The notes beneath the pieces were generated by a model that was not told where the DNA came from, made no database searches, and saw only the letters and a program-made list of their open reading frames with translations. Below are positions 1-64,000 of a DNA stretch of 64,000 nt, one piece after another. The translations under genes were made by a program, and so were the position numbers. Origin of the DNA: an uncultured virus (IMG/VR IMGVR_UViG_3300026484_000088) (taxonomy: Duplodnaviria; Heunggongvirae; Uroviricota; Caudoviricetes); the IMG/VR virus record IMGVR_UViG_3300026484_000088; one strand, 5' to 3'. Numbering within the stretch: the stretch's first letter is position 1; each line of letters begins with the position of its first letter.

Positions 1-122
1 AACAAAACAATATAAATTAAGATGTAATTGTCAAGATTAAGATATAGTCTGGTCTTTAGTGAAAACTAAAGCTGCAGGTGATGCTGCGGAGTAAGAGTAA
101 CGACCTTACTTGAACATAAACG
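1..122 (+). mobile_element. Group I intron, 3' part, interrupting the primase gene
   Basis: S element AAGATATAGTCT (39-50); P9 hairpin CTTTAGT-GAAA-ACTAAAG (54-71); further P9-type stems; terminal G at 122 followed in frame by AAA GGG AAA TCT (KGKS). Confidence 0.85.
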
Positions 123-2054
123 AAAGGGAAATCTATAAATATCATAGAAAATGATATTTTAAGGGGTTTTAAGGATAAGTTTATCAAAGAGGTATTACCA
201 ACACAAGTTGAGAAGAGTTTGGCTAAAATAGCCTCTGAGAGAGCAAGTATTGCTGGTTTGGATCCAGATGAAGTATATCAGAATTTGATTAGAGAATATA
301 AAGGTACAGGACCGTTCTTATTTAACTTTGATGGTGGTACAGCAGCAGCAATTAAACAACTAAGACATAAATTATTACTGGCTGGTTTAGGTGCTATGAA
401 TTTAGAAATGGATGAAGTAGGTGCTAATTTATCAGCTAATATAGATATGCTTAATGTATTTATTGAGTTGTATGATGTAGGTAAAGTAAAACCTAAGATT
501 ACTAAAAATACTCAAGAAAATAAAAGAAATGAAAGTATAGACGGAATAACACCTGCTAATGTATTATTATTTGGTACTCCAAGTAAATTATTAGATGGTG
601 GAAAAACTGAGCAAGAGTTTTATAGTCTTTTAGATATGGGATATGCGAGAAGAATGTTATTTGCTTATATGCCTAAAATATCTAAAGAGAAACTATCAGC
701 TAAAGAAAAACTAGATATGCTTAGAGATAAATCTTCTGGTTTATTCATAGAAACTCTATATAAACACTTTGAAAAATTAGCTATTGATACTAATATAAAT
801 AAGAAACTATTTGTTAGAGATGATTATCTATTAAAATTATTAGAATATCAGGCTTATTGTGAAGAAAGAGCAGAAGCATTAAAAGAACATCAGGAAATGG
901 AAAAAGCTGAAATTATGCATAGATATTTTAGAGCATTAAAACTTTCAGGAGCATATGCTTTTATAGAAGAATCAGAAGAAGTTAAATTAGAACACTTACA
1001 ACAAGCTATTAAATTAGTAGAAGATAGTGGTATTGCCTTTAGAAATATTCTTAAAAGAGAAAAGACTTATGTTAAATTAGCTAAATATGTAGCAGAATTA
1101 GATGAAGATGTTACTCATGCTGATTTACACGAAGATTTACCTTTCTATAAAGGAAGTACTGCTACTAAAAAGGAAATGTTAGATTTAGCTATTGCTTGGG
1201 GATATAAACATTCTATTATTATTAAAAAAAGAATAGTAGATGGTATAGAATTTCTAAGTGGAGAAGCTTTAAAAGAGTTTGATCCAGAAAATGTGATACT
1301 AAGTTATTCAACTGATATGACTTATAATTATAAAAATGTAAATGTAAATTGGGTAGATTTACCTAAATTATTTACAAGTGATAATTTACACTGGATCAAT
1401 CATCATTTAAAAGATGGAGATAAAAGTGAGGGACATAGAGCAACTATTAATGCTTTACCTGGTTCAAATTTAGTAGTATTAGATGTAGATGGTGGAACTA
1501 AGTTAGAAATGGCTAAAGAGTTATTAAAAGAGTATACTTATTATATTTATACTACTAAAAGACATGATCCAAAAGGTGAACATCGATTTAGGGTAATATT
1601 ACCTTTAACACATGAAGTAAAATTAGGTGCTGAAGAGTATAAAGATTTTATGAATAGAATATTTAATTGGTTACCATTTGAAGTAGATTCAGCAAGTAAT
1701 CAGATAGTTAAAAAATGGTTAACTAATAAAGATGCAATAGTTTATTTTAATGAAGGAGAGTTAATGAATGCTATGTTATTTATACCACATACTAAAAAAG
1801 CTGATGAATTATCTCATGATAGAGCATTAATTAGTTCTATGAGTAATTTAGAAGCTTGGTTTTATAAAGAATGGAAAGATGGAAATAGAAATAAAGCATT
1901 ATTTAGATATGCTATGGTTCTTAAGGATAATGGTTATGATTTAGTATCTATTAAAAATGCAATATTTGAATTTAATAGAAAAACGCCTGATCCATTAGAA
2001 GAAACAGAAATATATGATTCTGTTATGGTTACGTTAGCTAAAGAGTTTAAATAA
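123..2054 (+). CDS. N4-like DNA primase, 3' exon (ATPase-like N-region, AEP-like primase, PriCT-like C-terminus)
   Basis: Frame is open from 120; KGKSINIIE (tail of P-loop), LEMDEVG, LLFGTPSKLLDG, GYARR, VVLDVDG, YTTKRH, RFRVILP, GNRNKALF; N4-type position before AAA and SSB genes. Confidence 0.85.
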   Translation, partial: KGKSINIIENDILRGFKDKFIKEVLPTQVEKSLAKIASERASIAGLDPDEVYQNLIREYKGTGPFLFNFDGGTAAAIKQLRHKLLLAGLGAMNLEMDEVGANLSANIDMLNVFIELYDVGKVKPKITKNTQENKRNESIDGITPANVLLFGTPSKLLDGGKTEQEFYSLLDMGYARRMLFAYMPKISKEKLSAKEKLDMLRDKSSGLFIETLYKHFEKLAIDTNINKKLFVRDDYLLKLLEYQAYCEERAEALKEHQEMEKAEIMHRYFRALKLSGAYAFIEESEEVKLEHLQQAIKLVEDSGIAFRNILKREKTYVKLAKYVAELDEDVTHADLHEDLPFYKGSTATKKEMLDLAIAWGYKHSIIIKKRIVDGIEFLSGEALKEFDPENVILSYSTDMTYNYKNVNVNWVDLPKLFTSDNLHWINHHLKDGDKSEGHRATINALPGSNLVVLDVDGGTKLEMAKELLKEYTYYIYTTKRHDPKGEHRFRVILPLTHEVKLGAEEYKDFMNRIFNWLPFEVDSASNQIVKKWLTNKDAIVYFNEGELMNAMLFIPHTKKADELSHDRALISSMSNLEAWFYKEWKDGNRNKALFRYAMVLKDNGYDLVSIKNAIFEFNRKTPDPLEETEIYDSVMVTLAKEFK

Positions 2055-2067
2055 GGAGGTAAAAATA

Positions 2068-2265
2068 TTGAAATTTGAAGAAATAGAAAAAGAATATATG
2101 GAATTCTTGGATAAAGTATATAGTGATTTACTTAATACTTATCCAAGTATTGTTATTAAAGCATATTTAGATGAAAATATGTGGGAAGAAAAAGTAATTG
2201 AATTTGGTAAAAATGCATTAGATATTGATACCGAACCAGAAGAAGATGAAGATTTATATATCTAA
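2068..2265 (+). CDS. Hypothetical acidic protein
   Basis: 65-aa ORF with strong RBS AGGAGGT, TTG start. Confidence 0.6.
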   Translation: MKFEEIEKEYMEFLDKVYSDLLNTYPSIVIKAYLDENMWEEKVIEFGKNALDIDTEPEEDEDLYI

Positions 2266-2274
2266 GGAGATTAA

Positions 2275-3000
2275 ATGGATAATAGAATAGTATTAGTAAT
2301 GGGCGTTCCGGCCAGTGGAAAGACGCTCAGTTTAAGAAATTTAAAAAACCCAGAAGGAGTATTATATTTAAACTTTGATGGTAAAGGTTTACCTTTTAAT
2401 AATAAATTTAAAGAAATAAAAGTAAAAGATGTAGCTGAAACTTTAAATTATCTTGATGCAGTAAGTGAGAGAGAAGATATACATACAGTTGTATTAGATA
2501 CACTTACTTATATGATGGATCAATATGAAACTCAATATGTAGTGTATAGTTCTAATACGATGAAATCATGGTCAGATTATCAGCAATTCTATAAACAAGT
2601 ATTACATAAATGTAAAATGAGTGGTAAAAATGTTATAGTATTGGCTCATAGTGATACAGTTATGAATGATACTGAAATGGTGTTAGAAACAAAAGTACCT
2701 ATTAAAGGGGCTATTGCTAGGAGAGGAGTTGAAGCTGACTTTGAAGTTATTTTATCAAGTAAAACAATACCTTTAAAGAAATTAGAGTATTTAGGTAAAA
2801 CACCTTTATTACAACCAGAATCAACAGATGAACAATTTGGTTTTAAGTATGTATTTCAAACTATGATAGATAAAGATACTATAAATGAAAAAATGAGAGC
2901 GCCATTAGGTTTTTGGAAATATCCAGAAGAAAAATATATTAATAACGATTTACAATTAGTTATTGATAAATTAAATAATTATTTCGGAAAACCAGAATAA
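2275..3000 (+). CDS. AAA-family ATPase (Sak4-like, N4 gp44-like)
   Basis: Walker A GVPASGKT, VVLDTLT, GVEADF; synteny. Confidence 0.85.
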   Translation: MDNRIVLVMGVPASGKTLSLRNLKNPEGVLYLNFDGKGLPFNNKFKEIKVKDVAETLNYLDAVSEREDIHTVVLDTLTYMMDQYETQYVVYSSNTMKSWSDYQQFYKQVLHKCKMSGKNVIVLAHSDTVMNDTEMVLETKVPIKGAIARRGVEADFEVILSSKTIPLKKLEYLGKTPLLQPESTDEQFGFKYVFQTMIDKDTINEKMRAPLGFWKYPEEKYINNDLQLVIDKLNNYFGKPE

Positions 3001-3003
3001 AAC

Positions 3004-3031
3004 TTGACAAATTAAAAAATTCTGATATAAT
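3004..3031 (+). promoter_or_regulatory. Sigma70-type promoter
   Basis: TTGACA-16nt-TATAAT with extended TG. Confidence 0.75.
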
Positions 3032-3194
3032 TAGAACATCCAATGTTCATTGCGATGTTCTAAAATAATATCAATTAATAAAAAAATCTATTTAATAGAG
3101 TCAAGTTTATAAGTTAGCCAACCACTTTATCTTCTTGGCTCTCTTAAGTAGCTTTAAAAAGATAGAAGGTTGGCAACTTCTACTGACTACTTAA
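3031..3194 (+). ncRNA. Putative structured leader or ncRNA with loop-loop complementarity
   Basis: Three stems (3031-3063, 3097-3142, 3144-3194); loop 3111-3123 is complementary to 3168-3179. Confidence 0.5.
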
Positions 3195-3216
3195 ATATTT
3201 ATCGCTAAAGGTATAT

Positions 3217-3813
3217 ATGTTAAATTTTAAAGATATGGCTTTCACAGCTACAGGGAGTTATATTATGTTAGGGGATCTTATACCCAAAAATAAAGTAACT
3301 TTGTTACATGGAAAAAGTGGTGCAGGTAAAACATTAAGTATTATTAAATACTTTGAAAATTTAGAAATTGAACCAGTATTGATAGACTTTGATGACAATA
3401 TAAGTTATTCTACAAGAAAAATTATTCATTTAGATGGTTATAAATTCTTAGATTATTATCTATCAGATAAAACTCAAGAAGAAGTATTAGATTTATTAAA
3501 AGGAAAAGTAGTAATTATAGATACTTATGCTAAATGTAATCTTGCTTTAGAGGAAAGAGAAGTAAAACTTAAAACTCAAGATGTAGCAACAAAATTAAGT
3601 GACTATGGAATTACTGTAGTAGTTATAGCACATAGTAATATATTTGCAGGTAAAGCACCTGAACCAGATACAGATATTGTATTTGCTAATCATGTTGCTT
3701 GTAGATTATTTTTAAATTTTAAAATAGTTAAAAAGAAACCAGAAATACAATTAATTATAGAAAAATTAAGAAATAAACCAACAGATATTATAGAAAATTG
3801 GATGAGAGATTGA
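3217..3813 (+). CDS. P-loop NTPase (RecA/AAA-like)
   Basis: GKSGAGKT, VVIIDT, VVVIAH, IEKLRN. Confidence 0.7.
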   Translation: MLNFKDMAFTATGSYIMLGDLIPKNKVTLLHGKSGAGKTLSIIKYFENLEIEPVLIDFDDNISYSTRKIIHLDGYKFLDYYLSDKTQEEVLDLLKGKVVIIDTYAKCNLALEEREVKLKTQDVATKLSDYGITVVVIAHSNIFAGKAPEPDTDIVFANHVACRLFLNFKIVKKKPEIQLIIEKLRNKPTDIIENWMRD

Positions 3814-3820
3814 TTCTCTC

Positions 3821-3855
3821 TGGTTCGGTAGCACATAGAACCACTAAAAGCTACC
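3821..3855 (+). promoter_or_regulatory. H-type pseudoknot in the ssb leader
   Basis: Interleaved perfect 6-bp stems TGGTTC/GAACCA and GGTAGC/GCTACC. Confidence 0.6.
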
Positions 3856-3889
3856 ACATTTAAAAATAAAATAAACACAAGGAGAGATA

Positions 3890-4564
3890 ATGGGTATTTT
3901 TAGTATTCCAAAAGATGTAGAAAAAGAAGAAGTAAAAGATAGTTTAGGTGGCGGAAATTTTGTATGGGACACAGGTGTATATGATGTGAAAATTACAAGA
4001 GCATTTATTGATAAATCTAGAGGTGGAGCAATTAGTGTTAATTTAACATTAGAAACACCAGAAGGTAAGAAATTAGATTTAACAGAATATGTAACTAATA
4101 GAGAAGGTGTAAACTTTTATGTAGATAAAAAAACAGGTAAAAAGAAATTATTACCAGGATTAGCTAAAATGAATGGTTTAGCAGAGTTATTAGTAGGTAA
4201 ACCATTAGAAGAGTGTGAACTTGAAGAAAAGATGGTAGAAATATATGACTTTGATGCAGGTAAAAGAGTTGCAAGACCTAAACAAGTAATTATGGATCTT
4301 TTAAATATACCAGCTAAAGTAGGTATTGTTAAAGTAATTGATTGGAAAAATCAAGATAAAACAGAAACTAAAGAAAAGAATGAATTAAACAAAGTATTTG
4401 ATGAGAAGGGATTTACATTAGCAGAAAAAACTGCAGGAGAAGAGACACCTAAATTCATTGAAAAATATAAAGAAAGCAGAACAGCTGATTATGTAAAAGA
4501 TAAAACAGGTGGAAAAGCTAAACCATCAACAAGTAAAAATAAAGATAAAAAGTTACCATTTTAA
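3890..4564 (+). CDS. ssb: Single-stranded DNA-binding protein (N4 gp45-like)
   Basis: DSLGGG..DTGVY, SRGGA, NFY, LPG, IYDFDA; C-terminal LPF; synteny. Confidence 0.8.
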   Translation: MGIFSIPKDVEKEEVKDSLGGGNFVWDTGVYDVKITRAFIDKSRGGAISVNLTLETPEGKKLDLTEYVTNREGVNFYVDKKTGKKKLLPGLAKMNGLAELLVGKPLEECELEEKMVEIYDFDAGKRVARPKQVIMDLLNIPAKVGIVKVIDWKNQDKTETKEKNELNKVFDEKGFTLAEKTAGEETPKFIEKYKESRTADYVKDKTGGKAKPSTSKNKDKKLPF

Positions 4565-4576
4565 AAAGTACCTAAA

Positions 4577-5008
4577 ATGCTTAAAGGTACATATTCTTGT
4601 ATAAAAGATGAAAATTGTATAGGTAGTTTTAATATACCTTTACAATTTGAATTAGGTAAAGTTAAAAAGAAAAAATATTCATTAAACTTGAATACATATA
4701 GAAATTTACATTATCAAGTAAATAATAATCTAAAAGTATTAGTTTCTGAATATATAAAAGATTTTGTATTAATTTTACCTATACATGAACCAGTAAGAAT
4801 AGACTATATTATATATCCTGGTTCAAAGAGAAGAATGGATTTAGATAATATGGTAGTTATTGCTAAATATGTGCAAGATGGTTTAGTTAGTGCAGGTATA
4901 TTAAAAGATGATGATTATAAGCATGTAGTTAATATATCTTTTCAAGTTGGTGGATTAGATCCAGATAAAAAAGGTTATTGTAAAGTTACAATAAGGAAAA
5001 TAAAATGA
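4577..5008 (+). CDS. RusA-like Holliday junction resolvase
   Basis: LNLNTYRN, RRMDLDN, DGLVSAGILKDDD. Confidence 0.75.
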   Translation: MLKGTYSCIKDENCIGSFNIPLQFELGKVKKKKYSLNLNTYRNLHYQVNNNLKVLVSEYIKDFVLILPIHEPVRIDYIIYPGSKRRMDLDNMVVIAKYVQDGLVSAGILKDDDYKHVVNISFQVGGLDPDKKGYCKVTIRKIK

Positions 5009-5397
5009 AAAAGAAAACAATACTTCATATAATTAAATATATTTCTGTATTAAATAATAGTATATTAAATACAGAAATTACAATTGCAAATAATTTAGAG
5101 CAAGTTATAAAATCTGATACTTTAAATTCAATAGGACATATAATTTTTAAACAAATTAATGCGTTAGGAGTTAATACCAGTATTATACAATCATTATTAG
5201 ATGTTTTAGAAACTACATCTATAAATAATTTAAATGTTGCTATTGAAGATTTAGATGTATATATAAATGATTTCTTATTAAAATTTAAAGATAATATAAG
5301 TAATGAAAATAATGAAGTATTTATATTAATTACTTATACACAAGAAATAAGAGATTTATTACAAATAGAATTAGATAGTTTAAAGGAAAAGCAATGA
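5005..5397 (+). CDS. Hypothetical protein
   Basis: 130-aa ORF overlapping both neighbours (ATGA). Confidence 0.55.
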   Translation: MKKKTILHIIKYISVLNNSILNTEITIANNLEQVIKSDTLNSIGHIIFKQINALGVNTSIIQSLLDVLETTSINNLNVAIEDLDVYINDFLLKFKDNISNENNEVFILITYTQEIRDLLQIELDSLKEKQ

Positions 5398-5675
5398 AAA
5401 TTGAATTTAACCAAGAAGAATTAGTAGAAGGTATTTTATTACTTTTAGAAGAACAAGGTTTTAAAAAAGATAATTTTATAGTACAAAACTTTAGATTTGT
5501 AAGTGGTAGAGGAGAAAATGGTGATAGAGTTGAAGTAGAATTATGTAAGAAACTACCTACTTTAATAGAACCAATAAAAGAAAATGATGAAGAGGATGTG
5601 TCTAAAGAAGATGATCCATTTAAAGAAGAAAATAACAATAATAAAAAAACTGTTGGTGATTTATTTAAATCATAA
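5394..5675 (+). CDS. Hypothetical protein resembling the small conserved N4-like gene after the resolvase
   Basis: MKIEFNQEELVEGI start, acidic tail ending ..LFKS. Confidence 0.6.
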   Translation: MKIEFNQEELVEGILLLLEEQGFKKDNFIVQNFRFVSGRGENGDRVEVELCKKLPTLIEPIKENDEEDVSKEDDPFKEENNNNKKTVGDLFKS

Positions 5676-5684
5676 GGAGATAAG

Positions 5685-5864
5685 ATGAAAGAACAAGAAA
5701 AACAATTAAGAGATGAATTATATGCAGTAGCTATAGATTTACAAACAGAAATAAATTCTTTAAATAAAAGAGATACTAAATCAGGTAAATTAAGACTTAG
5801 AAAATTGACTTTAACTTTAGAAAAGATTGGTAAAGAATATAGAAAAGTAAGTATAAAGGTTTAA
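5685..5864 (+). CDS. Small basic Hc1/histone-H1-like protein (59 aa, not in the ORF track)
   Basis: RBS AAGGAG; MKEQEKQ...TKSGKLRLRKLTLTLEKIGKEYRKVS resembles the Hc1 N-domain pattern K.AG.RARK..L.LEK..KEFRK.S. Confidence 0.65.
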   Translation: MKEQEKQLRDELYAVAIDLQTEINSLNKRDTKSGKLRLRKLTLTLEKIGKEYRKVSIKV

Positions 5865-5865
5865 T

Positions 5866-7692
5866 ATGGTTGAATTATTATATATAAGTCCTTTGTGGCT
5901 TATTAGTAATGGTATAAGACAAAGTCATGATACGACAGATAAAGCTGATAGTTATTGGTTAATTTCAAATCAATTTAAATGTCCTTATTGTGGTTCTGAT
6001 AAAACAGAAGTATCATTAAGTCAATATGAATGTAATGTAACTGGTGTATGTTTAGATTGTGAAGCTAATTTACAGATACATATAGGTGAAAAAGATTATG
6101 ATTTAATAAAACGAGTAGGTTTTAAATTTAAACATTGTTATAGTGAAGACACTGAAGTGTTAACAAAAAATGGTTGGAAATTAATTAAAGAAGTTAATTT
6201 TAATGATGAAATAATTACACTTAATCCAAAAACTAACTATATTGAGTATCATAAACCTACAAGGTTATTCAAATATGAACATAATGATGAAATGATACAT
6301 TTTAAATCAAGAAATATTGATTTAATAGTTACAAAAAATCATAAATTGTGGGTTGCTAAAGATTCAAGTAAAAATAGAAAATATGATGAAAGAAAATTTG
6401 AGTTAGATTATGCGATTAATTTTTTAGATAAAAGACACTATCAAACAGTAAGAAGTAATGGGGTATATGGTTCTATTAATTATAATAATAATTTAATGAA
6501 ATTAATTGGTTTTTTTATTGGTGACGGTTATATGAATTTGAGTTACGGAAAACAAATTAAGTTTCATATTAAAAAAGAAAGAAAAATAAAATTTATAAAA
6601 GATTTAACAATTAATCTTGGTTTTAGTTTAACAAAACTAAAAAATAATCAATATGCAATTACTATTAATAATAAAGAAACTTTAGAGTTATTTAAAGCAT
6701 GTTATACAGATAGAAAAGAAAAGACAATTCCTAGAAAGATATTATTTAATGCTATGCAAGAGAATTTAAAAAATTTAATGTATGGTTATCTTTTTGCTGA
6801 TGGTGATTATAAATTACTTAAAAGAGGAATATATGAAGCTACAACCACAAGTAAAAGACTCGTAGATGATTTACAATCATTAGCTGTTTTAGTTGGTTAT
6901 GGTTTTACAAAATTAAATTTTGTACCTAAAAGAGAGGATGTACTTTGGAAAAACGGTAAAATTACAAAAAAAGAAAATATTAAAGAATTATTTACTTTTA
7001 GAATTTTAACTAAAAAACTTGATGTTAGATTTAATAATTCTAATAAAGAACCAAAACCTGAAATTATTAAATACAATGGGTATATTTATTCTTTAGAAGT
7101 ACCAAATCACATAATTATGGTAAGAAGAAATGAGAAAATGGTTTGGTCAGGAAACAGTAGCGTATTAGAACATAGTTTAATTGTATTTGAATTTGAAGCG
7201 AGTAGAGCTTTACTTCAAGAATTATCAAGGCATAGGATTGGTGTTAGTCCTACTATAAAATCTACAAGATATACTCTTAAAGAATTAAGAAACGAAAAGA
7301 GTTTTATTACTTATGGTGAAGTTGTAGGAGAAAATGTAGCTACACATTATGACTTAGATAGAGCCAGTAAATATGTAGTATTAACTGATGATGATACAAC
7401 CAATGCTTATATCATAAATGCTCTTGAAAGAGTTAAATGGTTAATTCAAGAAAATAGGTCTAATGATATAGCGAAATATGCTTTACCGGAAGCTTATAAA
7501 TTTAAAGGACAAGTAAGTTTTAATTTAAGAAGTTTATTACATTTACTTAAATTAAGGATTGATAAATCAGCTTTAAAAGAATTTAGATTATTGTGTAAGG
7601 ATATTATTGATTCTTTACCACCTGAATGGAAAGAATTAATATTATTAGATGAACAAATAAAAAAGAATTATAAGGAATTAAGTAATGGATAA
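5866..7692 (+). CDS. thyX: Flavin-dependent thymidylate synthase with intein
   Basis: KH|SSVLEH after intein removal; SRALLQELSRHRIGVSPTIKSTRY ThyX signature; AKYALPE; NLRSL. Confidence 0.92.
   Translation: MVELLYISPLWLISNGIRQSHDTTDKADSYWLISNQFKCPYCGSDKTEVSLSQYECNVTGVCLDCEANLQIHIGEKDYDLIKRVGFKFKHCYSEDTEVLTKNGWKLIKEVNFNDEIITLNPKTNYIEYHKPTRLFKYEHNDEMIHFKSRNIDLIVTKNHKLWVAKDSSKNRKYDERKFELDYAINFLDKRHYQTVRSNGVYGSINYNNNLMKLIGFFIGDGYMNLSYGKQIKFHIKKERKIKFIKDLTINLGFSLTKLKNNQYAITINNKETLELFKACYTDRKEKTIPRKILFNAMQENLKNLMYGYLFADGDYKLLKRGIYEATTTSKRLVDDLQSLAVLVGYGFTKLNFVPKREDVLWKNGKITKKENIKELFTFRILTKKLDVRFNNSNKEPKPEIIKYNGYIYSLEVPNHIIMVRRNEKMVWSGNSSVLEHSLIVFEFEASRALLQELSRHRIGVSPTIKSTRYTLKELRNEKSFITYGEVVGENVATHYDLDRASKYVVLTDDDTTNAYIINALERVKWLIQENRSNDIAKYALPEAYKFKGQVSFNLRSLLHLLKLRIDKSALKEFRLLCKDIIDSLPPEWKELILLDEQIKKNYKELSNG
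6136..7155 (+). mobile_element. Intein (340 aa) with LAGLIDADG endonuclease in ThyX
   Basis: Starts CYSEDTEVLTKNG; block B VTKNHK; LIGFFIGDG and YGYLFADG; ends VWSGN followed by Ser. Confidence 0.92.
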
Positions 7693-7969
7693 AAGTAAAG
7701 TAATATATAGAAGTACTAAAAAGGATGACAAAGGTTATTATTTAAGAGTAAAAATTGTAGAAGAAAATACAGTTGCATTATTAACAGAAGGTTCTTTAAG
7801 TATGTTAATAGTTAAAGATATTTCTGATGGGAGTTTATTTGCAATAAGTCCTATAACTTTTGAGAAAAATTTTAAAATAGAAACATCAATCACAGAGGAA
7901 ACTACTAAAGATACAGAAATTGAGGATTTTATTGTAGCATTACAAGAATTCCTAAAAAGTGTAAAATAA
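7685..7969 (+). CDS. Hypothetical protein
   Basis: 94-aa ORF with RBS. Confidence 0.6.
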   Translation: MDKSKVIYRSTKKDDKGYYLRVKIVEENTVALLTEGSLSMLIVKDISDGSLFAISPITFEKNFKIETSITEETTKDTEIEDFIVALQEFLKSVK

Positions 7970-7991
7970 TAGAATCTTTTTGATTCTATTA
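7967..7991. terminator. Intergenic hairpin, possible terminator
   Basis: TAATAGAATC-TTTTT-GATTCTATTA perfect 10-bp stem. Confidence 0.4.
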
Positions 7992-8007
7992 AGAAAGTAA
8001 ATAAAAG

Positions 8008-8211
8008 ATGATTAGTTACTTTAGTAATGAATTTATGATTTATTTAAGTAGATGGATATTTAGTGGTTTTATTATGATAATTCCACTTTATTTTTTAGTA
8101 CAATTTCAATGTTGTAAATCTAATTACCAAAAATATATTCATCTTATTTTAGTACAAATTATAGGTGCATTTATATTTTGGTATATAGATCAATTAATAT
8201 TTAAAGGGTAA
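8008..8211 (+). CDS. Small two-TM membrane protein
   Basis: Two hydrophobic segments; ends FWYIDQLIFKG. Confidence 0.6.
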   Translation: MISYFSNEFMIYLSRWIFSGFIMIIPLYFLVQFQCCKSNYQKYIHLILVQIIGAFIFWYIDQLIFKG

Positions 8212-8214
8212 ACA

Positions 8215-8379
8215 ATGATAGATAAAACATTTGAAATTCAAGGAAATGGTTTTGGGTTATATAGAGTAATTATAGTAAAAGATTTAAAATTTGTTAAAGC
8301 TGTAACAGATTATAAATTTAAAACTAAAGATGAAGCTAGAGAATATATTGTTTCATTATATAGAGTAAATGCAGAATAA
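8215..8379 (+). CDS. Small hypothetical protein (54 aa, not in the ORF track)
   Basis: MIDKTFEIQGNGFG...; fills the gap, TAATG overlap with the next gene. Confidence 0.55.
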   Translation: MIDKTFEIQGNGFGLYRVIIVKDLKFVKAVTDYKFKTKDEAREYIVSLYRVNAE

Positions 8380-9281
8380 TGGCTACAGAAGTAACTAAAC
8401 AATATTGGGATTCACAATTTAATTTACTTTATAAAAAATATAAATACCCTTTCTTAAAATTTACTTCTAAAGAACTTGCTAAAAAACTAGGAATCAAACA
8501 TTCTTATTTTATGTTATTAGCAAATGAAAGAAAATTAAATATAGCAAATGATTATGAATTATTATTTAAAGATTATGATTCAGAAAAATACACGTTACAA
8601 TATATTATAGCAGTTACAGGAATAAAAAGATCTTTAGATAATTTAAGAAAACATCTCCATAAATATCACCCCAATATAAAAATTAAAGAATATTATAAAG
8701 ATTTATCTAAAGATTTAGAACAAGCAATAAATGAAATGTATGAAGAGTATGAGTTCCCTATACTTAAACAAGGTTATCGTTGGATTGCTAATTATTTAGG
8801 GTATAGTTATAATAATATACATAAAATATTAAAAAAATACAATAGAACCAAAGAAAAAGAGTATAGAAATTTATTTAAAAGATATAAACCATATTTATGG
8901 TCTGTTAAAGAATTAGCTGAAATTGCAGGAGTAGCACCATCTACAATAGCATTTCAATTAAAAAAATTATATAAAAAGAAAACAGATCTTAATCAAGAAT
9001 ATGTAGGTAAAAAACAAATATATTCAGCTAAAAGTATGGTTAAAGCTAATTCAAGATTTGGTTTAGTAAATGATTTAAAGACTATAAATTCTAATGATTT
9101 TTATATTTGGGTAAAGAATAAATTTGCAAGAGATGGTAAATTTACTATTGCAGAAGCAAGAATGCAAGGAGTAAAAAAAGTAGGGGTATATATGCAAATT
9201 ATAAAGAAAAAATATAAATTAAAATACTATTATGATCATAGTACAGCGACATATTATCAAGGAGAAAAATTAAATGTATAA
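8379..9281 (+). CDS. Multi-HTH DNA-binding protein
   Basis: Several HTH-like segments: SKELAKKLGIK, YRWIANYLGYS, SVKELAEIAGVAPSTI; very basic. Confidence 0.6.
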   Translation: MATEVTKQYWDSQFNLLYKKYKYPFLKFTSKELAKKLGIKHSYFMLLANERKLNIANDYELLFKDYDSEKYTLQYIIAVTGIKRSLDNLRKHLHKYHPNIKIKEYYKDLSKDLEQAINEMYEEYEFPILKQGYRWIANYLGYSYNNIHKILKKYNRTKEKEYRNLFKRYKPYLWSVKELAEIAGVAPSTIAFQLKKLYKKKTDLNQEYVGKKQIYSAKSMVKANSRFGLVNDLKTINSNDFYIWVKNKFARDGKFTIAEARMQGVKKVGVYMQIIKKKYKLKYYYDHSTATYYQGEKLNV

Positions 9282-9531
9282 ACAAGGTATTATTGAATAT
9301 GTTGAAAAAGAATTAAGTAAGAAACATTATATAACTAATGTCAATATACACAAAGGTGCATTAGGACAAGCTGTAGAAATTGAAGTTAATTTTAAAAACA
9401 ATAAATTAAAAGGTTATTTTACTGGTTCTAAAATGTTAATTAGAACCAAGAATAATTTTACTTGTATAATTACACAAGGGATACCTAATACAATTAGAAA
9501 TTTATATACTAAAACTAAGGAAGCATTATGA
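9274..9531 (+). CDS. Hypothetical protein
   Basis: 85-aa ORF with RBS. Confidence 0.55.
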   Translation: MYKQGIIEYVEKELSKKHYITNVNIHKGALGQAVEIEVNFKNNKLKGYFTGSKMLIRTKNNFTCIITQGIPNTIRNLYTKTKEAL

Positions 9532-9797
9532 AACAAGATAGTATAAAAGAAACTTTAAAAGAAAGAGGTTCTCGTTATGGAGAATTTAAAGACTTTGCTA
9601 AAATTAGTCAAGAATTAAAATCTAAAATACCTATTTATTTAACTACAGATGATGAAGTAATTAATGAAGGTTTAGAAATGATTATGCATAAAATTGCAAG
9701 AATACTTAATGGTGATCCGTTTTATGATGATTCGTGGAGAGATATCGCAGGATATTCTTTATTAGTTGTTGATTATATAGAAAGGTTAAACAAATGA
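9528..9797 (+). CDS. DUF6378-like phage protein
   Basis: ERGSRYGEF, KIARILNGD, DSWRDIAGY. Confidence 0.75.
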   Translation: MKQDSIKETLKERGSRYGEFKDFAKISQELKSKIPIYLTTDDEVINEGLEMIMHKIARILNGDPFYDDSWRDIAGYSLLVVDYIERLNK

Positions 9798-9976
9798 AAA
9801 TAAACAGTAAATGGTTACATGTATCTAAATTAGGTATTTATCAAGTAGTAGATAATGTATTAATAGAAGCTAAAGGTAAAATAGAACCAGGAGTAATATA
9901 CATAAATATAGATGAACCAGAAAAGAAATATTGTAGATCTAGTAGATCTTTTAAAATGAATTTTAAAAGTATGTAA
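9794..9976 (+). CDS. DUF1653-like small protein
   Basis: WLH..KLGIYQV, VIY, YCRS..SF. Confidence 0.45.
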   Translation: MKINSKWLHVSKLGIYQVVDNVLIEAKGKIEPGVIYINIDEPEKKYCRSSRSFKMNFKSM

Positions 9977-10174
9977 ATGTTAAAAATACTTAAATCAATA
10001 TTTTTTACTATCCTAATAATAGGATTATTAGTAGCTGGGATATTTTCTGGTTATATATTATTACTTTTATTTGTAGGTGGACTAGTATTTTTATTTACAT
10101 ATGCTTTTATAGCAGATACTACTTCTTCATGGTTCAAGAAAGAAGATCCATTTGATTACTATATGAGAGATTAA
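9977..10174 (+). CDS. Small membrane protein
   Basis: Long hydrophobic N-terminal stretch; convergent with vRNAP as in N4-like phages. Confidence 0.6.
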   Translation: MLKILKSIFFTILIIGLLVAGIFSGYILLLLFVGGLVFLFTYAFIADTTSSWFKKEDPFDYYMRD

Positions 10175-13100
10175 TATCTCTCTATAGCTGGTTCAATTAA
10201 TTGTTTTAACGCTTCTTCAGGATTTAAAGCTCTTGCACTTAAAGCTGTAGATATATCTGTAGTATATGTTTCATATATTTCTGGTATATCTATAATTTCA
10301 TTTATACCTCCTAATTTAATAGCACCTTTAAGATTTCTTCTAATAATATTACCTATTACTTTAGGTGTTTGTAAATAAAATTTACTAAACATAAATAATC
10401 CTACATTAGATAAATATTTAAGATATTTATTCTCATTAATATTATAATTAATAAATGTAGCATCTGCTTCTAATAAAGCTTGTTTTTCAGTATATCCATT
10501 ATTTTTTAAATGTTCGTATAGAGTTGCTTTAGCTACTGCATCACTATACTGCATTACTTTTAACATTTTAGTAAATAAGCTATCATTCTGATTAACCCAA
10601 AGAGTATCTATAATAGATTTTACTTTTTTAGGTAAATATTTATTTAAAGCTTTATTAGTTTTATCTCTAACTATATTAGTGTCTAAATCATCTATATCAA
10701 TAGCATCTTCAATAATTGACCCTATTAATCCATTCTGAACCAGAGGATATAAAGGATTTTTACTAACAGAGTCTTTTAATATTTTTAATCTTGATCTTTC
10801 TTTAGAATTTAAAGGTTGTAATTTTCTTAATACTTCTAATCTTCTTATTTCATCTTGTTCTTTATGTAATTTATCATAGTATAACCAATGTTTTCTAAAT
10901 GATTGAATAATTTGTTTCGTACTCATAAATTCAGTTAATACAAAGAAGTTAGAAGCAAAGTTACTATATAATACAGGTAGATTAGTTACTGCAATAGCAG
11001 GTTTAACTAATTTTATTACATCTCTCCATAATTTTTCAGCTATTTTTAATTTAGCTTTTACTGGTTCAGGTAATTTATTTACTAATAAAGCATTTACTAT
11101 AGTAGGATCTTTATATCCAAATACATCATTTATAAGTCTTTTATGTACATATATAGGTTGATCACCATATATTTCTATTAAATCTTTTTTAGTGTATTTA
11201 GGTATAATCTTCCATAAATCTTCATTTTCTTTAATATTGATATATTGATTTTTATATTTATCTTTAGCATACATTACTTTTAATGTTTTAAAGAGTTTTT
11301 TATTTAATTCTCTACCATTTACTTTTAAAGAATTATGTGCATGTGTATTAGCTAATACTTCATCTATATCAGTTACCCCACCTTTATAAGATTGTTCTCC
11401 TAATTGAGTACCTAATAATCTATAATCTACTATATTTCCATTTGGGTCTAATACAGGTATATATTTTAATTCATCAATATTATTTGCTGGATTAAAGTCT
11501 TCTGATATTTCAGGATTTGATATTCTTTCTGTGTGTATTTTTTGGTTAATTACTATTTCAGATACTGCACCTAATTCTTTTTGGTGTTTAAGAGTATCAC
11601 CTGCTATATTAAATTGTGTTACTTCCATCATACTTTTAGTATAATCAGTAGATGTATTAATTCTTTTCATCATCACTACTTTATCACCTGTTAAAGGATC
11701 TTTATAGTTAGTTTCTACTGGTTCCATATAAGATAGTTTTTTAAAATAATCAACTTTACTTTTAGGTATATAAATATATTCATATTGATGATTCTTTTTA
11801 GGATTTATATGTCCTTTTATTTTATGTAGTTCTTCATCTTTTGTAAATAATTTATCTTGATCTTTTTTAATAGTATTTCTAATAAAGTTTACTAATTCAG
11901 TAAAATCTTTAGATCTACTTATCATATATTCGGCAGTTACTGAATAACTATGTGGATCCAGATAGTTAATACTATATAATGTAATTAATTCATCTATTTC
12001 TTTAGTATAGTCTTTAGATAATTTACTTAAAGTACCAGTTTTATCAAATAATAAATTATTTATATTATTAGCATTTAACATCATATTATTTATAGTAGTT
12101 TTTCCTGTAGATAAGAAATAACCTAAAGCTTTAACTTGATTAATAACAGCTTGTCCTGTAATACCTTCAGCTTTTAATTGTTCTTCTATTTTAGATATTC
12201 TTTCATTTCTATCTTCTCTATTTAAGAAATATCTTTTCATAGTTTTAATATGTCCTATAGATAATAGATCAGTCTTTAATATGCCATTAGTTAATCCTAT
12301 TTTTTGTGATTTATTAAGACCTTTTAATAGAGTTTTATTCAATAAATCAATAGTAGTTTTTTCTACATCATTTCTCACTTTTTCTTGTTCATATTTAGCT
12401 TTAGAGTAGAGTAAATAAAAATCTTTCCAAGAAGCATTACCTATAGCTACTTCTTTCCAAACATCACCTATTATATTTAAGAGGTCTATATTTAATTTAC
12501 CAGATATTTTATTTATTTTTCTAGCTATTTTCTGGATACCTTCTTTTTCTAACATTTTATTACTTGCTTCTTTTACAACTTTATTTAGATCAGTCATAGA
12601 TTTTTTCCATTGTTCATTTAATATATTTAAACCAGAATATTTATATATTTTAGAAGTTAATTTAGTTTCTATGTCTTGTGGGCTTTTACCTCTGTATAAT
12701 TGATTAGTCATATGTACTGCTGTAATTAAAGTATCTTGTAATTCTTTAGATACATTAGGATTAGATTTAAAAATACTACTATGTATTTTATTAATAATAT
12801 CAATAACTTTATTAAATAAATAATGTAATATGTTTTGTTCTTTAATATTATTTAATAATTTAATATTAGATTTGAATTTATTAGAATTAATATAATCTCT
12901 TAAATGTTTATTAGTTAAAGCAATAGTAAAGAATTCTTCTGGATTACCTTGAATATACTCAAATAAAGCTCTTGATTGTTCTCTTTCTAAAGGTGATGGA
13001 TCTTCTGAATTAGTGAAGAATGTTTCTGGATCTATACTAGGATCTTTTAATAGTTTATCCATTACTGCTTGTTGTAATTGATATATTTTAGTTGCTAATT

Positions 13101-16100
13101 TACTATCTTTTTTAAATGCTAAGTGAGTCATTAAGTGCGTAAGTTCATGTAAGAATATTTCTTTCTCTGATTGAATAGAAGTATACTTACCTGAAGATAT
13201 TTTAATTTTAGATTTACTTAAAGCAGTCATTGATATATGTGCTGAACCAGAGTTAAATCTACTATTGATATATTGAGATATATTTAATTTATCTGCTATA
13301 TCAAAGAAAGAAACAATTAACCCTGAGAAAAGAGATGTATCAGATTCATCCATAAGACCTTCTAAATTTGTTTCTAAAAAGTTTTTAGCTTCTTCAGGTG
13401 ATGTAAGTACTAAATCACTATTCTTTGGACCAGAAGAAGTAAATGGAGAAGAATTAAGGGTATCATCACTAAATAATGAGTTTTGTTTATATATTTGTTG
13501 TTTAGATGGTGAAGATTCAACAATTTCAGTATCTGTTATATTTTCTATTTGGTTTTGTAAATTATTATACTCTTCTGTTAAAATATCGTCTACTTTTTTA
13601 TATAAATTAGGATTATTTAATATATTTAGTTTACTTAATTTTATAGCAAGATTATGTATTTTATCTAAATCATTCATAAGTAAATATTGTTTTATTAATT
13701 GTAAACTTTTATATAAAGTTTGGTAATTAGATATCCCCTCTTTATTTACAGTCATTTTAACAATCATAGCAGCATCATCTTTATTTACACCTAATTTAAC
13801 CAAATTTTCTACTAACTTTTTTCTTTCAGTTAAACTACTACCTGTAATATCTTTTAGTATTTCATCAATATTTTGTATATTTGTTATATTAGTATTTGTT
13901 TCGTCTGTTGGTTTAGTTATACTATTTATTTCATTATTATCAGTTGAATTATCTATAATAATATCTTTATTAGTGTTATTTTCTTTACCACCATTAGGAT
14001 TAGTAGGTTGTTTATTAGCTATATGTTTAACTATATTAAACATAGATTGTTTTAATTCTTCAGCATTATTGTATGGTTTCTTTTTAGCACCTTTATAATC
14101 TTCTAATTGACTTGATCCTATAAATGCATTATATCTACTTGTTTTAACATCTTTTAATTCAACAGGTGTAAATATATGTGTTTCTGGATCCAGTTGATAT
14201 AATTTATTATCATTAGAATTTAAAATGTATATAGTTTTTTTCATATTATGTGTATTGTGTAACCACATTGCTAATTTAACTGCTGATCTAGTACCACTAT
14301 CACCAAGTGTATTACTTATTGGATCAATAGGCATAACAGCAAATATAGTATCTGCATTATATATTTGTAAATAATTTCTATTATTTAAGTCATGTGTATT
14401 ATTATTTAATTCTTTGTTTATACTTTTACCTATATTATTTTCATTTTCAGAAGCTTTTGTTATAGTTATAGTTTTATCAGTTTTTTGTGCTTCTTTTAAC
14501 CAACTTACCGCATCATATGATATAGGTAATATGTGGACATTATTTACTTTATTCCCAAAAAACTTAGTTAAATATGATGACCATATATGATCAGCACCCC
14601 AAGCTCCACCTGTATAATTATTTATAATTACATTTTTTGGATCTAACTGAGAGTTAGTAGTTCTATCATTCTTATCAGGTTTTATATTTGATTTATCATT
14701 TATATCAACAACATCTAAACTATCTAATAATTGATCTACTAATATATCTTTATGTCTCATACTATTTAATTCTGCAATAAGTCTTTTCTCACTAATAGTT
14801 TCATTTTCTATCAAATCATCTATTTTATCTTTTAAATTATTTATTAACATTTGTTTTAACATATCTATAAATACTTTATTTTCTTGATATGTAAGTTCTT
14901 TTATATTATTTAAAGAATTAGTTTGGTTTTTAGTTAAATATTCAGTATTTGCATCTAATGAATTATCATAGATACCAGGTGTAGTTTCATCATATGACTG
15001 ACTTATATAATATTGTCCTGATAATACTTTCTTATCAAATATATCTTTATATACTTCTTGAAATTGTTCTTTTAAATTATTATCTTCAAACATTTTATAT
15101 ACTTGAGTCATTTGATTTATAAATTCTGTAAGTTTATTCATAGAATTAATTTTATTTATTTCTTCAAATAATACGACTTTTAATTCATTAAACATTTTAG
15201 TTAATGCTTTCTCTCTTTCTGAACCAGTGAAAGTTTCATTTATAGTTTCTATTTGTTTACTTAACTTATCTACTAAATTTAATACTGTATTTCTTTTAGT
15301 GGCTGTATCAACAGTAGCTTTATTAATTTTAAACATATTATTAGATATAGTATTAGCATCAGAAGGGAGTACTAAAGCATCGAATATTTGTAGTACTAAA
15401 TTAACATCTTCTTCAGTTATAAGAGTATCTTGTATATTTCTACTATCAAACTCGTGGATAGTAGTTACCCCAACTGCTCTTTCATTATGTTCAGGTAGTT
15501 TAAAGTCTTCATTAGCCCCTACACTTAAATTTTTAAGCTTAGTGTTTTTAGATATATAAATATGAGCATTAGTTCTTTCTCCAGTATTTAAATCAGTTTT
15601 TTCATTTAATTCTAAAGGTAAATAATTATTTTCATTAATTAATGATACAGTATCAAACCCTAAACCAGAATTAATTAAATCTTGTTTTATATAGTTTAAT
15701 TCTTCTTTAGTAAGTGTTTTTAATAATGCAATTAATTCTTTTTTAGATTCTTCTATATTCTCATTAGTTTGAAAAATAGCATCTTCAGGAATTATTAATT
15801 TTCCATCTTTTTCGGTAGGAGCATAAATATTATTTAATTTTTCTGTTAAAGCTTCCATATTATATTTATTTTTAAGAAATGTAAATACTCTATGTTTTAA
15901 TGCAAATAAACTTACACCATATGATATTTTATGAAGACCTTTTAAATTATTTCTATAATCTTCAATAAAATTATAAGGTTTAAAAGCTTCTTTTAATACA
16001 GGTCTATATAATGTTTTAAATTCACTTTCTAACATTCTTTCAGTAAAAGATCCAAATTTAAAATGACTAATAGGTAATGAACCAGAAATATAAGCAGTTA

Positions 16101-18927
16101 ATAAATCTTTACTATTAAGATCTTTATTTAATCCTTTTTTTAATAATTTTAGTTTAGTTACATAATTTTTATAGTTTGGTTCATTAGTTTCATTAGCTAA
16201 TTCAGTATAAGTATTTATTAAGTTATCTAATTCTTCTTGTACTTTATTTAAATCTTCTAAAGTATTTATATAAACTTTAGTTAAACTTTCACTGAATGGA
16301 TCAAATAGATTAAATTCTAAATTAAAGTTTTTATTATTTTCATATAAGTTAGTTAATATTGTTTTCATATCTGTTTGAGTTTGTTCATCTAAATCATTAA
16401 AATATACTAATACTTTATTTCCTGAATCAGCTTTACGAGCATTTAAAATAGCTTTATAGTATTTATCTTTAAATCCAGTATTATAAAATTTACTTAAAAT
16501 AGACTCTAATTTAGCTCCATAAATTTGGACCATTTGTAATGGTTTAGCATCACTTCTTGTTAATGCTTCACCTACTATATTTAATATAGCTTGTTTATGT
16601 TCTATAAGTTCTCCATTTTTATCGAATAAAATTCTTCCTTTTAGACCTTCTAAAGAACTATTTATATTTTTAGATAAAGTATTATAAAAGTCTAACATAC
16701 CATTTGATAACATATCTGCATGTGTTAATATACCTTGTTTAAATTTTTCCTTTAATTCTTCAGGTAAATTACTATTTTTAATATATTCTTCAGTATATAT
16801 ACCCCCTTTAGATAATAATTCTTGAATATGTTTTAATATATTATTTTTTTCTGTTTTATTATTACTATTATAATAAGCATGCCCTAATGATTGTAATAAT
16901 GTAAGTATCATACCATTTGTAATACCATCAGCTTCTTGAGGTAAGTCTGTTGTAAAATCAGATGTTTGTTTAGTTTCTATATGTCTTTGTAATTTATTTA
17001 ATTCTTTTAGAGCATGTAATGTATATATCTTTTCTTCTGAACCAGTAAAATTAGAAAGCTCTTTCATTGCTGGTTTATTATTAATCAATAGATTTCCATT
17101 TCCGTCAAATGAGTTATATAAAAGACTTTTAACTTTCATAAGTTTAGAATCTTCTACATTTTCTCCTGATAATATAGCTTTTAAATCTTCTATTGCTTGG
17201 TTCATTTCATTAATAGTAAGTTTATCAACATCATACCCAAAAGCTTGTAATGCACTAATATAGAAAGGATTTAACATTTCTGAATTATATTCATCAGTTA
17301 ATTTAATATTTGTTATTGCTTTTTCTTTTCTGAGTAAGTGTCTATGTATTTTATCATTCTGATCATTAATAGGTCCTTCTTGCATAATCCTACCATTACC
17401 TACTTCTCTATGATGCATATAAATACCTTTTTGTATCATATCATCATATATTTCTAAATTATCTATTGATAATTCTATTTCTCTATTTTTAGATAATTCA
17501 AATAATTTATTAAATTCTAAATATTCATTTAAATCAATATACCCTGCCATTTGCATAGCTAATTCTTTATCTATTTTAACTAATCTCATAAAATCATCAT
17601 ATAAACTATTCTTTACATGTTTAGTATTATTTTCCATTTCTATATATCTTTCTGTTTGAGAAGATATTTCATAATTTTCATGTTTTTTAATTGTAAAATC
17701 TACTTGTTTTATAGGTTTACTACTTGGCTCTTTTACTTTTGTGTTTAAGTTTAATAGTCTTTGTAAAGTTGAAGCATATGCTTTAAATGTTTTAGTTATA
17801 TCTGAATTAGTAGTAGTTTTACCTGTTTTACTATTTACTAATTTATAAACATTATAAGATAATTTATTACTATCAGTATGTGTTATCTGACTTCTTTGTA
17901 ATTTAACTTTATCACCTATATTAATTTCAGATAGTAACTTTAAAGACATATTACCTATAATACCTTTTATCTGATTTACTTCACCTATTGTATAATCTAC
18001 AGAGTTTTCTTTAAGACCTAAAAAATTAAATATATGATCACCTAAAAAAGTTTCTAGTTCTTTAGTAGGGAAACCTTTCTCTTGGAATTCATTTACATAT
18101 TTATAAAAAGTACTTACTTCCATATTTGTCATTGCATCTTCTGCATCGTTATACCCTAATACTTTAGCTACATAATCAGCAGTAATACTACTTGGATCAA
18201 TTACTTGAGCCATGAATGAGGGAAGTATATGTTTAAGTGCTTTTATATATACAGGACTTAAAGTATAATTATTATTTTCATCTTTAATAAAAAAAGGCAA
18301 TAATAATTTATCTACTATATTAGTTTCATCTGGATCAAATACAATATTATTTAATTCTTTTTCTATTTGATTATAATTAATAATATTTGTATTATCATTA
18401 GTTTGATCCAGATAATTAAATACTTTATTAAAAGCTTCTTGTATTTCATTTACTTTAGCACTATTTTTTGGATACGTATTAATTATCTCTTCTTGAAATA
18501 AGTTTAATATCTCTTTATCTGATTTACCATCAATAATAGCTTCATGAATTTTAATTAATAAATCATTACTTAATTTATCTGAAAGAACAGGACTAACTTT
18601 AGATTTATCAGTAGTATTATTATAATAAGTTTGAACCAAGAGATTACCTAATATATTTTGGTTTTCTGAAGATAAATCAAACCCTTCAGACTCATATAAT
18701 TTTTTAATTTTATTTAATCTTTTAGCTATTAATTTTTTAGCTTTATTTAATTTAGTAATTTTATTTTCTGTATTTAATAGTTCTTGATATTTATTTAATA
18801 CTTTAACAAAGTCTTTCTGTTTAGTTTTTTTAAGAAGTAATTTAGCTTCTTTTAATTTATTATATTCTTCTAAGTATTTATTAGTTTTATTTAATAATTT
18901 ATTTATAGTACTACATGATAAACCCAT
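10171..18927 (-). CDS. Virion-encapsidated RNA polymerase (N4 vRNAP-like), 2918 aa
   Basis: GNGRIMQ, QNDKIHR, motif A EADGITNG, motif B RSDAKPLQMVQIYG, motif C IFDA; zincin-like HELTH; SLOG-like insert. Confidence 0.9.
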   Translation of the reverse strand: MGLSCSTINKLLNKTNKYLEEYNKLKEAKLLLKKTKQKDFVKVLNKYQELLNTENKITKLNKAKKLIAKRLNKIKKLYESEGFDLSSENQNILGNLLVQTYYNNTTDKSKVSPVLSDKLSNDLLIKIHEAIIDGKSDKEILNLFQEEIINTYPKNSAKVNEIQEAFNKVFNYLDQTNDNTNIINYNQIEKELNNIVFDPDETNIVDKLLLPFFIKDENNNYTLSPVYIKALKHILPSFMAQVIDPSSITADYVAKVLGYNDAEDAMTNMEVSTFYKYVNEFQEKGFPTKELETFLGDHIFNFLGLKENSVDYTIGEVNQIKGIIGNMSLKLLSEINIGDKVKLQRSQITHTDSNKLSYNVYKLVNSKTGKTTTNSDITKTFKAYASTLQRLLNLNTKVKEPSSKPIKQVDFTIKKHENYEISSQTERYIEMENNTKHVKNSLYDDFMRLVKIDKELAMQMAGYIDLNEYLEFNKLFELSKNREIELSIDNLEIYDDMIQKGIYMHHREVGNGRIMQEGPINDQNDKIHRHLLRKEKAITNIKLTDEYNSEMLNPFYISALQAFGYDVDKLTINEMNQAIEDLKAILSGENVEDSKLMKVKSLLYNSFDGNGNLLINNKPAMKELSNFTGSEEKIYTLHALKELNKLQRHIETKQTSDFTTDLPQEADGITNGMILTLLQSLGHAYYNSNNKTEKNNILKHIQELLSKGGIYTEEYIKNSNLPEELKEKFKQGILTHADMLSNGMLDFYNTLSKNINSSLEGLKGRILFDKNGELIEHKQAILNIVGEALTRSDAKPLQMVQIYGAKLESILSKFYNTGFKDKYYKAILNARKADSGNKVLVYFNDLDEQTQTDMKTILTNLYENNKNFNLEFNLFDPFSESLTKVYINTLEDLNKVQEELDNLINTYTELANETNEPNYKNYVTKLKLLKKGLNKDLNSKDLLTAYISGSLPISHFKFGSFTERMLESEFKTLYRPVLKEAFKPYNFIEDYRNNLKGLHKISYGVSLFALKHRVFTFLKNKYNMEALTEKLNNIYAPTEKDGKLIIPEDAIFQTNENIEESKKELIALLKTLTKEELNYIKQDLINSGLGFDTVSLINENNYLPLELNEKTDLNTGERTNAHIYISKNTKLKNLSVGANEDFKLPEHNERAVGVTTIHEFDSRNIQDTLITEEDVNLVLQIFDALVLPSDANTISNNMFKINKATVDTATKRNTVLNLVDKLSKQIETINETFTGSEREKALTKMFNELKVVLFEEINKINSMNKLTEFINQMTQVYKMFEDNNLKEQFQEVYKDIFDKKVLSGQYYISQSYDETTPGIYDNSLDANTEYLTKNQTNSLNNIKELTYQENKVFIDMLKQMLINNLKDKIDDLIENETISEKRLIAELNSMRHKDILVDQLLDSLDVVDINDKSNIKPDKNDRTTNSQLDPKNVIINNYTGGAWGADHIWSSYLTKFFGNKVNNVHILPISYDAVSWLKEAQKTDKTITITKASENENNIGKSINKELNNNTHDLNNRNYLQIYNADTIFAVMPIDPISNTLGDSGTRSAVKLAMWLHNTHNMKKTIYILNSNDNKLYQLDPETHIFTPVELKDVKTSRYNAFIGSSQLEDYKGAKKKPYNNAEELKQSMFNIVKHIANKQPTNPNGGKENNTNKDIIIDNSTDNNEINSITKPTDETNTNITNIQNIDEILKDITGSSLTERKKLVENLVKLGVNKDDAAMIVKMTVNKEGISNYQTLYKSLQLIKQYLLMNDLDKIHNLAIKLSKLNILNNPNLYKKVDDILTEEYNNLQNQIENITDTEIVESSPSKQQIYKQNSLFSDDTLNSSPFTSSGPKNSDLVLTSPEEAKNFLETNLEGLMDESDTSLFSGLIVSFFDIADKLNISQYINSRFNSGSAHISMTALSKSKIKISSGKYTSIQSEKEIFLHELTHLMTHLAFKKDSKLATKIYQLQQAVMDKLLKDPSIDPETFFTNSEDPSPLEREQSRALFEYIQGNPEEFFTIALTNKHLRDYINSNKFKSNIKLLNNIKEQNILHYLFNKVIDIINKIHSSIFKSNPNVSKELQDTLITAVHMTNQLYRGKSPQDIETKLTSKIYKYSGLNILNEQWKKSMTDLNKVVKEASNKMLEKEGIQKIARKINKISGKLNIDLLNIIGDVWKEVAIGNASWKDFYLLYSKAKYEQEKVRNDVEKTTIDLLNKTLLKGLNKSQKIGLTNGILKTDLLSIGHIKTMKRYFLNREDRNERISKIEEQLKAEGITGQAVINQVKALGYFLSTGKTTINNMMLNANNINNLLFDKTGTLSKLSKDYTKEIDELITLYSINYLDPHSYSVTAEYMISRSKDFTELVNFIRNTIKKDQDKLFTKDEELHKIKGHINPKKNHQYEYIYIPKSKVDYFKKLSYMEPVETNYKDPLTGDKVVMMKRINTSTDYTKSMMEVTQFNIAGDTLKHQKELGAVSEIVINQKIHTERISNPEISEDFNPANNIDELKYIPVLDPNGNIVDYRLLGTQLGEQSYKGGVTDIDEVLANTHAHNSLKVNGRELNKKLFKTLKVMYAKDKYKNQYINIKENEDLWKIIPKYTKKDLIEIYGDQPIYVHKRLINDVFGYKDPTIVNALLVNKLPEPVKAKLKIAEKLWRDVIKLVKPAIAVTNLPVLYSNFASNFFVLTEFMSTKQIIQSFRKHWLYYDKLHKEQDEIRRLEVLRKLQPLNSKERSRLKILKDSVSKNPLYPLVQNGLIGSIIEDAIDIDDLDTNIVRDKTNKALNKYLPKKVKSIIDTLWVNQNDSLFTKMLKVMQYSDAVAKATLYEHLKNNGYTEKQALLEADATFINYNINENKYLKYLSNVGLFMFSKFYLQTPKVIGNIIRRNLKGAIKLGGINEIIDIPEIYETYTTDISTALSARALNPEEALKQLIEPAIERY

Positions 18928-18928
18928 A

Positions 18929-21900
18929 TTAACATCCTTTTTCTTTTTGTAATTTCTCTAATTTAATTTTAGCATTATTTAGAATTGTATCAGATTTTTT
19001 TACCCTACCTAACTTAATATCATTATTAATCAACATTTCTTTAAGTTTTAATATTTCAGCATTTATTTTATCTTCATTTTTTAATACTTTAATACTTTCT
19101 TTAAATTTTTCTCTACTTAAGTTTTTAGTAAATACTTCTTTTTTTAGAACTTCTAAATCTTTTTTTAATTGTTGTTTAGTTTCTTCCTGTTGGTTTATTT
19201 GTTCAGCTATTTCATTTATTTCTTCTTGTATAGGTTCATATGTATTTTCTTTATTAACTGATAATTCAGATTTCATATTACCATTTTCATCTAATTCAGT
19301 TGTTATTTGATTTAATAAATCATTAATATTAATTTCTATATGTTCTATTTTTTCTTCTGGTTCAATATTATTTTCTGATGGTGTAGATTCTTTTTTTGTT
19401 TGAGTGTTATTAGGTTTAGTATAATTAATAATTGCTTTATTAATATCTTCTGCTAATGATATATTATTTTCAGTAAGATCATTGAATTCTGTATTTACAA
19501 TATTATATGTTTCATTAGAATCTTTACTATTGCTATGCTGTTTCCAAATAACATGTCCAGAACTATCTGTTTGATTTGTTTGTACATATGTAGTATATTG
19601 TCTTGGTTTTCCTGTTGTGTCATATGTAGCCATTAATACATATAATCTACCATCTGAACCTTTAAATTTATTTAATAATTTTAATGACGTTACTTCTCTT
19701 GTTTGTTTTCCACCAATAGTTTTATTAGTTTCACCAGCAGGGTACAATTTATAATTGTATTTACTTGAGGGTATTAATGATACAGGAATTTCAATAGGTT
19801 TATTATTACTATCAAAGAATGATACATATTTCCCATTTTTTAATGGTAAAGTAACTTCAGGACTTTGTTTAGTCGATTTATCTACTGATTTCTTTATAGT
19901 TACTTCATTTTTATTTAATTTAGTTATATGTAATATACTATTATTATCTTTATTGCTATTTATTATAGTATTTTCTGGTATATTTAAATTATTACTAGAT
20001 GTAGTTTTCTTTGGCTCAGATTTAGCTTTAGAACTATTTTCTTTTTGTGAAGTACTATTAGTATCATTTACTTTATTTGAACCAGAAATCAAAGATAATA
20101 GCTCTTTAGCAATAGTTTTTAATTCAGAGGCATTAGTTACTTGTTGTAATTTAGTTAAATATTCTTTTTGTTGGTTATCATTTAAGAAAGTTTTAATATA
20201 TAGTTCTACTTGATCTTTTTTTCTATTGATAAATGATTGATTTGTAGAATCTTTTAATTTAGTAATGATCCAGTTTAAATCATCTATTGCTATAGTTTTC
20301 TTTTCTTGTAAAGAACCTTTTTCAAATGCTGAAATAAATAATTGTCTTCTATCTACTTTTTTATAGTCAGCTTGATAGTTAAAATCTTTACCTCCAAGCA
20401 TATTTCTAAGTAATTTAATAAAATTAATTAGCATTTTTAAATCTTCAGGACTTATATCATCAAATCCTAATGATGAACCAAGAATATCAATATCTTCATC
20501 TGATATTTTTCCATCTTCATCTAAAACATTTAATAAATTGCTTACTATATCTAATGTATCTTTATCTAATTCGCCTTCAAAGAATTTTTCTTCAATATTA
20601 TCCGGTTTAATACCTTTAGATTTAAGTATTTTACCTACAGTTTCTAAAGTATCTTTTTTAACTGTATTTATGTTATTTTTAGCTTTTTCTTTATATTTTT
20701 CATCATCTGTGTAATTATCTAAATAAATATCTCTTAATTCACTAAAATGTTTTAATATTGAACCAAGAGTAGTTATATCGTTTGGCTCTACTTTAGATTT
20801 TTCTTTTATATTTTTAATTGTTTGTATTAATGTACTTGTATCATCTCCTGTACGAAGTTTATCATATTCTTCTTTCATAGGCTTAACTACATTATCCATA
20901 AATTTAGTAGTATATCTATCAGAATTGAATGCTTGTTTAGCTTGAGCTATTAATGATTTTTGTATGTTAAATGCTTCAACTTGTTTATCTTTTTCTTCTC
21001 TTAATAAACTTTTTTTATAGTCTGTGTATTTTAATTTATTTATACCTGTATCATTTTTAAAAGTCGATTCTATATTATTAAATTCATTAGATAATATATT
21101 ATTTAATATATCTATATTTTTTTGTACTGCTGGTTTATTTTCTTTTGGTGTTGTTTCTAAATAATCTCTTAATTCTTTTAGTTTAGTAATTACATCAGTA
21201 TATTTTAAATTATTAGTTAAAACATCTTGTAATATCTCAGCTTTTATTTGAGAAGGTAATTTATTCTCATTTTCTATCTTAGTATCTATTATAAGAGTTT
21301 GTAAATCTTGATAACCTAAAGATTGAGCATATTTATCTGTAGCTAATGCATTAAATATCACATCAATATTATCATTATTTAAGTTATTTAATATATTATC
21401 TGTTGATAAGTTGTCATTTAAGAATGATGCAAATTTAGTAATATTATTTAATATATTATTGTTAATTTTTTTTACAACTTCATTATATAAATGTTCTCCT
21501 GCATTATTAGGATTTTCTATTGGTTTTAAATTAAATGGATTAGAAGTAGATTGTTTTATTTTATTTATTCCTTGATCTATAGAATTAAGCTCAATCTCTC
21601 TTTTACTTAAATGATGGATTAATTCTTCCTTACTTTTTAATCCATTTTCTTCCATATAAGTTTTAATTCTTTTACTAAAGTCATTGGTTCTATATAACCT
21701 ATCTGCCATTGCATTATTTACTAATGCTATAAAATGAGGAGTACCTTCTACAGTTAAATTAGTTACTTTACCCGCAAAGAAACCTAAAGTCCCACCTATA
21801 ATAGCTTCATCTTCTGCTTCTTCTATTAAATCTTCTATTGATTTATCTTTATATTTAGCTGTATCATATTTAGTAATTACATTATTAATTACTGGATCAA

Positions 21901-23257
21901 GCATTTCAGCTGGTACTTCTACTGCACCTGCTTTAAGTGATGATCTCATAGTTTGTTGTACAGCATACCATAAACTATTTCCTGCTTGTTCAGGATAAAG
22001 TTTTTTTAATTCATCAAATGTTGCTATTTCTTTACCTGTTAATTTATTTTTAAAGATTAATTTATTTATACCATGTCCAAATACTATTTCTCCTGCTCCA
22101 TTTTGGATCAATGAATTTATATATGAACCAAGTAATATTCCTGTTTTATGGTCTGTTGATAACTCTTTACCTCTATTATTTACTTGAGCTATCCTTATAT
22201 TTTCTGCACCATAAGCTGAACCAAGTAAAGTAGTAGATAATGCTAACCCAGAAGCTGTCCCACCTGTTACTATATTAGATCCAATAATTACTGCCATTTC
22301 AGGTAAAGATTGTGCTAATACTTGAGGAGTAACTATAGCACTTTTTAGTATTTGAAATCCCCCATGAAAGAAATCTCCCCAATTACCAGCAGTTACTCCT
22401 TTCCAACCTTCAAGTATTCTTTTACTTGCTATTTCTAAATCTTTAGTATTGTATCCTGCATAGTAGTTAGCATTTCTACTTCTATCATCTAAATAAGCTA
22501 AAGTTTCTCCTATAACTCCTTTGTCTCCTACATCACCTAACCATTCTAATGGTAATGCTTCTATTTTAGATATTAAACTTGTTAATCCTGATCCGAATGC
22601 ATGAGCTGTTTCAGTCCAATAACCTTTATATCTAGCTGATGATCCTTGAATTAAATTAGCTTGATCTAATTGTTGTTTAAATTGTTCTTGTTTTAATTGA
22701 GTATCTAATTCATTTTTAACTTGATCTGTTATATCTCCATATAAGTTAGTCATATTAGTTAATGATGGATCTTTTATTTCTTCTGTTAATGTATCTATTT
22801 TAGATTGAATTAATTCTTTATCACTTGGGTCTTTAGCATTAATTAGCATTTGCTGTAATTGTTTTAAATCATTCTGTTGTTTTAGTTGTAGTTCTTTCTG
22901 GTTCAAATATTGATTACTTTCAATAGCTTGATCAAATATATCTAATTGAGCTTTAGATACTGTGTCTTTTCTACTTAATACATTGAAAAAGTCTTTATCT
23001 TGTTCAAATACTCTATTATATTTATCTTGATCCAGAGAAAGAGAATCTTTAGTTATTGATATATCATTTAAACCAAGATCTGTAGATTGATCTGGTTCTA
23101 ATTCATTTTGGATAGTTTCAATAGTAGTACCTACATTAGAACTACCTATATTCTCTCTGTCAGAAACTCTTTGTAATTTCTTATCAGTATTTAGTGATTT
23201 ATACTCTTCTTCATTTTTCTTTTTATATAATTCATTTAAGTAATCAAATACATCCAT
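18929..23257 (-). CDS. Large internal virion (ejection) protein, 1442 aa
   Basis: Gly/Ala-rich hydrophobic segments around aa 210-510, then coiled-coil regions; abuts the vRNAP gene. Confidence 0.65.
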   Translation of the reverse strand: MDVFDYLNELYKKKNEEEYKSLNTDKKLQRVSDRENIGSSNVGTTIETIQNELEPDQSTDLGLNDISITKDSLSLDQDKYNRVFEQDKDFFNVLSRKDTVSKAQLDIFDQAIESNQYLNQKELQLKQQNDLKQLQQMLINAKDPSDKELIQSKIDTLTEEIKDPSLTNMTNLYGDITDQVKNELDTQLKQEQFKQQLDQANLIQGSSARYKGYWTETAHAFGSGLTSLISKIEALPLEWLGDVGDKGVIGETLAYLDDRSRNANYYAGYNTKDLEIASKRILEGWKGVTAGNWGDFFHGGFQILKSAIVTPQVLAQSLPEMAVIIGSNIVTGGTASGLALSTTLLGSAYGAENIRIAQVNNRGKELSTDHKTGILLGSYINSLIQNGAGEIVFGHGINKLIFKNKLTGKEIATFDELKKLYPEQAGNSLWYAVQQTMRSSLKAGAVEVPAEMLDPVINNVITKYDTAKYKDKSIEDLIEEAEDEAIIGGTLGFFAGKVTNLTVEGTPHFIALVNNAMADRLYRTNDFSKRIKTYMEENGLKSKEELIHHLSKREIELNSIDQGINKIKQSTSNPFNLKPIENPNNAGEHLYNEVVKKINNNILNNITKFASFLNDNLSTDNILNNLNNDNIDVIFNALATDKYAQSLGYQDLQTLIIDTKIENENKLPSQIKAEILQDVLTNNLKYTDVITKLKELRDYLETTPKENKPAVQKNIDILNNILSNEFNNIESTFKNDTGINKLKYTDYKKSLLREEKDKQVEAFNIQKSLIAQAKQAFNSDRYTTKFMDNVVKPMKEEYDKLRTGDDTSTLIQTIKNIKEKSKVEPNDITTLGSILKHFSELRDIYLDNYTDDEKYKEKAKNNINTVKKDTLETVGKILKSKGIKPDNIEEKFFEGELDKDTLDIVSNLLNVLDEDGKISDEDIDILGSSLGFDDISPEDLKMLINFIKLLRNMLGGKDFNYQADYKKVDRRQLFISAFEKGSLQEKKTIAIDDLNWIITKLKDSTNQSFINRKKDQVELYIKTFLNDNQQKEYLTKLQQVTNASELKTIAKELLSLISGSNKVNDTNSTSQKENSSKAKSEPKKTTSSNNLNIPENTIINSNKDNNSILHITKLNKNEVTIKKSVDKSTKQSPEVTLPLKNGKYVSFFDSNNKPIEIPVSLIPSSKYNYKLYPAGETNKTIGGKQTREVTSLKLLNKFKGSDGRLYVLMATYDTTGKPRQYTTYVQTNQTDSSGHVIWKQHSNSKDSNETYNIVNTEFNDLTENNISLAEDINKAIINYTKPNNTQTKKESTPSENNIEPEEKIEHIEININDLLNQITTELDENGNMKSELSVNKENTYEPIQEEINEIAEQINQQEETKQQLKKDLEVLKKEVFTKNLSREKFKESIKVLKNEDKINAEILKLKEMLINNDIKLGRVKKSDTILNNAKIKLEKLQKEKGC

Positions 23258-23271
23258 AATATTTTTCCTTT

Positions 23272-25461
23272 TTATTTATTCTTTAATATTTCATTTACAG
23301 TAGTTTCTATAGTATCAGCTAAATGTACAATTCCTGTAAAATTAGTAGTACATTTTCCCATAAACCCTACATTTTTACAACCTTCTATTTTATTACCTAA
23401 ATTAGTCAAGAACTTATGGTAAAATTCACCCAAGTCGTTATTATTCTTTAAATATTTTATTACTTCTGGATTTTTAAATCTTTGCATATAATGAACATCT
23501 CCAGAATTCACTCCCATTAATGTAGCAGTTGTATTCATAAAATTTAATATATTTTTCTTATTTGAAAATATTCTTTTAGAGTTTATATTAAATGTAGCTG
23601 TACTTGGATCAGCAGGATTACTATCACCCAACCTTACTCTTACCCCTTTAATGTTATTAAATGATCTTAAGTTAGCTGAAGCTTTACCTACATAAACTGC
23701 ATTTACAAACATATCTTTAGTCATTTCTTCAAATTTAGCTTTAGGTAATTCTCCATAAGTGTTTTTATATAATTCATAATAATTTTTAACTACAGGATTA
23801 TTAAAGTTTAATGAGCCATCTTTTTTAAATGTTTTATTTACTAATTTTGCATTTTCTTTTTTAGTGTATGTCTGTGTAAGTGTTAATGGTGTTATTTTAT
23901 TAATATTATCAGGAGTAACTGCATCTTCTTTAGGAAGTTCTATATTATAGTTATATGTATGTTCAGTTGTTATCTTAGCAATATTCTCTACATTACTATT
24001 TTTAGCATACTTATATAAATCTTTAGAAGTAACGTAGTAAGTAGGTACTCCCCCAATATCTACAGCTTTTAATTTATCTTTTGGAACTTTAACATTATTA
24101 ATAATTAAGTAATCTTTAGATTGTGAATTAATTCCATTATCCTTGTTTATTAATTGTGTTTCTGGAACCAAGAATACTTTATTCTTACCTGTAGCTAAAT
24201 CATATGCATCTTTGTAAGTTTCATATATATTATAGACTCTTTGTGGTATATCACTACCTTGTTTTATATGCCCATCTTTATCTAAATATTTTTCTATTTC
24301 TCCTGGTTTAACGTCAGGTAATTCTTGAGCCAAGAAATCAGCAGGAGAGATATTTTTACTTAGATATCGATCCATATGATATTGTTTTAATATATGTTGA
24401 GGTATTAAATCATTAATAGCTTCTTCGGTGTTTAAAGCATTTATTGTTTGTTCTTGCTTGTTTTCTGGATCAGTGTTTACATTTATAGTATTACTTGTAT
24501 ATGTTGTATAAGTAGGTTCAGATACTTGTTTTTGTGTAATGTATTGTTCTTTATATTTAGATAAATCTGATGTATTTACTTTAGGTTTAGTCTCTTTAGG
24601 TAATGCAGCATATTTTAAATAATCATTTGCTCTTTTTTCTGTAGTAGCATCCCAACCTTGTTTAATAGCGTAATCATGTAATAATTGTTGTGCTCTTTTA
24701 TATTCTACTGAATCAGTATAAACTCTATCTATATTAATTCCTTGGTTTTGTAAATATGTTAATGAATTATTAACTGTTTCAGTAACTTTTTTATTATATT
24801 CATCTAAAGCTCTTGTTTTATCATATACTTCATCATCTGAAGTAGTTTGCTTAAGTTTAAGATATGCTGACATCAAACCTGTTTTTTCTTCAGGTGTAGA
24901 TGCTGATTTAATATCATTTTTATATTCTTGTTCCATAACTTTCCAAGCTTCATTAGGACCTAAATTAGAATTAATTTCACTAAATTTATTAGCATATTTA
25001 CTTAGTGTATCATTAGTTATTTTATTTACATAGGTTGATTTTAATTCAGCAGGAGTATTTAAAGTTGCTTTTAAAGCAATATCTTCTGAACCAGCCGATC
25101 TTAATAATTCATTTCTTTTAGAAAGTAGTTTTTTATATTGTTCTTTATATGCTTTTCTTTGTTCTGGATCAGATAAATCTAATTGTTGTAGTTGTTCTAA
25201 TCCTTTAGTATAAGTAGTCATAATATTTAAAGTATTTAACTTTTTATTTTGTTCAGCTAATTTTTCTTCTTGTCTATTGTATTTATCTATAGATGCTTGA
25301 TCTTTAGCTTGTCTATAATCATCATTTCTTTGTAATTGATTAGCAATAGATAAATAATGGTCAATAACTTTAGAACCATCTGGTACATCTATTGATGGAG
25401 TAGAACCAGTATTTATTTGTTGGTTTGCTATTTTCTGATAATAATTATTTGTAGTATCCAT
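23272..25461 (-). CDS. Virion/ejection protein, 729 aa
   Basis: Position in the structural operon; helical N-terminal half. Confidence 0.55.
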   Translation of the reverse strand: MDTTNNYYQKIANQQINTGSTPSIDVPDGSKVIDHYLSIANQLQRNDDYRQAKDQASIDKYNRQEEKLAEQNKKLNTLNIMTTYTKGLEQLQQLDLSDPEQRKAYKEQYKKLLSKRNELLRSAGSEDIALKATLNTPAELKSTYVNKITNDTLSKYANKFSEINSNLGPNEAWKVMEQEYKNDIKSASTPEEKTGLMSAYLKLKQTTSDDEVYDKTRALDEYNKKVTETVNNSLTYLQNQGINIDRVYTDSVEYKRAQQLLHDYAIKQGWDATTEKRANDYLKYAALPKETKPKVNTSDLSKYKEQYITQKQVSEPTYTTYTSNTINVNTDPENKQEQTINALNTEEAINDLIPQHILKQYHMDRYLSKNISPADFLAQELPDVKPGEIEKYLDKDGHIKQGSDIPQRVYNIYETYKDAYDLATGKNKVFLVPETQLINKDNGINSQSKDYLIINNVKVPKDKLKAVDIGGVPTYYVTSKDLYKYAKNSNVENIAKITTEHTYNYNIELPKEDAVTPDNINKITPLTLTQTYTKKENAKLVNKTFKKDGSLNFNNPVVKNYYELYKNTYGELPKAKFEEMTKDMFVNAVYVGKASANLRSFNNIKGVRVRLGDSNPADPSTATFNINSKRIFSNKKNILNFMNTTATLMGVNSGDVHYMQRFKNPEVIKYLKNNNDLGEFYHKFLTNLGNKIEGCKNVGFMGKCTTNFTGIVHLADTIETTVNEILKNK

Positions 25462-25518
25462 ATAAAATCCTTATGATATGTTTAATTATATTTAATTATA
25501 CCATAGGATTTTATATAG
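25459..25518 (-). promoter_or_regulatory. Extended -10 promoter inside an RBS-sequestering inverted repeat
   Basis: TGGTATAAT (25495-25503, minus); arms ATATAAAATCCTATG / CATAAGGATTTTATAT cover the RBS and ATG. Confidence 0.55.
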
Positions 25519-25523
25519 AATTG

Positions 25524-26096
25524 TTAATATGAAGAATTAAGATTTTTTCTAATTTTATTTACTCTAGCCCACTCACTTTTTAAATGTTCTCTGTTATCTT
25601 TTAAAGCTTCAGTTTGTTCTTCCATTAAAGCTTTTTGTTTTTTCATTGCTGCATGAGAGTCTATATAATTAGCAACACCTAAAGCTAGACCTCCAGCAGC
25701 TAAACCAGTTTGTATCCCTGAACCATATTTCTGCATAAAAGAATCTTCTTTCATTGCATATATATTTCCATTTCCATCTTTAAATGTTTTAAATCCACTT
25801 TCAGTAAGTTTCTTTTCCATTATTGGATCTAATTTTCCATTAAATTTAAGAATACTTTGATCACCTACATGTACAGAATTCATAGTATTAGGTTTAGTAG
25901 GATTTAATTTTAAATTAGAAAATATATTTTGAGATTGAGTTGGTGTATTATTTACAGGATTTCGTGTACCATCCATAAATTTTTTAAAATTATCAAATCC
26001 TGTTATAGTTTGAGTAGTTCCATCACTTAATTTTAATGTAAAAGTTTGTAATCCATTAGAATTATAACCACTTGTTATATTATTATAATTACTCAT
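25524..26096 (-). CDS. Virion structural/ejection protein (N4 gp52-like)
   Basis: GLAAGGLALGVANY hydrophobic segment followed by a coiled coil. Confidence 0.55.
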   Translation of the reverse strand: MSNYNNITSGYNSNGLQTFTLKLSDGTTQTITGFDNFKKFMDGTRNPVNNTPTQSQNIFSNLKLNPTKPNTMNSVHVGDQSILKFNGKLDPIMEKKLTESGFKTFKDGNGNIYAMKEDSFMQKYGSGIQTGLAAGGLALGVANYIDSHAAMKKQKALMEEQTEALKDNREHLKSEWARVNKIRKNLNSSY

Positions 26097-26099
26097 AAT

Positions 26100-26558
26100 T
26101 TACCCTTCTAAAACTTGTACAATATATTTTTTATCCATGTAAGGTACATCTACATTTCCTAAAATACCTTTATTAACTTTATTAAACTTTTGTACTTGTG
26201 TATTTTCAAGTTTTTTAATAATAGGTATAGGTAAATCTATTTTTTCATTAAATGGAACCACGAAAGAATATGTACCTGTAACATTAGTAATACTAATTAA
26301 TGCACTATCTCTAATATCATTTGGATCATTTTTAGTAACTATACACTTTTTAGTTTTATTCATCTTGGTTCTAACATTATTATTAAATCCTATTCTTGTA
26401 GCAGTTTGTGCAGCATATGCTTCTAATTTTTTAATCAGAATTTCTTTAGTATCTGTTTTAGACAATTCTATATTTTTTCTTTTACATTCAGCTTTAAGCT
26501 CTTGAAAACTTAAGTCATGAAATACTGATTTTTCTTCTTGTAATAATTGATTAGACAT
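26100..26558 (-). CDS. N4 gp55-like protein with N-terminal SAP/HeH-like motif
   Basis: LSFQELKAECKRKNI..DTKEILIKKL; VPFN; directly after the capsid gene. Confidence 0.6.
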   Translation of the reverse strand: MSNQLLQEEKSVFHDLSFQELKAECKRKNIELSKTDTKEILIKKLEAYAAQTATRIGFNNNVRTKMNKTKKCIVTKNDPNDIRDSALISITNVTGTYSFVVPFNEKIDLPIPIIKKLENTQVQKFNKVNKGILGNVDVPYMDKKYIVQVLEG

Positions 26559-26563
26559 TAATA

Positions 26564-26610
26564 TCTCCTTAAATTAATTTTTATAAATTATATCAGAAAT
26601 TAATAGGAGA
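26564..26610 (-). promoter_or_regulatory. Extended -10 promoter within an anti-SD/SD inverted repeat
   Basis: Minus strand TCTCCTATTAATTTC-TGATATAAT-...AAATTAAT(TTA)AGGAGA-ATG. Confidence 0.55.
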
Positions 26611-26621
26611 AATAAAGTAGT

Positions 26622-26648
26622 AAGGAAAAAGAACCAGAAAAGGTTCTA
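26622..26648 (-). terminator. Rho-independent terminator after the capsid gene
   Basis: AGAACC-TTTTCT-GGTTCT followed by TTTT on the minus strand. Confidence 0.6.
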
Positions 26649-26652
26649 ATTA

Positions 26653-27858
26653 TTAGTTAGGGATTGGACAAGTAACTTCCATTACAGCAAGATGATCTGG
26701 TCTTGTAATTACTGTTGCATATCTGAATTTATATGCTACATAACCTCTTTCACCAATAGGGTTACCATTATCAATAACTTCAGGAAATCTTGTATAAATC
26801 ATTTGTTTAGTTTTACCTTGAAGACCTACAGTACTAATAGCATCTTTAGCCATAACTACTACTGGATATACATCATATGCATATTTATCATCATCGTTTT
26901 TACTTGAGAAACAATATTCTGAAGCATTATCCCCATTATCATTTACTAAGTTACCTTGATGAGCATAGTTACCAAGTGTTTCACTATAAAGAATTCTAAA
27001 TCTACCTAATCTACCAATTTCTTCTAACCCTTCCATTTTTACAATATTTGTTGGATCAGAATATGTTTCAATAGGTTGGAAATCAGGAAATAAATCTTCA
27101 TTAATTAATGCCCCATATAAATCTGCACCTACAATTACGTAGAATGATTGTGGAATAGGTTTAGTACCAATTCTATTTTGTCCTGCAATTAATGAACTCA
27201 TAGGTTTAGCTTTATTAGTTACAAGTTTATTAAATACTTGAATAGTTAAAGCTTGAGTAAGTGAATATTCTCTCGATTTAGCATCTTCTGTCCCACCTAC
27301 TTCATCTCTACTTGTAGCATCCCCACCATAAACAACAAAGTCAGTATTAAGAATGTCTCTCATCATTAAATCGTTATATGCTAAGTTCATTTGCATAGTA
27401 ACATCTTCAACTGTAAGTACTCTTACACTATCTTCTGAATAAGTTTCAACATCTTCAGTTAACTCAACAATTCCAGCATATTTTTTCATTTGTGTTTGGA
27501 ATGTAACTTTTCTAAATGTACCTAATTGATAGATGTCAGATTTTTTAGTTACACCTTCGTCAGTAACTTGCATATCATCAAGTTTTTTATTAACAGCAGC
27601 TAAATCTCTTTCAGCAATATAACCACCTTTAACTCCTGTGTATGCACCATTTTCATCAATAACATCTCTATGAATTGACCAAAAATAAGTACTAACTTTA
27701 AATGTATCCCCTGAACCAGATTGCATCATATCTTTTAAATTAGCAAACTTTGAAAAGTTAAATGTTTGGTCAATTTTTCTTCTAGCAATTCTTGAATAAA
27801 AATTCTGTACTTGTGTACCTTGAGTAGAATCACCAGAGTTGTATACATAAATAGCCAT
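26653..27858 (-). CDS. Major capsid protein (N4 gp56-like)
   Basis: 401 aa; VVYGGDATS, RIGTKPI, EIGRLGRFRI, YDVYPVV, PIGERG, RPDHLA. Confidence 0.9.
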   Translation of the reverse strand: MAIYVYNSGDSTQGTQVQNFYSRIARRKIDQTFNFSKFANLKDMMQSGSGDTFKVSTYFWSIHRDVIDENGAYTGVKGGYIAERDLAAVNKKLDDMQVTDEGVTKKSDIYQLGTFRKVTFQTQMKKYAGIVELTEDVETYSEDSVRVLTVEDVTMQMNLAYNDLMMRDILNTDFVVYGGDATSRDEVGGTEDAKSREYSLTQALTIQVFNKLVTNKAKPMSSLIAGQNRIGTKPIPQSFYVIVGADLYGALINEDLFPDFQPIETYSDPTNIVKMEGLEEIGRLGRFRILYSETLGNYAHQGNLVNDNGDNASEYCFSSKNDDDKYAYDVYPVVVMAKDAISTVGLQGKTKQMIYTRFPEVIDNGNPIGERGYVAYKFRYATVITRPDHLAVMEVTCPIPN

Positions 27859-27958
27859 GTAAAACTCCTTGTTTTAGTTTAATATTATCTGTTCAGTATA
27901 TATCCATATGACATATACACTGAATCGAAAATATACATAAACAGAAGTGTAGCAGAAA

Positions 27959-29047
27959 TTAATCTACTACAAATCCATTAACACCAACAAGATTATTATA
28001 GTAAGCTTCAAATTCTGCATCAGTCATTTCATCAACAGATTTTTCTTTTTTAGTAGGAGTATTTTTAGTTTTAGAACCAGCAGACATTCTTTTTCTTTTT
28101 TCTGATTTAGATTTAGTTTTAGTTTCTATTTCAGTTTTAGTGTCTTGAGCTTTTTGTTCTGTAGTTTCTTTTAAGTTAGATATGAATTTGTCATAAGCTT
28201 TAACTAGTAAATCAAATTGTGAGCCAGGTTCACCAAGTAGTTTCATTTTAGTATATTCTGGTAATACATTATCTATTAAACCAGATTTAGTTAATTCAGC
28301 TACAAATTTAAGATTATTACTATCTTTAAACACTGTTTGTCTTGATTTCTCATCAAACTCTCTCATAACTAAATTATCAAATTTAGTAGATACTTGTGGA
28401 TCTTTCTGAATATTTTCTAAGATTGATTTAGCTTCAATGTACTCCATATCAGCTTTTACCTCATTTGGTTTATACTCAGTAATTTCATCATCATCTACAT
28501 CTATATCCATTGGATCAATATTAGCTTTTTTTAATAGTTTAGCAATAGCTTTAGGATTACCTTTCTTTGCTTCAGCTAATAAATATAAGTCTTCTTCTTC
28601 TACACCTTGTTCTTTTAAACCTTCAACAATAGAAATGTCTTCTTTATACTTATCAAATTTAGCTTTATCTTTTACTGATGACTCTGCTAATTTTTTTAAT
28701 TCTTCTTGAGAGTTAATTTCTATTTTTGTATCACCTAAATCAATTAATATAGGTGCTTCATTAGATGTGGGAGAAGTGTCTATTTTATTAGCATTTTCAG
28801 ATTGTGTATTTTCTATTTCTATATTAGTTTCTTCTTCTGGTTCAGAAGAATCATTATTTATATTTTCTTCATTTTCTCTCTCTTCTGGCTCAGTAATATT
28901 TTCTTCATCTTGATTTTCTGTATCAGTAGTATTTGTTGTTGTAGTGTTATTATCTACATCATAATAAACTCCATCTTCTAAATCAGGAAGAGAATCTAAT
29001 TCTCTTTCTTCATTAGTAGTAGAATTTTCAAGTTGATCTAAATTCAT
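27959..29047 (-). CDS. Scaffold-like acidic protein (N4 gp57-like)
   Basis: Acidic N-terminus; KGNPKAIAKLLK..IDPMDID; EMTDAEFEA. Confidence 0.7.
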   Translation of the reverse strand: MNLDQLENSTTNEERELDSLPDLEDGVYYDVDNNTTTTNTTDTENQDEENITEPEERENEENINNDSSEPEEETNIEIENTQSENANKIDTSPTSNEAPILIDLGDTKIEINSQEELKKLAESSVKDKAKFDKYKEDISIVEGLKEQGVEEEDLYLLAEAKKGNPKAIAKLLKKANIDPMDIDVDDDEITEYKPNEVKADMEYIEAKSILENIQKDPQVSTKFDNLVMREFDEKSRQTVFKDSNNLKFVAELTKSGLIDNVLPEYTKMKLLGEPGSQFDLLVKAYDKFISNLKETTEQKAQDTKTEIETKTKSKSEKRKRMSAGSKTKNTPTKKEKSVDEMTDAEFEAYYNNLVGVNGFVVD

Positions 29048-29061
29048 TTAAATTCCTTTAA

Positions 29062-29370
29062 TTATTTACTTAACTCTTCAATTTCTGCATTTAGTTTTAC
29101 AGTATCTATATCTCTTAAAGAATCTAATGTTTTTTCAAGACTTGCTCTCCACATAAATTCTTCCATTACTTCCATTCTTCTTTCTGGTTCAGTAAATGCT
29201 AATTGAGTTTTCCATTGTAATACTTGAGTTTCTAAAATAAATTTTAATAGTGCTTTAAAATCTTCATTTCTATCAAGTCTACTTAATACACCATTTATTT
29301 CTAATAGTTCTTTTCTTGCTTCTAATTCAGCATTACTATTCCCAAATCCTGCGATAAATTCGTTACTCAT
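29062..29370 (-). CDS. Conserved N4-like protein (gp58-like)
   Basis: LSRLDRNEDFKALL; between the portal and scaffold genes. Confidence 0.6.
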   Translation of the reverse strand: MSNEFIAGFGNSNAELEARKELLEINGVLSRLDRNEDFKALLKFILETQVLQWKTQLAFTEPERRMEVMEEFMWRASLEKTLDSLRDIDTVKLNAEIEELSK

Positions 29371-29403
29371 CTTGGTCTCCTTAAAGTTTCTTATTTCATT
29401 AAT

Positions 29404-29412
29404 ATTATATCC
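29404..29412 (-). promoter_or_regulatory. Putative -10 element
   Basis: GGATATAAT on the minus strand upstream of the 102-aa gene. Confidence 0.4.
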
Positions 29413-29424
29413 AAAAACCAGTTA

Positions 29425-31461
29425 TTACATTAGCTGGTTATTAGATATATCGTTAGGAATATTTTCTGGAGTGTTTTTATTTATACCAACATTATTAGGT
29501 AGTTTTACTTGTCTATCTAAATTATATTTTTCTTGTAATTTCTGCATTTCTAATTGATGTTTTAGTTGTAATTCTTGTAATTTTTGTTGATAATCAATTC
29601 CATATTTCTGTTTAATAGTACCTGTATTAGTATTAGTTGCTTTAGCTTCTGCTTCTTTAGCTTTAGCTTCTTTAAGTTGTATATCAGCTTGTGCTTGTCC
29701 TTGAAGTATTTGTAATTCAAGTTGCATTTTTTGTAATTGTAATTGAGTCATTTGTTGTTGTACTGGATCAGGTTGAGGTTCATACTGTTTAATTTTTTCA
29801 GATAAATTCTTTATACCTTTTAAATCTGTCATTTCAGCTAATATAGTTTTAGTAAAATCAAATGGTAATGTTTGACCCAGAGTCTGTAATAAGAAAGCTA
29901 GTTCACTTGCTTTTATTGTTTTGGTTTGTTCTGTTTCTATATCGATAGTAATATTATCTGCATAATTAACTAAATATTCTTCTCTTGGTTCAATATACTG
30001 TAATTTAGTTATACTTTGTATTTCTTCTGGATCCATAACATCATAAATATAAATAAGCCATTTAAACATTAAAGGTTTAATTAAATTTTCGGCTATATTA
30101 TTTACAGTATCTACTTCTTTTAACATTAAACTATTCATTGATCCAGATTTAGCTGCTTGGGAACCATAAATAGCTTGAGAACCTTGTCCTCCTTGCATAG
30201 GTACAATTCCCGATAATACTTGTTTATCATAGTCTACATCTCTTAATACTTGAAATATTTCAGACGGTATTCTATTATATTGTCCTTTATAGAAAGTATT
30301 AGGACTCATATTAAATTCAAAGTGTTTTCCTTCTATAAATCTTTTAAAGTTAATTGAATCTAAATTACCTTTTTGGACCCCTACTTGTGGAGCATTGCTT
30401 TGAGCTATATTATCAAACATACCTCTTAATATACCTGTTTTAATTGTTTGATGTTCTTCTATTAATTCAGCTAAAGATTTACCCCATAAAGTATTAGGTA
30501 TTTTTATATAAGGCATAATTACATATGGTATTTTTTTGTCTGGATAAGGATTTTCTTCTAATCTAACAATAGTATCTCCTATCCAACAACATACTATAGG
30601 TTGTATTTCTCCATTTATTTCTTGATAACCCCAATATTCATACATATATACTTTTTTTCTTTCTACATCTTCAGCATTAAATGCAAGTGTAGGATTTAAC
30701 TCTTCTTTATATGGTTGTACATATACATTTTTATTTGTAGACATATTTGATATATCTTTTTTTACTTTATCCAAATTGATGTATATACCTTCTCTTTTTA
30801 ATTCATATAATCTAACTTCTCTTCTTTGTATAATATATTGAATATCATCTATATTTTTTGCAGTTGGGTCAATATAAATATCATCTATCTTTACTATTTC
30901 AGCTGTAGGTTTATTTACTATAGGTATTTCTTCTTCAACTTCTATTTCTTGGATCTGAGTAATTTGTTCAACATTAGGTAATTGTGTGTCTGTTGGTAAT
31001 TGTAAAGGCGTTTCTATTTGTTTTTTTACTTTAATTATTTTACCTTGATATTCCCAACCTGTTCTAATAATTACATTACCTTCTACACAAGCTGTATGGA
31101 TTAAATCTGTAATAAAATTAAATCTATTAAATTTTTTAGTGAAAAAATAATTTAATAAAATAGCTGATTGATGTCCAAAATATGTATCATATTCATCATG
31201 AGAAGCCTGAATACTTATTGGTTCATCATTACTTACAAATGGATATTTATATTGAGTTTTAGCCCATTCTACTTGTTTAAATACTTCTTTAGATATGAAT
31301 TTAGATAAGTCATCATCTTGTTTAATATTTACATTGCCCTCATATAGTTGTCTTGTTTTTGTTACATATTCTATCACTGTTTGGTGTGTAGCTTCTGTTT
31401 CTTCTAAATCTTTTTTAAGTTTATTTAATAATTCTGTTTGATTTATATTATTGTATTTCAT
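29425..31461 (-). CDS. Portal protein
   Basis: IYIDPTA, YEYWG, RLEENPYPDKKIPY, ELAFLLQT, PQPDP followed by a coiled coil. Confidence 0.9.
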   Translation of the reverse strand: MKYNNINQTELLNKLKKDLEETEATHQTVIEYVTKTRQLYEGNVNIKQDDDLSKFISKEVFKQVEWAKTQYKYPFVSNDEPISIQASHDEYDTYFGHQSAILLNYFFTKKFNRFNFITDLIHTACVEGNVIIRTGWEYQGKIIKVKKQIETPLQLPTDTQLPNVEQITQIQEIEVEEEIPIVNKPTAEIVKIDDIYIDPTAKNIDDIQYIIQRREVRLYELKREGIYINLDKVKKDISNMSTNKNVYVQPYKEELNPTLAFNAEDVERKKVYMYEYWGYQEINGEIQPIVCCWIGDTIVRLEENPYPDKKIPYVIMPYIKIPNTLWGKSLAELIEEHQTIKTGILRGMFDNIAQSNAPQVGVQKGNLDSINFKRFIEGKHFEFNMSPNTFYKGQYNRIPSEIFQVLRDVDYDKQVLSGIVPMQGGQGSQAIYGSQAAKSGSMNSLMLKEVDTVNNIAENLIKPLMFKWLIYIYDVMDPEEIQSITKLQYIEPREEYLVNYADNITIDIETEQTKTIKASELAFLLQTLGQTLPFDFTKTILAEMTDLKGIKNLSEKIKQYEPQPDPVQQQMTQLQLQKMQLELQILQGQAQADIQLKEAKAKEAEAKATNTNTGTIKQKYGIDYQQKLQELQLKHQLEMQKLQEKYNLDRQVKLPNNVGINKNTPENIPNDISNNQLM

Positions 31462-31475
31462 TAGTTTTATCTCCT

Positions 31476-33773
31476 TTATTTATATACTGTTTCAATAGGA
31501 TTAAATTGAGTATAGAAAATACTTCTATCTAAACCTTCCTGTAAAGCCATTGGGTTATCATACATAATAGCATATGTATGATCAAATCTATCTCGAGGAG
31601 ATAAAGTAACTGTACTATTATAAAAATCCTCTAATTGTTTTTGTAGAATTGTAACATCATTAAGTATTTGATTGTAATCATCTTGTTGGTATTTTAAACG
31701 TCTTTGTTGTTTTTTAATGTCATATTGAGTATAAAAATTGACTCCTGTATTAGCTGCATTTATATAATCTATTGCTGTAATTCCTGAAGCTAAACTAGTT
31801 TCAATACCAGCTGCCATGATTTCTGTAAATGAGTAATTAACTGAAGCATATGTAACATCATTAACAACACTTGTAAAAGATACGGTTGATGTAGTGTTAC
31901 TCATTGCATTAGTTGCTGCTGATTGTAATCCTGAACCAGTTAGTGATGTAGTTGTATTTGCACTTTGGGTAGCTAATGTAGTAGAACCAGAAACATAAGT
32001 ACTAGCTCCCCAAGAAACTACTACTGTTATAATGGCTGCAGTAGTTGGATCCATGCCAGAATCTACTAAAACAGTATATAATATAGTACCTCCAATAGCT
32101 GTAGCACATGCTACAGGACCTCCAAGAGTACAAGAAACAGCAATAACTGCTCCTTGTACAATATATTGAAATAGTTCAGTTTGATACCATTGTATTTCGA
32201 TTTCATTATATACATATATAAAGTTATAAAGTAAATCTAAATATGCGTCATGAAATTCTGATATAGGCATTGATCGTAAAGCTTCTATAGGTACTAAATA
32301 TACAGATGCATGTGGATTTAATTCAGTAGGTAAATTATTATTAGTAGTGTCTATTGCTTTGGATCCAAGAGAAGTACTACTGAAAGTATTTTCATCAGTG
32401 TCTTTATTATAATAATATAATGCATTTGGTTCATCAACTTTATCAATAGCTGTCATATAATCATACCCATTAACTGTCATATGTCTACTAGTTATAGTAT
32501 GTGATGCTGTGTAGTCTACACTCCAATAATAATTAAAATTAATTCCATTTTTTTCAATAGTTACATTACTTCTATTCTTATCATTACCATATACAAAAGT
32601 ATTCCATGCTTTTAAAGTTTTATATCTTGAAGGATTGTATGATGTAGAATAAGCTAAAGCTTGATCTAACACACTTTCATCATCTAAAGCTTTTGGTATT
32701 ACTAATCCATTATCTTTTAACCATTTAGTGGTGTATTCATCTTTATATTTGATTTTTTTACCATCCTGTTTTAGGGGTACTATAAAAAAGTTTAAATGTT
32801 CATATTTATGTAAGATTTCTTCTTGATAAAATATAAGAGTATTTCCTTTAGGATATTTTTCTGAAGTATAATATACTACAATTAAATTACTATTATCTGT
32901 AGGTATGTCAATATCAATAGTATCTGAAGAATCATTAATATTTTCTAAAGTAACTATATTTACATTATTATCTTCATCATATGTACATTTAACTTTCCCA
33001 TTTTCAATAACAGGAACATATTTAGTATCATCTATTTCATATGTATTAAATATTATTTCTACTGTTGTATTTATAAAATAAGTATAAAAAGTACTTACTT
33101 GTTTTTCATGTGTAATTGAATAATTTTCATTTAGGTATTGTTGTATTTTATAATCTAAATTATCTATGGTTTGTAATGTAGCATCATTTATAGTTGGATC
33201 TTTATAAGCACCTGTATATAACCATTTATATTCACATGGACCTAAACAATTATCAGTTTCAGTCCATTGAATAGGTTGAGGATAAGTATTAATATCTCGA
33301 TAATCATCAACTAATTTATATTTAACTTTTTCTGTTATATAGTCATCATAATACCTATTATGATAAGTTTTTAATAAATATATATAATATTGTCTTTTGG
33401 TTTGATATTTTATATTTATATTAGTGTCTTTAGTTTTGTTTGCTATATATAATTGAACCAGAGGTAACGAGATTACAGAAGCTTTACCTTCATACAGTTT
33501 TAAGAATCCAAATTTAGAATAAGTTTTTATATTTGTTTTAGTTGCTTTATCCATTATTAATTTACGCATAGTCATTAAATTAGATTGTGTCTGGTTTTTA
33601 TAAAATACTAATTTTTGTCTAAATGCATTTAAATTAGATGGATATACTTTTTCTACTTTTACATCTCTATATACTTTTTTTTTAGGAGGAAAAATAACTC
33701 CTACAACATCACCTAAAAAATACCATGCATCCACTATAGCATCATTAATTGTTTTAGTTATTCCACCACCCAT
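31476..33773 (-). CDS. Virion structural protein (N4 gp53-like, C-terminal hydrophobic segments)
   Basis: QWYQTELF followed by hydrophobic helices and a coiled coil. Confidence 0.6.
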   Translation of the reverse strand: MGGGITKTINDAIVDAWYFLGDVVGVIFPPKKKVYRDVKVEKVYPSNLNAFRQKLVFYKNQTQSNLMTMRKLIMDKATKTNIKTYSKFGFLKLYEGKASVISLPLVQLYIANKTKDTNINIKYQTKRQYYIYLLKTYHNRYYDDYITEKVKYKLVDDYRDINTYPQPIQWTETDNCLGPCEYKWLYTGAYKDPTINDATLQTIDNLDYKIQQYLNENYSITHEKQVSTFYTYFINTTVEIIFNTYEIDDTKYVPVIENGKVKCTYDEDNNVNIVTLENINDSSDTIDIDIPTDNSNLIVVYYTSEKYPKGNTLIFYQEEILHKYEHLNFFIVPLKQDGKKIKYKDEYTTKWLKDNGLVIPKALDDESVLDQALAYSTSYNPSRYKTLKAWNTFVYGNDKNRSNVTIEKNGINFNYYWSVDYTASHTITSRHMTVNGYDYMTAIDKVDEPNALYYYNKDTDENTFSSTSLGSKAIDTTNNNLPTELNPHASVYLVPIEALRSMPISEFHDAYLDLLYNFIYVYNEIEIQWYQTELFQYIVQGAVIAVSCTLGGPVACATAIGGTILYTVLVDSGMDPTTAAIITVVVSWGASTYVSGSTTLATQSANTTTSLTGSGLQSAATNAMSNTTSTVSFTSVVNDVTYASVNYSFTEIMAAGIETSLASGITAIDYINAANTGVNFYTQYDIKKQQRRLKYQQDDYNQILNDVTILQKQLEDFYNSTVTLSPRDRFDHTYAIMYDNPMALQEGLDRSIFYTQFNPIETVYK

Positions 33774-33775
33774 AT

Positions 33776-34282
33776 TTATAAACCTTTATTATTAGATAAA
33801 TACCAAACAGTAGTATTTAATTGTTTTAATATTTTAAAAGGTTTAAATCCTATTAATTTATTAAATTTAACAGCTTCTTTATACCAATCTCGTGTAGTAA
33901 CAAATAATACTTCTCTACATTCTAAAGTATCTTTAGCTAATTGTTTAATGGTTTTTACAAATGGAATACTATTTTTAGGAGTAAGATCTTTAGTTACAAA
34001 GTAATGTAAATTATTATTAATATCTAATGTTATAGTACATACTATTTTATCTTTATCATAAATTAAATAATGATTAGCCCATCTATTCATAGCATTCTTT
34101 AAAGCTTGAATTACATATCCAGAATCATTAGTTAATTTATGTTTATTATTCATTCTATCTGTATGAGAAAAAAATGAACCAGAAATAATTTCTTTGGCTT
34201 CTAATTCATCTTTTTCTTTATATGTTAATTGATTACATACTTGTAAAAAGTGTTTAGTGTTTTTAGTATGAACTACTCTCAT
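33776..34282 (-). CDS. Putative GNAT-fold protein (T7 gp13-like)
   Basis: AVKFNKLIGFK GNAT-like motif; position among virion genes. Confidence 0.45.
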   Translation of the reverse strand: MRVVHTKNTKHFLQVCNQLTYKEKDELEAKEIISGSFFSHTDRMNNKHKLTNDSGYVIQALKNAMNRWANHYLIYDKDKIVCTITLDINNNLHYFVTKDLTPKNSIPFVKTIKQLAKDTLECREVLFVTTRDWYKEAVKFNKLIGFKPFKILKQLNTTVWYLSNNKGL

Positions 34283-34710
34283 TATCTTAACTTATTTTTT
34301 ATATCATTATATAATGTACTTGTTTCATCATTTGTAATAATATCAGGTTTTTTATCTAACATTCCTGATGAAAACATCATACCCCAAGTATCCATTTGAG
34401 TTTTAAATAAATCAGTTCTAATTTTATCATCAAATCCTTGTATTTGTCTATCTTTTAATTCTAAATCTTTTTCAATTTGTTGCATTTGTTTATTCTTTAA
34501 TTCTACATTTTTTTCAAGTTCTTGTGCTTGTTTATCTTTTAAAGGCACATCTACACATACTTGAATAATTGTACTTAAAAGTGCTGCATATGCATTTGCA
34601 TAATCAGTACCTTTAATTCTTCCTTTAGTAAATTGAGAATCTAATTCATTGATTACTTTAGTAGATAAAGTATCAAACATATTTGTAACTTGTCCTATAT
34701 CATAAGCCAT
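34282..34710 (-). CDS. Virion structural protein (N4 gp54-like)
   Basis: QFTKGRIKGTDYANAY; QIQGFD..QMDTW. Confidence 0.65.
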   Translation of the reverse strand: MAYDIGQVTNMFDTLSTKVINELDSQFTKGRIKGTDYANAYAALLSTIIQVCVDVPLKDKQAQELEKNVELKNKQMQQIEKDLELKDRQIQGFDDKIRTDLFKTQMDTWGMMFSSGMLDKKPDIITNDETSTLYNDIKNKLR

Positions 34711-34729
34711 TATATCTCCTTTTTATATT

Positions 34730-35581
34730 TTATAATGTAATTAAAATATTAGATTGATGTTCTAAAGTATTTAAACTTAATTTATCACCAAATGTTTTAA
34801 TATGGCATAAACTATATTCAATAGATTGATTTAATTCTGGCATAGTTATAACACTATTTATTTTATCAGATGAATATTTAGCATTATCATCATCAGTATC
34901 TAAAGAAAAATCAAAGTCAAATAATCTATTACCTTCTTGGTCTTTTTCAACTGATTTATACTCAATAATTAATTTATTATTATCTGTATCTTCTTCAAAT
35001 GTAGTCATTAAAGTTACAGTATCAAATGAATAATTATATGATATAAATGTTTTATCACTTGAAGTTAATGAAGTAATAGTTGTATTACCATCATCATCTT
35101 GATCATATTGTAAGGCTTCTGCCCAAACATACATACCATATTGATAATTATGTATTGTGTATAAAGCTCTTATTCCAATAGTTTTAAATTTATATGAGCT
35201 TTCTACATCATATTTGATTCCAAGTATTAACATACCGTTTGAATCTATTTTACTATATAAAGCTTTATATAAAGGGGAAACATAAATGATAGAAATTCTA
35301 CTATCATTATTTTTAGCAATTTCATTAATAACTTGATATTCAACTTGGTTTTTAATTAAAGGTATAGTATATTTATTCTGTTTATATATTATAGTTTTAT
35401 AAGCTAAAATATTATTATTATCTGTTGTTACAAAATCATCATCAAGATCTTGCATAACTATACCTGTTTGCTCATTATTATACACATAAGGGAATGAACC
35501 ATCTCTTTCATAAGAACCAAAAGCTATAATATTGGGATGTAATTCGTATACCTTTGGTTCATAATTTGGTTTTAAACTCAT
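34730..35581 (-). CDS. Putative tail-associated protein
   Basis: 283-aa beta-rich ORF in the tail cluster. Confidence 0.5.
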   Translation of the reverse strand: MSLKPNYEPKVYELHPNIIAFGSYERDGSFPYVYNNEQTGIVMQDLDDDFVTTDNNNILAYKTIIYKQNKYTIPLIKNQVEYQVINEIAKNNDSRISIIYVSPLYKALYSKIDSNGMLILGIKYDVESSYKFKTIGIRALYTIHNYQYGMYVWAEALQYDQDDDGNTTITSLTSSDKTFISYNYSFDTVTLMTTFEEDTDNNKLIIEYKSVEKDQEGNRLFDFDFSLDTDDDNAKYSSDKINSVITMPELNQSIEYSLCHIKTFGDKLSLNTLEHQSNILITL

Positions 35582-35598
35582 TGTTTTTCCTTTAAGTA

Positions 35599-36492
35599 TT
35601 AATTATTTTTATTGAATAATTTATTTAATATTCTAACAAAAATATTAGGTTTTTTATAATTTATAATTGTTTTAACTGATTCATTTATATTTTTTAAATT
35701 AATAATTTCATTAAATTCTTCATCAGATATTTTTTTATTTAAGGTTTTTAAAATATCTATTTTATACTCAATAAGCTCTAAATCTTGTAAAGTCTTTGCT
35801 TCTTTTATCATATTTTCAAACACAATCCTAAATTCTTCTAATTTTTGTGAGAAGTAATATATAGTATCTAACCATTCAGTATGTTTTTCTATGATAATTT
35901 TCTTAAATTCTTCAATACTTAAACCCCTTTTATTTGCTTCACCTTTTAATAATTCATCTCGATTATTTATCGCTAATTCATATTTATTTTTATATCTCTC
36001 CTCATCTTCTATCCCAATTTCACGACCTGCGATAAAGTTTTTTACATCTTTAAGTTTTCTATTACTTAAATATTGTATTTTATTATAAATTTCTTTTGTT
36101 CTTTTTCTCATTATTATCTCATCTGGCTCCTTATATTCTATAAATTTATTTAATTTATTATTATATTGATATTTCTGTCCTAATTGATATTTTTTAAATA
36201 ATTCATAAGGAAATTTAATAACACCTCTAGGTATTTTACAATCAGGATTATTTATAAATTTAGCTCTATAATAAGTATAATCTGTAGAAGTAGTCTTATC
36301 ATTTAATTGAATTGTTTTATTTTTATCAACCGAAGTAGTATAATAATACTTATCTGGTTCTAAACCAAAAAGAGATTTATCTATCTCTTCTTTCGTTGAT
36401 TTATCTACTATTTTAAAACTTCCATGTGTTTCTTCTGTAAACCAATCTTTAACTAAATTATTCTTATCTAATGTTACATATATTGTTTTCAT
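35599..36492 (-). CDS. Putative tail fiber assembly protein
   Basis: Follows the fiber gene; ERYKNKYELA..LLKGEANKRGLS chaperone-like pattern. Confidence 0.5.
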   Translation of the reverse strand: MKTIYVTLDKNNLVKDWFTEETHGSFKIVDKSTKEEIDKSLFGLEPDKYYYTTSVDKNKTIQLNDKTTSTDYTYYRAKFINNPDCKIPRGVIKFPYELFKKYQLGQKYQYNNKLNKFIEYKEPDEIIMRKRTKEIYNKIQYLSNRKLKDVKNFIAGREIGIEDEERYKNKYELAINNRDELLKGEANKRGLSIEEFKKIIIEKHTEWLDTIYYFSQKLEEFRIVFENMIKEAKTLQDLELIEYKIDILKTLNKKISDEEFNEIINLKNINESVKTIINYKKPNIFVRILNKLFNKNN

Positions 36493-36501
36493 TTATATCC
36501 T

Positions 36502-38811
36502 TTAAGCTAAAATTTCAATAATTAAACTTGCATAATTATTTCCACCATGATCTTTTTTATCATTATCAGATTTAAAATATATATCTATTTTATCTCCTTT
36601 ATCACAATCAATAATAATACTTCTAAATGAAGTTGGAGAATAATTATCTTTATCAGCACCTATTGCTCTTACATGTGCCCCATGTATTTTATCTCCATTT
36701 TTTCTTACATAATATCTATACACATCAGCATCTGAACTACCAATAAAATTCCCCCAAGTTACTTTATAATATCCATCTCTTGGACAAGTGAATTCATAGT
36801 TATCAGTATCCCAAGCACCATGACTATCAGCATCTTTTTTATTAAATGGATATTTAGCATCTGATGCAATATCAGATTTATCTGTATAAACAGAACAGAA
36901 TATTCTATTTCTATTAGTATGAACTAGAGAACCTCTTTGATACATCTCTTTATCATCTACAATCTTCAACCATTCTCTATTACTATCTTCTGGTTCTCTA
37001 ATAAGAAAATGTTCCCCCTCTGCATGAACAGCTACATTAACTCCACTATCAGTATCATTCATAAATTGAATACCTTTACTTTCACGGAAATACAAATCTC
37101 TACCCATAAACATACCTGATTGTTTAGCAGACATATTTACTCTAACTTTTTCAGTCATATCATCGTAATTATCTACATCTCCTGGGTCTGTATCATCAGG
37201 GATAAAGTTTTTTATTTTCCATCCATCTTCAAGTGGATTATGACCTAAATAATGAACTGTTAAATCATTCTCGTCTTGGGCTATGTTTACCTGAACTACT
37301 GCCCCATCATAAGTATCTTTTTCTTTAATCCTTATTTTATTTATTACTTGATTTGAATAATATGCTTGTTGAAATATTGTTATATTATTAGAATTATCTG
37401 AACCATACATATGAGTAACTTGAAAATCAATAACTTGATGATGACTTGATTTAGTATCTAAAATCATAAATCTTGCCATACCCCTACCTTTGTTTTTTCC
37501 AAAAGTAGCAACAGTATACCATCCAGTATCTAAATCAGTATCGGCTTTTATTTTAGTGTCGGAACCGTGTAATTTATCAAATTTATAAGATGTCGTAGAT
37601 ATATGAAAAGAATTTTCGGGACTACCTAATTCTACATAACTACCAGTAAATTTAACCCTTGATAAAATATTTCCGTCTTTATCTTGATTTTCTAATCTAC
37701 AATCAGTAGAAGCATTAGTCTTAGTGAATACTGCTTTACCACCATCATCTCCTGCTCCAAAAATCATATCATTACTATTTATTTCTGTATAGTAATCACT
37801 ACCAGCATTTACTGTTAATTTATTATCTTTTATTTTAACAGCATTAGAAAAATCTGTTGAACCAGTCCCTATGGCAATTTGACTTTTAACATTGTCATCA
37901 TTATCCCTAATTTCAATAACACCTGTTGCTTCATCTCCATCATATTTATTAAATGCCATATAATGGCTTTTTGTATGTAGTCGTATTTGATTATCAGACA
38001 TAATCGTATGGTTTTCACTACTTGGGTCTATTTGTATATCTGCATTTACAACTACATCTTTGCTAAAAGTAGTATTTTCATCTCCAAGTGTAATAACATT
38101 TATTACATTATTGTCGTTATCTCTAATTACTAATTCTCCTCTTTTATCATCATCTCCATCATATTTGTTAATACTAAAATAATAATTCTTACAATGCATA
38201 TCAACTTGATTTCTATTGATATTTACATATTTATCGCTATCTCCTGCATTGATAGTTAAATCTTTATCAATACTTGCTGATTTCCCTACTTTTAATTTAT
38301 TACCAGTTTTTATTTGGTCATCTTCTAAAATAAGTCTTGATAATAAATTATCATCTTTGTTATATAAATCTAATGTTACAACAGCATTGGTATCATCTTG
38401 GTTAATTCTAAAATAATAATCTTTAGCATTTAAGTAAAACATATTATTTTCAATCTTTGCTTTATTATCTCCCTCACCAAAAATAGTTTTACTTGTTTTT
38501 AATGTAGTATCATTTTCGTGTAACACAACACTATTTAAAAGATTACTATCTTTATCCTTTAAGGATACTTCAAGAACTTTGTCATCATTTATTTGGTTTA
38601 TATAACTATAATCTCCATTTTTATTAATAAGTCTTATTTCATTTTCTTTTATCTTTGTATAATTATCTTCATCAATATTAATACTTAATTCACCTTCAAT
38701 ATTTATATCTTTTTTAGCTGTAAAGATATCATCTACTTGTAGAGCATTAGTAAGTTCTATATTATCTAAATCATTTAATTGTTGTTCTTTTAAATCACTT
38801 AATTTAACCAT
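36502..38811 (-). CDS. Tail fiber / receptor-binding protein with C1q-like C-terminal domain
   Basis: Repeated beta-strand units; C-terminal WDTDNYEFTCPRDGYY..DCDKGDKI. Confidence 0.7.
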   Translation of the reverse strand: MVKLSDLKEQQLNDLDNIELTNALQVDDIFTAKKDINIEGELSINIDEDNYTKIKENEIRLINKNGDYSYINQINDDKVLEVSLKDKDSNLLNSVVLHENDTTLKTSKTIFGEGDNKAKIENNMFYLNAKDYYFRINQDDTNAVVTLDLYNKDDNLLSRLILEDDQIKTGNKLKVGKSASIDKDLTINAGDSDKYVNINRNQVDMHCKNYYFSINKYDGDDDKRGELVIRDNDNNVINVITLGDENTTFSKDVVVNADIQIDPSSENHTIMSDNQIRLHTKSHYMAFNKYDGDEATGVIEIRDNDDNVKSQIAIGTGSTDFSNAVKIKDNKLTVNAGSDYYTEINSNDMIFGAGDDGGKAVFTKTNASTDCRLENQDKDGNILSRVKFTGSYVELGSPENSFHISTTSYKFDKLHGSDTKIKADTDLDTGWYTVATFGKNKGRGMARFMILDTKSSHHQVIDFQVTHMYGSDNSNNITIFQQAYYSNQVINKIRIKEKDTYDGAVVQVNIAQDENDLTVHYLGHNPLEDGWKIKNFIPDDTDPGDVDNYDDMTEKVRVNMSAKQSGMFMGRDLYFRESKGIQFMNDTDSGVNVAVHAEGEHFLIREPEDSNREWLKIVDDKEMYQRGSLVHTNRNRIFCSVYTDKSDIASDAKYPFNKKDADSHGAWDTDNYEFTCPRDGYYKVTWGNFIGSSDADVYRYYVRKNGDKIHGAHVRAIGADKDNYSPTSFRSIIIDCDKGDKIDIYFKSDNDKKDHGGNNYASLIIEILA

Positions 38812-39289
38812 TTATAATCCTCCAATCATTATTTCTATAAAATAATGTAATATTAGCATTTTTTACATCTAATTCTATACCTTCGTCATCTTCCATAATA
38901 GTATCTTCATCAGCTGATTTAACTATACAACTTTTTTCATTAAAATTACCTACATAATCAATAATTCTAATTTTAGCTAAATCTTCTTTTGGATGATCCA
39001 GAGTTACATTAACAGTTTTATCTTTATCTTTTGTATCAACTAATAAAGTTTGACCATTATAAGCTGTTATATCATCATTTACATAAACATATCTACTATT
39101 TGTCCAGTTAATTAAATTTTCTATTACGTTATCTTTTATAATTTCTTTATAATTATTTTTACCTAAATGTTTATATAAAATACCAAATTTACTATCTAAA
39201 TATATTGCTCCTACTGGTAGTGTAAACGTTGCATTTACAGGTGATGCAGCGCCTATATAAAAATTAGCTCCTAACCTTTCAATAGCCAT
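38804..39289 (-). CDS. Tail fiber-associated protein
   Basis: VDT..VTL..IIDYVGNF..LFY..W repeat unit typical of fibers. Confidence 0.55.
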   Translation of the reverse strand: MAIERLGANFYIGAASPVNATFTLPVGAIYLDSKFGILYKHLGKNNYKEIIKDNVIENLINWTNSRYVYVNDDITAYNGQTLLVDTKDKDKTVNVTLDHPKEDLAKIRIIDYVGNFNEKSCIVKSADEDTIMEDDEGIELDVKNANITLFYRNNDWRIING

Positions 39290-39292
39290 TTT

Positions 39293-39700
39293 TTATCCTT
39301 TAAAAGTAATTAATTTATCTTCATTTCTAACATCAATATGTAACCAAGAAACATTTAATTCTATACCTTTAACGTATTTATATACATCTTGACTATCTAT
39401 AATATGTTGTCTAACTTCTTCTACATCATATTTAGTAAATAGACAATCTACAGCTCTACCAAAACTATGCTGACTAGTTTCTCTATAATAAGGTGAATCA
39501 GGAGTTCTTAATCCTGACCAGTTCCTATTTCCATTCCAATGATAATTATTTATAGTGATTGAACCAGAAGGAAAATCTTCTTTTAATAGGTCAATCATTT
39601 TTATTAACCTTGGATCCATAAATTTCCATGCTTTTTCTTTGTATTTATTAAAGATATGTTTTGGCACTAATTCATATATTTTAAAATATTTACTTTTCAT
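39293..39700 (-). CDS. Endolysin, peptidase M15 family
   Basis: SGLR, SQHSFGRAVD, WLHID zinc ligands. Confidence 0.85.
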   Translation of the reverse strand: MKSKYFKIYELVPKHIFNKYKEKAWKFMDPRLIKMIDLLKEDFPSGSITINNYHWNGNRNWSGLRTPDSPYYRETSQHSFGRAVDCLFTKYDVEEVRQHIIDSQDVYKYVKGIELNVSWLHIDVRNEDKLITFKG

Positions 39701-39703
39701 AAT

Positions 39704-40177
39704 TTAATCCTTTTTATTACTTAAAACTTCTATTACTTTTTGTTGAAATTTCCTATCTTCATCTACATGCTTATTTAAGCCTTTTACAATATCCGAAATA
39801 GAACCTTTTATTTCATTTCTAAATTCTTTTAAATCAGTATATAACATTTCTTGATTTTTAATTACATTATCTACAATAGGCTGCATAGTTTCTTTTCTAC
39901 AATAAATAGTTTCAGCTTCTGCTTTTTTAAGATAATCATAAAGCATTTTTTCAAGCTCTTCTATTCTAATTGCTTTATTACCTAATCTCTGTTTTATTTC
40001 TTTAATTTCAGTCTGAGTGTTTGTTTCAAATTCTCTTAATTTTTCAAATCCATTATCTATATCTTTTCGAGTATTTATATTACTTTTAACGACTCCTAAA
40101 TAACTTGCTAATCCTGAACCAAGAACAGTAAGTCCTAAACCTATTAAAGCTGACCATTCCATAACACCCCAATTCAT
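39704..40177 (-). CDS. Membrane-anchored coiled-coil protein (lysis cassette)
   Basis: N-terminal TM helix then coiled coil. Confidence 0.5.
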   Translation of the reverse strand: MNWGVMEWSALIGLGLTVLGSGLASYLGVVKSNINTRKDIDNGFEKLREFETNTQTEIKEIKQRLGNKAIRIEELEKMLYDYLKKAEAETIYCRKETMQPIVDNVIKNQEMLYTDLKEFRNEIKGSISDIVKGLNKHVDEDRKFQQKVIEVLSNKKD

Positions 40178-40638
40178 TTCATCTCCTTTAATATATAATA
40201 TAATTTATTAGGACTTATTTTACTTGGTTCTAAAATAAATAATTTTTTACACCCACTTATCTTTAATAGATTACTTACCCATTCACTACAAAACCATTTA
40301 TTTGTTTTATCTTTTATAGGTAAAATAAATCCTAATATACCTAAGAAGTCATATTTATCATTCTTAGTTTGTTCATAAAACTCTTTTATATGTTTTGGTT
40401 CTATATCTATAGATATATATTCCCATTGATCTGTATTATAAGTATGTTTTTTAATTCTTACACCACCATCTCTACCAGATGAAGAAATCATAATATTATG
40501 ATTTATTAATAATTCCACGTGACTATAATTACCTTTAGTCCACCAAGCTATTAATTTATCATCTATTTCTGCATAATCAGTATTAGCTTTATAAAAAGCT
40601 ATACTAATAGTATGTATTTTATCAGGAAAACTAATCAT
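40174..40638 (-). CDS. Permuted NlpC/P60 papain-like amidase
   Basis: YSHVEL ... KYDFLG ... WFCSEWV ... SPNKL. Confidence 0.75.
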   Translation of the reverse strand: MISFPDKIHTISIAFYKANTDYAEIDDKLIAWWTKGNYSHVELLINHNIMISSSGRDGGVRIKKHTYNTDQWEYISIDIEPKHIKEFYEQTKNDKYDFLGILGFILPIKDKTNKWFCSEWVSNLLKISGCKKLFILEPSKISPNKLYYILKEMK

Positions 40639-41117
40639 TTATTTATCCTATGTTTATCAGCTTCTGTTTTAGATGAACCAAAATAAAAAGATAATATCGT
40701 TGTTACATACCCACCAACAAAACCAGCAATTAAAGCTACATTTGGATTATCTATTGTTAGATTACCATTTAGTAATAAGCCGAATAATATAAATGTAGAT
40801 AAAGTAACAAATAAAGCTAATATTGAACCTGTATTTTTTACCAACCAACTATCACTTTTAGATAATTCTATATTCATATTTCTCGCACTATCTCTGTCAG
40901 CATTTGCTAACTCAATTTGTTTAAGTAAGAATTCTTTATTTTTATTTTCAAATTCTTTTAGTTTTAAAATCTCACTTTGAGATAATTTATCTTTTTTAGA
41001 TAAATCAATACCTGTTTTTTCTTTTAAAATCTCAACTGCCTTATCCTTTCCCGTATCTATAAAATTAGACACTAATTCCATTCCAGCATTTGCTAGTATA
41101 TTTATTATATTAAACAT
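40635..41117 (-). CDS. Holin-like protein
   Basis: DRDSAR motif, two TM helices, SFYFGSS. Confidence 0.7.
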   Translation of the reverse strand: MFNIINILANAGMELVSNFIDTGKDKAVEILKEKTGIDLSKKDKLSQSEILKLKEFENKNKEFLLKQIELANADRDSARNMNIELSKSDSWLVKNTGSILALFVTLSTFILFGLLLNGNLTIDNPNVALIAGFVGGYVTTILSFYFGSSKTEADKHRINK

Positions 41118-41141
41118 TAAATGTCCTTTATTTTTTAATTT

Positions 41142-42683
41142 TTAATGACCTCTAGCTAAAAAAGATACCCTAATATTTCTATCTGCATCACTTGAAGATT
41201 TTATTCTATATCCCGTAGTTATTTTAGATAATGATGGGTCAGAATGATCATTTACAATCCCTGCAGTGAAATACTCACAATCATCACTATCATCTCCATA
41301 CCATTGTGCATACACAACAGGAGGTGTAATAAATTCTTTAGGGAAATCCCATTCAACTGTAACTTCATCATTTGCTGGTACGGTTATAACTTCCGTTAGT
41401 TTTTCACATATTAAAGAACCATCATATTGTTTAACCCATCTACCATTATCATTAGTCCCAGAAGTTATTATATTATTGTTTTCTCCTCCAAGAATAACGC
41501 ATTTATTAAAATCTGAAGTATTATCATAAATTACAGGATTTATTAAAACAACATTAGGTGTAGCTACACTATCATCAATATTTAATAGTTTACCTGACCC
41601 TGTTGGTTTATAAGCTGAAGGTAATTTTAAACCTGTAAATGTAACTGATAATTCACTACCTGAGTCTCCATTTATATCAATTAAATGCTCATCTACTAAA
41701 CCATTATTAGCACCTAAAGTAGGATTATCAATAGTAATACTAGAATTTCCGCCTTGAATTTTTATATGTGTAGAATTTAAACTCTCACAACCAAAATTAC
41801 CAATACTTAATCCCCTAGTATCCCCAGCTAATAACAATCCTTTATTACCTCCATCACAACCACAACTAATTAAACTACTATAAAACATATTATGAACTTT
41901 AAATCCCACATCAGAAGCTCCATAAGATAAACAACTTGTAAGAATGGCAGATGTCCCATGATCTATCTCAAAACCTACTTTGTGGCCTCCTCCTTCAACC
42001 CTAACATTATTTATAGTTAAATTCCAAGTATTGCTCATGTCTACTGCAGTATAAAATTTACCTCTTATAACAATATCTCTTATCGCTATATTCCAAGCTT
42101 TTCCACTAATATTTGTACCAATAGCATAATTAAAAAAAGTATCACCATTGTTAAGTAAAGTTAAATTTGATATTTTTACTCCCGAAGAAGATATAGTTAC
42201 TAATGATATATCTTTAGTGATTAAAATTGTTCCTATTGCATACTCATAAGGTTTCGAACTTGCTCCTCTCAAACTTAAAGCTTTATTACAATTTATAGTA
42301 CTTTTTATGGTAAAAGTACCTCTTGGTATATAAATATCTGTAGCTACTGCTATAGCTTTATTTATAGCTATAGCATCATCACCAATACCATCCTCAAAAG
42401 TATTAAACCATCTTATATTAACAGCTCCACTATATTGTCTAACCCACCCATTAAAAGTAATTCCACTATCATTTATATCTTTCTTACTATAATCAAATAT
42501 AAAAGTACCACCTCTATTTTCATCTGCAACATGACATAATGCTTTATCTTTAATATTATTTAATTTTTCTAACTCATCAATAGTATTTACATAATAAATT
42601 TCTTTATCTGTATTAATAATATCATTCGTTTTTAAAGTTAATATTTTATTATTTGCATTTCTTAATCTAATTTCACTTGACAT
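41142..42683 (-). CDS. Tailspike with parallel beta-helix (pectate-lyase-like) domain
   Basis: GGTFIFD, VNIRWF, GDDAIAINKAI, IYIPRGTF; C-terminal NGRWVKQYDG..FPKEF domain. Confidence 0.75.
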   Translation of the reverse strand: MSSEIRLRNANNKILTLKTNDIINTDKEIYYVNTIDELEKLNNIKDKALCHVADENRGGTFIFDYSKKDINDSGITFNGWVRQYSGAVNIRWFNTFEDGIGDDAIAINKAIAVATDIYIPRGTFTIKSTINCNKALSLRGASSKPYEYAIGTILITKDISLVTISSSGVKISNLTLLNNGDTFFNYAIGTNISGKAWNIAIRDIVIRGKFYTAVDMSNTWNLTINNVRVEGGGHKVGFEIDHGTSAILTSCLSYGASDVGFKVHNMFYSSLISCGCDGGNKGLLLAGDTRGLSIGNFGCESLNSTHIKIQGGNSSITIDNPTLGANNGLVDEHLIDINGDSGSELSVTFTGLKLPSAYKPTGSGKLLNIDDSVATPNVVLINPVIYDNTSDFNKCVILGGENNNIITSGTNDNGRWVKQYDGSLICEKLTEVITVPANDEVTVEWDFPKEFITPPVVYAQWYGDDSDDCEYFTAGIVNDHSDPSLSKITTGYRIKSSSDADRNIRVSFLARGH

Positions 42684-42694
42684 TTTTATTTTCC

Positions 42695-43321
42695 TTAAAT
42701 TGTAGTTATTGCTTTTTCATCTTCAATACATAATATTCTAATTTTAGAACCAGAAGATAATTCTTTAGTATCTTCATCATCGATAGTATCTTCTCCGTCG
42801 CATTCAAGGGTAATTTTATGTGAAGTTGTATTTATTACTTCTAAATACATACCTTCTTTCATACTTGGTAATCTAACATAATCAGTATCATCATCATCTT
42901 TAGTTGAAGTTACTTTGTTAAAAGTATCTTTAATTTGATAATAATCTTCATCATCTGTATGTGTTGCTTCTATATTAACATTAAGACTATATCTATTAAT
43001 AGCATTAAATTTAGCAATATCTTGAAAATCAACTTCATCATTACATACTACTAAATGATCATGTGTACAAGTATCTTTAAATTGTGCTGGTTTATCTAAT
43101 GTAACATCTTCTTTTACTTCTAAAGTTCCATTAATTATAGTATCTTGTTTTAATTCAATATTATCACTTTTAAAATCAGCTATATCTGTAATTTCAGTAT
43201 CTTTTTTTAAAGTAGTTTTATCTTGCACTTCTAAAGTACTCTCTAATATTGTTGTATCTACAACACTAATTTTATTTTTAAATTTTACATCACCTTCAAT
43301 TTCATCTGGTTTTATTTTCAT
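42695..43321 (-). CDS. Tail/baseplate-associated protein
   Basis: Short beta repeats (STLEV, GTLEV) and VRLP..EG motif. Confidence 0.5.
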   Translation of the reverse strand: MKIKPDEIEGDVKFKNKISVVDTTILESTLEVQDKTTLKKDTEITDIADFKSDNIELKQDTIINGTLEVKEDVTLDKPAQFKDTCTHDHLVVCNDEVDFQDIAKFNAINRYSLNVNIEATHTDDEDYYQIKDTFNKVTSTKDDDDTDYVRLPSMKEGMYLEVINTTSHKITLECDGEDTIDDEDTKELSSGSKIRILCIEDEKAITTI

Positions 43322-43333
43322 TTAAACTCCTTT

Positions 43334-43930
43334 TTAAATTATAGTTAAAGTTGAATTATTAGGTATCTCAATGTACCCATCGTCTTTTACTTCTATTGAA
43401 CCAGGCGTTAAAGCATTTGTATCCTCTGGTATAGAAATACTTTTAGTTATAGTATTACCATAAAATTGAATACTCCTAACTGCATCTTCATCTGAACCTA
43501 ACCATTGTTTTAAAGCAGCTTCTTGCCATATAGGTTTATCGTTTGAATCATACCCTACACAAAAAAATGGTTGTTTGGCTGATGTATCAACATACATATC
43601 ACCTAATTGTATATCAGTACCATCTCTTCGTGTGTCTGGCGCTTTATCAAATGCACCTATATAAACATTATATACTTCATCAACTTTTTCAAATTCATTA
43701 GATAATGTAATAATATCATCTTTTATATTTGCAACTTTATTAATATTATCTTTGTAAGTTGCAGTTATATTAATATCATCTTTAATATTAACTACATCTT
43801 TTATAGTATTTAAATTTGATCCTACTTCTTTAACTTTATTATCTTCAAATAATTGTTTTAAATCTTCTTTTATATACCCTATTTGAGTATTAATATAAAC
43901 TTTTAAATTATTATATATATTACTAAACAT
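43334..43930 (-). CDS. Tail fiber proximal protein
   Basis: YIGAFDKAPDTRRDGTDIQLGDMY motif common in tail proteins. Confidence 0.55.
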   Translation of the reverse strand: MFSNIYNNLKVYINTQIGYIKEDLKQLFEDNKVKEVGSNLNTIKDVVNIKDDINITATYKDNINKVANIKDDIITLSNEFEKVDEVYNVYIGAFDKAPDTRRDGTDIQLGDMYVDTSAKQPFFCVGYDSNDKPIWQEAALKQWLGSDEDAVRSIQFYGNTITKSISIPEDTNALTPGSIEVKDDGYIEIPNNSTLTII

Positions 43931-43939
43931 TTTTAATCC

Positions 43940-44719
43940 TTATTTATTCCATGTATTATATCTGCTACCAAATTTCTGAAATTGACTAACAAATTGTGGG
44001 TTATTATACACTAATTGTTTTTTACTTGAATAATATCTTTGGTATAAAATATTACTCACTTGTTCATTATTTGCATTCATATACATATCACTTATATAAT
44101 ATTTTATACCAGCAATAATAGCAACATTAATTTTATTTAAATCTTCTTCAGACATTTTACTTGGATCAGGTAATACATTTACATCAGCTATTATTTCTAA
44201 ATTATAATCAGAACCAAAAACAGCTGATAATCTATTATGATTACTTATAAATGTATCATTATTGATCTGTTCAAAGAAATCAGGTAACATACTATAAATC
44301 TTATATTTTATTGATTTATCATCTACATAAAATAGATCCAAAGTAGATAAGTAACTTTCATCTAATGCAGTATATGTTTTAGTTTCTGTAGTAGAATTTT
44401 CATTAGTATCTTTAAAATCACATTCAGTAGATTTATCATTAGTATCTTGTATAAGATTAATTAAATCAATAATATCTTTTTCATTATATTCATGAGTATA
44501 TGTAACTTCAGTAACACTTGTATCTAAATGAGATTGAGTATTAAATATTTCTTTAATGTTATACATATCAACACAAGGTAATACATTAAAACTAAATTGT
44601 CTTCTAAATATTTTAGTATCTCTTGCTATATCATATATAACATCTTTAATTAAATTTTCTAAATCTTCATCAGATATTTGAGTATCTCTTATATATATTT
44701 TATATTTACTAATATCCAT
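43940..44719 (-). CDS. Head-tail adaptor-like protein (N4 gp67-like)
   Basis: Directly after the terminase gene; C-terminal YY..S..YQRY pattern. Confidence 0.55.
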   Translation of the reverse strand: MDISKYKIYIRDTQISDEDLENLIKDVIYDIARDTKIFRRQFSFNVLPCVDMYNIKEIFNTQSHLDTSVTEVTYTHEYNEKDIIDLINLIQDTNDKSTECDFKDTNENSTTETKTYTALDESYLSTLDLFYVDDKSIKYKIYSMLPDFFEQINNDTFISNHNRLSAVFGSDYNLEIIADVNVLPDPSKMSEEDLNKINVAIIAGIKYYISDMYMNANNEQVSNILYQRYYSSKKQLVYNNPQFVSQFQKFGSRYNTWNK

Positions 44720-44749
44720 AATTACTACCCTTAATTAAAATTATATTTA

Positions 44750-44758
44750 AGTATAACA
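44750..44758 (-). promoter_or_regulatory. Putative extended -10 promoter
   Basis: TGTTATACT on the minus strand upstream of the 259-aa gene. Confidence 0.45.
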
Positions 44759-44769
44759 TAATTTATTTT

Positions 44770-47340
44770 TTATTGATTAAATATTTCTTGAGCTTCCTTA
44801 TCTATATTATCATTTATACTATACATAGGTTCTAAAATTTGTTTTACATAATTTTTATCAAATAATTCATCATCAATATTAGAAGTATATCCATATACAT
44901 TATCTAATAAAAATAATTGAGTAATAACATCTATAACATCATCATGTTTACTTGTAAATTTTTTAACAGTAATACCACTTAATTCATCATATACTTCTCT
45001 TTTAAAATCTTTTTCTAATCCATTATTAAATAAAATAGCACCTTTCTTAAATTCAGGTAATACTTCCATAAATCTTGTCATTTTATTCTTAGTAGGCCTA
45101 ATTTCTTTTAAATTAAACCAAACACCTCTATTATTCATCTCTTTTTGGATCCAAGAAACAAAACCTCCTTGTTGTCCTGTTACTTCTATACCTACTTGAA
45201 GTGATGTATATTTATCAACTAATCTAAATAAATCTTCTACATTTTTATCCATTAATCTTTTTTCACATATTCCATCTACTAAAACTTTTTTATTATTAAC
45301 AGTTATACCCCATACGGAAATTACACTATAATCAGCAGCTTCTTTTTCACTTGTAGCAAAGTCAGTAGTAATATAATAAGATATAAATTTAGTTTTATTT
45401 AAATCAATAAATATTATTTCATCATCTGATAAAATTCTATCTTCATCAGATTTAACTTGTAACATTAACTCTTGATAAAAACCATCTAATGAACCAGTAG
45501 CTTTAGCTTCATTATACATATCTACTACATATTCATAAGGAAACCTATCTTCCCACGAACCAGAAAATTCCTCTTTACTACAAGGAAATTTTTCACATAT
45601 AGGATATACTGAAGCATTCCATTCCCCACTTTCAACTCTTCTATATAATGGATCATTTTCATGGAAAGGTGTACCAATAAGAATCATTTTATGTTTTGTA
45701 GGATGTAAAGCCTTAGATATAGCTTTATTTATATTATTCTCTATATTTTCTAATACTGTAGGGGATTTAGCATCTTGATCTCCTAACATATCATCCATTA
45801 CAACTAATTGAGGTCTTATTCCTAATTCTTTAGTACCCCTAATATTCTGTTGCCCACCATATAATTTAACTACAAATTCTTTATTTTTTTTATTTTTAAA
45901 ATAAAGTCTTGTATCTGTAAATGATATTTCAGATATCATATGTTGTAAGAAATCTGATTGATTATATCTATGCTCTATATTCTTTCTTAAGTTTTTAGCT
46001 CCTCCTTCAGCACTATCAGCTACATACATAGCTAAATTAACTTCACCAAAATTAGGTATCTTATTAAATACAGCTATATATAAAAATAAATATTCAGCAA
46101 TTAATGTAGTATTATGAGTTACTGTATAACCATTTGTCAAGAATGTATGTGTTTCATTATCCACAGCTATACATTGACTTGGCTCTATTGGAATTTTTTT
46201 TATATTAATAATAGGTATTTTATTTCTACTTTTATACTTAAATCTATTCCTTTTTCTTGGTAATTTAAATATATTAATATTTGTTTGAATATATACCATA
46301 TAATGTTTATTTTTTCGAATTAATTTAGCATTACCACCTAAAGATTGAACTAAAGACATGACACCTTCACATAACTTTAAAGAATTAGATGTAAAACTAC
46401 AACTACCACTTTTATTATATATTGTACCATCTGTATCCATTAAACCTTGTAATAAATTTATTCTTTGTGAAATAGAACCAGTTAAATATATTTCAGGAAT
46501 AAATTTATCATTACCATGTACATTTAGTTTTAAAGATTTTAATACTTTACCTAATCTTAAAATACCTTGAGTAACCACATTATTTTTAACATATGGCTTA
46601 CCTAAAGAATAAGGAATATACTTTCTATAAATAGATATATCATCTTTATGTGCATGTAATCTAACATATCCAGTATCTTTATTTATAGAACCATCTCCAA
46701 GAATAAGACCTAAAGTATATGGATCTATAGGTAACTCTTTTCTAGAATATCTAATAGGTTTAGTATTAGGAATATAAAAAGCATATTCTAATCCTTTAGG
46801 ATTCTTAATAGTCTTTTTTCTTTTCCAAGTTAAAGAGTATTTTAATATTTCTTTAGTTGTTAAATTTTTTCTAATAAGCTTAGTAGTTCTTTTAGCACCA
46901 TGTAGTTCAACAGTAGTTCTATGATGTACAACATTTATATGATCTTCACTGACTTTTAATTTTCTACCATCTAACAATTCTATTTCATACATAGGTTTAT
47001 TAAATACATTACTCTTAGCTATAATTTTAGTTAATTTACCATCTTCTCCATAAATATAATCACCTACTTTAATATCCTTAATAGTCCTAATACCTTTGTC
47101 AGTATATACAATACTATCAAGACTTAAAGCTTTTGCAATACCCCTATGAGACATAATAGCATGTCTTTTATGTTTACTAAATATATTATCTAATATCTTA
47201 AGATGTACCACAGGTGTTTTATTTTCTGGTTCTCCACCTTCAACTAACTTAATAAAATTTACAAATGCAACAGCTTCAGGGGAAGGGACATAAGGAGATC
47301 TATAATCTACTTCTTTTAAATAATCAATTACTTTCTTCAT
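44770..47340 (-). CDS. terL: Terminase large subunit with intein
   Basis: HRGIAK|TT P-loop; RGTKELGIRPQLVVMDD; GTPF; TTDFATS; HDDVID; likely start MKKVIDYL at 47340. Confidence 0.92.
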   Translation of the reverse strand: MKKVIDYLKEVDYRSPYVPSPEAVAFVNFIKLVEGGEPENKTPVVHLKILDNIFSKHKRHAIMSHRGIAKALSLDSIVYTDKGIRTIKDIKVGDYIYGEDGKLTKIIAKSNVFNKPMYEIELLDGRKLKVSEDHINVVHHRTTVELHGAKRTTKLIRKNLTTKEILKYSLTWKRKKTIKNPKGLEYAFYIPNTKPIRYSRKELPIDPYTLGLILGDGSINKDTGYVRLHAHKDDISIYRKYIPYSLGKPYVKNNVVTQGILRLGKVLKSLKLNVHGNDKFIPEIYLTGSISQRINLLQGLMDTDGTIYNKSGSCSFTSNSLKLCEGVMSLVQSLGGNAKLIRKNKHYMVYIQTNINIFKLPRKRNRFKYKSRNKIPIINIKKIPIEPSQCIAVDNETHTFLTNGYTVTHNTTLIAEYLFLYIAVFNKIPNFGEVNLAMYVADSAEGGAKNLRKNIEHRYNQSDFLQHMISEISFTDTRLYFKNKKNKEFVVKLYGGQQNIRGTKELGIRPQLVVMDDMLGDQDAKSPTVLENIENNINKAISKALHPTKHKMILIGTPFHENDPLYRRVESGEWNASVYPICEKFPCSKEEFSGSWEDRFPYEYVVDMYNEAKATGSLDGFYQELMLQVKSDEDRILSDDEIIFIDLNKTKFISYYITTDFATSEKEAADYSVISVWGITVNNKKVLVDGICEKRLMDKNVEDLFRLVDKYTSLQVGIEVTGQQGGFVSWIQKEMNNRGVWFNLKEIRPTKNKMTRFMEVLPEFKKGAILFNNGLEKDFKREVYDELSGITVKKFTSKHDDVIDVITQLFLLDNVYGYTSNIDDELFDKNYVKQILEPMYSINDNIDKEAQEIFNQ
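46111..47130 (-). mobile_element. Ala-initiated intein (340 aa) with LAGLIDADG endonuclease in the terminase
   Basis: Starts ALSLDSIVYT; VSEDHIN; LGLILGDG and LQGLMDTDG; SQCIAVD; ends VTHN followed by Thr. Confidence 0.92.
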
Positions 47341-48040
47341 AATCAACATCCATAATATCAGTTTCAAGTACTTCTTTAGCAGTTACTTGTTTATCTTGAA
47401 TACCTTTAACTAACTTAGTAGCTGTCTGATATAATGCTTGTTCTATAGCTTCAATAGAATCATCTTTCTTAACATTTACATCTACTTGCATATAATTCTC
47501 TTCAGGTGGTTTAGTCATTTCTAATATAGTTTTACTAGCTAAATGTTTAACCATTTCACTTTTAGCACTTAACATTAAATCAGTCTGTACTTTTAAAGCT
47601 TGATTTCTTAAATGCATATGAGTTAAATACTCAGGAACAACCACTAACTTATGCAATTCAGTAACTAATTTACTTTTATTATATTTAGCAGCATACTTAT
47701 CTGTATGTAACGTACCTAACTTCTCAGGAAATACTTTTAAATAACTTTCTGTATTGTTATATCCCATCATCTGATAACTAACAAATCTAACAGCATTAAT
47801 ATATTGATCTACACTAAATCTACCCTCTTCAAGTACTTTAGTATAAGATATTAAATCATCTATCATTTCTGGTTCATCTTCTAAAACTTTTAAATAATAT
47901 TCCTGTACTTCAGGTGCTAATTTCTTAGCTTTCTTAGGTAAATGTTTTATAAAAGCTTCTAATGAACCAGTAGAAGTTCTAATATTATTCTTCTCTCCTA
48001 ATTTAATTGCATCTTTAGCTTGCTTTACAGGATTATTCAT
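47324..48040 (-). CDS. N4 gp69-like protein (putative small terminase)
   Basis: YTKVLEEGRF..YINAVRFVS, AKSEMVK, KPPE; upstream of terL. Confidence 0.7.
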   Translation of the reverse strand: MNNPVKQAKDAIKLGEKNNIRTSTGSLEAFIKHLPKKAKKLAPEVQEYYLKVLEDEPEMIDDLISYTKVLEEGRFSVDQYINAVRFVSYQMMGYNNTESYLKVFPEKLGTLHTDKYAAKYNKSKLVTELHKLVVVPEYLTHMHLRNQALKVQTDLMLSAKSEMVKHLASKTILEMTKPPEENYMQVDVNVKKDDSIEAIEQALYQTATKLVKGIQDKQVTAKEVLETDIMDVDYEESN

Positions 48041-48349
48041 GTATTAGTCCTTTATTAGTTTTTAGTAATTATATCCTATACTTATTTAAAATTTACAAAA
48101 ATAAACTAATGAATATATCTATAATTGCTTATACCGACATTTTTATATTTTATATATACAAAAACCATTAAAAACATAAAACTTTTAAAATATAAGCAAA
48201 TATGAGCCATTAATTAATATATTTATAATTACTGAACCAGAGAAAAGATATAAGGGACCAGAAAGAGTGTATTAGATGTATCCGGATTAGAATTTATTGG
48301 TTCTAGCTGAGACTAGGTTTAAAAAATTAGCAGCTTTTATAAAATTATT

Positions 48350-48403
48350 ATAATTTAGTATGATTGTAAAAAACTTTAATATGAATTTAATAATTTAGTA
48401 TGA
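48350..48403. repeat. Direct repeat ATAATTTAGTATGA x2, 40-bp period
   Basis: Copies at 48350-48363 and 48390-48403. Confidence 0.6.
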
Positions 48404-48448
48404 CTGAGGTATATTCTATATACCCAATCAGTTTCGTAAGTATCCCCC

Positions 48449-48484
48449 CTACGTATGTTATTATAGAGAAATTAAATTAAGGAG
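48449..48484 (+). promoter_or_regulatory. Repeated early-region element, copy 1 (putative phage RNAP promoter plus RBS)
   Basis: CTACGTATGTTATTATAGAGAAATTAAATTAAGGAG; near-identical copy at 48687. Confidence 0.6.
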
Positions 48485-48490
48485 TATATC

Positions 48491-48634
48491 ATGACAGACA
48501 TTATCAGTATAGCATTAGCTTTCATCACATTAGGACTATTCAAGAAACAAGCAAGTAGTGGTGTAGATGTAGTAACAGACAGCTTTGATAAAGTTATTAA
48601 ATCTATCAATAAATTAGGGGAAGATAATAAATAA
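48491..48634 (+). CDS. Small early membrane protein (47 aa, not in the ORF track)
   Basis: AAGGAG RBS; MTDIISIALAFITLGLFKK...; followed by a hairpin and T-run. Confidence 0.6.
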   Translation: MTDIISIALAFITLGLFKKQASSGVDVVTDSFDKVIKSINKLGEDNK

Positions 48635-48686
48635 TCTTCTCTTATTTATTTTTTAATTTAGTAGTAAGTAGTTTTAGATAGGATAA

Positions 48687-48724
48687 CTACGTATGTTACT
48701 ATAAAGAAATTAAATTAAAAGGAG
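48687..48724 (+). promoter_or_regulatory. Repeated early-region element, copy 2
   Basis: CTACGTATGTTACTATAAAGAAATTAAATTAAAAGGAG. Confidence 0.6.
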
Positions 48725-48729
48725 CAATT

Positions 48730-48942
48730 ATGGAAAAAATTGATACACTAAAATTAATTAAGGAAGCTTTAAATTTCCTTGAAACAAATGATAATTTGGG
48801 TCCAAGCGATCCATGTGGAATTATTTTCGATTTAAAAAACAATTCATTTGAAATCATTAGTAGAAATTCAATTGAATATCCAGAAAGAATGATGGATAGA
48901 TTTCAATTAAGAAAGATTATAGACACATCAGAGAAACTCTGA
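48730..48942 (+). CDS. Small early protein
   Basis: 70-aa ORF with RBS. Confidence 0.6.
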   Translation: MEKIDTLKLIKEALNFLETNDNLGPSDPCGIIFDLKNNSFEIISRNSIEYPERMMDRFQLRKIIDTSEKL

Positions 48943-48962
48943 TGTGTCTATTTCTCTTTTTT
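48919..48962 (+). terminator. Rho-independent terminator
   Basis: 15-bp perfect stem ATAGACACATCAGAG-AAA-CTCTGATGTGTCTAT plus T-rich tail. Confidence 0.8.
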
Positions 48963-49230
48963 ATGATCCAGAGATTAAATAGGTATATATAAGAAGATTA
49001 GATAGATAATTAATTTATTATAATTCTCACTTAATTCTTAAATATTTCTTAACTCTAATACTTTACTAATATCCTATTACTTTAAGTTTTCTTTAAGAAG
49101 GGTTAAATAGATAGGTAGGTTAGATAAGTAATTACTTAAGAAGTCCTTGTTTAAGGTATTTTAGTAATAAAAGTAGTATAATTTAAAGAAACTTTCTCTG
49201 AAAGAATTTCTTTCAAGGAAATTTCTTGAA

Positions 49231-49258
49231 ATTATACTATATTTTTTAAATTTGTCAA
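49231..49258 (-). promoter_or_regulatory. Leftward sigma70-type promoter
   Basis: TTGACA-16nt-TATAAT on the minus strand. Confidence 0.6.
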
Positions 49259-49461
49259 GTCTATCTTATCTTTTGAACCAGAAATCATAAATCAACAATT
49301 CGATATCTCTTCAATTTATCTAACCTTTCACTAATACATTCTTTACGCTACGCTTGTTTCTTTAAGAATTAGTAGTTAGTTAGTTTAGTTGGTTCTAGTG
49401 GAACCAGTAAAAATTACATAGGTTATTATAAAGAAATAAAATTAAAATTAAAGGAGCTATT

Positions 49462-49689
49462 ATGGCTAAACAAACAACAGAATTTTCTAAATTCAAACTA
49501 AGTTATGAGGGAGAATTAATGGGGTATTTTAATACTCCATTAGATATCACAAAAGAAGAAGCATTACAGCTTCTTCAAGCTACTATTGATAATTTAGACA
49601 TTGAAGTAGCAGTTAGCAAGCCTAAAGGAAGTAAATTACTTTCTATTATAGGTAAAAAAGATACATCAAGTAAATCAGAGACTTTTTAG
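49462..49689 (+). CDS. Small early protein
   Basis: 75-aa ORF preceded by a variant of the repeated element (49414) and an RBS. Confidence 0.6.
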   Translation: MAKQTTEFSKFKLSYEGELMGYFNTPLDITKEEALQLLQATIDNLDIEVAVSKPKGSKLLSIIGKKDTSSKSETF

Positions 49690-49855
49690 TCTTCTGTATT
49701 TTATTTTTTTAAGATATAGAACCAGAGTAAATAATATATCTCTACGGATTAAGAGATAGGTTAGTAGTTTTCTCCTACGGTTGTTTCTTCTTTGCCTACG
49801 GCTGTTTCTATAGAGAGTTATTTAATAGCTCTAAATTAAAATTAAAGGATTTACA

Positions 49856-49999
49856 ATGACAAGAGTGAAATACGCAGGATACTATTATAGTTTTCCAAAA
49901 GGATCACATCCTGAATTATTAATAGATGGTGGTAGAAATGTAGTTAGTTTGAATGAATGGAGTAAAGCTCCAAGTAATAAGAAAATGATATTAGTTTAA
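49856..49999 (+). CDS. Small early protein (47 aa, not in the ORF track)
   Basis: AAAGGA RBS; MTRVKYAGYYYSFPKGSHPE... Confidence 0.5.
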   Translation: MTRVKYAGYYYSFPKGSHPELLIDGGRNVVSLNEWSKAPSNKKMILV

Positions 50000-50005
50000 A
50001 TTAAT

Positions 50006-50032
50006 AGACCTGAATAAGTCTTAAAACTATTC
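50006..50032 (+). promoter_or_regulatory. Small pseudoknot motif, copy A (before RNAP subunit 1)
   Basis: Stems AGAC/GTCT and GAATA/TATTC. Confidence 0.55.
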
Positions 50033-50056
50033 TAATTTAAATTTAAAGGAATAAAG

Positions 50057-50809
50057 ATGCAAGAATCTACTTTCAAATTATTAGCTTATCGATTAAATAA
50101 GATAGGCTATGATTTTAGTGATAGAAAAGAAACTCTTGAGAGATATTTTACTAAATTAATATTTACTCAGGAGTCTTGGAGTCTTCAATATATTGCTACA
50201 TTAATAGGTAAAAGATTATGTAAAGATTTTAAGATGGAATTACCTAATGATTTAGAAGTTGCTTATCAAGGAATTAGATTTCTTGAGATGTTACCAAAGA
50301 ATTTAGTAGATTATAGAATAGGATATACTCCTGAAGGTACTCCATCAATAGTAATACTTCCTCAGCATTATTTCGAAGAAGAATTAGAGGAAAAAGCTAT
50401 TGAACCAGAATTAGATCCAGAAGAGATAGAGTATTCTAAGAGAGATTTAGTACATAAGAGATTTTGGCGAGGTAATATATTTAGTGTAGATATAGATAGT
50501 CTAGATATATTAAATAATGTAGTTTTTAAAATAGATACTAATATATCTATATTAGAAGACCCAAGTTATGATAAATCAGAACATAAACACTTGGAAAAGA
50601 GTAAAAGTAAAGTATTAGTAGATAAATATACTAATATAAATAAATTTTACTTCAGACATTTCTACGATACAAGAGGTAGGATATACTCATGTGGGTATCA
50701 TATTAACCCACAAGGTACTAAATATAAAAAAGCAATACTTACAATGATCAATAATACTCAATGGAACCAAGAAGATAAAGATAGTTTAAAAGACTTCTTA
50801 ATAAATTAA
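50057..50809 (+). CDS. RNA polymerase II subunit 1 (N4 gp15-like)
   Basis: FYFRHFYDTRGRIYSCGYHINPQG..KKA. Confidence 0.88.
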   Translation: MQESTFKLLAYRLNKIGYDFSDRKETLERYFTKLIFTQESWSLQYIATLIGKRLCKDFKMELPNDLEVAYQGIRFLEMLPKNLVDYRIGYTPEGTPSIVILPQHYFEEELEEKAIEPELDPEEIEYSKRDLVHKRFWRGNIFSVDIDSLDILNNVVFKIDTNISILEDPSYDKSEHKHLEKSKSKVLVDKYTNINKFYFRHFYDTRGRIYSCGYHINPQGTKYKKAILTMINNTQWNQEDKDSLKDFLIN

Positions 50810-50825
50810 ATATAAAGGATAAAAA

Positions 50826-51809
50826 ATGACATATAAAGATTTAACTAAAAATGAATGGATAGTAGTTAATATAGCAAACGAAGCAGGGTTTGACAAATTA
50901 TTTTGGAATGATAGAGTAATTAAAGGTAAAGAGATAATTAACTCTTATCTTAATGGTTCATTTAAACCAGAAAAAGATAATTACTTATTAATTAAAAGAC
51001 TTAATGAAGTGAAAGAATTACTTGATGGTTCAAGTATTCAAGAACCTAACATTTATCTTGATGCTACTGCATCAGGATTACAAATATTATCAGCTATTAG
51101 TTTAGATTTAGAAGCAGGTTCTAAAGTAAACATAGGAACTAAAGAAAGAAAAGATGTTTATTTAGAGACAGCTAAATTATTTAGTGATATGTTTGGTTTA
51201 GATATAGAAAGAGAACATATTAAGAAGCCATTAATGACTTACTTCTATAACTCAAGAAAGAATATAGAAGACTATTTCGGAGAGGAAATGGCTGAAATGT
51301 TCTTCGAGATGATGGGAGAAGGTTTTAAAGGACCTCAAAAGGTATTAGATACAGTTAATAAATACTTTGAACCAAGAAAAGTATTTGAATATAACTTACC
51401 TGATATGAGAGTATCTATACCTATAGAAGTAAGTGTTACTGAAGATCTTAAATTCAAAGAGATAGAAGTACCATTTACATATAAGGTTAATCAAGCAGAT
51501 GAAAATCAATGGAGAGGTTTAGTACCTAATATTGTACATAGTTTAGATGCATGGATATTAAGGTATGTGCTTAAATATTTGAATGAAAAAGAGATAATAG
51601 TACATACTATTCATGATTCATTCCAAGTACCAGTAAGTAAAGTTCCATATTTAATAAAAGCATATAAAGAAGCATTTATTACTATGGTTCAAGATGAATT
51701 ATTCCCTAAGATAATGAAAGACTTATTTGAGGTAGAAATAAACTATGATCTAGAAAGAAAAGAAGCAATGATACAAGCAATTAAAGAGAGTGAGTATATG
51801 CTCTCTTGA
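50826..51809 (+). CDS. RNA polymerase II subunit 2 (N4 gp16-like)
   Basis: LDATASGLQ, REHIKKPLMTYFYNS, NIVHSLDA, IHDSF, SEYMLS C-terminus. Confidence 0.9.
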   Translation: MTYKDLTKNEWIVVNIANEAGFDKLFWNDRVIKGKEIINSYLNGSFKPEKDNYLLIKRLNEVKELLDGSSIQEPNIYLDATASGLQILSAISLDLEAGSKVNIGTKERKDVYLETAKLFSDMFGLDIEREHIKKPLMTYFYNSRKNIEDYFGEEMAEMFFEMMGEGFKGPQKVLDTVNKYFEPRKVFEYNLPDMRVSIPIEVSVTEDLKFKEIEVPFTYKVNQADENQWRGLVPNIVHSLDAWILRYVLKYLNEKEIIVHTIHDSFQVPVSKVPYLIKAYKEAFITMVQDELFPKIMKDLFEVEINYDLERKEAMIQAIKESEYMLS

Positions 51810-51874
51810 TTGTTTATTTTTATATATACTATATAGTAAGATTTTAAAGTTATCCTTATTTAAGGGTTTAACTA

Positions 51875-51903
51875 TTGATTTTATATAACAATTATGTTAT
51901 ACT
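51875..51903 (+). promoter_or_regulatory. Sigma70-type promoter
   Basis: TTGATT-17nt-TATACT with extended TG. Confidence 0.55.
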
Positions 51904-51940
51904 ATTATAACAATAAAGTTATACAATTTAAGGAGATAAA

Positions 51941-52360
51941 ATGAGAGATTTTAGTATGCCAATAAATATTGTTAATATAGAAACAGGAGAGATTGAAACA
52001 CATCAAGCTTATGTTAAAGAGAATAGTAAAAGATATGTTAAATCAGGATTAATTAAAATATATCCAGAAGTATTAGAAAGTAAATATGTTAAATATATTA
52101 AATATTTAATTAATACTATTAATACTACTGGTTCAATAGAGATAATTTGGAATGATGTATTTAAAGATACAGAAATAAGTTATATGCAAATTTCAAGAAT
52201 TAAAAAACAATGGTTAAAAGAAAATATTATATATTCTAAAGATAAATTTAGAGTATATGTAAATCCATATACTATATTAAGACAAACTACTTTTAGTGAA
52301 CAAATACAAGATCAAATTAAATGGGATTATTTAGTTGGATCCAGAGAAATTAATGTATAG
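51941..52360 (+). CDS. Winged-helix/RepL-like DNA-binding protein
   Basis: VNIETGEI start; ISRIKKQWLKENII..VYVNPY. Confidence 0.5.
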   Translation: MRDFSMPINIVNIETGEIETHQAYVKENSKRYVKSGLIKIYPEVLESKYVKYIKYLINTINTTGSIEIIWNDVFKDTEISYMQISRIKKQWLKENIIYSKDKFRVYVNPYTILRQTTFSEQIQDQIKWDYLVGSREINV

Positions 52361-52456
52361 TTTTTCTTTTTCTTTTTTCTTCTCGCTCGCAAGTCTCGCT
52401 CGATCTGTTTTATGAATAAAATAAATATATAGGTAAAGATACTATATACTTGTTTT

Positions 52457-52843
52457 GTGAAATTTTTAAGTAAAGGAGAAAAAATGAATAATATTAATTT
52501 ATTATTATGTGAATTGATTGGAGGAGGTTATTTAGACTGGAAAAAATTAGATGAATATATTGATGCATATCAAGTAGAACCAGAAGATATAATACAAGAA
52601 ATTAGAGATGTTAATGGAGAAGATTATAAAATAACATTTAATGATTTAATGTATATTACTTTATACTTAGGTTTTTATAATATGCGAGAATATATTCTAC
52701 AAGTTATAAAAGAAAATGAATGGAATATAAAAGATGAAATAAAAAATTGGATAGAAAATATGGAATTTAACTGTTTTGTGAACTACTTAGATAGTTTTAT
52801 ACAAACACCTGTATTTAGTGAATATGATATATGGAAGAATTAA
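52457..52843 (+). CDS. Hypothetical protein (start probably at 52484)
   Basis: ORF; AAGGAG precedes the internal ATG. Confidence 0.55.
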   Translation: MKFLSKGEKMNNINLLLCELIGGGYLDWKKLDEYIDAYQVEPEDIIQEIRDVNGEDYKITFNDLMYITLYLGFYNMREYILQVIKENEWNIKDEIKNWIENMEFNCFVNYLDSFIQTPVFSEYDIWKN

Positions 52844-52948
52844 CAAAGACTGAAAAGAATGTAGCAAGATTTATTGCTGATGTATGGAAAGAGATTAGAC
52901 CTAAGGATGTCTTTAAAAGCCAAATTTAACATAATAAGATAAAATTAG

Positions 52949-52975
52949 TTTCCTGAGTATGAAGTAAAACTACTC
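52949..52975 (+). promoter_or_regulatory. Small pseudoknot motif, copy B
   Basis: Stems TTTC/GAAG and GAGTA/TACTC with the same linkers as copy A. Confidence 0.55.
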
Positions 52976-52999
52976 AAATTTAAAATTAAAGGTAATAAA

Positions 53000-53167
53000 A
53001 TGAAATTATATTATATAGAGCCAGAAAGAAAAGAAGCTGTATGTATAGTAACAAAAGCAGTAAATATAGCTAAACTTGTAGCTGAAGAGTTAGGTTTAGT
53101 TAAAGTATATGAAAATTTGTTTTATGAATATAGAATAAATCACGAAGAAAAGGTATTAGTGTTATGA
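53000..53167 (+). CDS. Small hypothetical protein (55 aa, not in the ORF track)
   Basis: AAAGGT RBS; ATGA overlap with the next gene. Confidence 0.55.
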   Translation: MKLYYIEPERKEAVCIVTKAVNIAKLVAEELGLVKVYENLFYEYRINHEEKVLVL

Positions 53168-53478
53168 AGTTATTAAATAAAAAAATTGATAATACTATCT
53201 ATCAATTTAGAGGGAAAATAGCTAAATTTAGAAATGTAGGATTAAAAAGGATTGTACTATTTACAAATATACAAATATGGTCAGATAAGAACCAGAAATG
53301 GGAAGATTTTAGAGACCATATGTGGTGTGATAATAGGATAAAAAATAAAAGATGGCAAGGCAAAGAAATTACATTTAAAGGACAAAAATATACTTATACT
53401 AATAGTATAGGTAAAACTCAAGAAGCTGTTGATATTAAATATCCTCAATTACAATCAGTAATTAAAGGTAAAAAATGA
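53164..53478 (+). CDS. Hypothetical basic OB-fold-like protein
   Basis: F.G.I.KF..LF.NI..DHMW..ITFKG..Y pattern. Confidence 0.5.
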   Translation: MKLLNKKIDNTIYQFRGKIAKFRNVGLKRIVLFTNIQIWSDKNQKWEDFRDHMWCDNRIKNKRWQGKEITFKGQKYTYTNSIGKTQEAVDIKYPQLQSVIKGKK

Positions 53479-53921
53479 AAACAATAAAAGATTATAAGGT
53501 ATTAGATAATACTTTTTTAGTGATTACAGATGAAAGTCTTATAAGTTTAGATGAATTATATCCTTATGATATGGTTCAAATAAAAAAAAGTAAAAAGAAA
53601 TTATCTAAAAAAGAATTTAATGCTTTTATAGATGAGAATTGGAAAAAGATAAAAGTTAAATATACAAATATTATTGTTATTGGTTCAGAGTTATTTAAAT
53701 TCTTTACAAAAATAAAGAAAGCAGGTAATTATCAAACAGAAATGTATAGTTATGATGGTGTAACTGTTTTACAAGGCATTAAATATCATAATTCTTGGTT
53801 AGAAAAAAATAAATATTTATATGAAATATCACAAGATACTATAAATAGATATTTAAAAGGTAAAAAACCAGTAAGAATATGGAATTATATAGATCCAGAT
53901 AAAATATCTTATTATTTATAA
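53475..53921 (+). CDS. Protein resembling the N-terminal region of N4-like DNA polymerases
   Basis: IIVIGSELFKFFTKIKKA; directly upstream of pol. Confidence 0.45.
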   Translation: MKTIKDYKVLDNTFLVITDESLISLDELYPYDMVQIKKSKKKLSKKEFNAFIDENWKKIKVKYTNIIVIGSELFKFFTKIKKAGNYQTEMYSYDGVTVLQGIKYHNSWLEKNKYLYEISQDTINRYLKGKKPVRIWNYIDPDKISYYL

Positions 53922-53935
53922 ATAAAGGAAATATA

Positions 53936-55086
53936 ATGAAACATGAGTATGAATTTAAAAACTTACTAAATAAAGTAAAATCTAATTTTATAGTAATAGA
54001 TTTAGAGACATTAGGTGTTAGAGCAGAAAACGCTAAAATATATAGTATATCTATTACTTCTGTAATAGATAAAAATACTATTACATTCTTATATAAACCT
54101 TGGATGAAAGATCAATTAAAAGAATTTTTAAAAGATAAACATATTGTATTTCATAATGCATTATTTGATCTAAAAATTCTAATTACTAATTTATTTATGA
54201 ATAGTAATAGAGATTTAGGTGGAATGAGAGATGGTATTATCTTTCTCAAAGAAAATGTAAAAATAGATGATACTATGCTTATGATATATCATTGTAACAA
54301 TAATACTCAAGGCAACGAATTAAGTTTAAAATTTAATGCTTTAAAATATACAGGTGTGTATGCTATTGATGTAACTGATATAGCTGAAGCTTTAGATAAA
54401 GGAATACTTAATGAAAAACAGATACTAGAATATAATGCTATAGATACTATAGCTACTGTATTATTATATGAAGAATATTTACCAAAGATAAAGGAAGAAG
54501 ATGTAAGATTAATATATAGTAAAAGTATTGAATCTATTTATTATTTAATTGAAACTATGATAGTTGGTTTACCATTAGATAAATATAGATTATTAGAGGT
54601 AGAAAAGCAGTTAAAAGATGAATTAGATATATTAAATAATACTTTAAAATTTTATATAGATGATTCATTCAATCCTGGTTCAAGTAAACAATTAAGTAAA
54701 TTACTTTATGAAGTATTTGATTTACCTATTTTAGAAAAAACAGAATCAGGACAACCAGCTACAGGTGGAGATATTTTAAAGACACTTTTAAATTATACTG
54801 ATGATCCAGATAAACAAAAAGTACTTACTTCTATAAAAGATTGGAAAGATGTTCAGAAAATACTTACTGGATTTATCGAACCATTTAAGAAATATTATTT
54901 TAGTAGGAGTAATACTTACTGGCTCACAGGTAATCAGAGGCTTGGAGGAACAAAATCAGGTAGATTAAGTAGTAATGAACCTAATTTAGCTAATTTACCT
55001 TCTAACAGTAAATACGGTAAGTTAATTAAGAGTATTTTTCAAGCACCAGATGGTTGGTTATTCTGTGGATCAGATTTTGCAGCCCT
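53936..55086 (+). CDS. polA: Family A DNA polymerase, exon 1
   Basis: Exonuclease motifs DLET, HNALFD, YNAID; FNPGSSKQL; GTKSGRLSSNEPNLANLP; motif A start SDFAAL. Confidence 0.9.
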
Positions 55087-55195
55087 TAACATATCGGGGG
55101 TCCTAAATAGAAATATTTAGGTAATAATGGTATCTAATTCAGGGAAAGCTAAGTCGTAAGATATGCTAATCCTGAGCCAAGACTTAAATTCCTTA

Positions 55196-55224
55196 TTGAC
55201 TTCTATCCTTTTTTAGTATATAAT
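55196..55224 (+). promoter_or_regulatory. Intron-internal promoter for the HNH gene
   Basis: TTGACT-17nt-TATAAT. Confidence 0.7.
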
Positions 55225-55257
55225 CATAATTGATTACACTAATACAAAGGATAGATA

Positions 55258-55800
55258 ATGATAGAAAAGTTAATTAATGGTTATAATGGTATATATAAAA
55301 TAGATGATAAAGGTAATGTATATACTAAATATAAACCTAAAACAGGTAAAATATGGGATAAATGGACTAAATTAAAATGGGTTTTAGATAAACATATTGG
55401 TTATTATTTAGTTACATTAGTGCATCCAATAACTAAAAAAAGAACTAATAAGTTTATTCATAGACTTTTAATGGAATCTTTTGTTCCTAATCCAGATCCT
55501 AAAAAATATAAGCATGTAAATCATATTGATGGTAATAAAGAAAACAATCAATTAAATAATCTTGAATGGGTAACCCCAAAAGAAAATACAAGACATGCTA
55601 TTAAATTAGGTTTAAATAAACCAGGTGAAGCAAGTAAAAAAGCTATAAAACAAATAGACTTAAATACTGGTGATGTTATTGCTGAATTTGAATCAGCAAG
55701 AGAAGCAAATAGACTTACTGGAATTGCTCACCAAAATATTAGTAAAGTTTTACGAGGTTTACGAAAACATGCTGGAGGATATTTTTGGGAATTTAAGTAA
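55258..55800 (+). CDS. Intron-encoded HNH homing endonuclease (NUMOD4-HNH-NUMOD1 type)
   Basis: GYNGIYKI, IHRLL, VNHIDGNKENN..NLEWVT..EN, FESAREA..ISKV..KHAGGYFW. Confidence 0.9.
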   Translation: MIEKLINGYNGIYKIDDKGNVYTKYKPKTGKIWDKWTKLKWVLDKHIGYYLVTLVHPITKKRTNKFIHRLLMESFVPNPDPKKYKHVNHIDGNKENNQLNNLEWVTPKENTRHAIKLGLNKPGEASKKAIKQIDLNTGDVIAEFESAREANRLTGIAHQNISKVLRGLRKHAGGYFWEFK

Positions 55801-55952
55801 GGTGCAGAGACTATCTCCGTACGGAGAGTAGGGAAGTAAGTGATTGACTTCTCGAAACGGTACCTATCTTAACAGGTAAAGCTGAAGATAAAGATATAGT
55901 CCGACACTCCAAGAAATTGGAGAGACAGAGTAGCGTCTGTCGTAACTGATTG

Positions 55953-56763
55953 CGAAGATCGTATAGTTGCTAACTTAAGTAATGATCCTATGAAAATAGG
56001 TGTATTTACTAAAGGTATTGATGGACATAGTCTAAATGCAGCAGGTTACTTTAAAGAAGAATTAGAATCTCGTGGAATATTTATAGATATGAATGATCCA
56101 GAGAGTATAAATTCTGTAAAGAAATTAGCTAAAGATTTAAGACAAGAAAGTAAGACATATACCTTTGGAATGAATTACGGTCAAGAAGCTCCTGGAATGG
56201 CTAAAAGTCAAGGTATTCCATTAGAAAAAGCAGAGAAAATAGTAGAAGGTTATAAAAATACTTATAGAGTAATGATTGAATGGAATGAAAGTAATAAAAA
56301 ATTTATGAATGAAAATGGATATGTTAGAGGTTGTTGGGGACATAAAATTAAAACACCTTTAATAAAAATGTCTATTATTAATTCAAGAATTACTCCATCA
56401 AATATAAAAGCTGAATTTAGAACAGCCAATAATGCTATTACTCAAAGTTATGGAATACTTACTACTATTGCTGGTTCAAGGTTTCAAGATTTATTAGAGA
56501 AATCACCATATAAATATGATGTATTTTTAATAAATCAAATTCATGATGCTATATATTTATTAGTTAAAAATGATCCAGAAGTAGTAAAATGGGTTAATAA
56601 TAATTTAATAAATACTATGTGTATGATGGATGAACCAAGATTAATAGATGCTCCTGTAAAATTAGAAGCAGAATTAGATATTGGAAAATCTTGGGATAAA
56701 CAAGTAACTCTAAAAAATAATATTTCTATTAAAGAAATAGAAAAACAATTAAACACTTTTTAA
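55953..56763 (+). CDS. polA: Family A DNA polymerase, exon 2
   Basis: EDRI, DGHSLNA, motif B RQESKTYTFGMNYG, motif C QIHDAIY. Confidence 0.9.
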
Positions 56764-56787
56764 GAGTGTTTATTAAAGTTATATTTA

Positions 56788-56959
56788 TGGTATAATTTTA
56801 ATAAGCATTCATTTGAATGTTTAAATCTCCCTTGTAGAAAAAAACTATTCATTTTATTAAGTGATACATTGCTTCTTTTTTGAGACTTAAAAAAATTCAT
56901 ATAAACAATTCCTCCTATTATTTATATTTTACAAACTACAAGGGAGAATTCTCTTTTTT
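56788..56959 (+). ncRNA. Putative sRNA or structured leader
   Basis: TGGTATAAT promoter; 12-bp closing stem TCTCCCTTGTAG/CTACAAGGGAGA; internal CCTCCT; ends in a hairpin plus T-run. Confidence 0.35.
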
Positions 56960-56981
56960 AAATTACACACAAAGGAAAAAC

Positions 56982-57353
56982 ATGAATGTAGAGATAAGAA
57001 ATAACTATCTATATATAAATGGTGAACTAATTAAAAGAGTAACTTCAAATTCACTTTCTCATCAAGTAATAAATTATATGATAGAAAGAGATTTTCATTT
57101 TACATCTTTAAAAATGTTTGCTGATTTATATGATTTAGAAACAGATTCAATGATACATGTAACTATTTATCAAATAAATAAAGAAACACAGAGACTATTT
57201 GGAGAAAAGTTTATACTGACATCAAAGAAAGGTATCTATTATCCTAATCCCTGGTTCAAGACACAGAAAGAGACTATATATAAAGTAAAAATTCCTAAAT
57301 CAATAGAAAAAGAATTTTTAGAAAAATATAGTCAATATATTATAAAAGACTAA
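56982..57353 (+). CDS. Putative winged-helix DNA-binding protein
   Basis: AAGGA RBS before ATG 56982; GIYYPNP wing-like motif. Confidence 0.45.
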   Translation: MNVEIRNNYLYINGELIKRVTSNSLSHQVINYMIERDFHFTSLKMFADLYDLETDSMIHVTIYQINKETQRLFGEKFILTSKKGIYYPNPWFKTQKETIYKVKIPKSIEKEFLEKYSQYIIKD

Positions 57354-57355
57354 AC

Positions 57356-57835
57356 ATGAATAAAATAATTTGTTTCGATATAGATGATTGTATATTACCT
57401 CACTATAATATGCTACCTAAAAAGCATAGATTACAAATCTTTAAGCTAAATCTTGAGAGATTAGTTCATTTATGCCAACAAACAGGAGCTAAACTGTTTA
57501 TGACGTCTAGTTGGGGAATGATATTAAAACTTGATAATGGTTACCTGACTTTTAAAGATGAATTTGATTATGGTGATGAGTTTGAACAAGAAGTTGTTGA
57601 AATTATGAACTCTTATTTGCAGCCTTACATAATAGGTGTTAGTTGTGGTGATAGAAGAGAAGATATTAAAATCCTATTACTACAAGAAAATACTCTTATT
57701 GTAGCTATAGATGATATGGATTTGTCTGATATTGAAAGGGATAATTTTAAGTATATTAAGGTTGAAACTATGATAACAGATAGACAATTAAGATATATTA
57801 AAAAAAATTTAAACAAAATTATCATAAAGGATTAA
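57356..57835 (+). CDS. HAD-family phosphatase (Swiss-Army-Knife RNA-repair type)
   Basis: CFDIDDCI, MTSSWG, VAIDD. Confidence 0.7.
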   Translation: MNKIICFDIDDCILPHYNMLPKKHRLQIFKLNLERLVHLCQQTGAKLFMTSSWGMILKLDNGYLTFKDEFDYGDEFEQEVVEIMNSYLQPYIIGVSCGDRREDIKILLLQENTLIVAIDDMDLSDIERDNFKYIKVETMITDRQLRYIKKNLNKIIIKD

Positions 57836-57836
57836 T

Positions 57837-58502
57837 ATGAATGAATGTAAAGATTGTAAATACTTTGAACCAAGTCAGAATATGTATGGAGATGGTTATT
57901 GCCATAATACAGAATGGTTATTTAATGAACCACCTGTATATAAAGATTTTGGTTGTATTAAATTTAAACAAAAAGGAAAAGAAATGGAAAAACAAGAAAT
58001 GATTAACAAATTGAGAGATATAGCTGATTCTATGGAAGAAAATGATTATTTATGTCATTCAGAAAATTTAAAACAAATTGCAGATGAATTACAAGTAACA
58101 CCAAATCCTATTCAAGATATAGTTGAGTTAAATGAAAAAAGATATGGTTTAATTTTTAATTCTGAAAAAGCAATTGAAAAACTAGAAGAAGAGTTACAAG
58201 AATTTAAAGATGCAGTAAAAGATAATAATGAACATGAGATGTTAGATGCTTTAACTGATATTAGAGTAATTGCTATTGGTGAGATTAGAAAAATGGGATA
58301 TGATCCAGAGTGTACATTAAATGAAACAGTAAAAGAAATTAGTTCAAGAAAACAAGATCCAGCACAAAAACATAGATGGGAAAGACTATTTAAAAAACAA
58401 CCAGGAGAGAAATGGTTAAAAGATAAAAATCAAAGTCCAGATACTTTATATAAAGCAGATTTTAATAAATGTAAAATTGGAAATACTAATGAAAATAATT
58501 AA
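57837..58502 (+). CDS. MazG-like NTP pyrophosphohydrolase with N-terminal Cys-rich domain
   Basis: KLEEELQEF..EMLDALTDI..ETVKEISSR; N-terminal CKDC..C..C. Confidence 0.75.
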   Translation: MNECKDCKYFEPSQNMYGDGYCHNTEWLFNEPPVYKDFGCIKFKQKGKEMEKQEMINKLRDIADSMEENDYLCHSENLKQIADELQVTPNPIQDIVELNEKRYGLIFNSEKAIEKLEEELQEFKDAVKDNNEHEMLDALTDIRVIAIGEIRKMGYDPECTLNETVKEISSRKQDPAQKHRWERLFKKQPGEKWLKDKNQSPDTLYKADFNKCKIGNTNENN

Positions 58503-58752
58503 ATGTATTAGAAAACCAATAGAATTAAAAGCTTTAGAAGTTACAAAGGCTGAATTGAAAGATTTGTTAAAGAACGGTCCAATAACAATATCAGAAGCAG
58601 ATGCAGAATGGATAGCAATTGAATGTGGAGAAGATGAAATTATTGGTTATATTGTGGGAGATATAGATAAAACTAAATCTGATTTAAAATTTATAGATAA
58701 AAAGAATTTTATGGAAGATATAGAGAAATATGAAGTAGTTAAGGAGGTGTAA
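58489..58752 (+). CDS. Hypothetical protein
   Basis: ORF, likely start MKIIKC. Confidence 0.5.
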   Translation: MKIIKCIRKPIELKALEVTKAELKDLLKNGPITISEADAEWIAIECGEDEIIGYIVGDIDKTKSDLKFIDKKNFMEDIEKYEVVKEV

Positions 58753-59057
58753 TGAATAAAAAATATATAGAAAAGTTAGATTATCCTTTAAATGCAGATA
58801 ATCATACATTAAGTTTCTTATTTGAGAAAGTAACAGGTGGTTATAAATGTTTAGTAATTGAAACATATTACTATTCATATAGTGGTAAATTTAGTTATAG
58901 AGGACCTAAAGCTATTTATGGGGTTGAATTTATGACAATGAGTGATCCAGAAAAAATTGAAATTAAACTAAGAGATTATAATATAAATACATTATATAAA
59001 AAATATAAGGAAAAAGATTATAAATTCTTTGAGGATATTTTTAAAATGGAGGTGTAA
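58752..59057 (+). CDS. Hypothetical protein
   Basis: RBS AAGGAGG, TAATG coupling. Confidence 0.6.
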   Translation: MNKKYIEKLDYPLNADNHTLSFLFEKVTGGYKCLVIETYYYSYSGKFSYRGPKAIYGVEFMTMSDPEKIEIKLRDYNINTLYKKYKEKDYKFFEDIFKMEV

Positions 59058-59058
59058 T

Positions 59059-59349
59059 ATGAGTTTTATAGAAATAAGTCCAGAAGAAAATGAACCAGAA
59101 AATAAAGAAATGAAAGATAAACTAGCAAGTGTTCATAAAGCAATAGAGATCTTAAAAGAAGATTTATATCTTCTGGATCCAAGTGAAAGAGCATTATTAG
59201 TTAAAGAATTTATAAATAAAGTATCTCCAAGAGAAATAGCTATGTCTATGTATTATGGAAATACTACAAAAGCTACTTTGATAGCAGAGTTAATTAGAAA
59301 AGAAGATCATGCTTTAATAAAAGATACATTAGATAAGGTATTAAAATGA
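59059..59349 (+). CDS. Hypothetical protein
   Basis: GGAGG RBS before ATG 59059. Confidence 0.55.
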   Translation: MSFIEISPEENEPENKEMKDKLASVHKAIEILKEDLYLLDPSERALLVKEFINKVSPREIAMSMYYGNTTKATLIAELIRKEDHALIKDTLDKVLK

Positions 59350-59570
59350 TGGAAATAAATGAATTATTACAGAAAATTAATAAAGCAGACTATGAAGGTC
59401 TTGAAAAAGTAATTATTTCTGTATCAGATTTAATGACATTAAGAAGAGCTGTTATTGATATGCAAAAGAAAATAGACGGATTAGAAACTAAGTTAAGCTA
59501 TACTGAAACGAAATATAACGTTTTAGTTAGTAAACATTTAAGATCTTATAAAGAATTAACAGAAATTTAA
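59346..59570 (+). CDS. Hypothetical coiled-coil protein
   Basis: 74-aa ORF. Confidence 0.55.
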   Translation: MMEINELLQKINKADYEGLEKVIISVSDLMTLRRAVIDMQKKIDGLETKLSYTETKYNVLVSKHLRSYKELTEI

Positions 59571-59580
59571 AGGAATTATT

Positions 59581-60120
59581 ATGCCTAATTGGTGTGGAAA
59601 TACAATGACCATTACAGGAGAACCAGATAAAGTAAATAAGTTTATTGAAGATTTTACAAAAGAAGGATTTGCTTGTGTAGGAGATTATCCTAATATAGCA
59701 GATGAAAATGATACTGGTTGGTATGAGTGGAGAATAGCAAATTGGTCGACTAAATGGAATTTAAGTAAAGATGATATAGAGATATTACAAAATAATCCAG
59801 GCATATTTAGTGTATTTTTTTATACAGCTTGGAGAGATCCAGAAGGATTTATTAAAAAAGCAAGTAATATATATGGAATAACTATAGAAAATAGATTTGA
59901 AGAACCTGGTATGTGTTTTTATGGTTATTATAAAGTAATTAAAGGTATTATCAAAGAAAATTATATTATAGAGGATAGTGATTTTAAAAAACCACCAAAA
60001 GTATTAAAAAAAGTATTTGGTAGTATAGAACAAGTATATGAATACTTTGATACTTTATTTGAAGAAGATATGACAGAAGAAATTAGAGATACAAGAAAAT
60101 ATTTGAAAGGATTATTATGA
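59581..60120 (+). CDS. DUF1281/YubB-like protein
   Basis: MPNWCGN, WYEWRIANWSTKW, FYTAW, EEPG. Confidence 0.7.
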   Translation: MPNWCGNTMTITGEPDKVNKFIEDFTKEGFACVGDYPNIADENDTGWYEWRIANWSTKWNLSKDDIEILQNNPGIFSVFFYTAWRDPEGFIKKASNIYGITIENRFEEPGMCFYGYYKVIKGIIKENYIIEDSDFKKPPKVLKKVFGSIEQVYEYFDTLFEEDMTEEIRDTRKYLKGLL

Positions 60121-60707
60121 TATTATTTAGAAAAGAAGCAAAAAAAATATTAAGAGAGCATGGGTTTAGTGAAGACTTTACAGTTAATAAAATAGATAGA
60201 CATATATGGTTAGTCGGTAAATGTGGTAAACAAATAGTACAAATAAGTGATTTAGAAGTAGGTAATAAATTAAGTAAAGCTGAGAGAGAATTACTTATTG
60301 AGGATTATTTATACCCTAATATAATTATGAAAAAAGTTAAAATTGATAGATTATTATCTATAGAACAAGCAATAGAAAATATTGATATAGAATTAGCTGG
60401 TATAGAAAAAAAAGATCAAGTATATATTGATACAGATTATAATTATGCAAAGGCACGAAATATAGGATACATTGTTTCACAAGTTAGTGAAAAAGATAAG
60501 TATGTAGCTAAATTAAAAGAAAATTTAGATACACATGAAAGACATATAATTATGAATAATGTACCTCAAGAAGACACTTGCAATATATATAATAAATTAC
60601 TTGGTAAATTACCTATTAGAACTAGAGTGTTTAATTTATATACTGAAAAATTAAAATTAAAAAATAATATTTTAAAAATTAAAAAAGAGTTAAAAATAGT
60701 ATGTTAA
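60117..60707 (+). CDS. Hypothetical protein
   Basis: 196-aa ORF. Confidence 0.55.
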   Translation: MILFRKEAKKILREHGFSEDFTVNKIDRHIWLVGKCGKQIVQISDLEVGNKLSKAERELLIEDYLYPNIIMKKVKIDRLLSIEQAIENIDIELAGIEKKDQVYIDTDYNYAKARNIGYIVSQVSEKDKYVAKLKENLDTHERHIIMNNVPQEDTCNIYNKLLGKLPIRTRVFNLYTEKLKLKNNILKIKKELKIVC

Positions 60708-61225
60708 AACTAATTTTAATTTTATTTTCTCTTTTTCTTTATGCTTCTCCATTTAAAAAAATAGATTCTTTAACTACAGAACAATATAATAATTTAATAT
60801 GGATATATCAACAAGGTAAGAAATATGATTTAGAATTATCTCTTACAGCTATTGCTTGGCAAGAAAGTCAATTTGGTAAGTATCCTATTAATTTATCTGA
60901 TCCATCAGGAGGTTTATTTCATAATCTTCTTGGTTCAGTGTGTTATAGGTTAAATTTAGCTCCTAATCAATGGAACCAAAGTAGAATACTTGAAAGATTA
61001 ATTAGTGATAAAAAATTTGCTTTACAACAAGCTGTAGCAGAATTATATTACTGGAAAAATTATTGGAAAGTAAGAAATAAAAAATATTTATGGAAAAGAA
61101 TGATTAGTTCATATAATGGTGGGCATAAAGGAAATATAAAATACTATAAAAATATAGTAAAAAAAGTTAGATATTTAAAAAGATATTTTAAATGGTTAAA
61201 TAAAAATAATCCTACTTTTAAGTAG
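60701..61225 (+). CDS. SLT-type lytic transglycosylase with signal peptide
   Basis: Hydrophobic N-terminus; AIAWQES; GLFH; SSYNGG. Confidence 0.75.
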   Translation: MLKLILILFSLFLYASPFKKIDSLTTEQYNNLIWIYQQGKKYDLELSLTAIAWQESQFGKYPINLSDPSGGLFHNLLGSVCYRLNLAPNQWNQSRILERLISDKKFALQQAVAELYYWKNYWKVRNKKYLWKRMISSYNGGHKGNIKYYKNIVKKVRYLKRYFKWLNKNNPTFK

Positions 61226-61249
61226 GTAATTTAAATACAAAGGAAATAA

Positions 61250-61789
61250 ATGGAAGAAAAAATAATCAAATGGATTAAAGAATACAAATGTTTTATTACA
61301 TTTGAAGGTAATAATGAGGACAATATAGATACATATATGTTTAGAGTAACTACTAACTTTGTTTTTAATAATGAAGAAGAAAAAACTGTTTTCATTGAGT
61401 ATAGACCAGCAGAGAATATTGTAGAAATAATATTAAAAGATTTTACTATATTCTCTAAACCTCATATAGTATTCACTACAAATGACCAAGACTTAATAAG
61501 TGTATTAGAAGACGTGTTATTACCATACAAACAACACACTTTTAATTTTGTTGATAGTGGATTTCTTATAAGAATAGATGAAGAAGAAAACTTCAAAAGA
61601 GTTAATGGGATTGTGGGGCTTAAAGAAGATTTAATGAATAAAGCTGCAGATGAGGCTATACCCGAAATGAAAAGTTTTGTAGAAGAGTTAAAGAAAAAAA
61701 TAGAAAATAAAAAAACATTCTATGTTAAAGCTACTTTAAAGTTAGAATATATAAATGATTATATGTTTATGGAAATTATTAAAGTTTAA
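61250..61789 (+). CDS. Hypothetical protein
   Basis: 179-aa ORF with RBS. Confidence 0.55.
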   Translation: MEEKIIKWIKEYKCFITFEGNNEDNIDTYMFRVTTNFVFNNEEEKTVFIEYRPAENIVEIILKDFTIFSKPHIVFTTNDQDLISVLEDVLLPYKQHTFNFVDSGFLIRIDEEENFKRVNGIVGLKEDLMNKAADEAIPEMKSFVEELKKKIENKKTFYVKATLKLEYINDYMFMEIIKV

Positions 61790-61813
61790 TAAGAATAATT
61801 AAAAGGAATATAA

Positions 61814-62167
61814 ATGTTAAATTTATCAAGTAAAGTAGAATTACTTAACGATAACTTAAATAAAATATTTAATTTAGAAATAATTAAAAAATTAAAACAA
61901 GCAAGTATTTCAGAACCAGAAGAAGAATTAGATTTAAATCGTGGAATGTTTATGTATAAAGTAGAAATTAAACATAGATTATTTATACAAATTGTATTTG
62001 ATTTATTAAATATAAATGATTTATATCATATTAAATTAGAATTCATAGATGAAAATTATGGGTTTGATAAATATAGTATAAATATACACGAATGTATTAC
62101 TAAAGATATAGTTAAATGTGCTTTAGAATTACATAAAACTATATTAAATTTATTAAATAAAAAATGA
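61814..62167 (+). CDS. Hypothetical protein
   Basis: 117-aa ORF with RBS. Confidence 0.55.
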   Translation: MLNLSSKVELLNDNLNKIFNLEIIKKLKQASISEPEEELDLNRGMFMYKVEIKHRLFIQIVFDLLNINDLYHIKLEFIDENYGFDKYSINIHECITKDIVKCALELHKTILNLLNKK

Positions 62168-62187
62168 TTATTATAGAAAGGTATAAA

Positions 62188-62625
62188 ATGAGAGAAATTA
62201 AATTTAGAATATTTGATAAAGAAGCAAAAAAGATGCTCACTGATGGCATCTGTTTTGGATTTGGTATGAATGGGTATTATATCTTAGACTCTGATAATAG
62301 AGTTTTAAAAGGTAATATTACTTGGGTATATGGGAAGAATTTTGTGAACATTTCTTTAGATAACTTCGTTGTTATGCGATACACAGGATTAAAAGATAAA
62401 AATGGTAAAGAAATTTATGAGGATGATCTCATTAACTATGAAGATAATGAGCATTATGGGATTGTTACTTTTAAAAAAGGAGCATTTGGAGTAAATTATT
62501 ACAATTTCGATGCGTCAGATTGCCCTTTATTTTACACTTTTTATGAACTTATACATAATAAAAAAAAGTTGTTGGTAGCAGGCAATATTTATGAGCATTC
62601 TACATTAATAAAAAAGGAAAAATAA
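62188..62625 (+). CDS. YopX family protein
   Basis: MREIKFR, YTGLKDKNGKEIYEDD, VAGNIYE. Confidence 0.85.
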   Translation: MREIKFRIFDKEAKKMLTDGICFGFGMNGYYILDSDNRVLKGNITWVYGKNFVNISLDNFVVMRYTGLKDKNGKEIYEDDLINYEDNEHYGIVTFKKGAFGVNYYNFDASDCPLFYTFYELIHNKKKLLVAGNIYEHSTLIKKEK

Positions 62626-62906
62626 TGAGTGATAGTTTAGATAGAATCTCTGAACCAGTAAAGAATATAAAAAGTAGTAAATACTTATATAACGTTAAAC
62701 CTTGTCATTTTAGTAATTTAACTTACAAAGGTGCTTTAAGAGAAAAAATTAGATTAGGTAAATTATTATTAAGAGAATTAAATGAAAAATCATTTAACTT
62801 ATCTGGTTCAGAATATATGAATAATGAAGTTAGGTTATTAAAAGTTGCTGATGCTATTGAATTTAATAAATTTTTATTAAATGAGTTAGATAATTGTAAG
62901 GATTAA
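62625..62906 (+). CDS. Hypothetical protein
   Basis: 93-aa ORF, TAATG coupling. Confidence 0.55.
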   Translation: MSDSLDRISEPVKNIKSSKYLYNVKPCHFSNLTYKGALREKIRLGKLLLRELNEKSFNLSGSEYMNNEVRLLKVADAIEFNKFLLNELDNCKD

Positions 62907-62909
62907 ATA

Positions 62910-63521
62910 ATGGCTAGAAAAAAAACTAAACAAGAAAAATTGTTTAAGAATGAAAAATATAAAAAAGATTTAGTTTATTTATATTTAATTTATGCTTATT
63001 TAGATATAGGTTTAAGAGAAGAAGAATGGGTAATATCTAATAAGTTTGGAGTAAATGTTATAAATGAATTAAAGTTAAAAAATCATTCAGAAAAAACTCA
63101 ATTAGATATAAAGAAATTATATGCTACTACTAAAAGGATATTTAAGTATTTAATGCAAGAAGGTGTATTTAACAATAAAAAAATTAAAGGTGATCTAATT
63201 ATTAAACTTGCTGAAATTGAGATAAATAAAGCTTTTAGTGGTTATAAAGATTGTTCTATTATACCTATTTATTTAGGAATATTATTACTTATTTCTTGGC
63301 AAGAAGATGTTAAATATAAATCATTTAATATGTCATTAGATTATAATTATTTAGCTGATATAACACTTGCTATTGAAGAAGAACATCAAGAATTAAAAGA
63401 AATATTAGATAGAAGTGCTGATATAGTATATCATTTTTATAAAAATATATATGGTGAGTATTCTTGGTTCAAAGAATCAGGTAATGTAGATTTAAAAGAA
63501 TTATTTGGTAAAAAGGATTAA
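62910..63521 (+). CDS. Hypothetical protein
   Basis: 203-aa ORF with RBS. Confidence 0.55.
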   Translation: MARKKTKQEKLFKNEKYKKDLVYLYLIYAYLDIGLREEEWVISNKFGVNVINELKLKNHSEKTQLDIKKLYATTKRIFKYLMQEGVFNNKKIKGDLIIKLAEIEINKAFSGYKDCSIIPIYLGILLLISWQEDVKYKSFNMSLDYNYLADITLAIEEEHQELKEILDRSADIVYHFYKNIYGEYSWFKESGNVDLKELFGKKD

Positions 63522-63523
63522 AA

Positions 63524-63847
63524 ATGTTAGAAGTAGAAGCAAGAGATCCAGAAGAAGCATTTGATAATATAGATATAGAAGATGCTATTGAAGAAATGTT
63601 AGATAATGGTTCTACTACTATAGATGTAAAATTTGGAGAATGTAGACCTTATGTATATAAAGAAAGTGATGATTGTGAATGGTTTGATTTAGGAGAAATA
63701 GAAGTAACTGATAAAGACCTGAATATTGACTGGTTCGAAATAGCAAGTGATTTAAAATTAAAGTTAGAAGAATGTGAGCGTAATATGTCTAAATGTGTAC
63801 AAAATATGATAACAATAAAAGAAGATAGTATAAGGAGTGAAATATGA
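63524..63847 (+). CDS. Hypothetical acidic protein
   Basis: 107-aa ORF; EVEARDPEEA motif. Confidence 0.55.
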   Translation: MLEVEARDPEEAFDNIDIEDAIEEMLDNGSTTIDVKFGECRPYVYKESDDCEWFDLGEIEVTDKDLNIDWFEIASDLKLKLEECERNMSKCVQNMITIKEDSIRSEI

Positions 63848-64000
63848 AAAAATTTATTTTAACTAAATTAAATGGTATAGATGAAAAAGAATATACTGCT
63901 TATAAATTACAGTGTGAAGAAACTATTGAAGCATTAAATAAAGAAATAAATGAATTAAAAATTAATTTAGATAGACAAAGAAGAAAAATTAGTGCTTTAG
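63844..64000 (+). CDS. Hypothetical protein, truncated by the window end
   Basis: AAGGAG RBS, ATG 63844, open to the end. Confidence 0.5.
   Translation, partial: MKKFILTKLNGIDEKEYTAYKLQCEETIEALNKEINELKINLDRQRRKISAL

Follow-up and report, generated by a model that had tools for sequence, protein, structure and literature searches.

A dispersed heptamer in an N4-like phage genome as a candidate recognition site of the phage helicase-primase

Described dispersed sites and the N4-like window

Short words scattered through genomes are known from several settings. The DUS of Neisseria, the USS of Pasteurellaceae and HIP1 of cyanobacteria occur in the genomes of cells and are linked either to competence or to methylation, and the helicase-primase gp4 of phage T7 uses the priming sites (G/T)GGTC. 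The word considered here, GAWCCAG, resembles DUS, USS and HIP1 in being so frequent that the usage of codons and tripeptides is skewed, but unlike them it is specific to phages, is not a palindrome and is spaced on each strand separately. Like the T7 sites it would, as predicted below, serve a phage helicase-primase as a scattered, strand-specific place to start primers; gp4, however, belongs to another primase family, its site is shorter, and the T7 excess is 1.4-fold as compared to 3-10-fold for the N4-like word. The T7 site is moreover a weak control (210 in T7 vs ~150), since T4 shows a similar excess (183 vs 136-140). Like Chi of RecBCD/AddAB, GAWCCAG is an oriented 7-8 base word scattered genome-wide, whereas the reader of Chi is host-encoded and Chi is enriched in the host genome, neither of which is seen for GAWCCAG (E. 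coli sample).

The primase-polymerase of phage NrS-1 is described, in the available text of PMC8718748 and PMC7102993, as reading 5'-TTTGGTTA-3' (also GTG[A/G]) via its helical bundle, and in that of PMC8718748 as starting at the base upstream of its site. Two genomic copies are given in the available text of PMC7102993 and one was counted here, so that enrichment of the site in its own genome is rejected. The NrS-1 site has its TGGTT core in common with YTGGWTC, and its reader, a primase of archaeo-eukaryotic type that carries a helical bundle, acts on single-stranded DNA; the protein considered below likewise ends in a PriCT-1 bundle. In contrast, there are 1-2 NrS-1 sites per genome as compared to 103 in the window (the whole 64-kb stretch of DNA analysed), the domain order is reversed, with the helicase part first in the window protein, and the proteins show no detectable sequence similarity (hhalign probability 0.4% against NrS-1 N300).

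The window carries a virion RNA polymerase, a two-subunit RNA polymerase, an N4-type primase, portal, capsid and terminase, genes which the available text of PMC7650795 lists as core for N4-like (Schitoviridae-related) phages. Its capsid is <31% identical to those of cultured phages, and its placement as N4-like is made here by core genes. Seventy-two ORFs were scanned against PHROGs and Pfam and 44 against NCBIfam; Rfam (gathering threshold) and ARAGORN scans of the window gave no matches.

Table 1. Features of the window discussed in the text.
Position	Strand	Feature	Evidence
219..2054	+	N4 gp43-type helicase-primase, proposed reader	PHROG 2135, E 4e-242
2275..3000	+	annealing protein of Sak4 type (gp44-like) from the replication module of the helicase-primase, invoked in the Chi-like alternative	PHROG/Pfam and jackhmmer matches
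3820..3826	-	GAACCAG, intergenic	sequence match
3890..4564	+	N4-type single-strand binding protein (SSB), same module	PHROG/Pfam and jackhmmer matches
10171..18927	-	virion RNA polymerase, a hallmark of the family; the word does not go with its type	PHROG match, comparison of relatives
14184..14193		overlapping double site CTGGATCCAG within the virion RNA polymerase gene	sequence match
26631..26637	+	GAACCAG, intergenic	sequence match
41142..42683	-	tailspike-like gene, GAWCCAR-free	profile match, motif count
48234..49725	+	five intergenic GAWCCAG: 48234, 48965, 49275, 49401, 49719	sequence match
55121..55989	+	word-free insertion within the DNA polymerase gene, carrying an HNH gene	profile match, motif count

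Abundance, selection and spacing of the word

GAWCCAG occurs 94 times in the window (62 plus, 32 minus) as compared to ~8.5 copies expected under an order-2 Markov model, with GAACCAG contributing 40 plus and 22 minus and GATCCAG 22 plus and 10 minus; the weaker variant GAWCCAA adds 59 (26 plus, 33 minus). Under the same model CTGGTTC/GAACCAG is the top 7-mer of the window (62 vs 4.5). These counts agree with the over-representation of GAWCCAR claimed in an earlier note on this DNA, although the density given there, about one per kb, was too low: we count ~1.5 per kb, or one GAWCCAG per ~700 bases over both strands. The profile of the word has a GAWCCA core, G in preference to A at position 7, and a following base that favours A (38/48 vs 24.7; 14/31 vs 6.5).

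Over 300 protein-preserving synonymous codon shuffles, sense copies in coding DNA (52) exceed expectation (28.8, sd 3.4, maximum 40), as do antisense copies (43 vs 11.7, sd 2.7, maximum 19), and the 3.7 kb of non-coding DNA hold 7 copies as compared to 0.17 (maximum 2 over 2000 shuffles). Because coding and non-coding copies alike exceed the shuffle maxima, a codon or amino-acid artefact is ruled out; the shuffling set beforehand as a possible refutation thus found counts above expectation and intergenic enrichment. The coding sequence bears the imprint of the word: the proline codon following GAA/GAT is CCA in 88 of 101 cases (165 of 451 in other contexts), 31 of 42 [STPA]-Gly-Ser triplets are encoded with CTGGWTC, and the commonest tripeptides of the window include SGS, PEE, DPE, TGS and EPE.

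Neighbouring copies avoid each other on the same strand. Across 15 genomes, same-strand pairs 8-200 bp apart number 306 as compared to 447 expected, and opposite-strand pairs 461 as compared to 433; 200 control word sets gave 1.31 in the same test (sd 0.15, minimum 0.91). Same-strand avoidance with opposite-strand independence is found in the window and in 13 of the 15 genomes; coliphage N4 (31 vs 31.3) and PhAPEC5 (P 0.36) show no same-strand avoidance. In the window, strand-label permutation gave P 0.007 for GAWCCAR and 0.07 for GAWCCAG alone, 4 of 143 control words came near the ratio of the motif, and plus-strand gaps have a CV of 0.71 (P 0.0004). Even spacing there was not significant for GAWCCAG alone; it was significant for GAWCCAR and GAWCCA, on the plus strand only (2 of 15 tests at P <0.01). 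In 7 genomes, strand bias showed no reversal that would mark an origin.

The word is also independent of the host. Coliphage N4 has 110 GAACCAG (69 plus, 41 minus) as compared to 5/5 for the reversed word, and 102 copies in coding DNA as compared to 16/28 in shuffles. There is no excess in coding DNA of E. coli (18 vs 21/18; 120 kb of 4.6 Mb), T7 (7 vs 8/6), lambda (9 vs 9/6), T4 (7 vs 12/8; 80 kb) or T5 (14 vs 13/11; 80 kb), nor in the Campylobacterota phages SNW-1 and NrS-1, and N4-like phages that infect E. coli, Delftia and Rhizobium share the enrichment of this heptamer. The word is a phage-own, host-independent signal, the host test having been done on N4 and the 120-kb E. coli sample. 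The sole lead on the host of the window is its endolysin, whose best match is Sulfurimonas phage SNW-1 (55%); scans of genome contigs for this host gave no match.

GAWCCAG is a selected, phage-intrinsic signal which behaves per strand and appears to accompany the primase lineage, and the "selected, dispersed DNA signal" of the earlier note is borne out by the codon-shuffle excess and the same-strand avoidance. We found no description of the word in the published literature (mainly openly accessible papers, main text).

The primase lineage and the proposed reader

Enrichment above 1.5-fold was found at 35 of 48 loci with an N4-type primase and at 0 of 13 with a sister-clade primase, several of the latter being near-duplicates; the contrast reflects few independent lineage changes. 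Thirteen of the 48 lack enrichment, and pYD6-A has an N4-type primase but a weak word. Genome G003 has a capsid 73% identical to that of the window, but its primase groups with those of PT11-V19 and AD45 (100/100 support) and it shows no GWWCCA excess (69 vs 64); G002 has a virion RNA polymerase like that of G003 and PT11, yet a strong word and a primase of the other clade. Similar words accompany primases just ~24% identical. The word appears to go with the helicase-primase of gp43 type and with neither the capsid nor the virion RNA polymerase, although the primase is confounded with the module in which it travels together with gp42, gp44 and the SSB. A "CTA dialect" in G003, PT11-V19 and AD45 was rejected: its words are enriched there, but they lack same-strand avoidance and are also raised in other AT-rich genomes, so the claim is limited to absence of the CCA word in these three.

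Other readers fared worse. RNA polymerase II, PolA and the virion RNA polymerase are rejected by their distribution in relatives (RNA polymerase subunit 1 and PolA were not found by jackhmmer in the word-carrying G002, G006 and G007). Blank jackhmmer rows, among them that for the middle of the virion RNA polymerase, did not enter these comparisons. The multi-HTH and Hc1-like proteins once put forward as candidates are not common to word-carrying phages, with no tblastn match in any of 20 other records and, by jackhmmer, an Hc1-like match in 2 of 15 genomes and a marginal multi-HTH match in 1 of 15. The primase was absent from the candidates considered at that time.

The reading frame of the gp43-type protein is open from ~123, with the actual N-terminus of the protein located where the contig ends overlap (~genome position 68735). 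A P-loop part (DUF3987 in relatives) is followed by acidic/basic primase-like motifs and then by the PriCT-1 helical bundle; PriCT_1 is above cut-off in the window protein, and of 65 aligned proteins 61 match PriCT_1 and 38 match DUF3987. Residues D422, D424, T445-K447, R456, R458 and D490 are invariant in the alignment, and the DxD, TTKRH-like and Asp motifs are putative AEP motifs. A PDB comparison gave no match, and covariation over 40 and 38 labelled primases established no residue-to-base code. Position 538 is Gln with AARCCA and mostly hydrophobic with GA-CCA, a lead only, as the top column lies elsewhere and the labels follow the tree.

Based on these comparisons of genomes and proteins, and with the NrS-1 primase-polymerase as a precedent, we propose, with a probability of about 0.6, that GAWCCAG is the site which the gp43-type helicase-primase of the phage itself recognises. 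The helical-bundle/primase domain would read 5'-YTGGWTC-3' on a single-stranded template and the primer would start at the word, probably with an adenine nucleotide. For lagging-strand priming or restart, the genome would keep one site per ~0.7-1 kb on each strand, even at the expense of amino-acid changes, because the enzyme would need a 6-7 base site; a second nearby site on the same strand would add little, and such pairs would therefore be scarce.

If true, genome statistics would have yielded directly what sequence is recognised by an enzyme that is central to a large phage family but little characterised, and the result could be tested in coliphage N4; a priming site would also be seen to influence protein sequence, in the manner of the uptake sequences of competent bacteria. 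Dialects found in nature would be matched enzyme-site pairs for learning how helical-bundle primases read DNA, and would matter for recoding N4-like genomes or adding foreign genes in the laboratory. Far more tentatively, we speculate that N4-like phages carry a dense strand-specific replication code, a gp43-read heptamer whose letters have drifted by lineage (GAACCAG, GATCCAA, GTACCAA, GAACCAC, AAGCCAA), and that this self-signature might keep the replisome of the phage, or a gp42-gp43-gp44 machine that processes ends, on phage DNA and put imported genes at a disadvantage until they acquire the word.

Alternative readings and individual sites

The main rival to a primase site, though an unlikely one, is a phage-own Chi-like signal, at which the gp43 helicase, the gp42 PD-(D/E)XK nuclease and the gp44 Sak4 annealase, resecting ends, would change over, on meeting the oriented word, to recombination or to replication that depends on it. 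This would account for strand specificity and host independence, and gp42 and gp44 occur in 12 of 12 genomes with a CCA-associated primase (of 15 tested) and were not found in G003 and PT11-V19, with a marginal gp42 match only in AD45. The likeness of gp42 to PDDEXK_1 (E 4e-5) is below cut-off and is also seen with Atlas clusters. Against this reading, no nuclease of this kind is known to us to be sequence-specific, four loci that combine gp42-like (E ~1e-17 to 1e-20) and gp44-like genes with a sister-clade primase are depleted of the word (0.56-0.72), and Chi in E. coli, with 1008 copies in 4.6 Mb, is far sparser than one site per 0.4 kb.

Alternatively, the word might be bound by a terminase, portal or internal protein in packaging or ejection, which we consider improbable. 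Terminase subunits are common to all complete word-carrying genomes, and the G003 contig lacks the terminase region; however, PT11-V19 and AD45 lack the word despite having a terminase of the same family, capsid and word part ways in G003, whose portal clusters with those of word-bearing phages, and the ejection-protein candidates of the earlier note are unmatched in cultured N4-like phages.

Sequence-specific bias, through editing or gene conversion, has been proposed for HIP1, and a comparable mutational or repair drive in place of a functional site, for which we see little likelihood, would fit the depletion of near-miss words (GAWCC[CGT]G in sense, 2 vs 20.8 in synonymous shuffles), as expected if these were converted. 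Such a drive, however, predicts random or clustered copies instead of the same-strand avoidance seen, and no methylase or editing enzyme was found among the scanned ORFs.

That the word is a DNA modification site or other self mark, an option raised earlier, we regard as very improbable: the word has the asymmetry of type IIG/III methylation sites and annotation is missing for many small ORFs, but the same scans found no modifying enzyme, and a double-stranded mark would treat same- and opposite-strand neighbours alike. The earlier option of a mimic of host Chi/AddAB, or of a DNA-uptake signal, is highly improbable, for although the G007 word read backwards, GGTGGTTC, resembles Chi, N4 has only 6 Chi as compared to its 110 GAACCAG, and neither the E. 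coli sample, the four other coliphages nor SNW-1 and NrS-1 show an excess.

Among individual sites, the six GAWCCAG copies previously listed in non-coding DNA from 26631 onwards are present (Table 1), and the double site was found at 14184/14187; those at 48297 and 49389 exist as well, as minus-strand GAACCAA instead of GAWCCAG, within the stretch that holds the five intergenic copies. This stretch is the region of likely genome ends. The absence of GAWCCAG from probable imports also held up, with 0 copies as compared to 5.8 expected (P 0.003) in the intron with its HNH gene, the ThyX intein (borders approximate), the tailspike and YopX taken together, regions that were picked after seeing the data and are singly too short for significance. 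The terminase-intein region contains one GAWCCAG copy.

The selected word and its strand behaviour

As an earlier note on this DNA had claimed, GAWCCAG is over-represented in the window: on both strands together, GAACCAG occurs 62 times and GATCCAG 32 times, as compared to 4.5 and 4.0 copies expected under an order-2 Markov model, and the whole 69.9-kb contig holds 104 copies of the word (103 after removal of the 1098-base terminal overlap). Of the coding copies, 48 lie in the sense Glu/Asp-Pro-x frame and 31 in the antisense x-Gly-Ser frame, which together account for most of them. Against protein-preserving synonymous shuffles, the control named in that note, the coding counts lie outside the shuffled range, with 52 sense copies vs 28.8 and 43 antisense copies vs 11.7, each exceeding 300 of 300 shuffles; non-coding DNA of the window carries 7 copies vs 0.17 expected. 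Shuffling codon order lowers the expectation to 10.4 sense and 3.1 antisense, so the amino-acid order is itself biased. In a single-base scan, positions G-A-x-C-C-A were strict, position 3 tolerated A and T (G in few copies), position 7 preferred G over A over T, and A was in excess at the base after the word. GAWCCAG is a real, selected, phage-intrinsic word, and our literature search found no description of it.

The word acts per strand, and this contrast between same-strand and opposite-strand spacing is new here. Across 15 genomes, each searched for a word selected by its abundance there, pairs on the same strand at distances of 8-200 bp numbered 306 vs 447 expected (47 vs 98 below 50 bp) and were below expectation in 13 of the 15, whereas opposite-strand pairs numbered 461 vs 433 and control words clustered (ratio 1.31). 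The window has 24 same-strand pairs vs 38.3 expected (permutation P 0.007 for GAWCCAR, which adds the weaker variant GAWCCAA; P 0.07 for GAWCCAG alone); this avoidance was not seen in coliphage N4, with 31 pairs vs 31.3 expected. GAWCCAG is also in excess on the plus strand (68 vs 35, P 0.0015; GAWCCAR 95 vs 70, P 0.06). The N4 bias has the same direction in both gene blocks (38 vs 24 and 47 vs 23) and is therefore not a transcription effect in N4.

Distribution among phages, hosts and phage proteins

The word is a property of the phage group rather than of the host. In 7 of 10 cultured phages (PhAPEC5, BUCT194, PEV2, CB4, RHEph16, phiCB2047-B and RG-2014) a related word ranks first or nearly first among the 7-mers, whereas it is weak in pYD6-A and absent from PT11-V19 and AD45-P1; among uncultured capsid relatives of the window phage the variants are GATCCAA (G004), AGTACCAA (G006), AGAACCAA (G002, G005) and GAACCACC (G007). 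Coliphage N4 has 110 GAACCAG, and no word excess was found in E. coli (120-kb sample), T7, lambda, T4 (80 kb), T5 (80 kb), NrS-1 or SNW-1. These coliphage and host controls, also new, rule out mimicry of a host Chi or uptake site for N4 and make such mimicry, including the Chi-like protection site proposed earlier, unlikely for the window phage. GATCCAG is missing from N4 coding DNA (0 vs 10-14 expected) but freely used in the window; the absence may reflect GATC avoidance in a Dam-positive host.

Two further new comparisons, the module swaps in G003 and G002 and a survey of loci, point to the primase or its linked module. G003 pairs a capsid of 73% identity to that of the window phage with a PT11-V19-type primase (51% identity; clade support 100/100), and despite that capsid it is without the word; G002, whose virion RNA polymerase most resembles those of G003 and PT11-V19, has the word and a primase of the other clade. 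In loci no shorter than 12 kb, RA[AGT]CCA was enriched more than 1.5-fold in 35/48 carrying the N4-type primase (48 of 80 fetched) and in 0/13 carrying that of the sister clade (13 of 17 fetched, near-duplicates among them). The exceptions are pYD6-A and 13 of the 48 N4-type loci.

Several other candidate readers were rejected. The multi-HTH and Hc1-like proteins, suggested before as binders, are not common to word-bearing phages, and in three word-rich genomes, G002, G006 and G007, neither N4 RNA polymerase subunit 1 nor PolA was detected. The G002 hit to the virion RNA polymerase is an ORF just 868 aa long.

A predicted primase recognition site

We favour, at a probability of roughly 0.6, the prediction that the word is a primase recognition site, which it resembles in its behaviour. 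In the N4-type helicase-primase gp43, a P-loop part is accompanied by invariant primase-like motifs and by a PriCT-1 bundle. In pRN1 and NrS-1, such a helical bundle binds the template site, and NrS-1 recognises TTTGGTTA, with initiation at the base upstream (PMC8718748, PMC7102993). By analogy, gp43 would read YTGGWTC on single-stranded template and prime there, and the primer would probably start with adenine, which fits the A excess after the word. Profile comparison found no similarity between gp43 and NrS-1, a PDB search with gp43 gave no match, and, in contrast to the dispersed GAWCCAG, the site read by NrS-1 is not iterated in its own genome.

A Chi-like signal of the phage's own, involving the putative nuclease gp42 and the Sak4-like annealase gp44, is a rival first weighed here and an improbable one: both proteins likewise track the word among complete genomes, but the word is depleted in four loci that combine a sister-clade primase with gp42- and gp44-like genes. 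Remaining explanations are weaker than either.

The mosaic genome and avoided motifs

By its gene content the window genome is N4-like, with a virion RNA polymerase, a two-subunit RNA polymerase, a gp43-type primase, Sak4, SSB, PolA, capsid, portal and terminase; no methylase was found among its scanned ORFs. The genome is a mosaic. With uncultured relatives its capsid shares 51-92% identity, and with cultured phages about 27%, while the primase shares 40-47% identity with cultured N4-like phages and only 23-32% with primases of the capsid relatives. Other members of that capsid clade have very divergent primases and mostly lack detectable PolA. The SNW-1-like endolysin gives a weak hint of a Campylobacterota host.

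Features of the genome carrying the word, in window coordinates
Feature	Position	Remark
3' part of group I intron	1-71	Rfam Intron_gpI, E 9e-7, 32.8 bits, below gathering score
Replication module	219-4564, 53475-56763	Cultured-N4 type
ThyX	5866-7692	LAGLIDADG-bearing intein-like insertion
Capsid module	26100-34710	Of uncultured clade
Endolysin	39293-39700	55% identity to peptidase M15 of Sulfurimonas phage SNW-1, best of 162 hits
Large terminase	44770-47367	LAGLIDADG-bearing intein-like insertion
DNA polymerase A	53475-56763	Spread over three ORFs (N-terminal, exonuclease-polymerase and C-terminal), the last behind an HNH-bearing insertion

The intron part at the contig start (window 1-122) joins the primase gene at the Walker A motif, and the overlapping contig end is the intron-free form of that gene; intron-plus and intron-minus variants seem to have been co-assembled. 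The PhAPEC5 polymerase is likewise annotated with an HNH-bearing intron.

GCAAAA is scarce in the window (8) and CTAG is also depleted. TCAAAA/TTTTGA is strongly avoided (9 vs 104 expected; 7 vs 95 in synonymous shuffles), an avoidance common to the closest relatives L001-L003, not G002-G007, and probably marking a host restriction or defence site.
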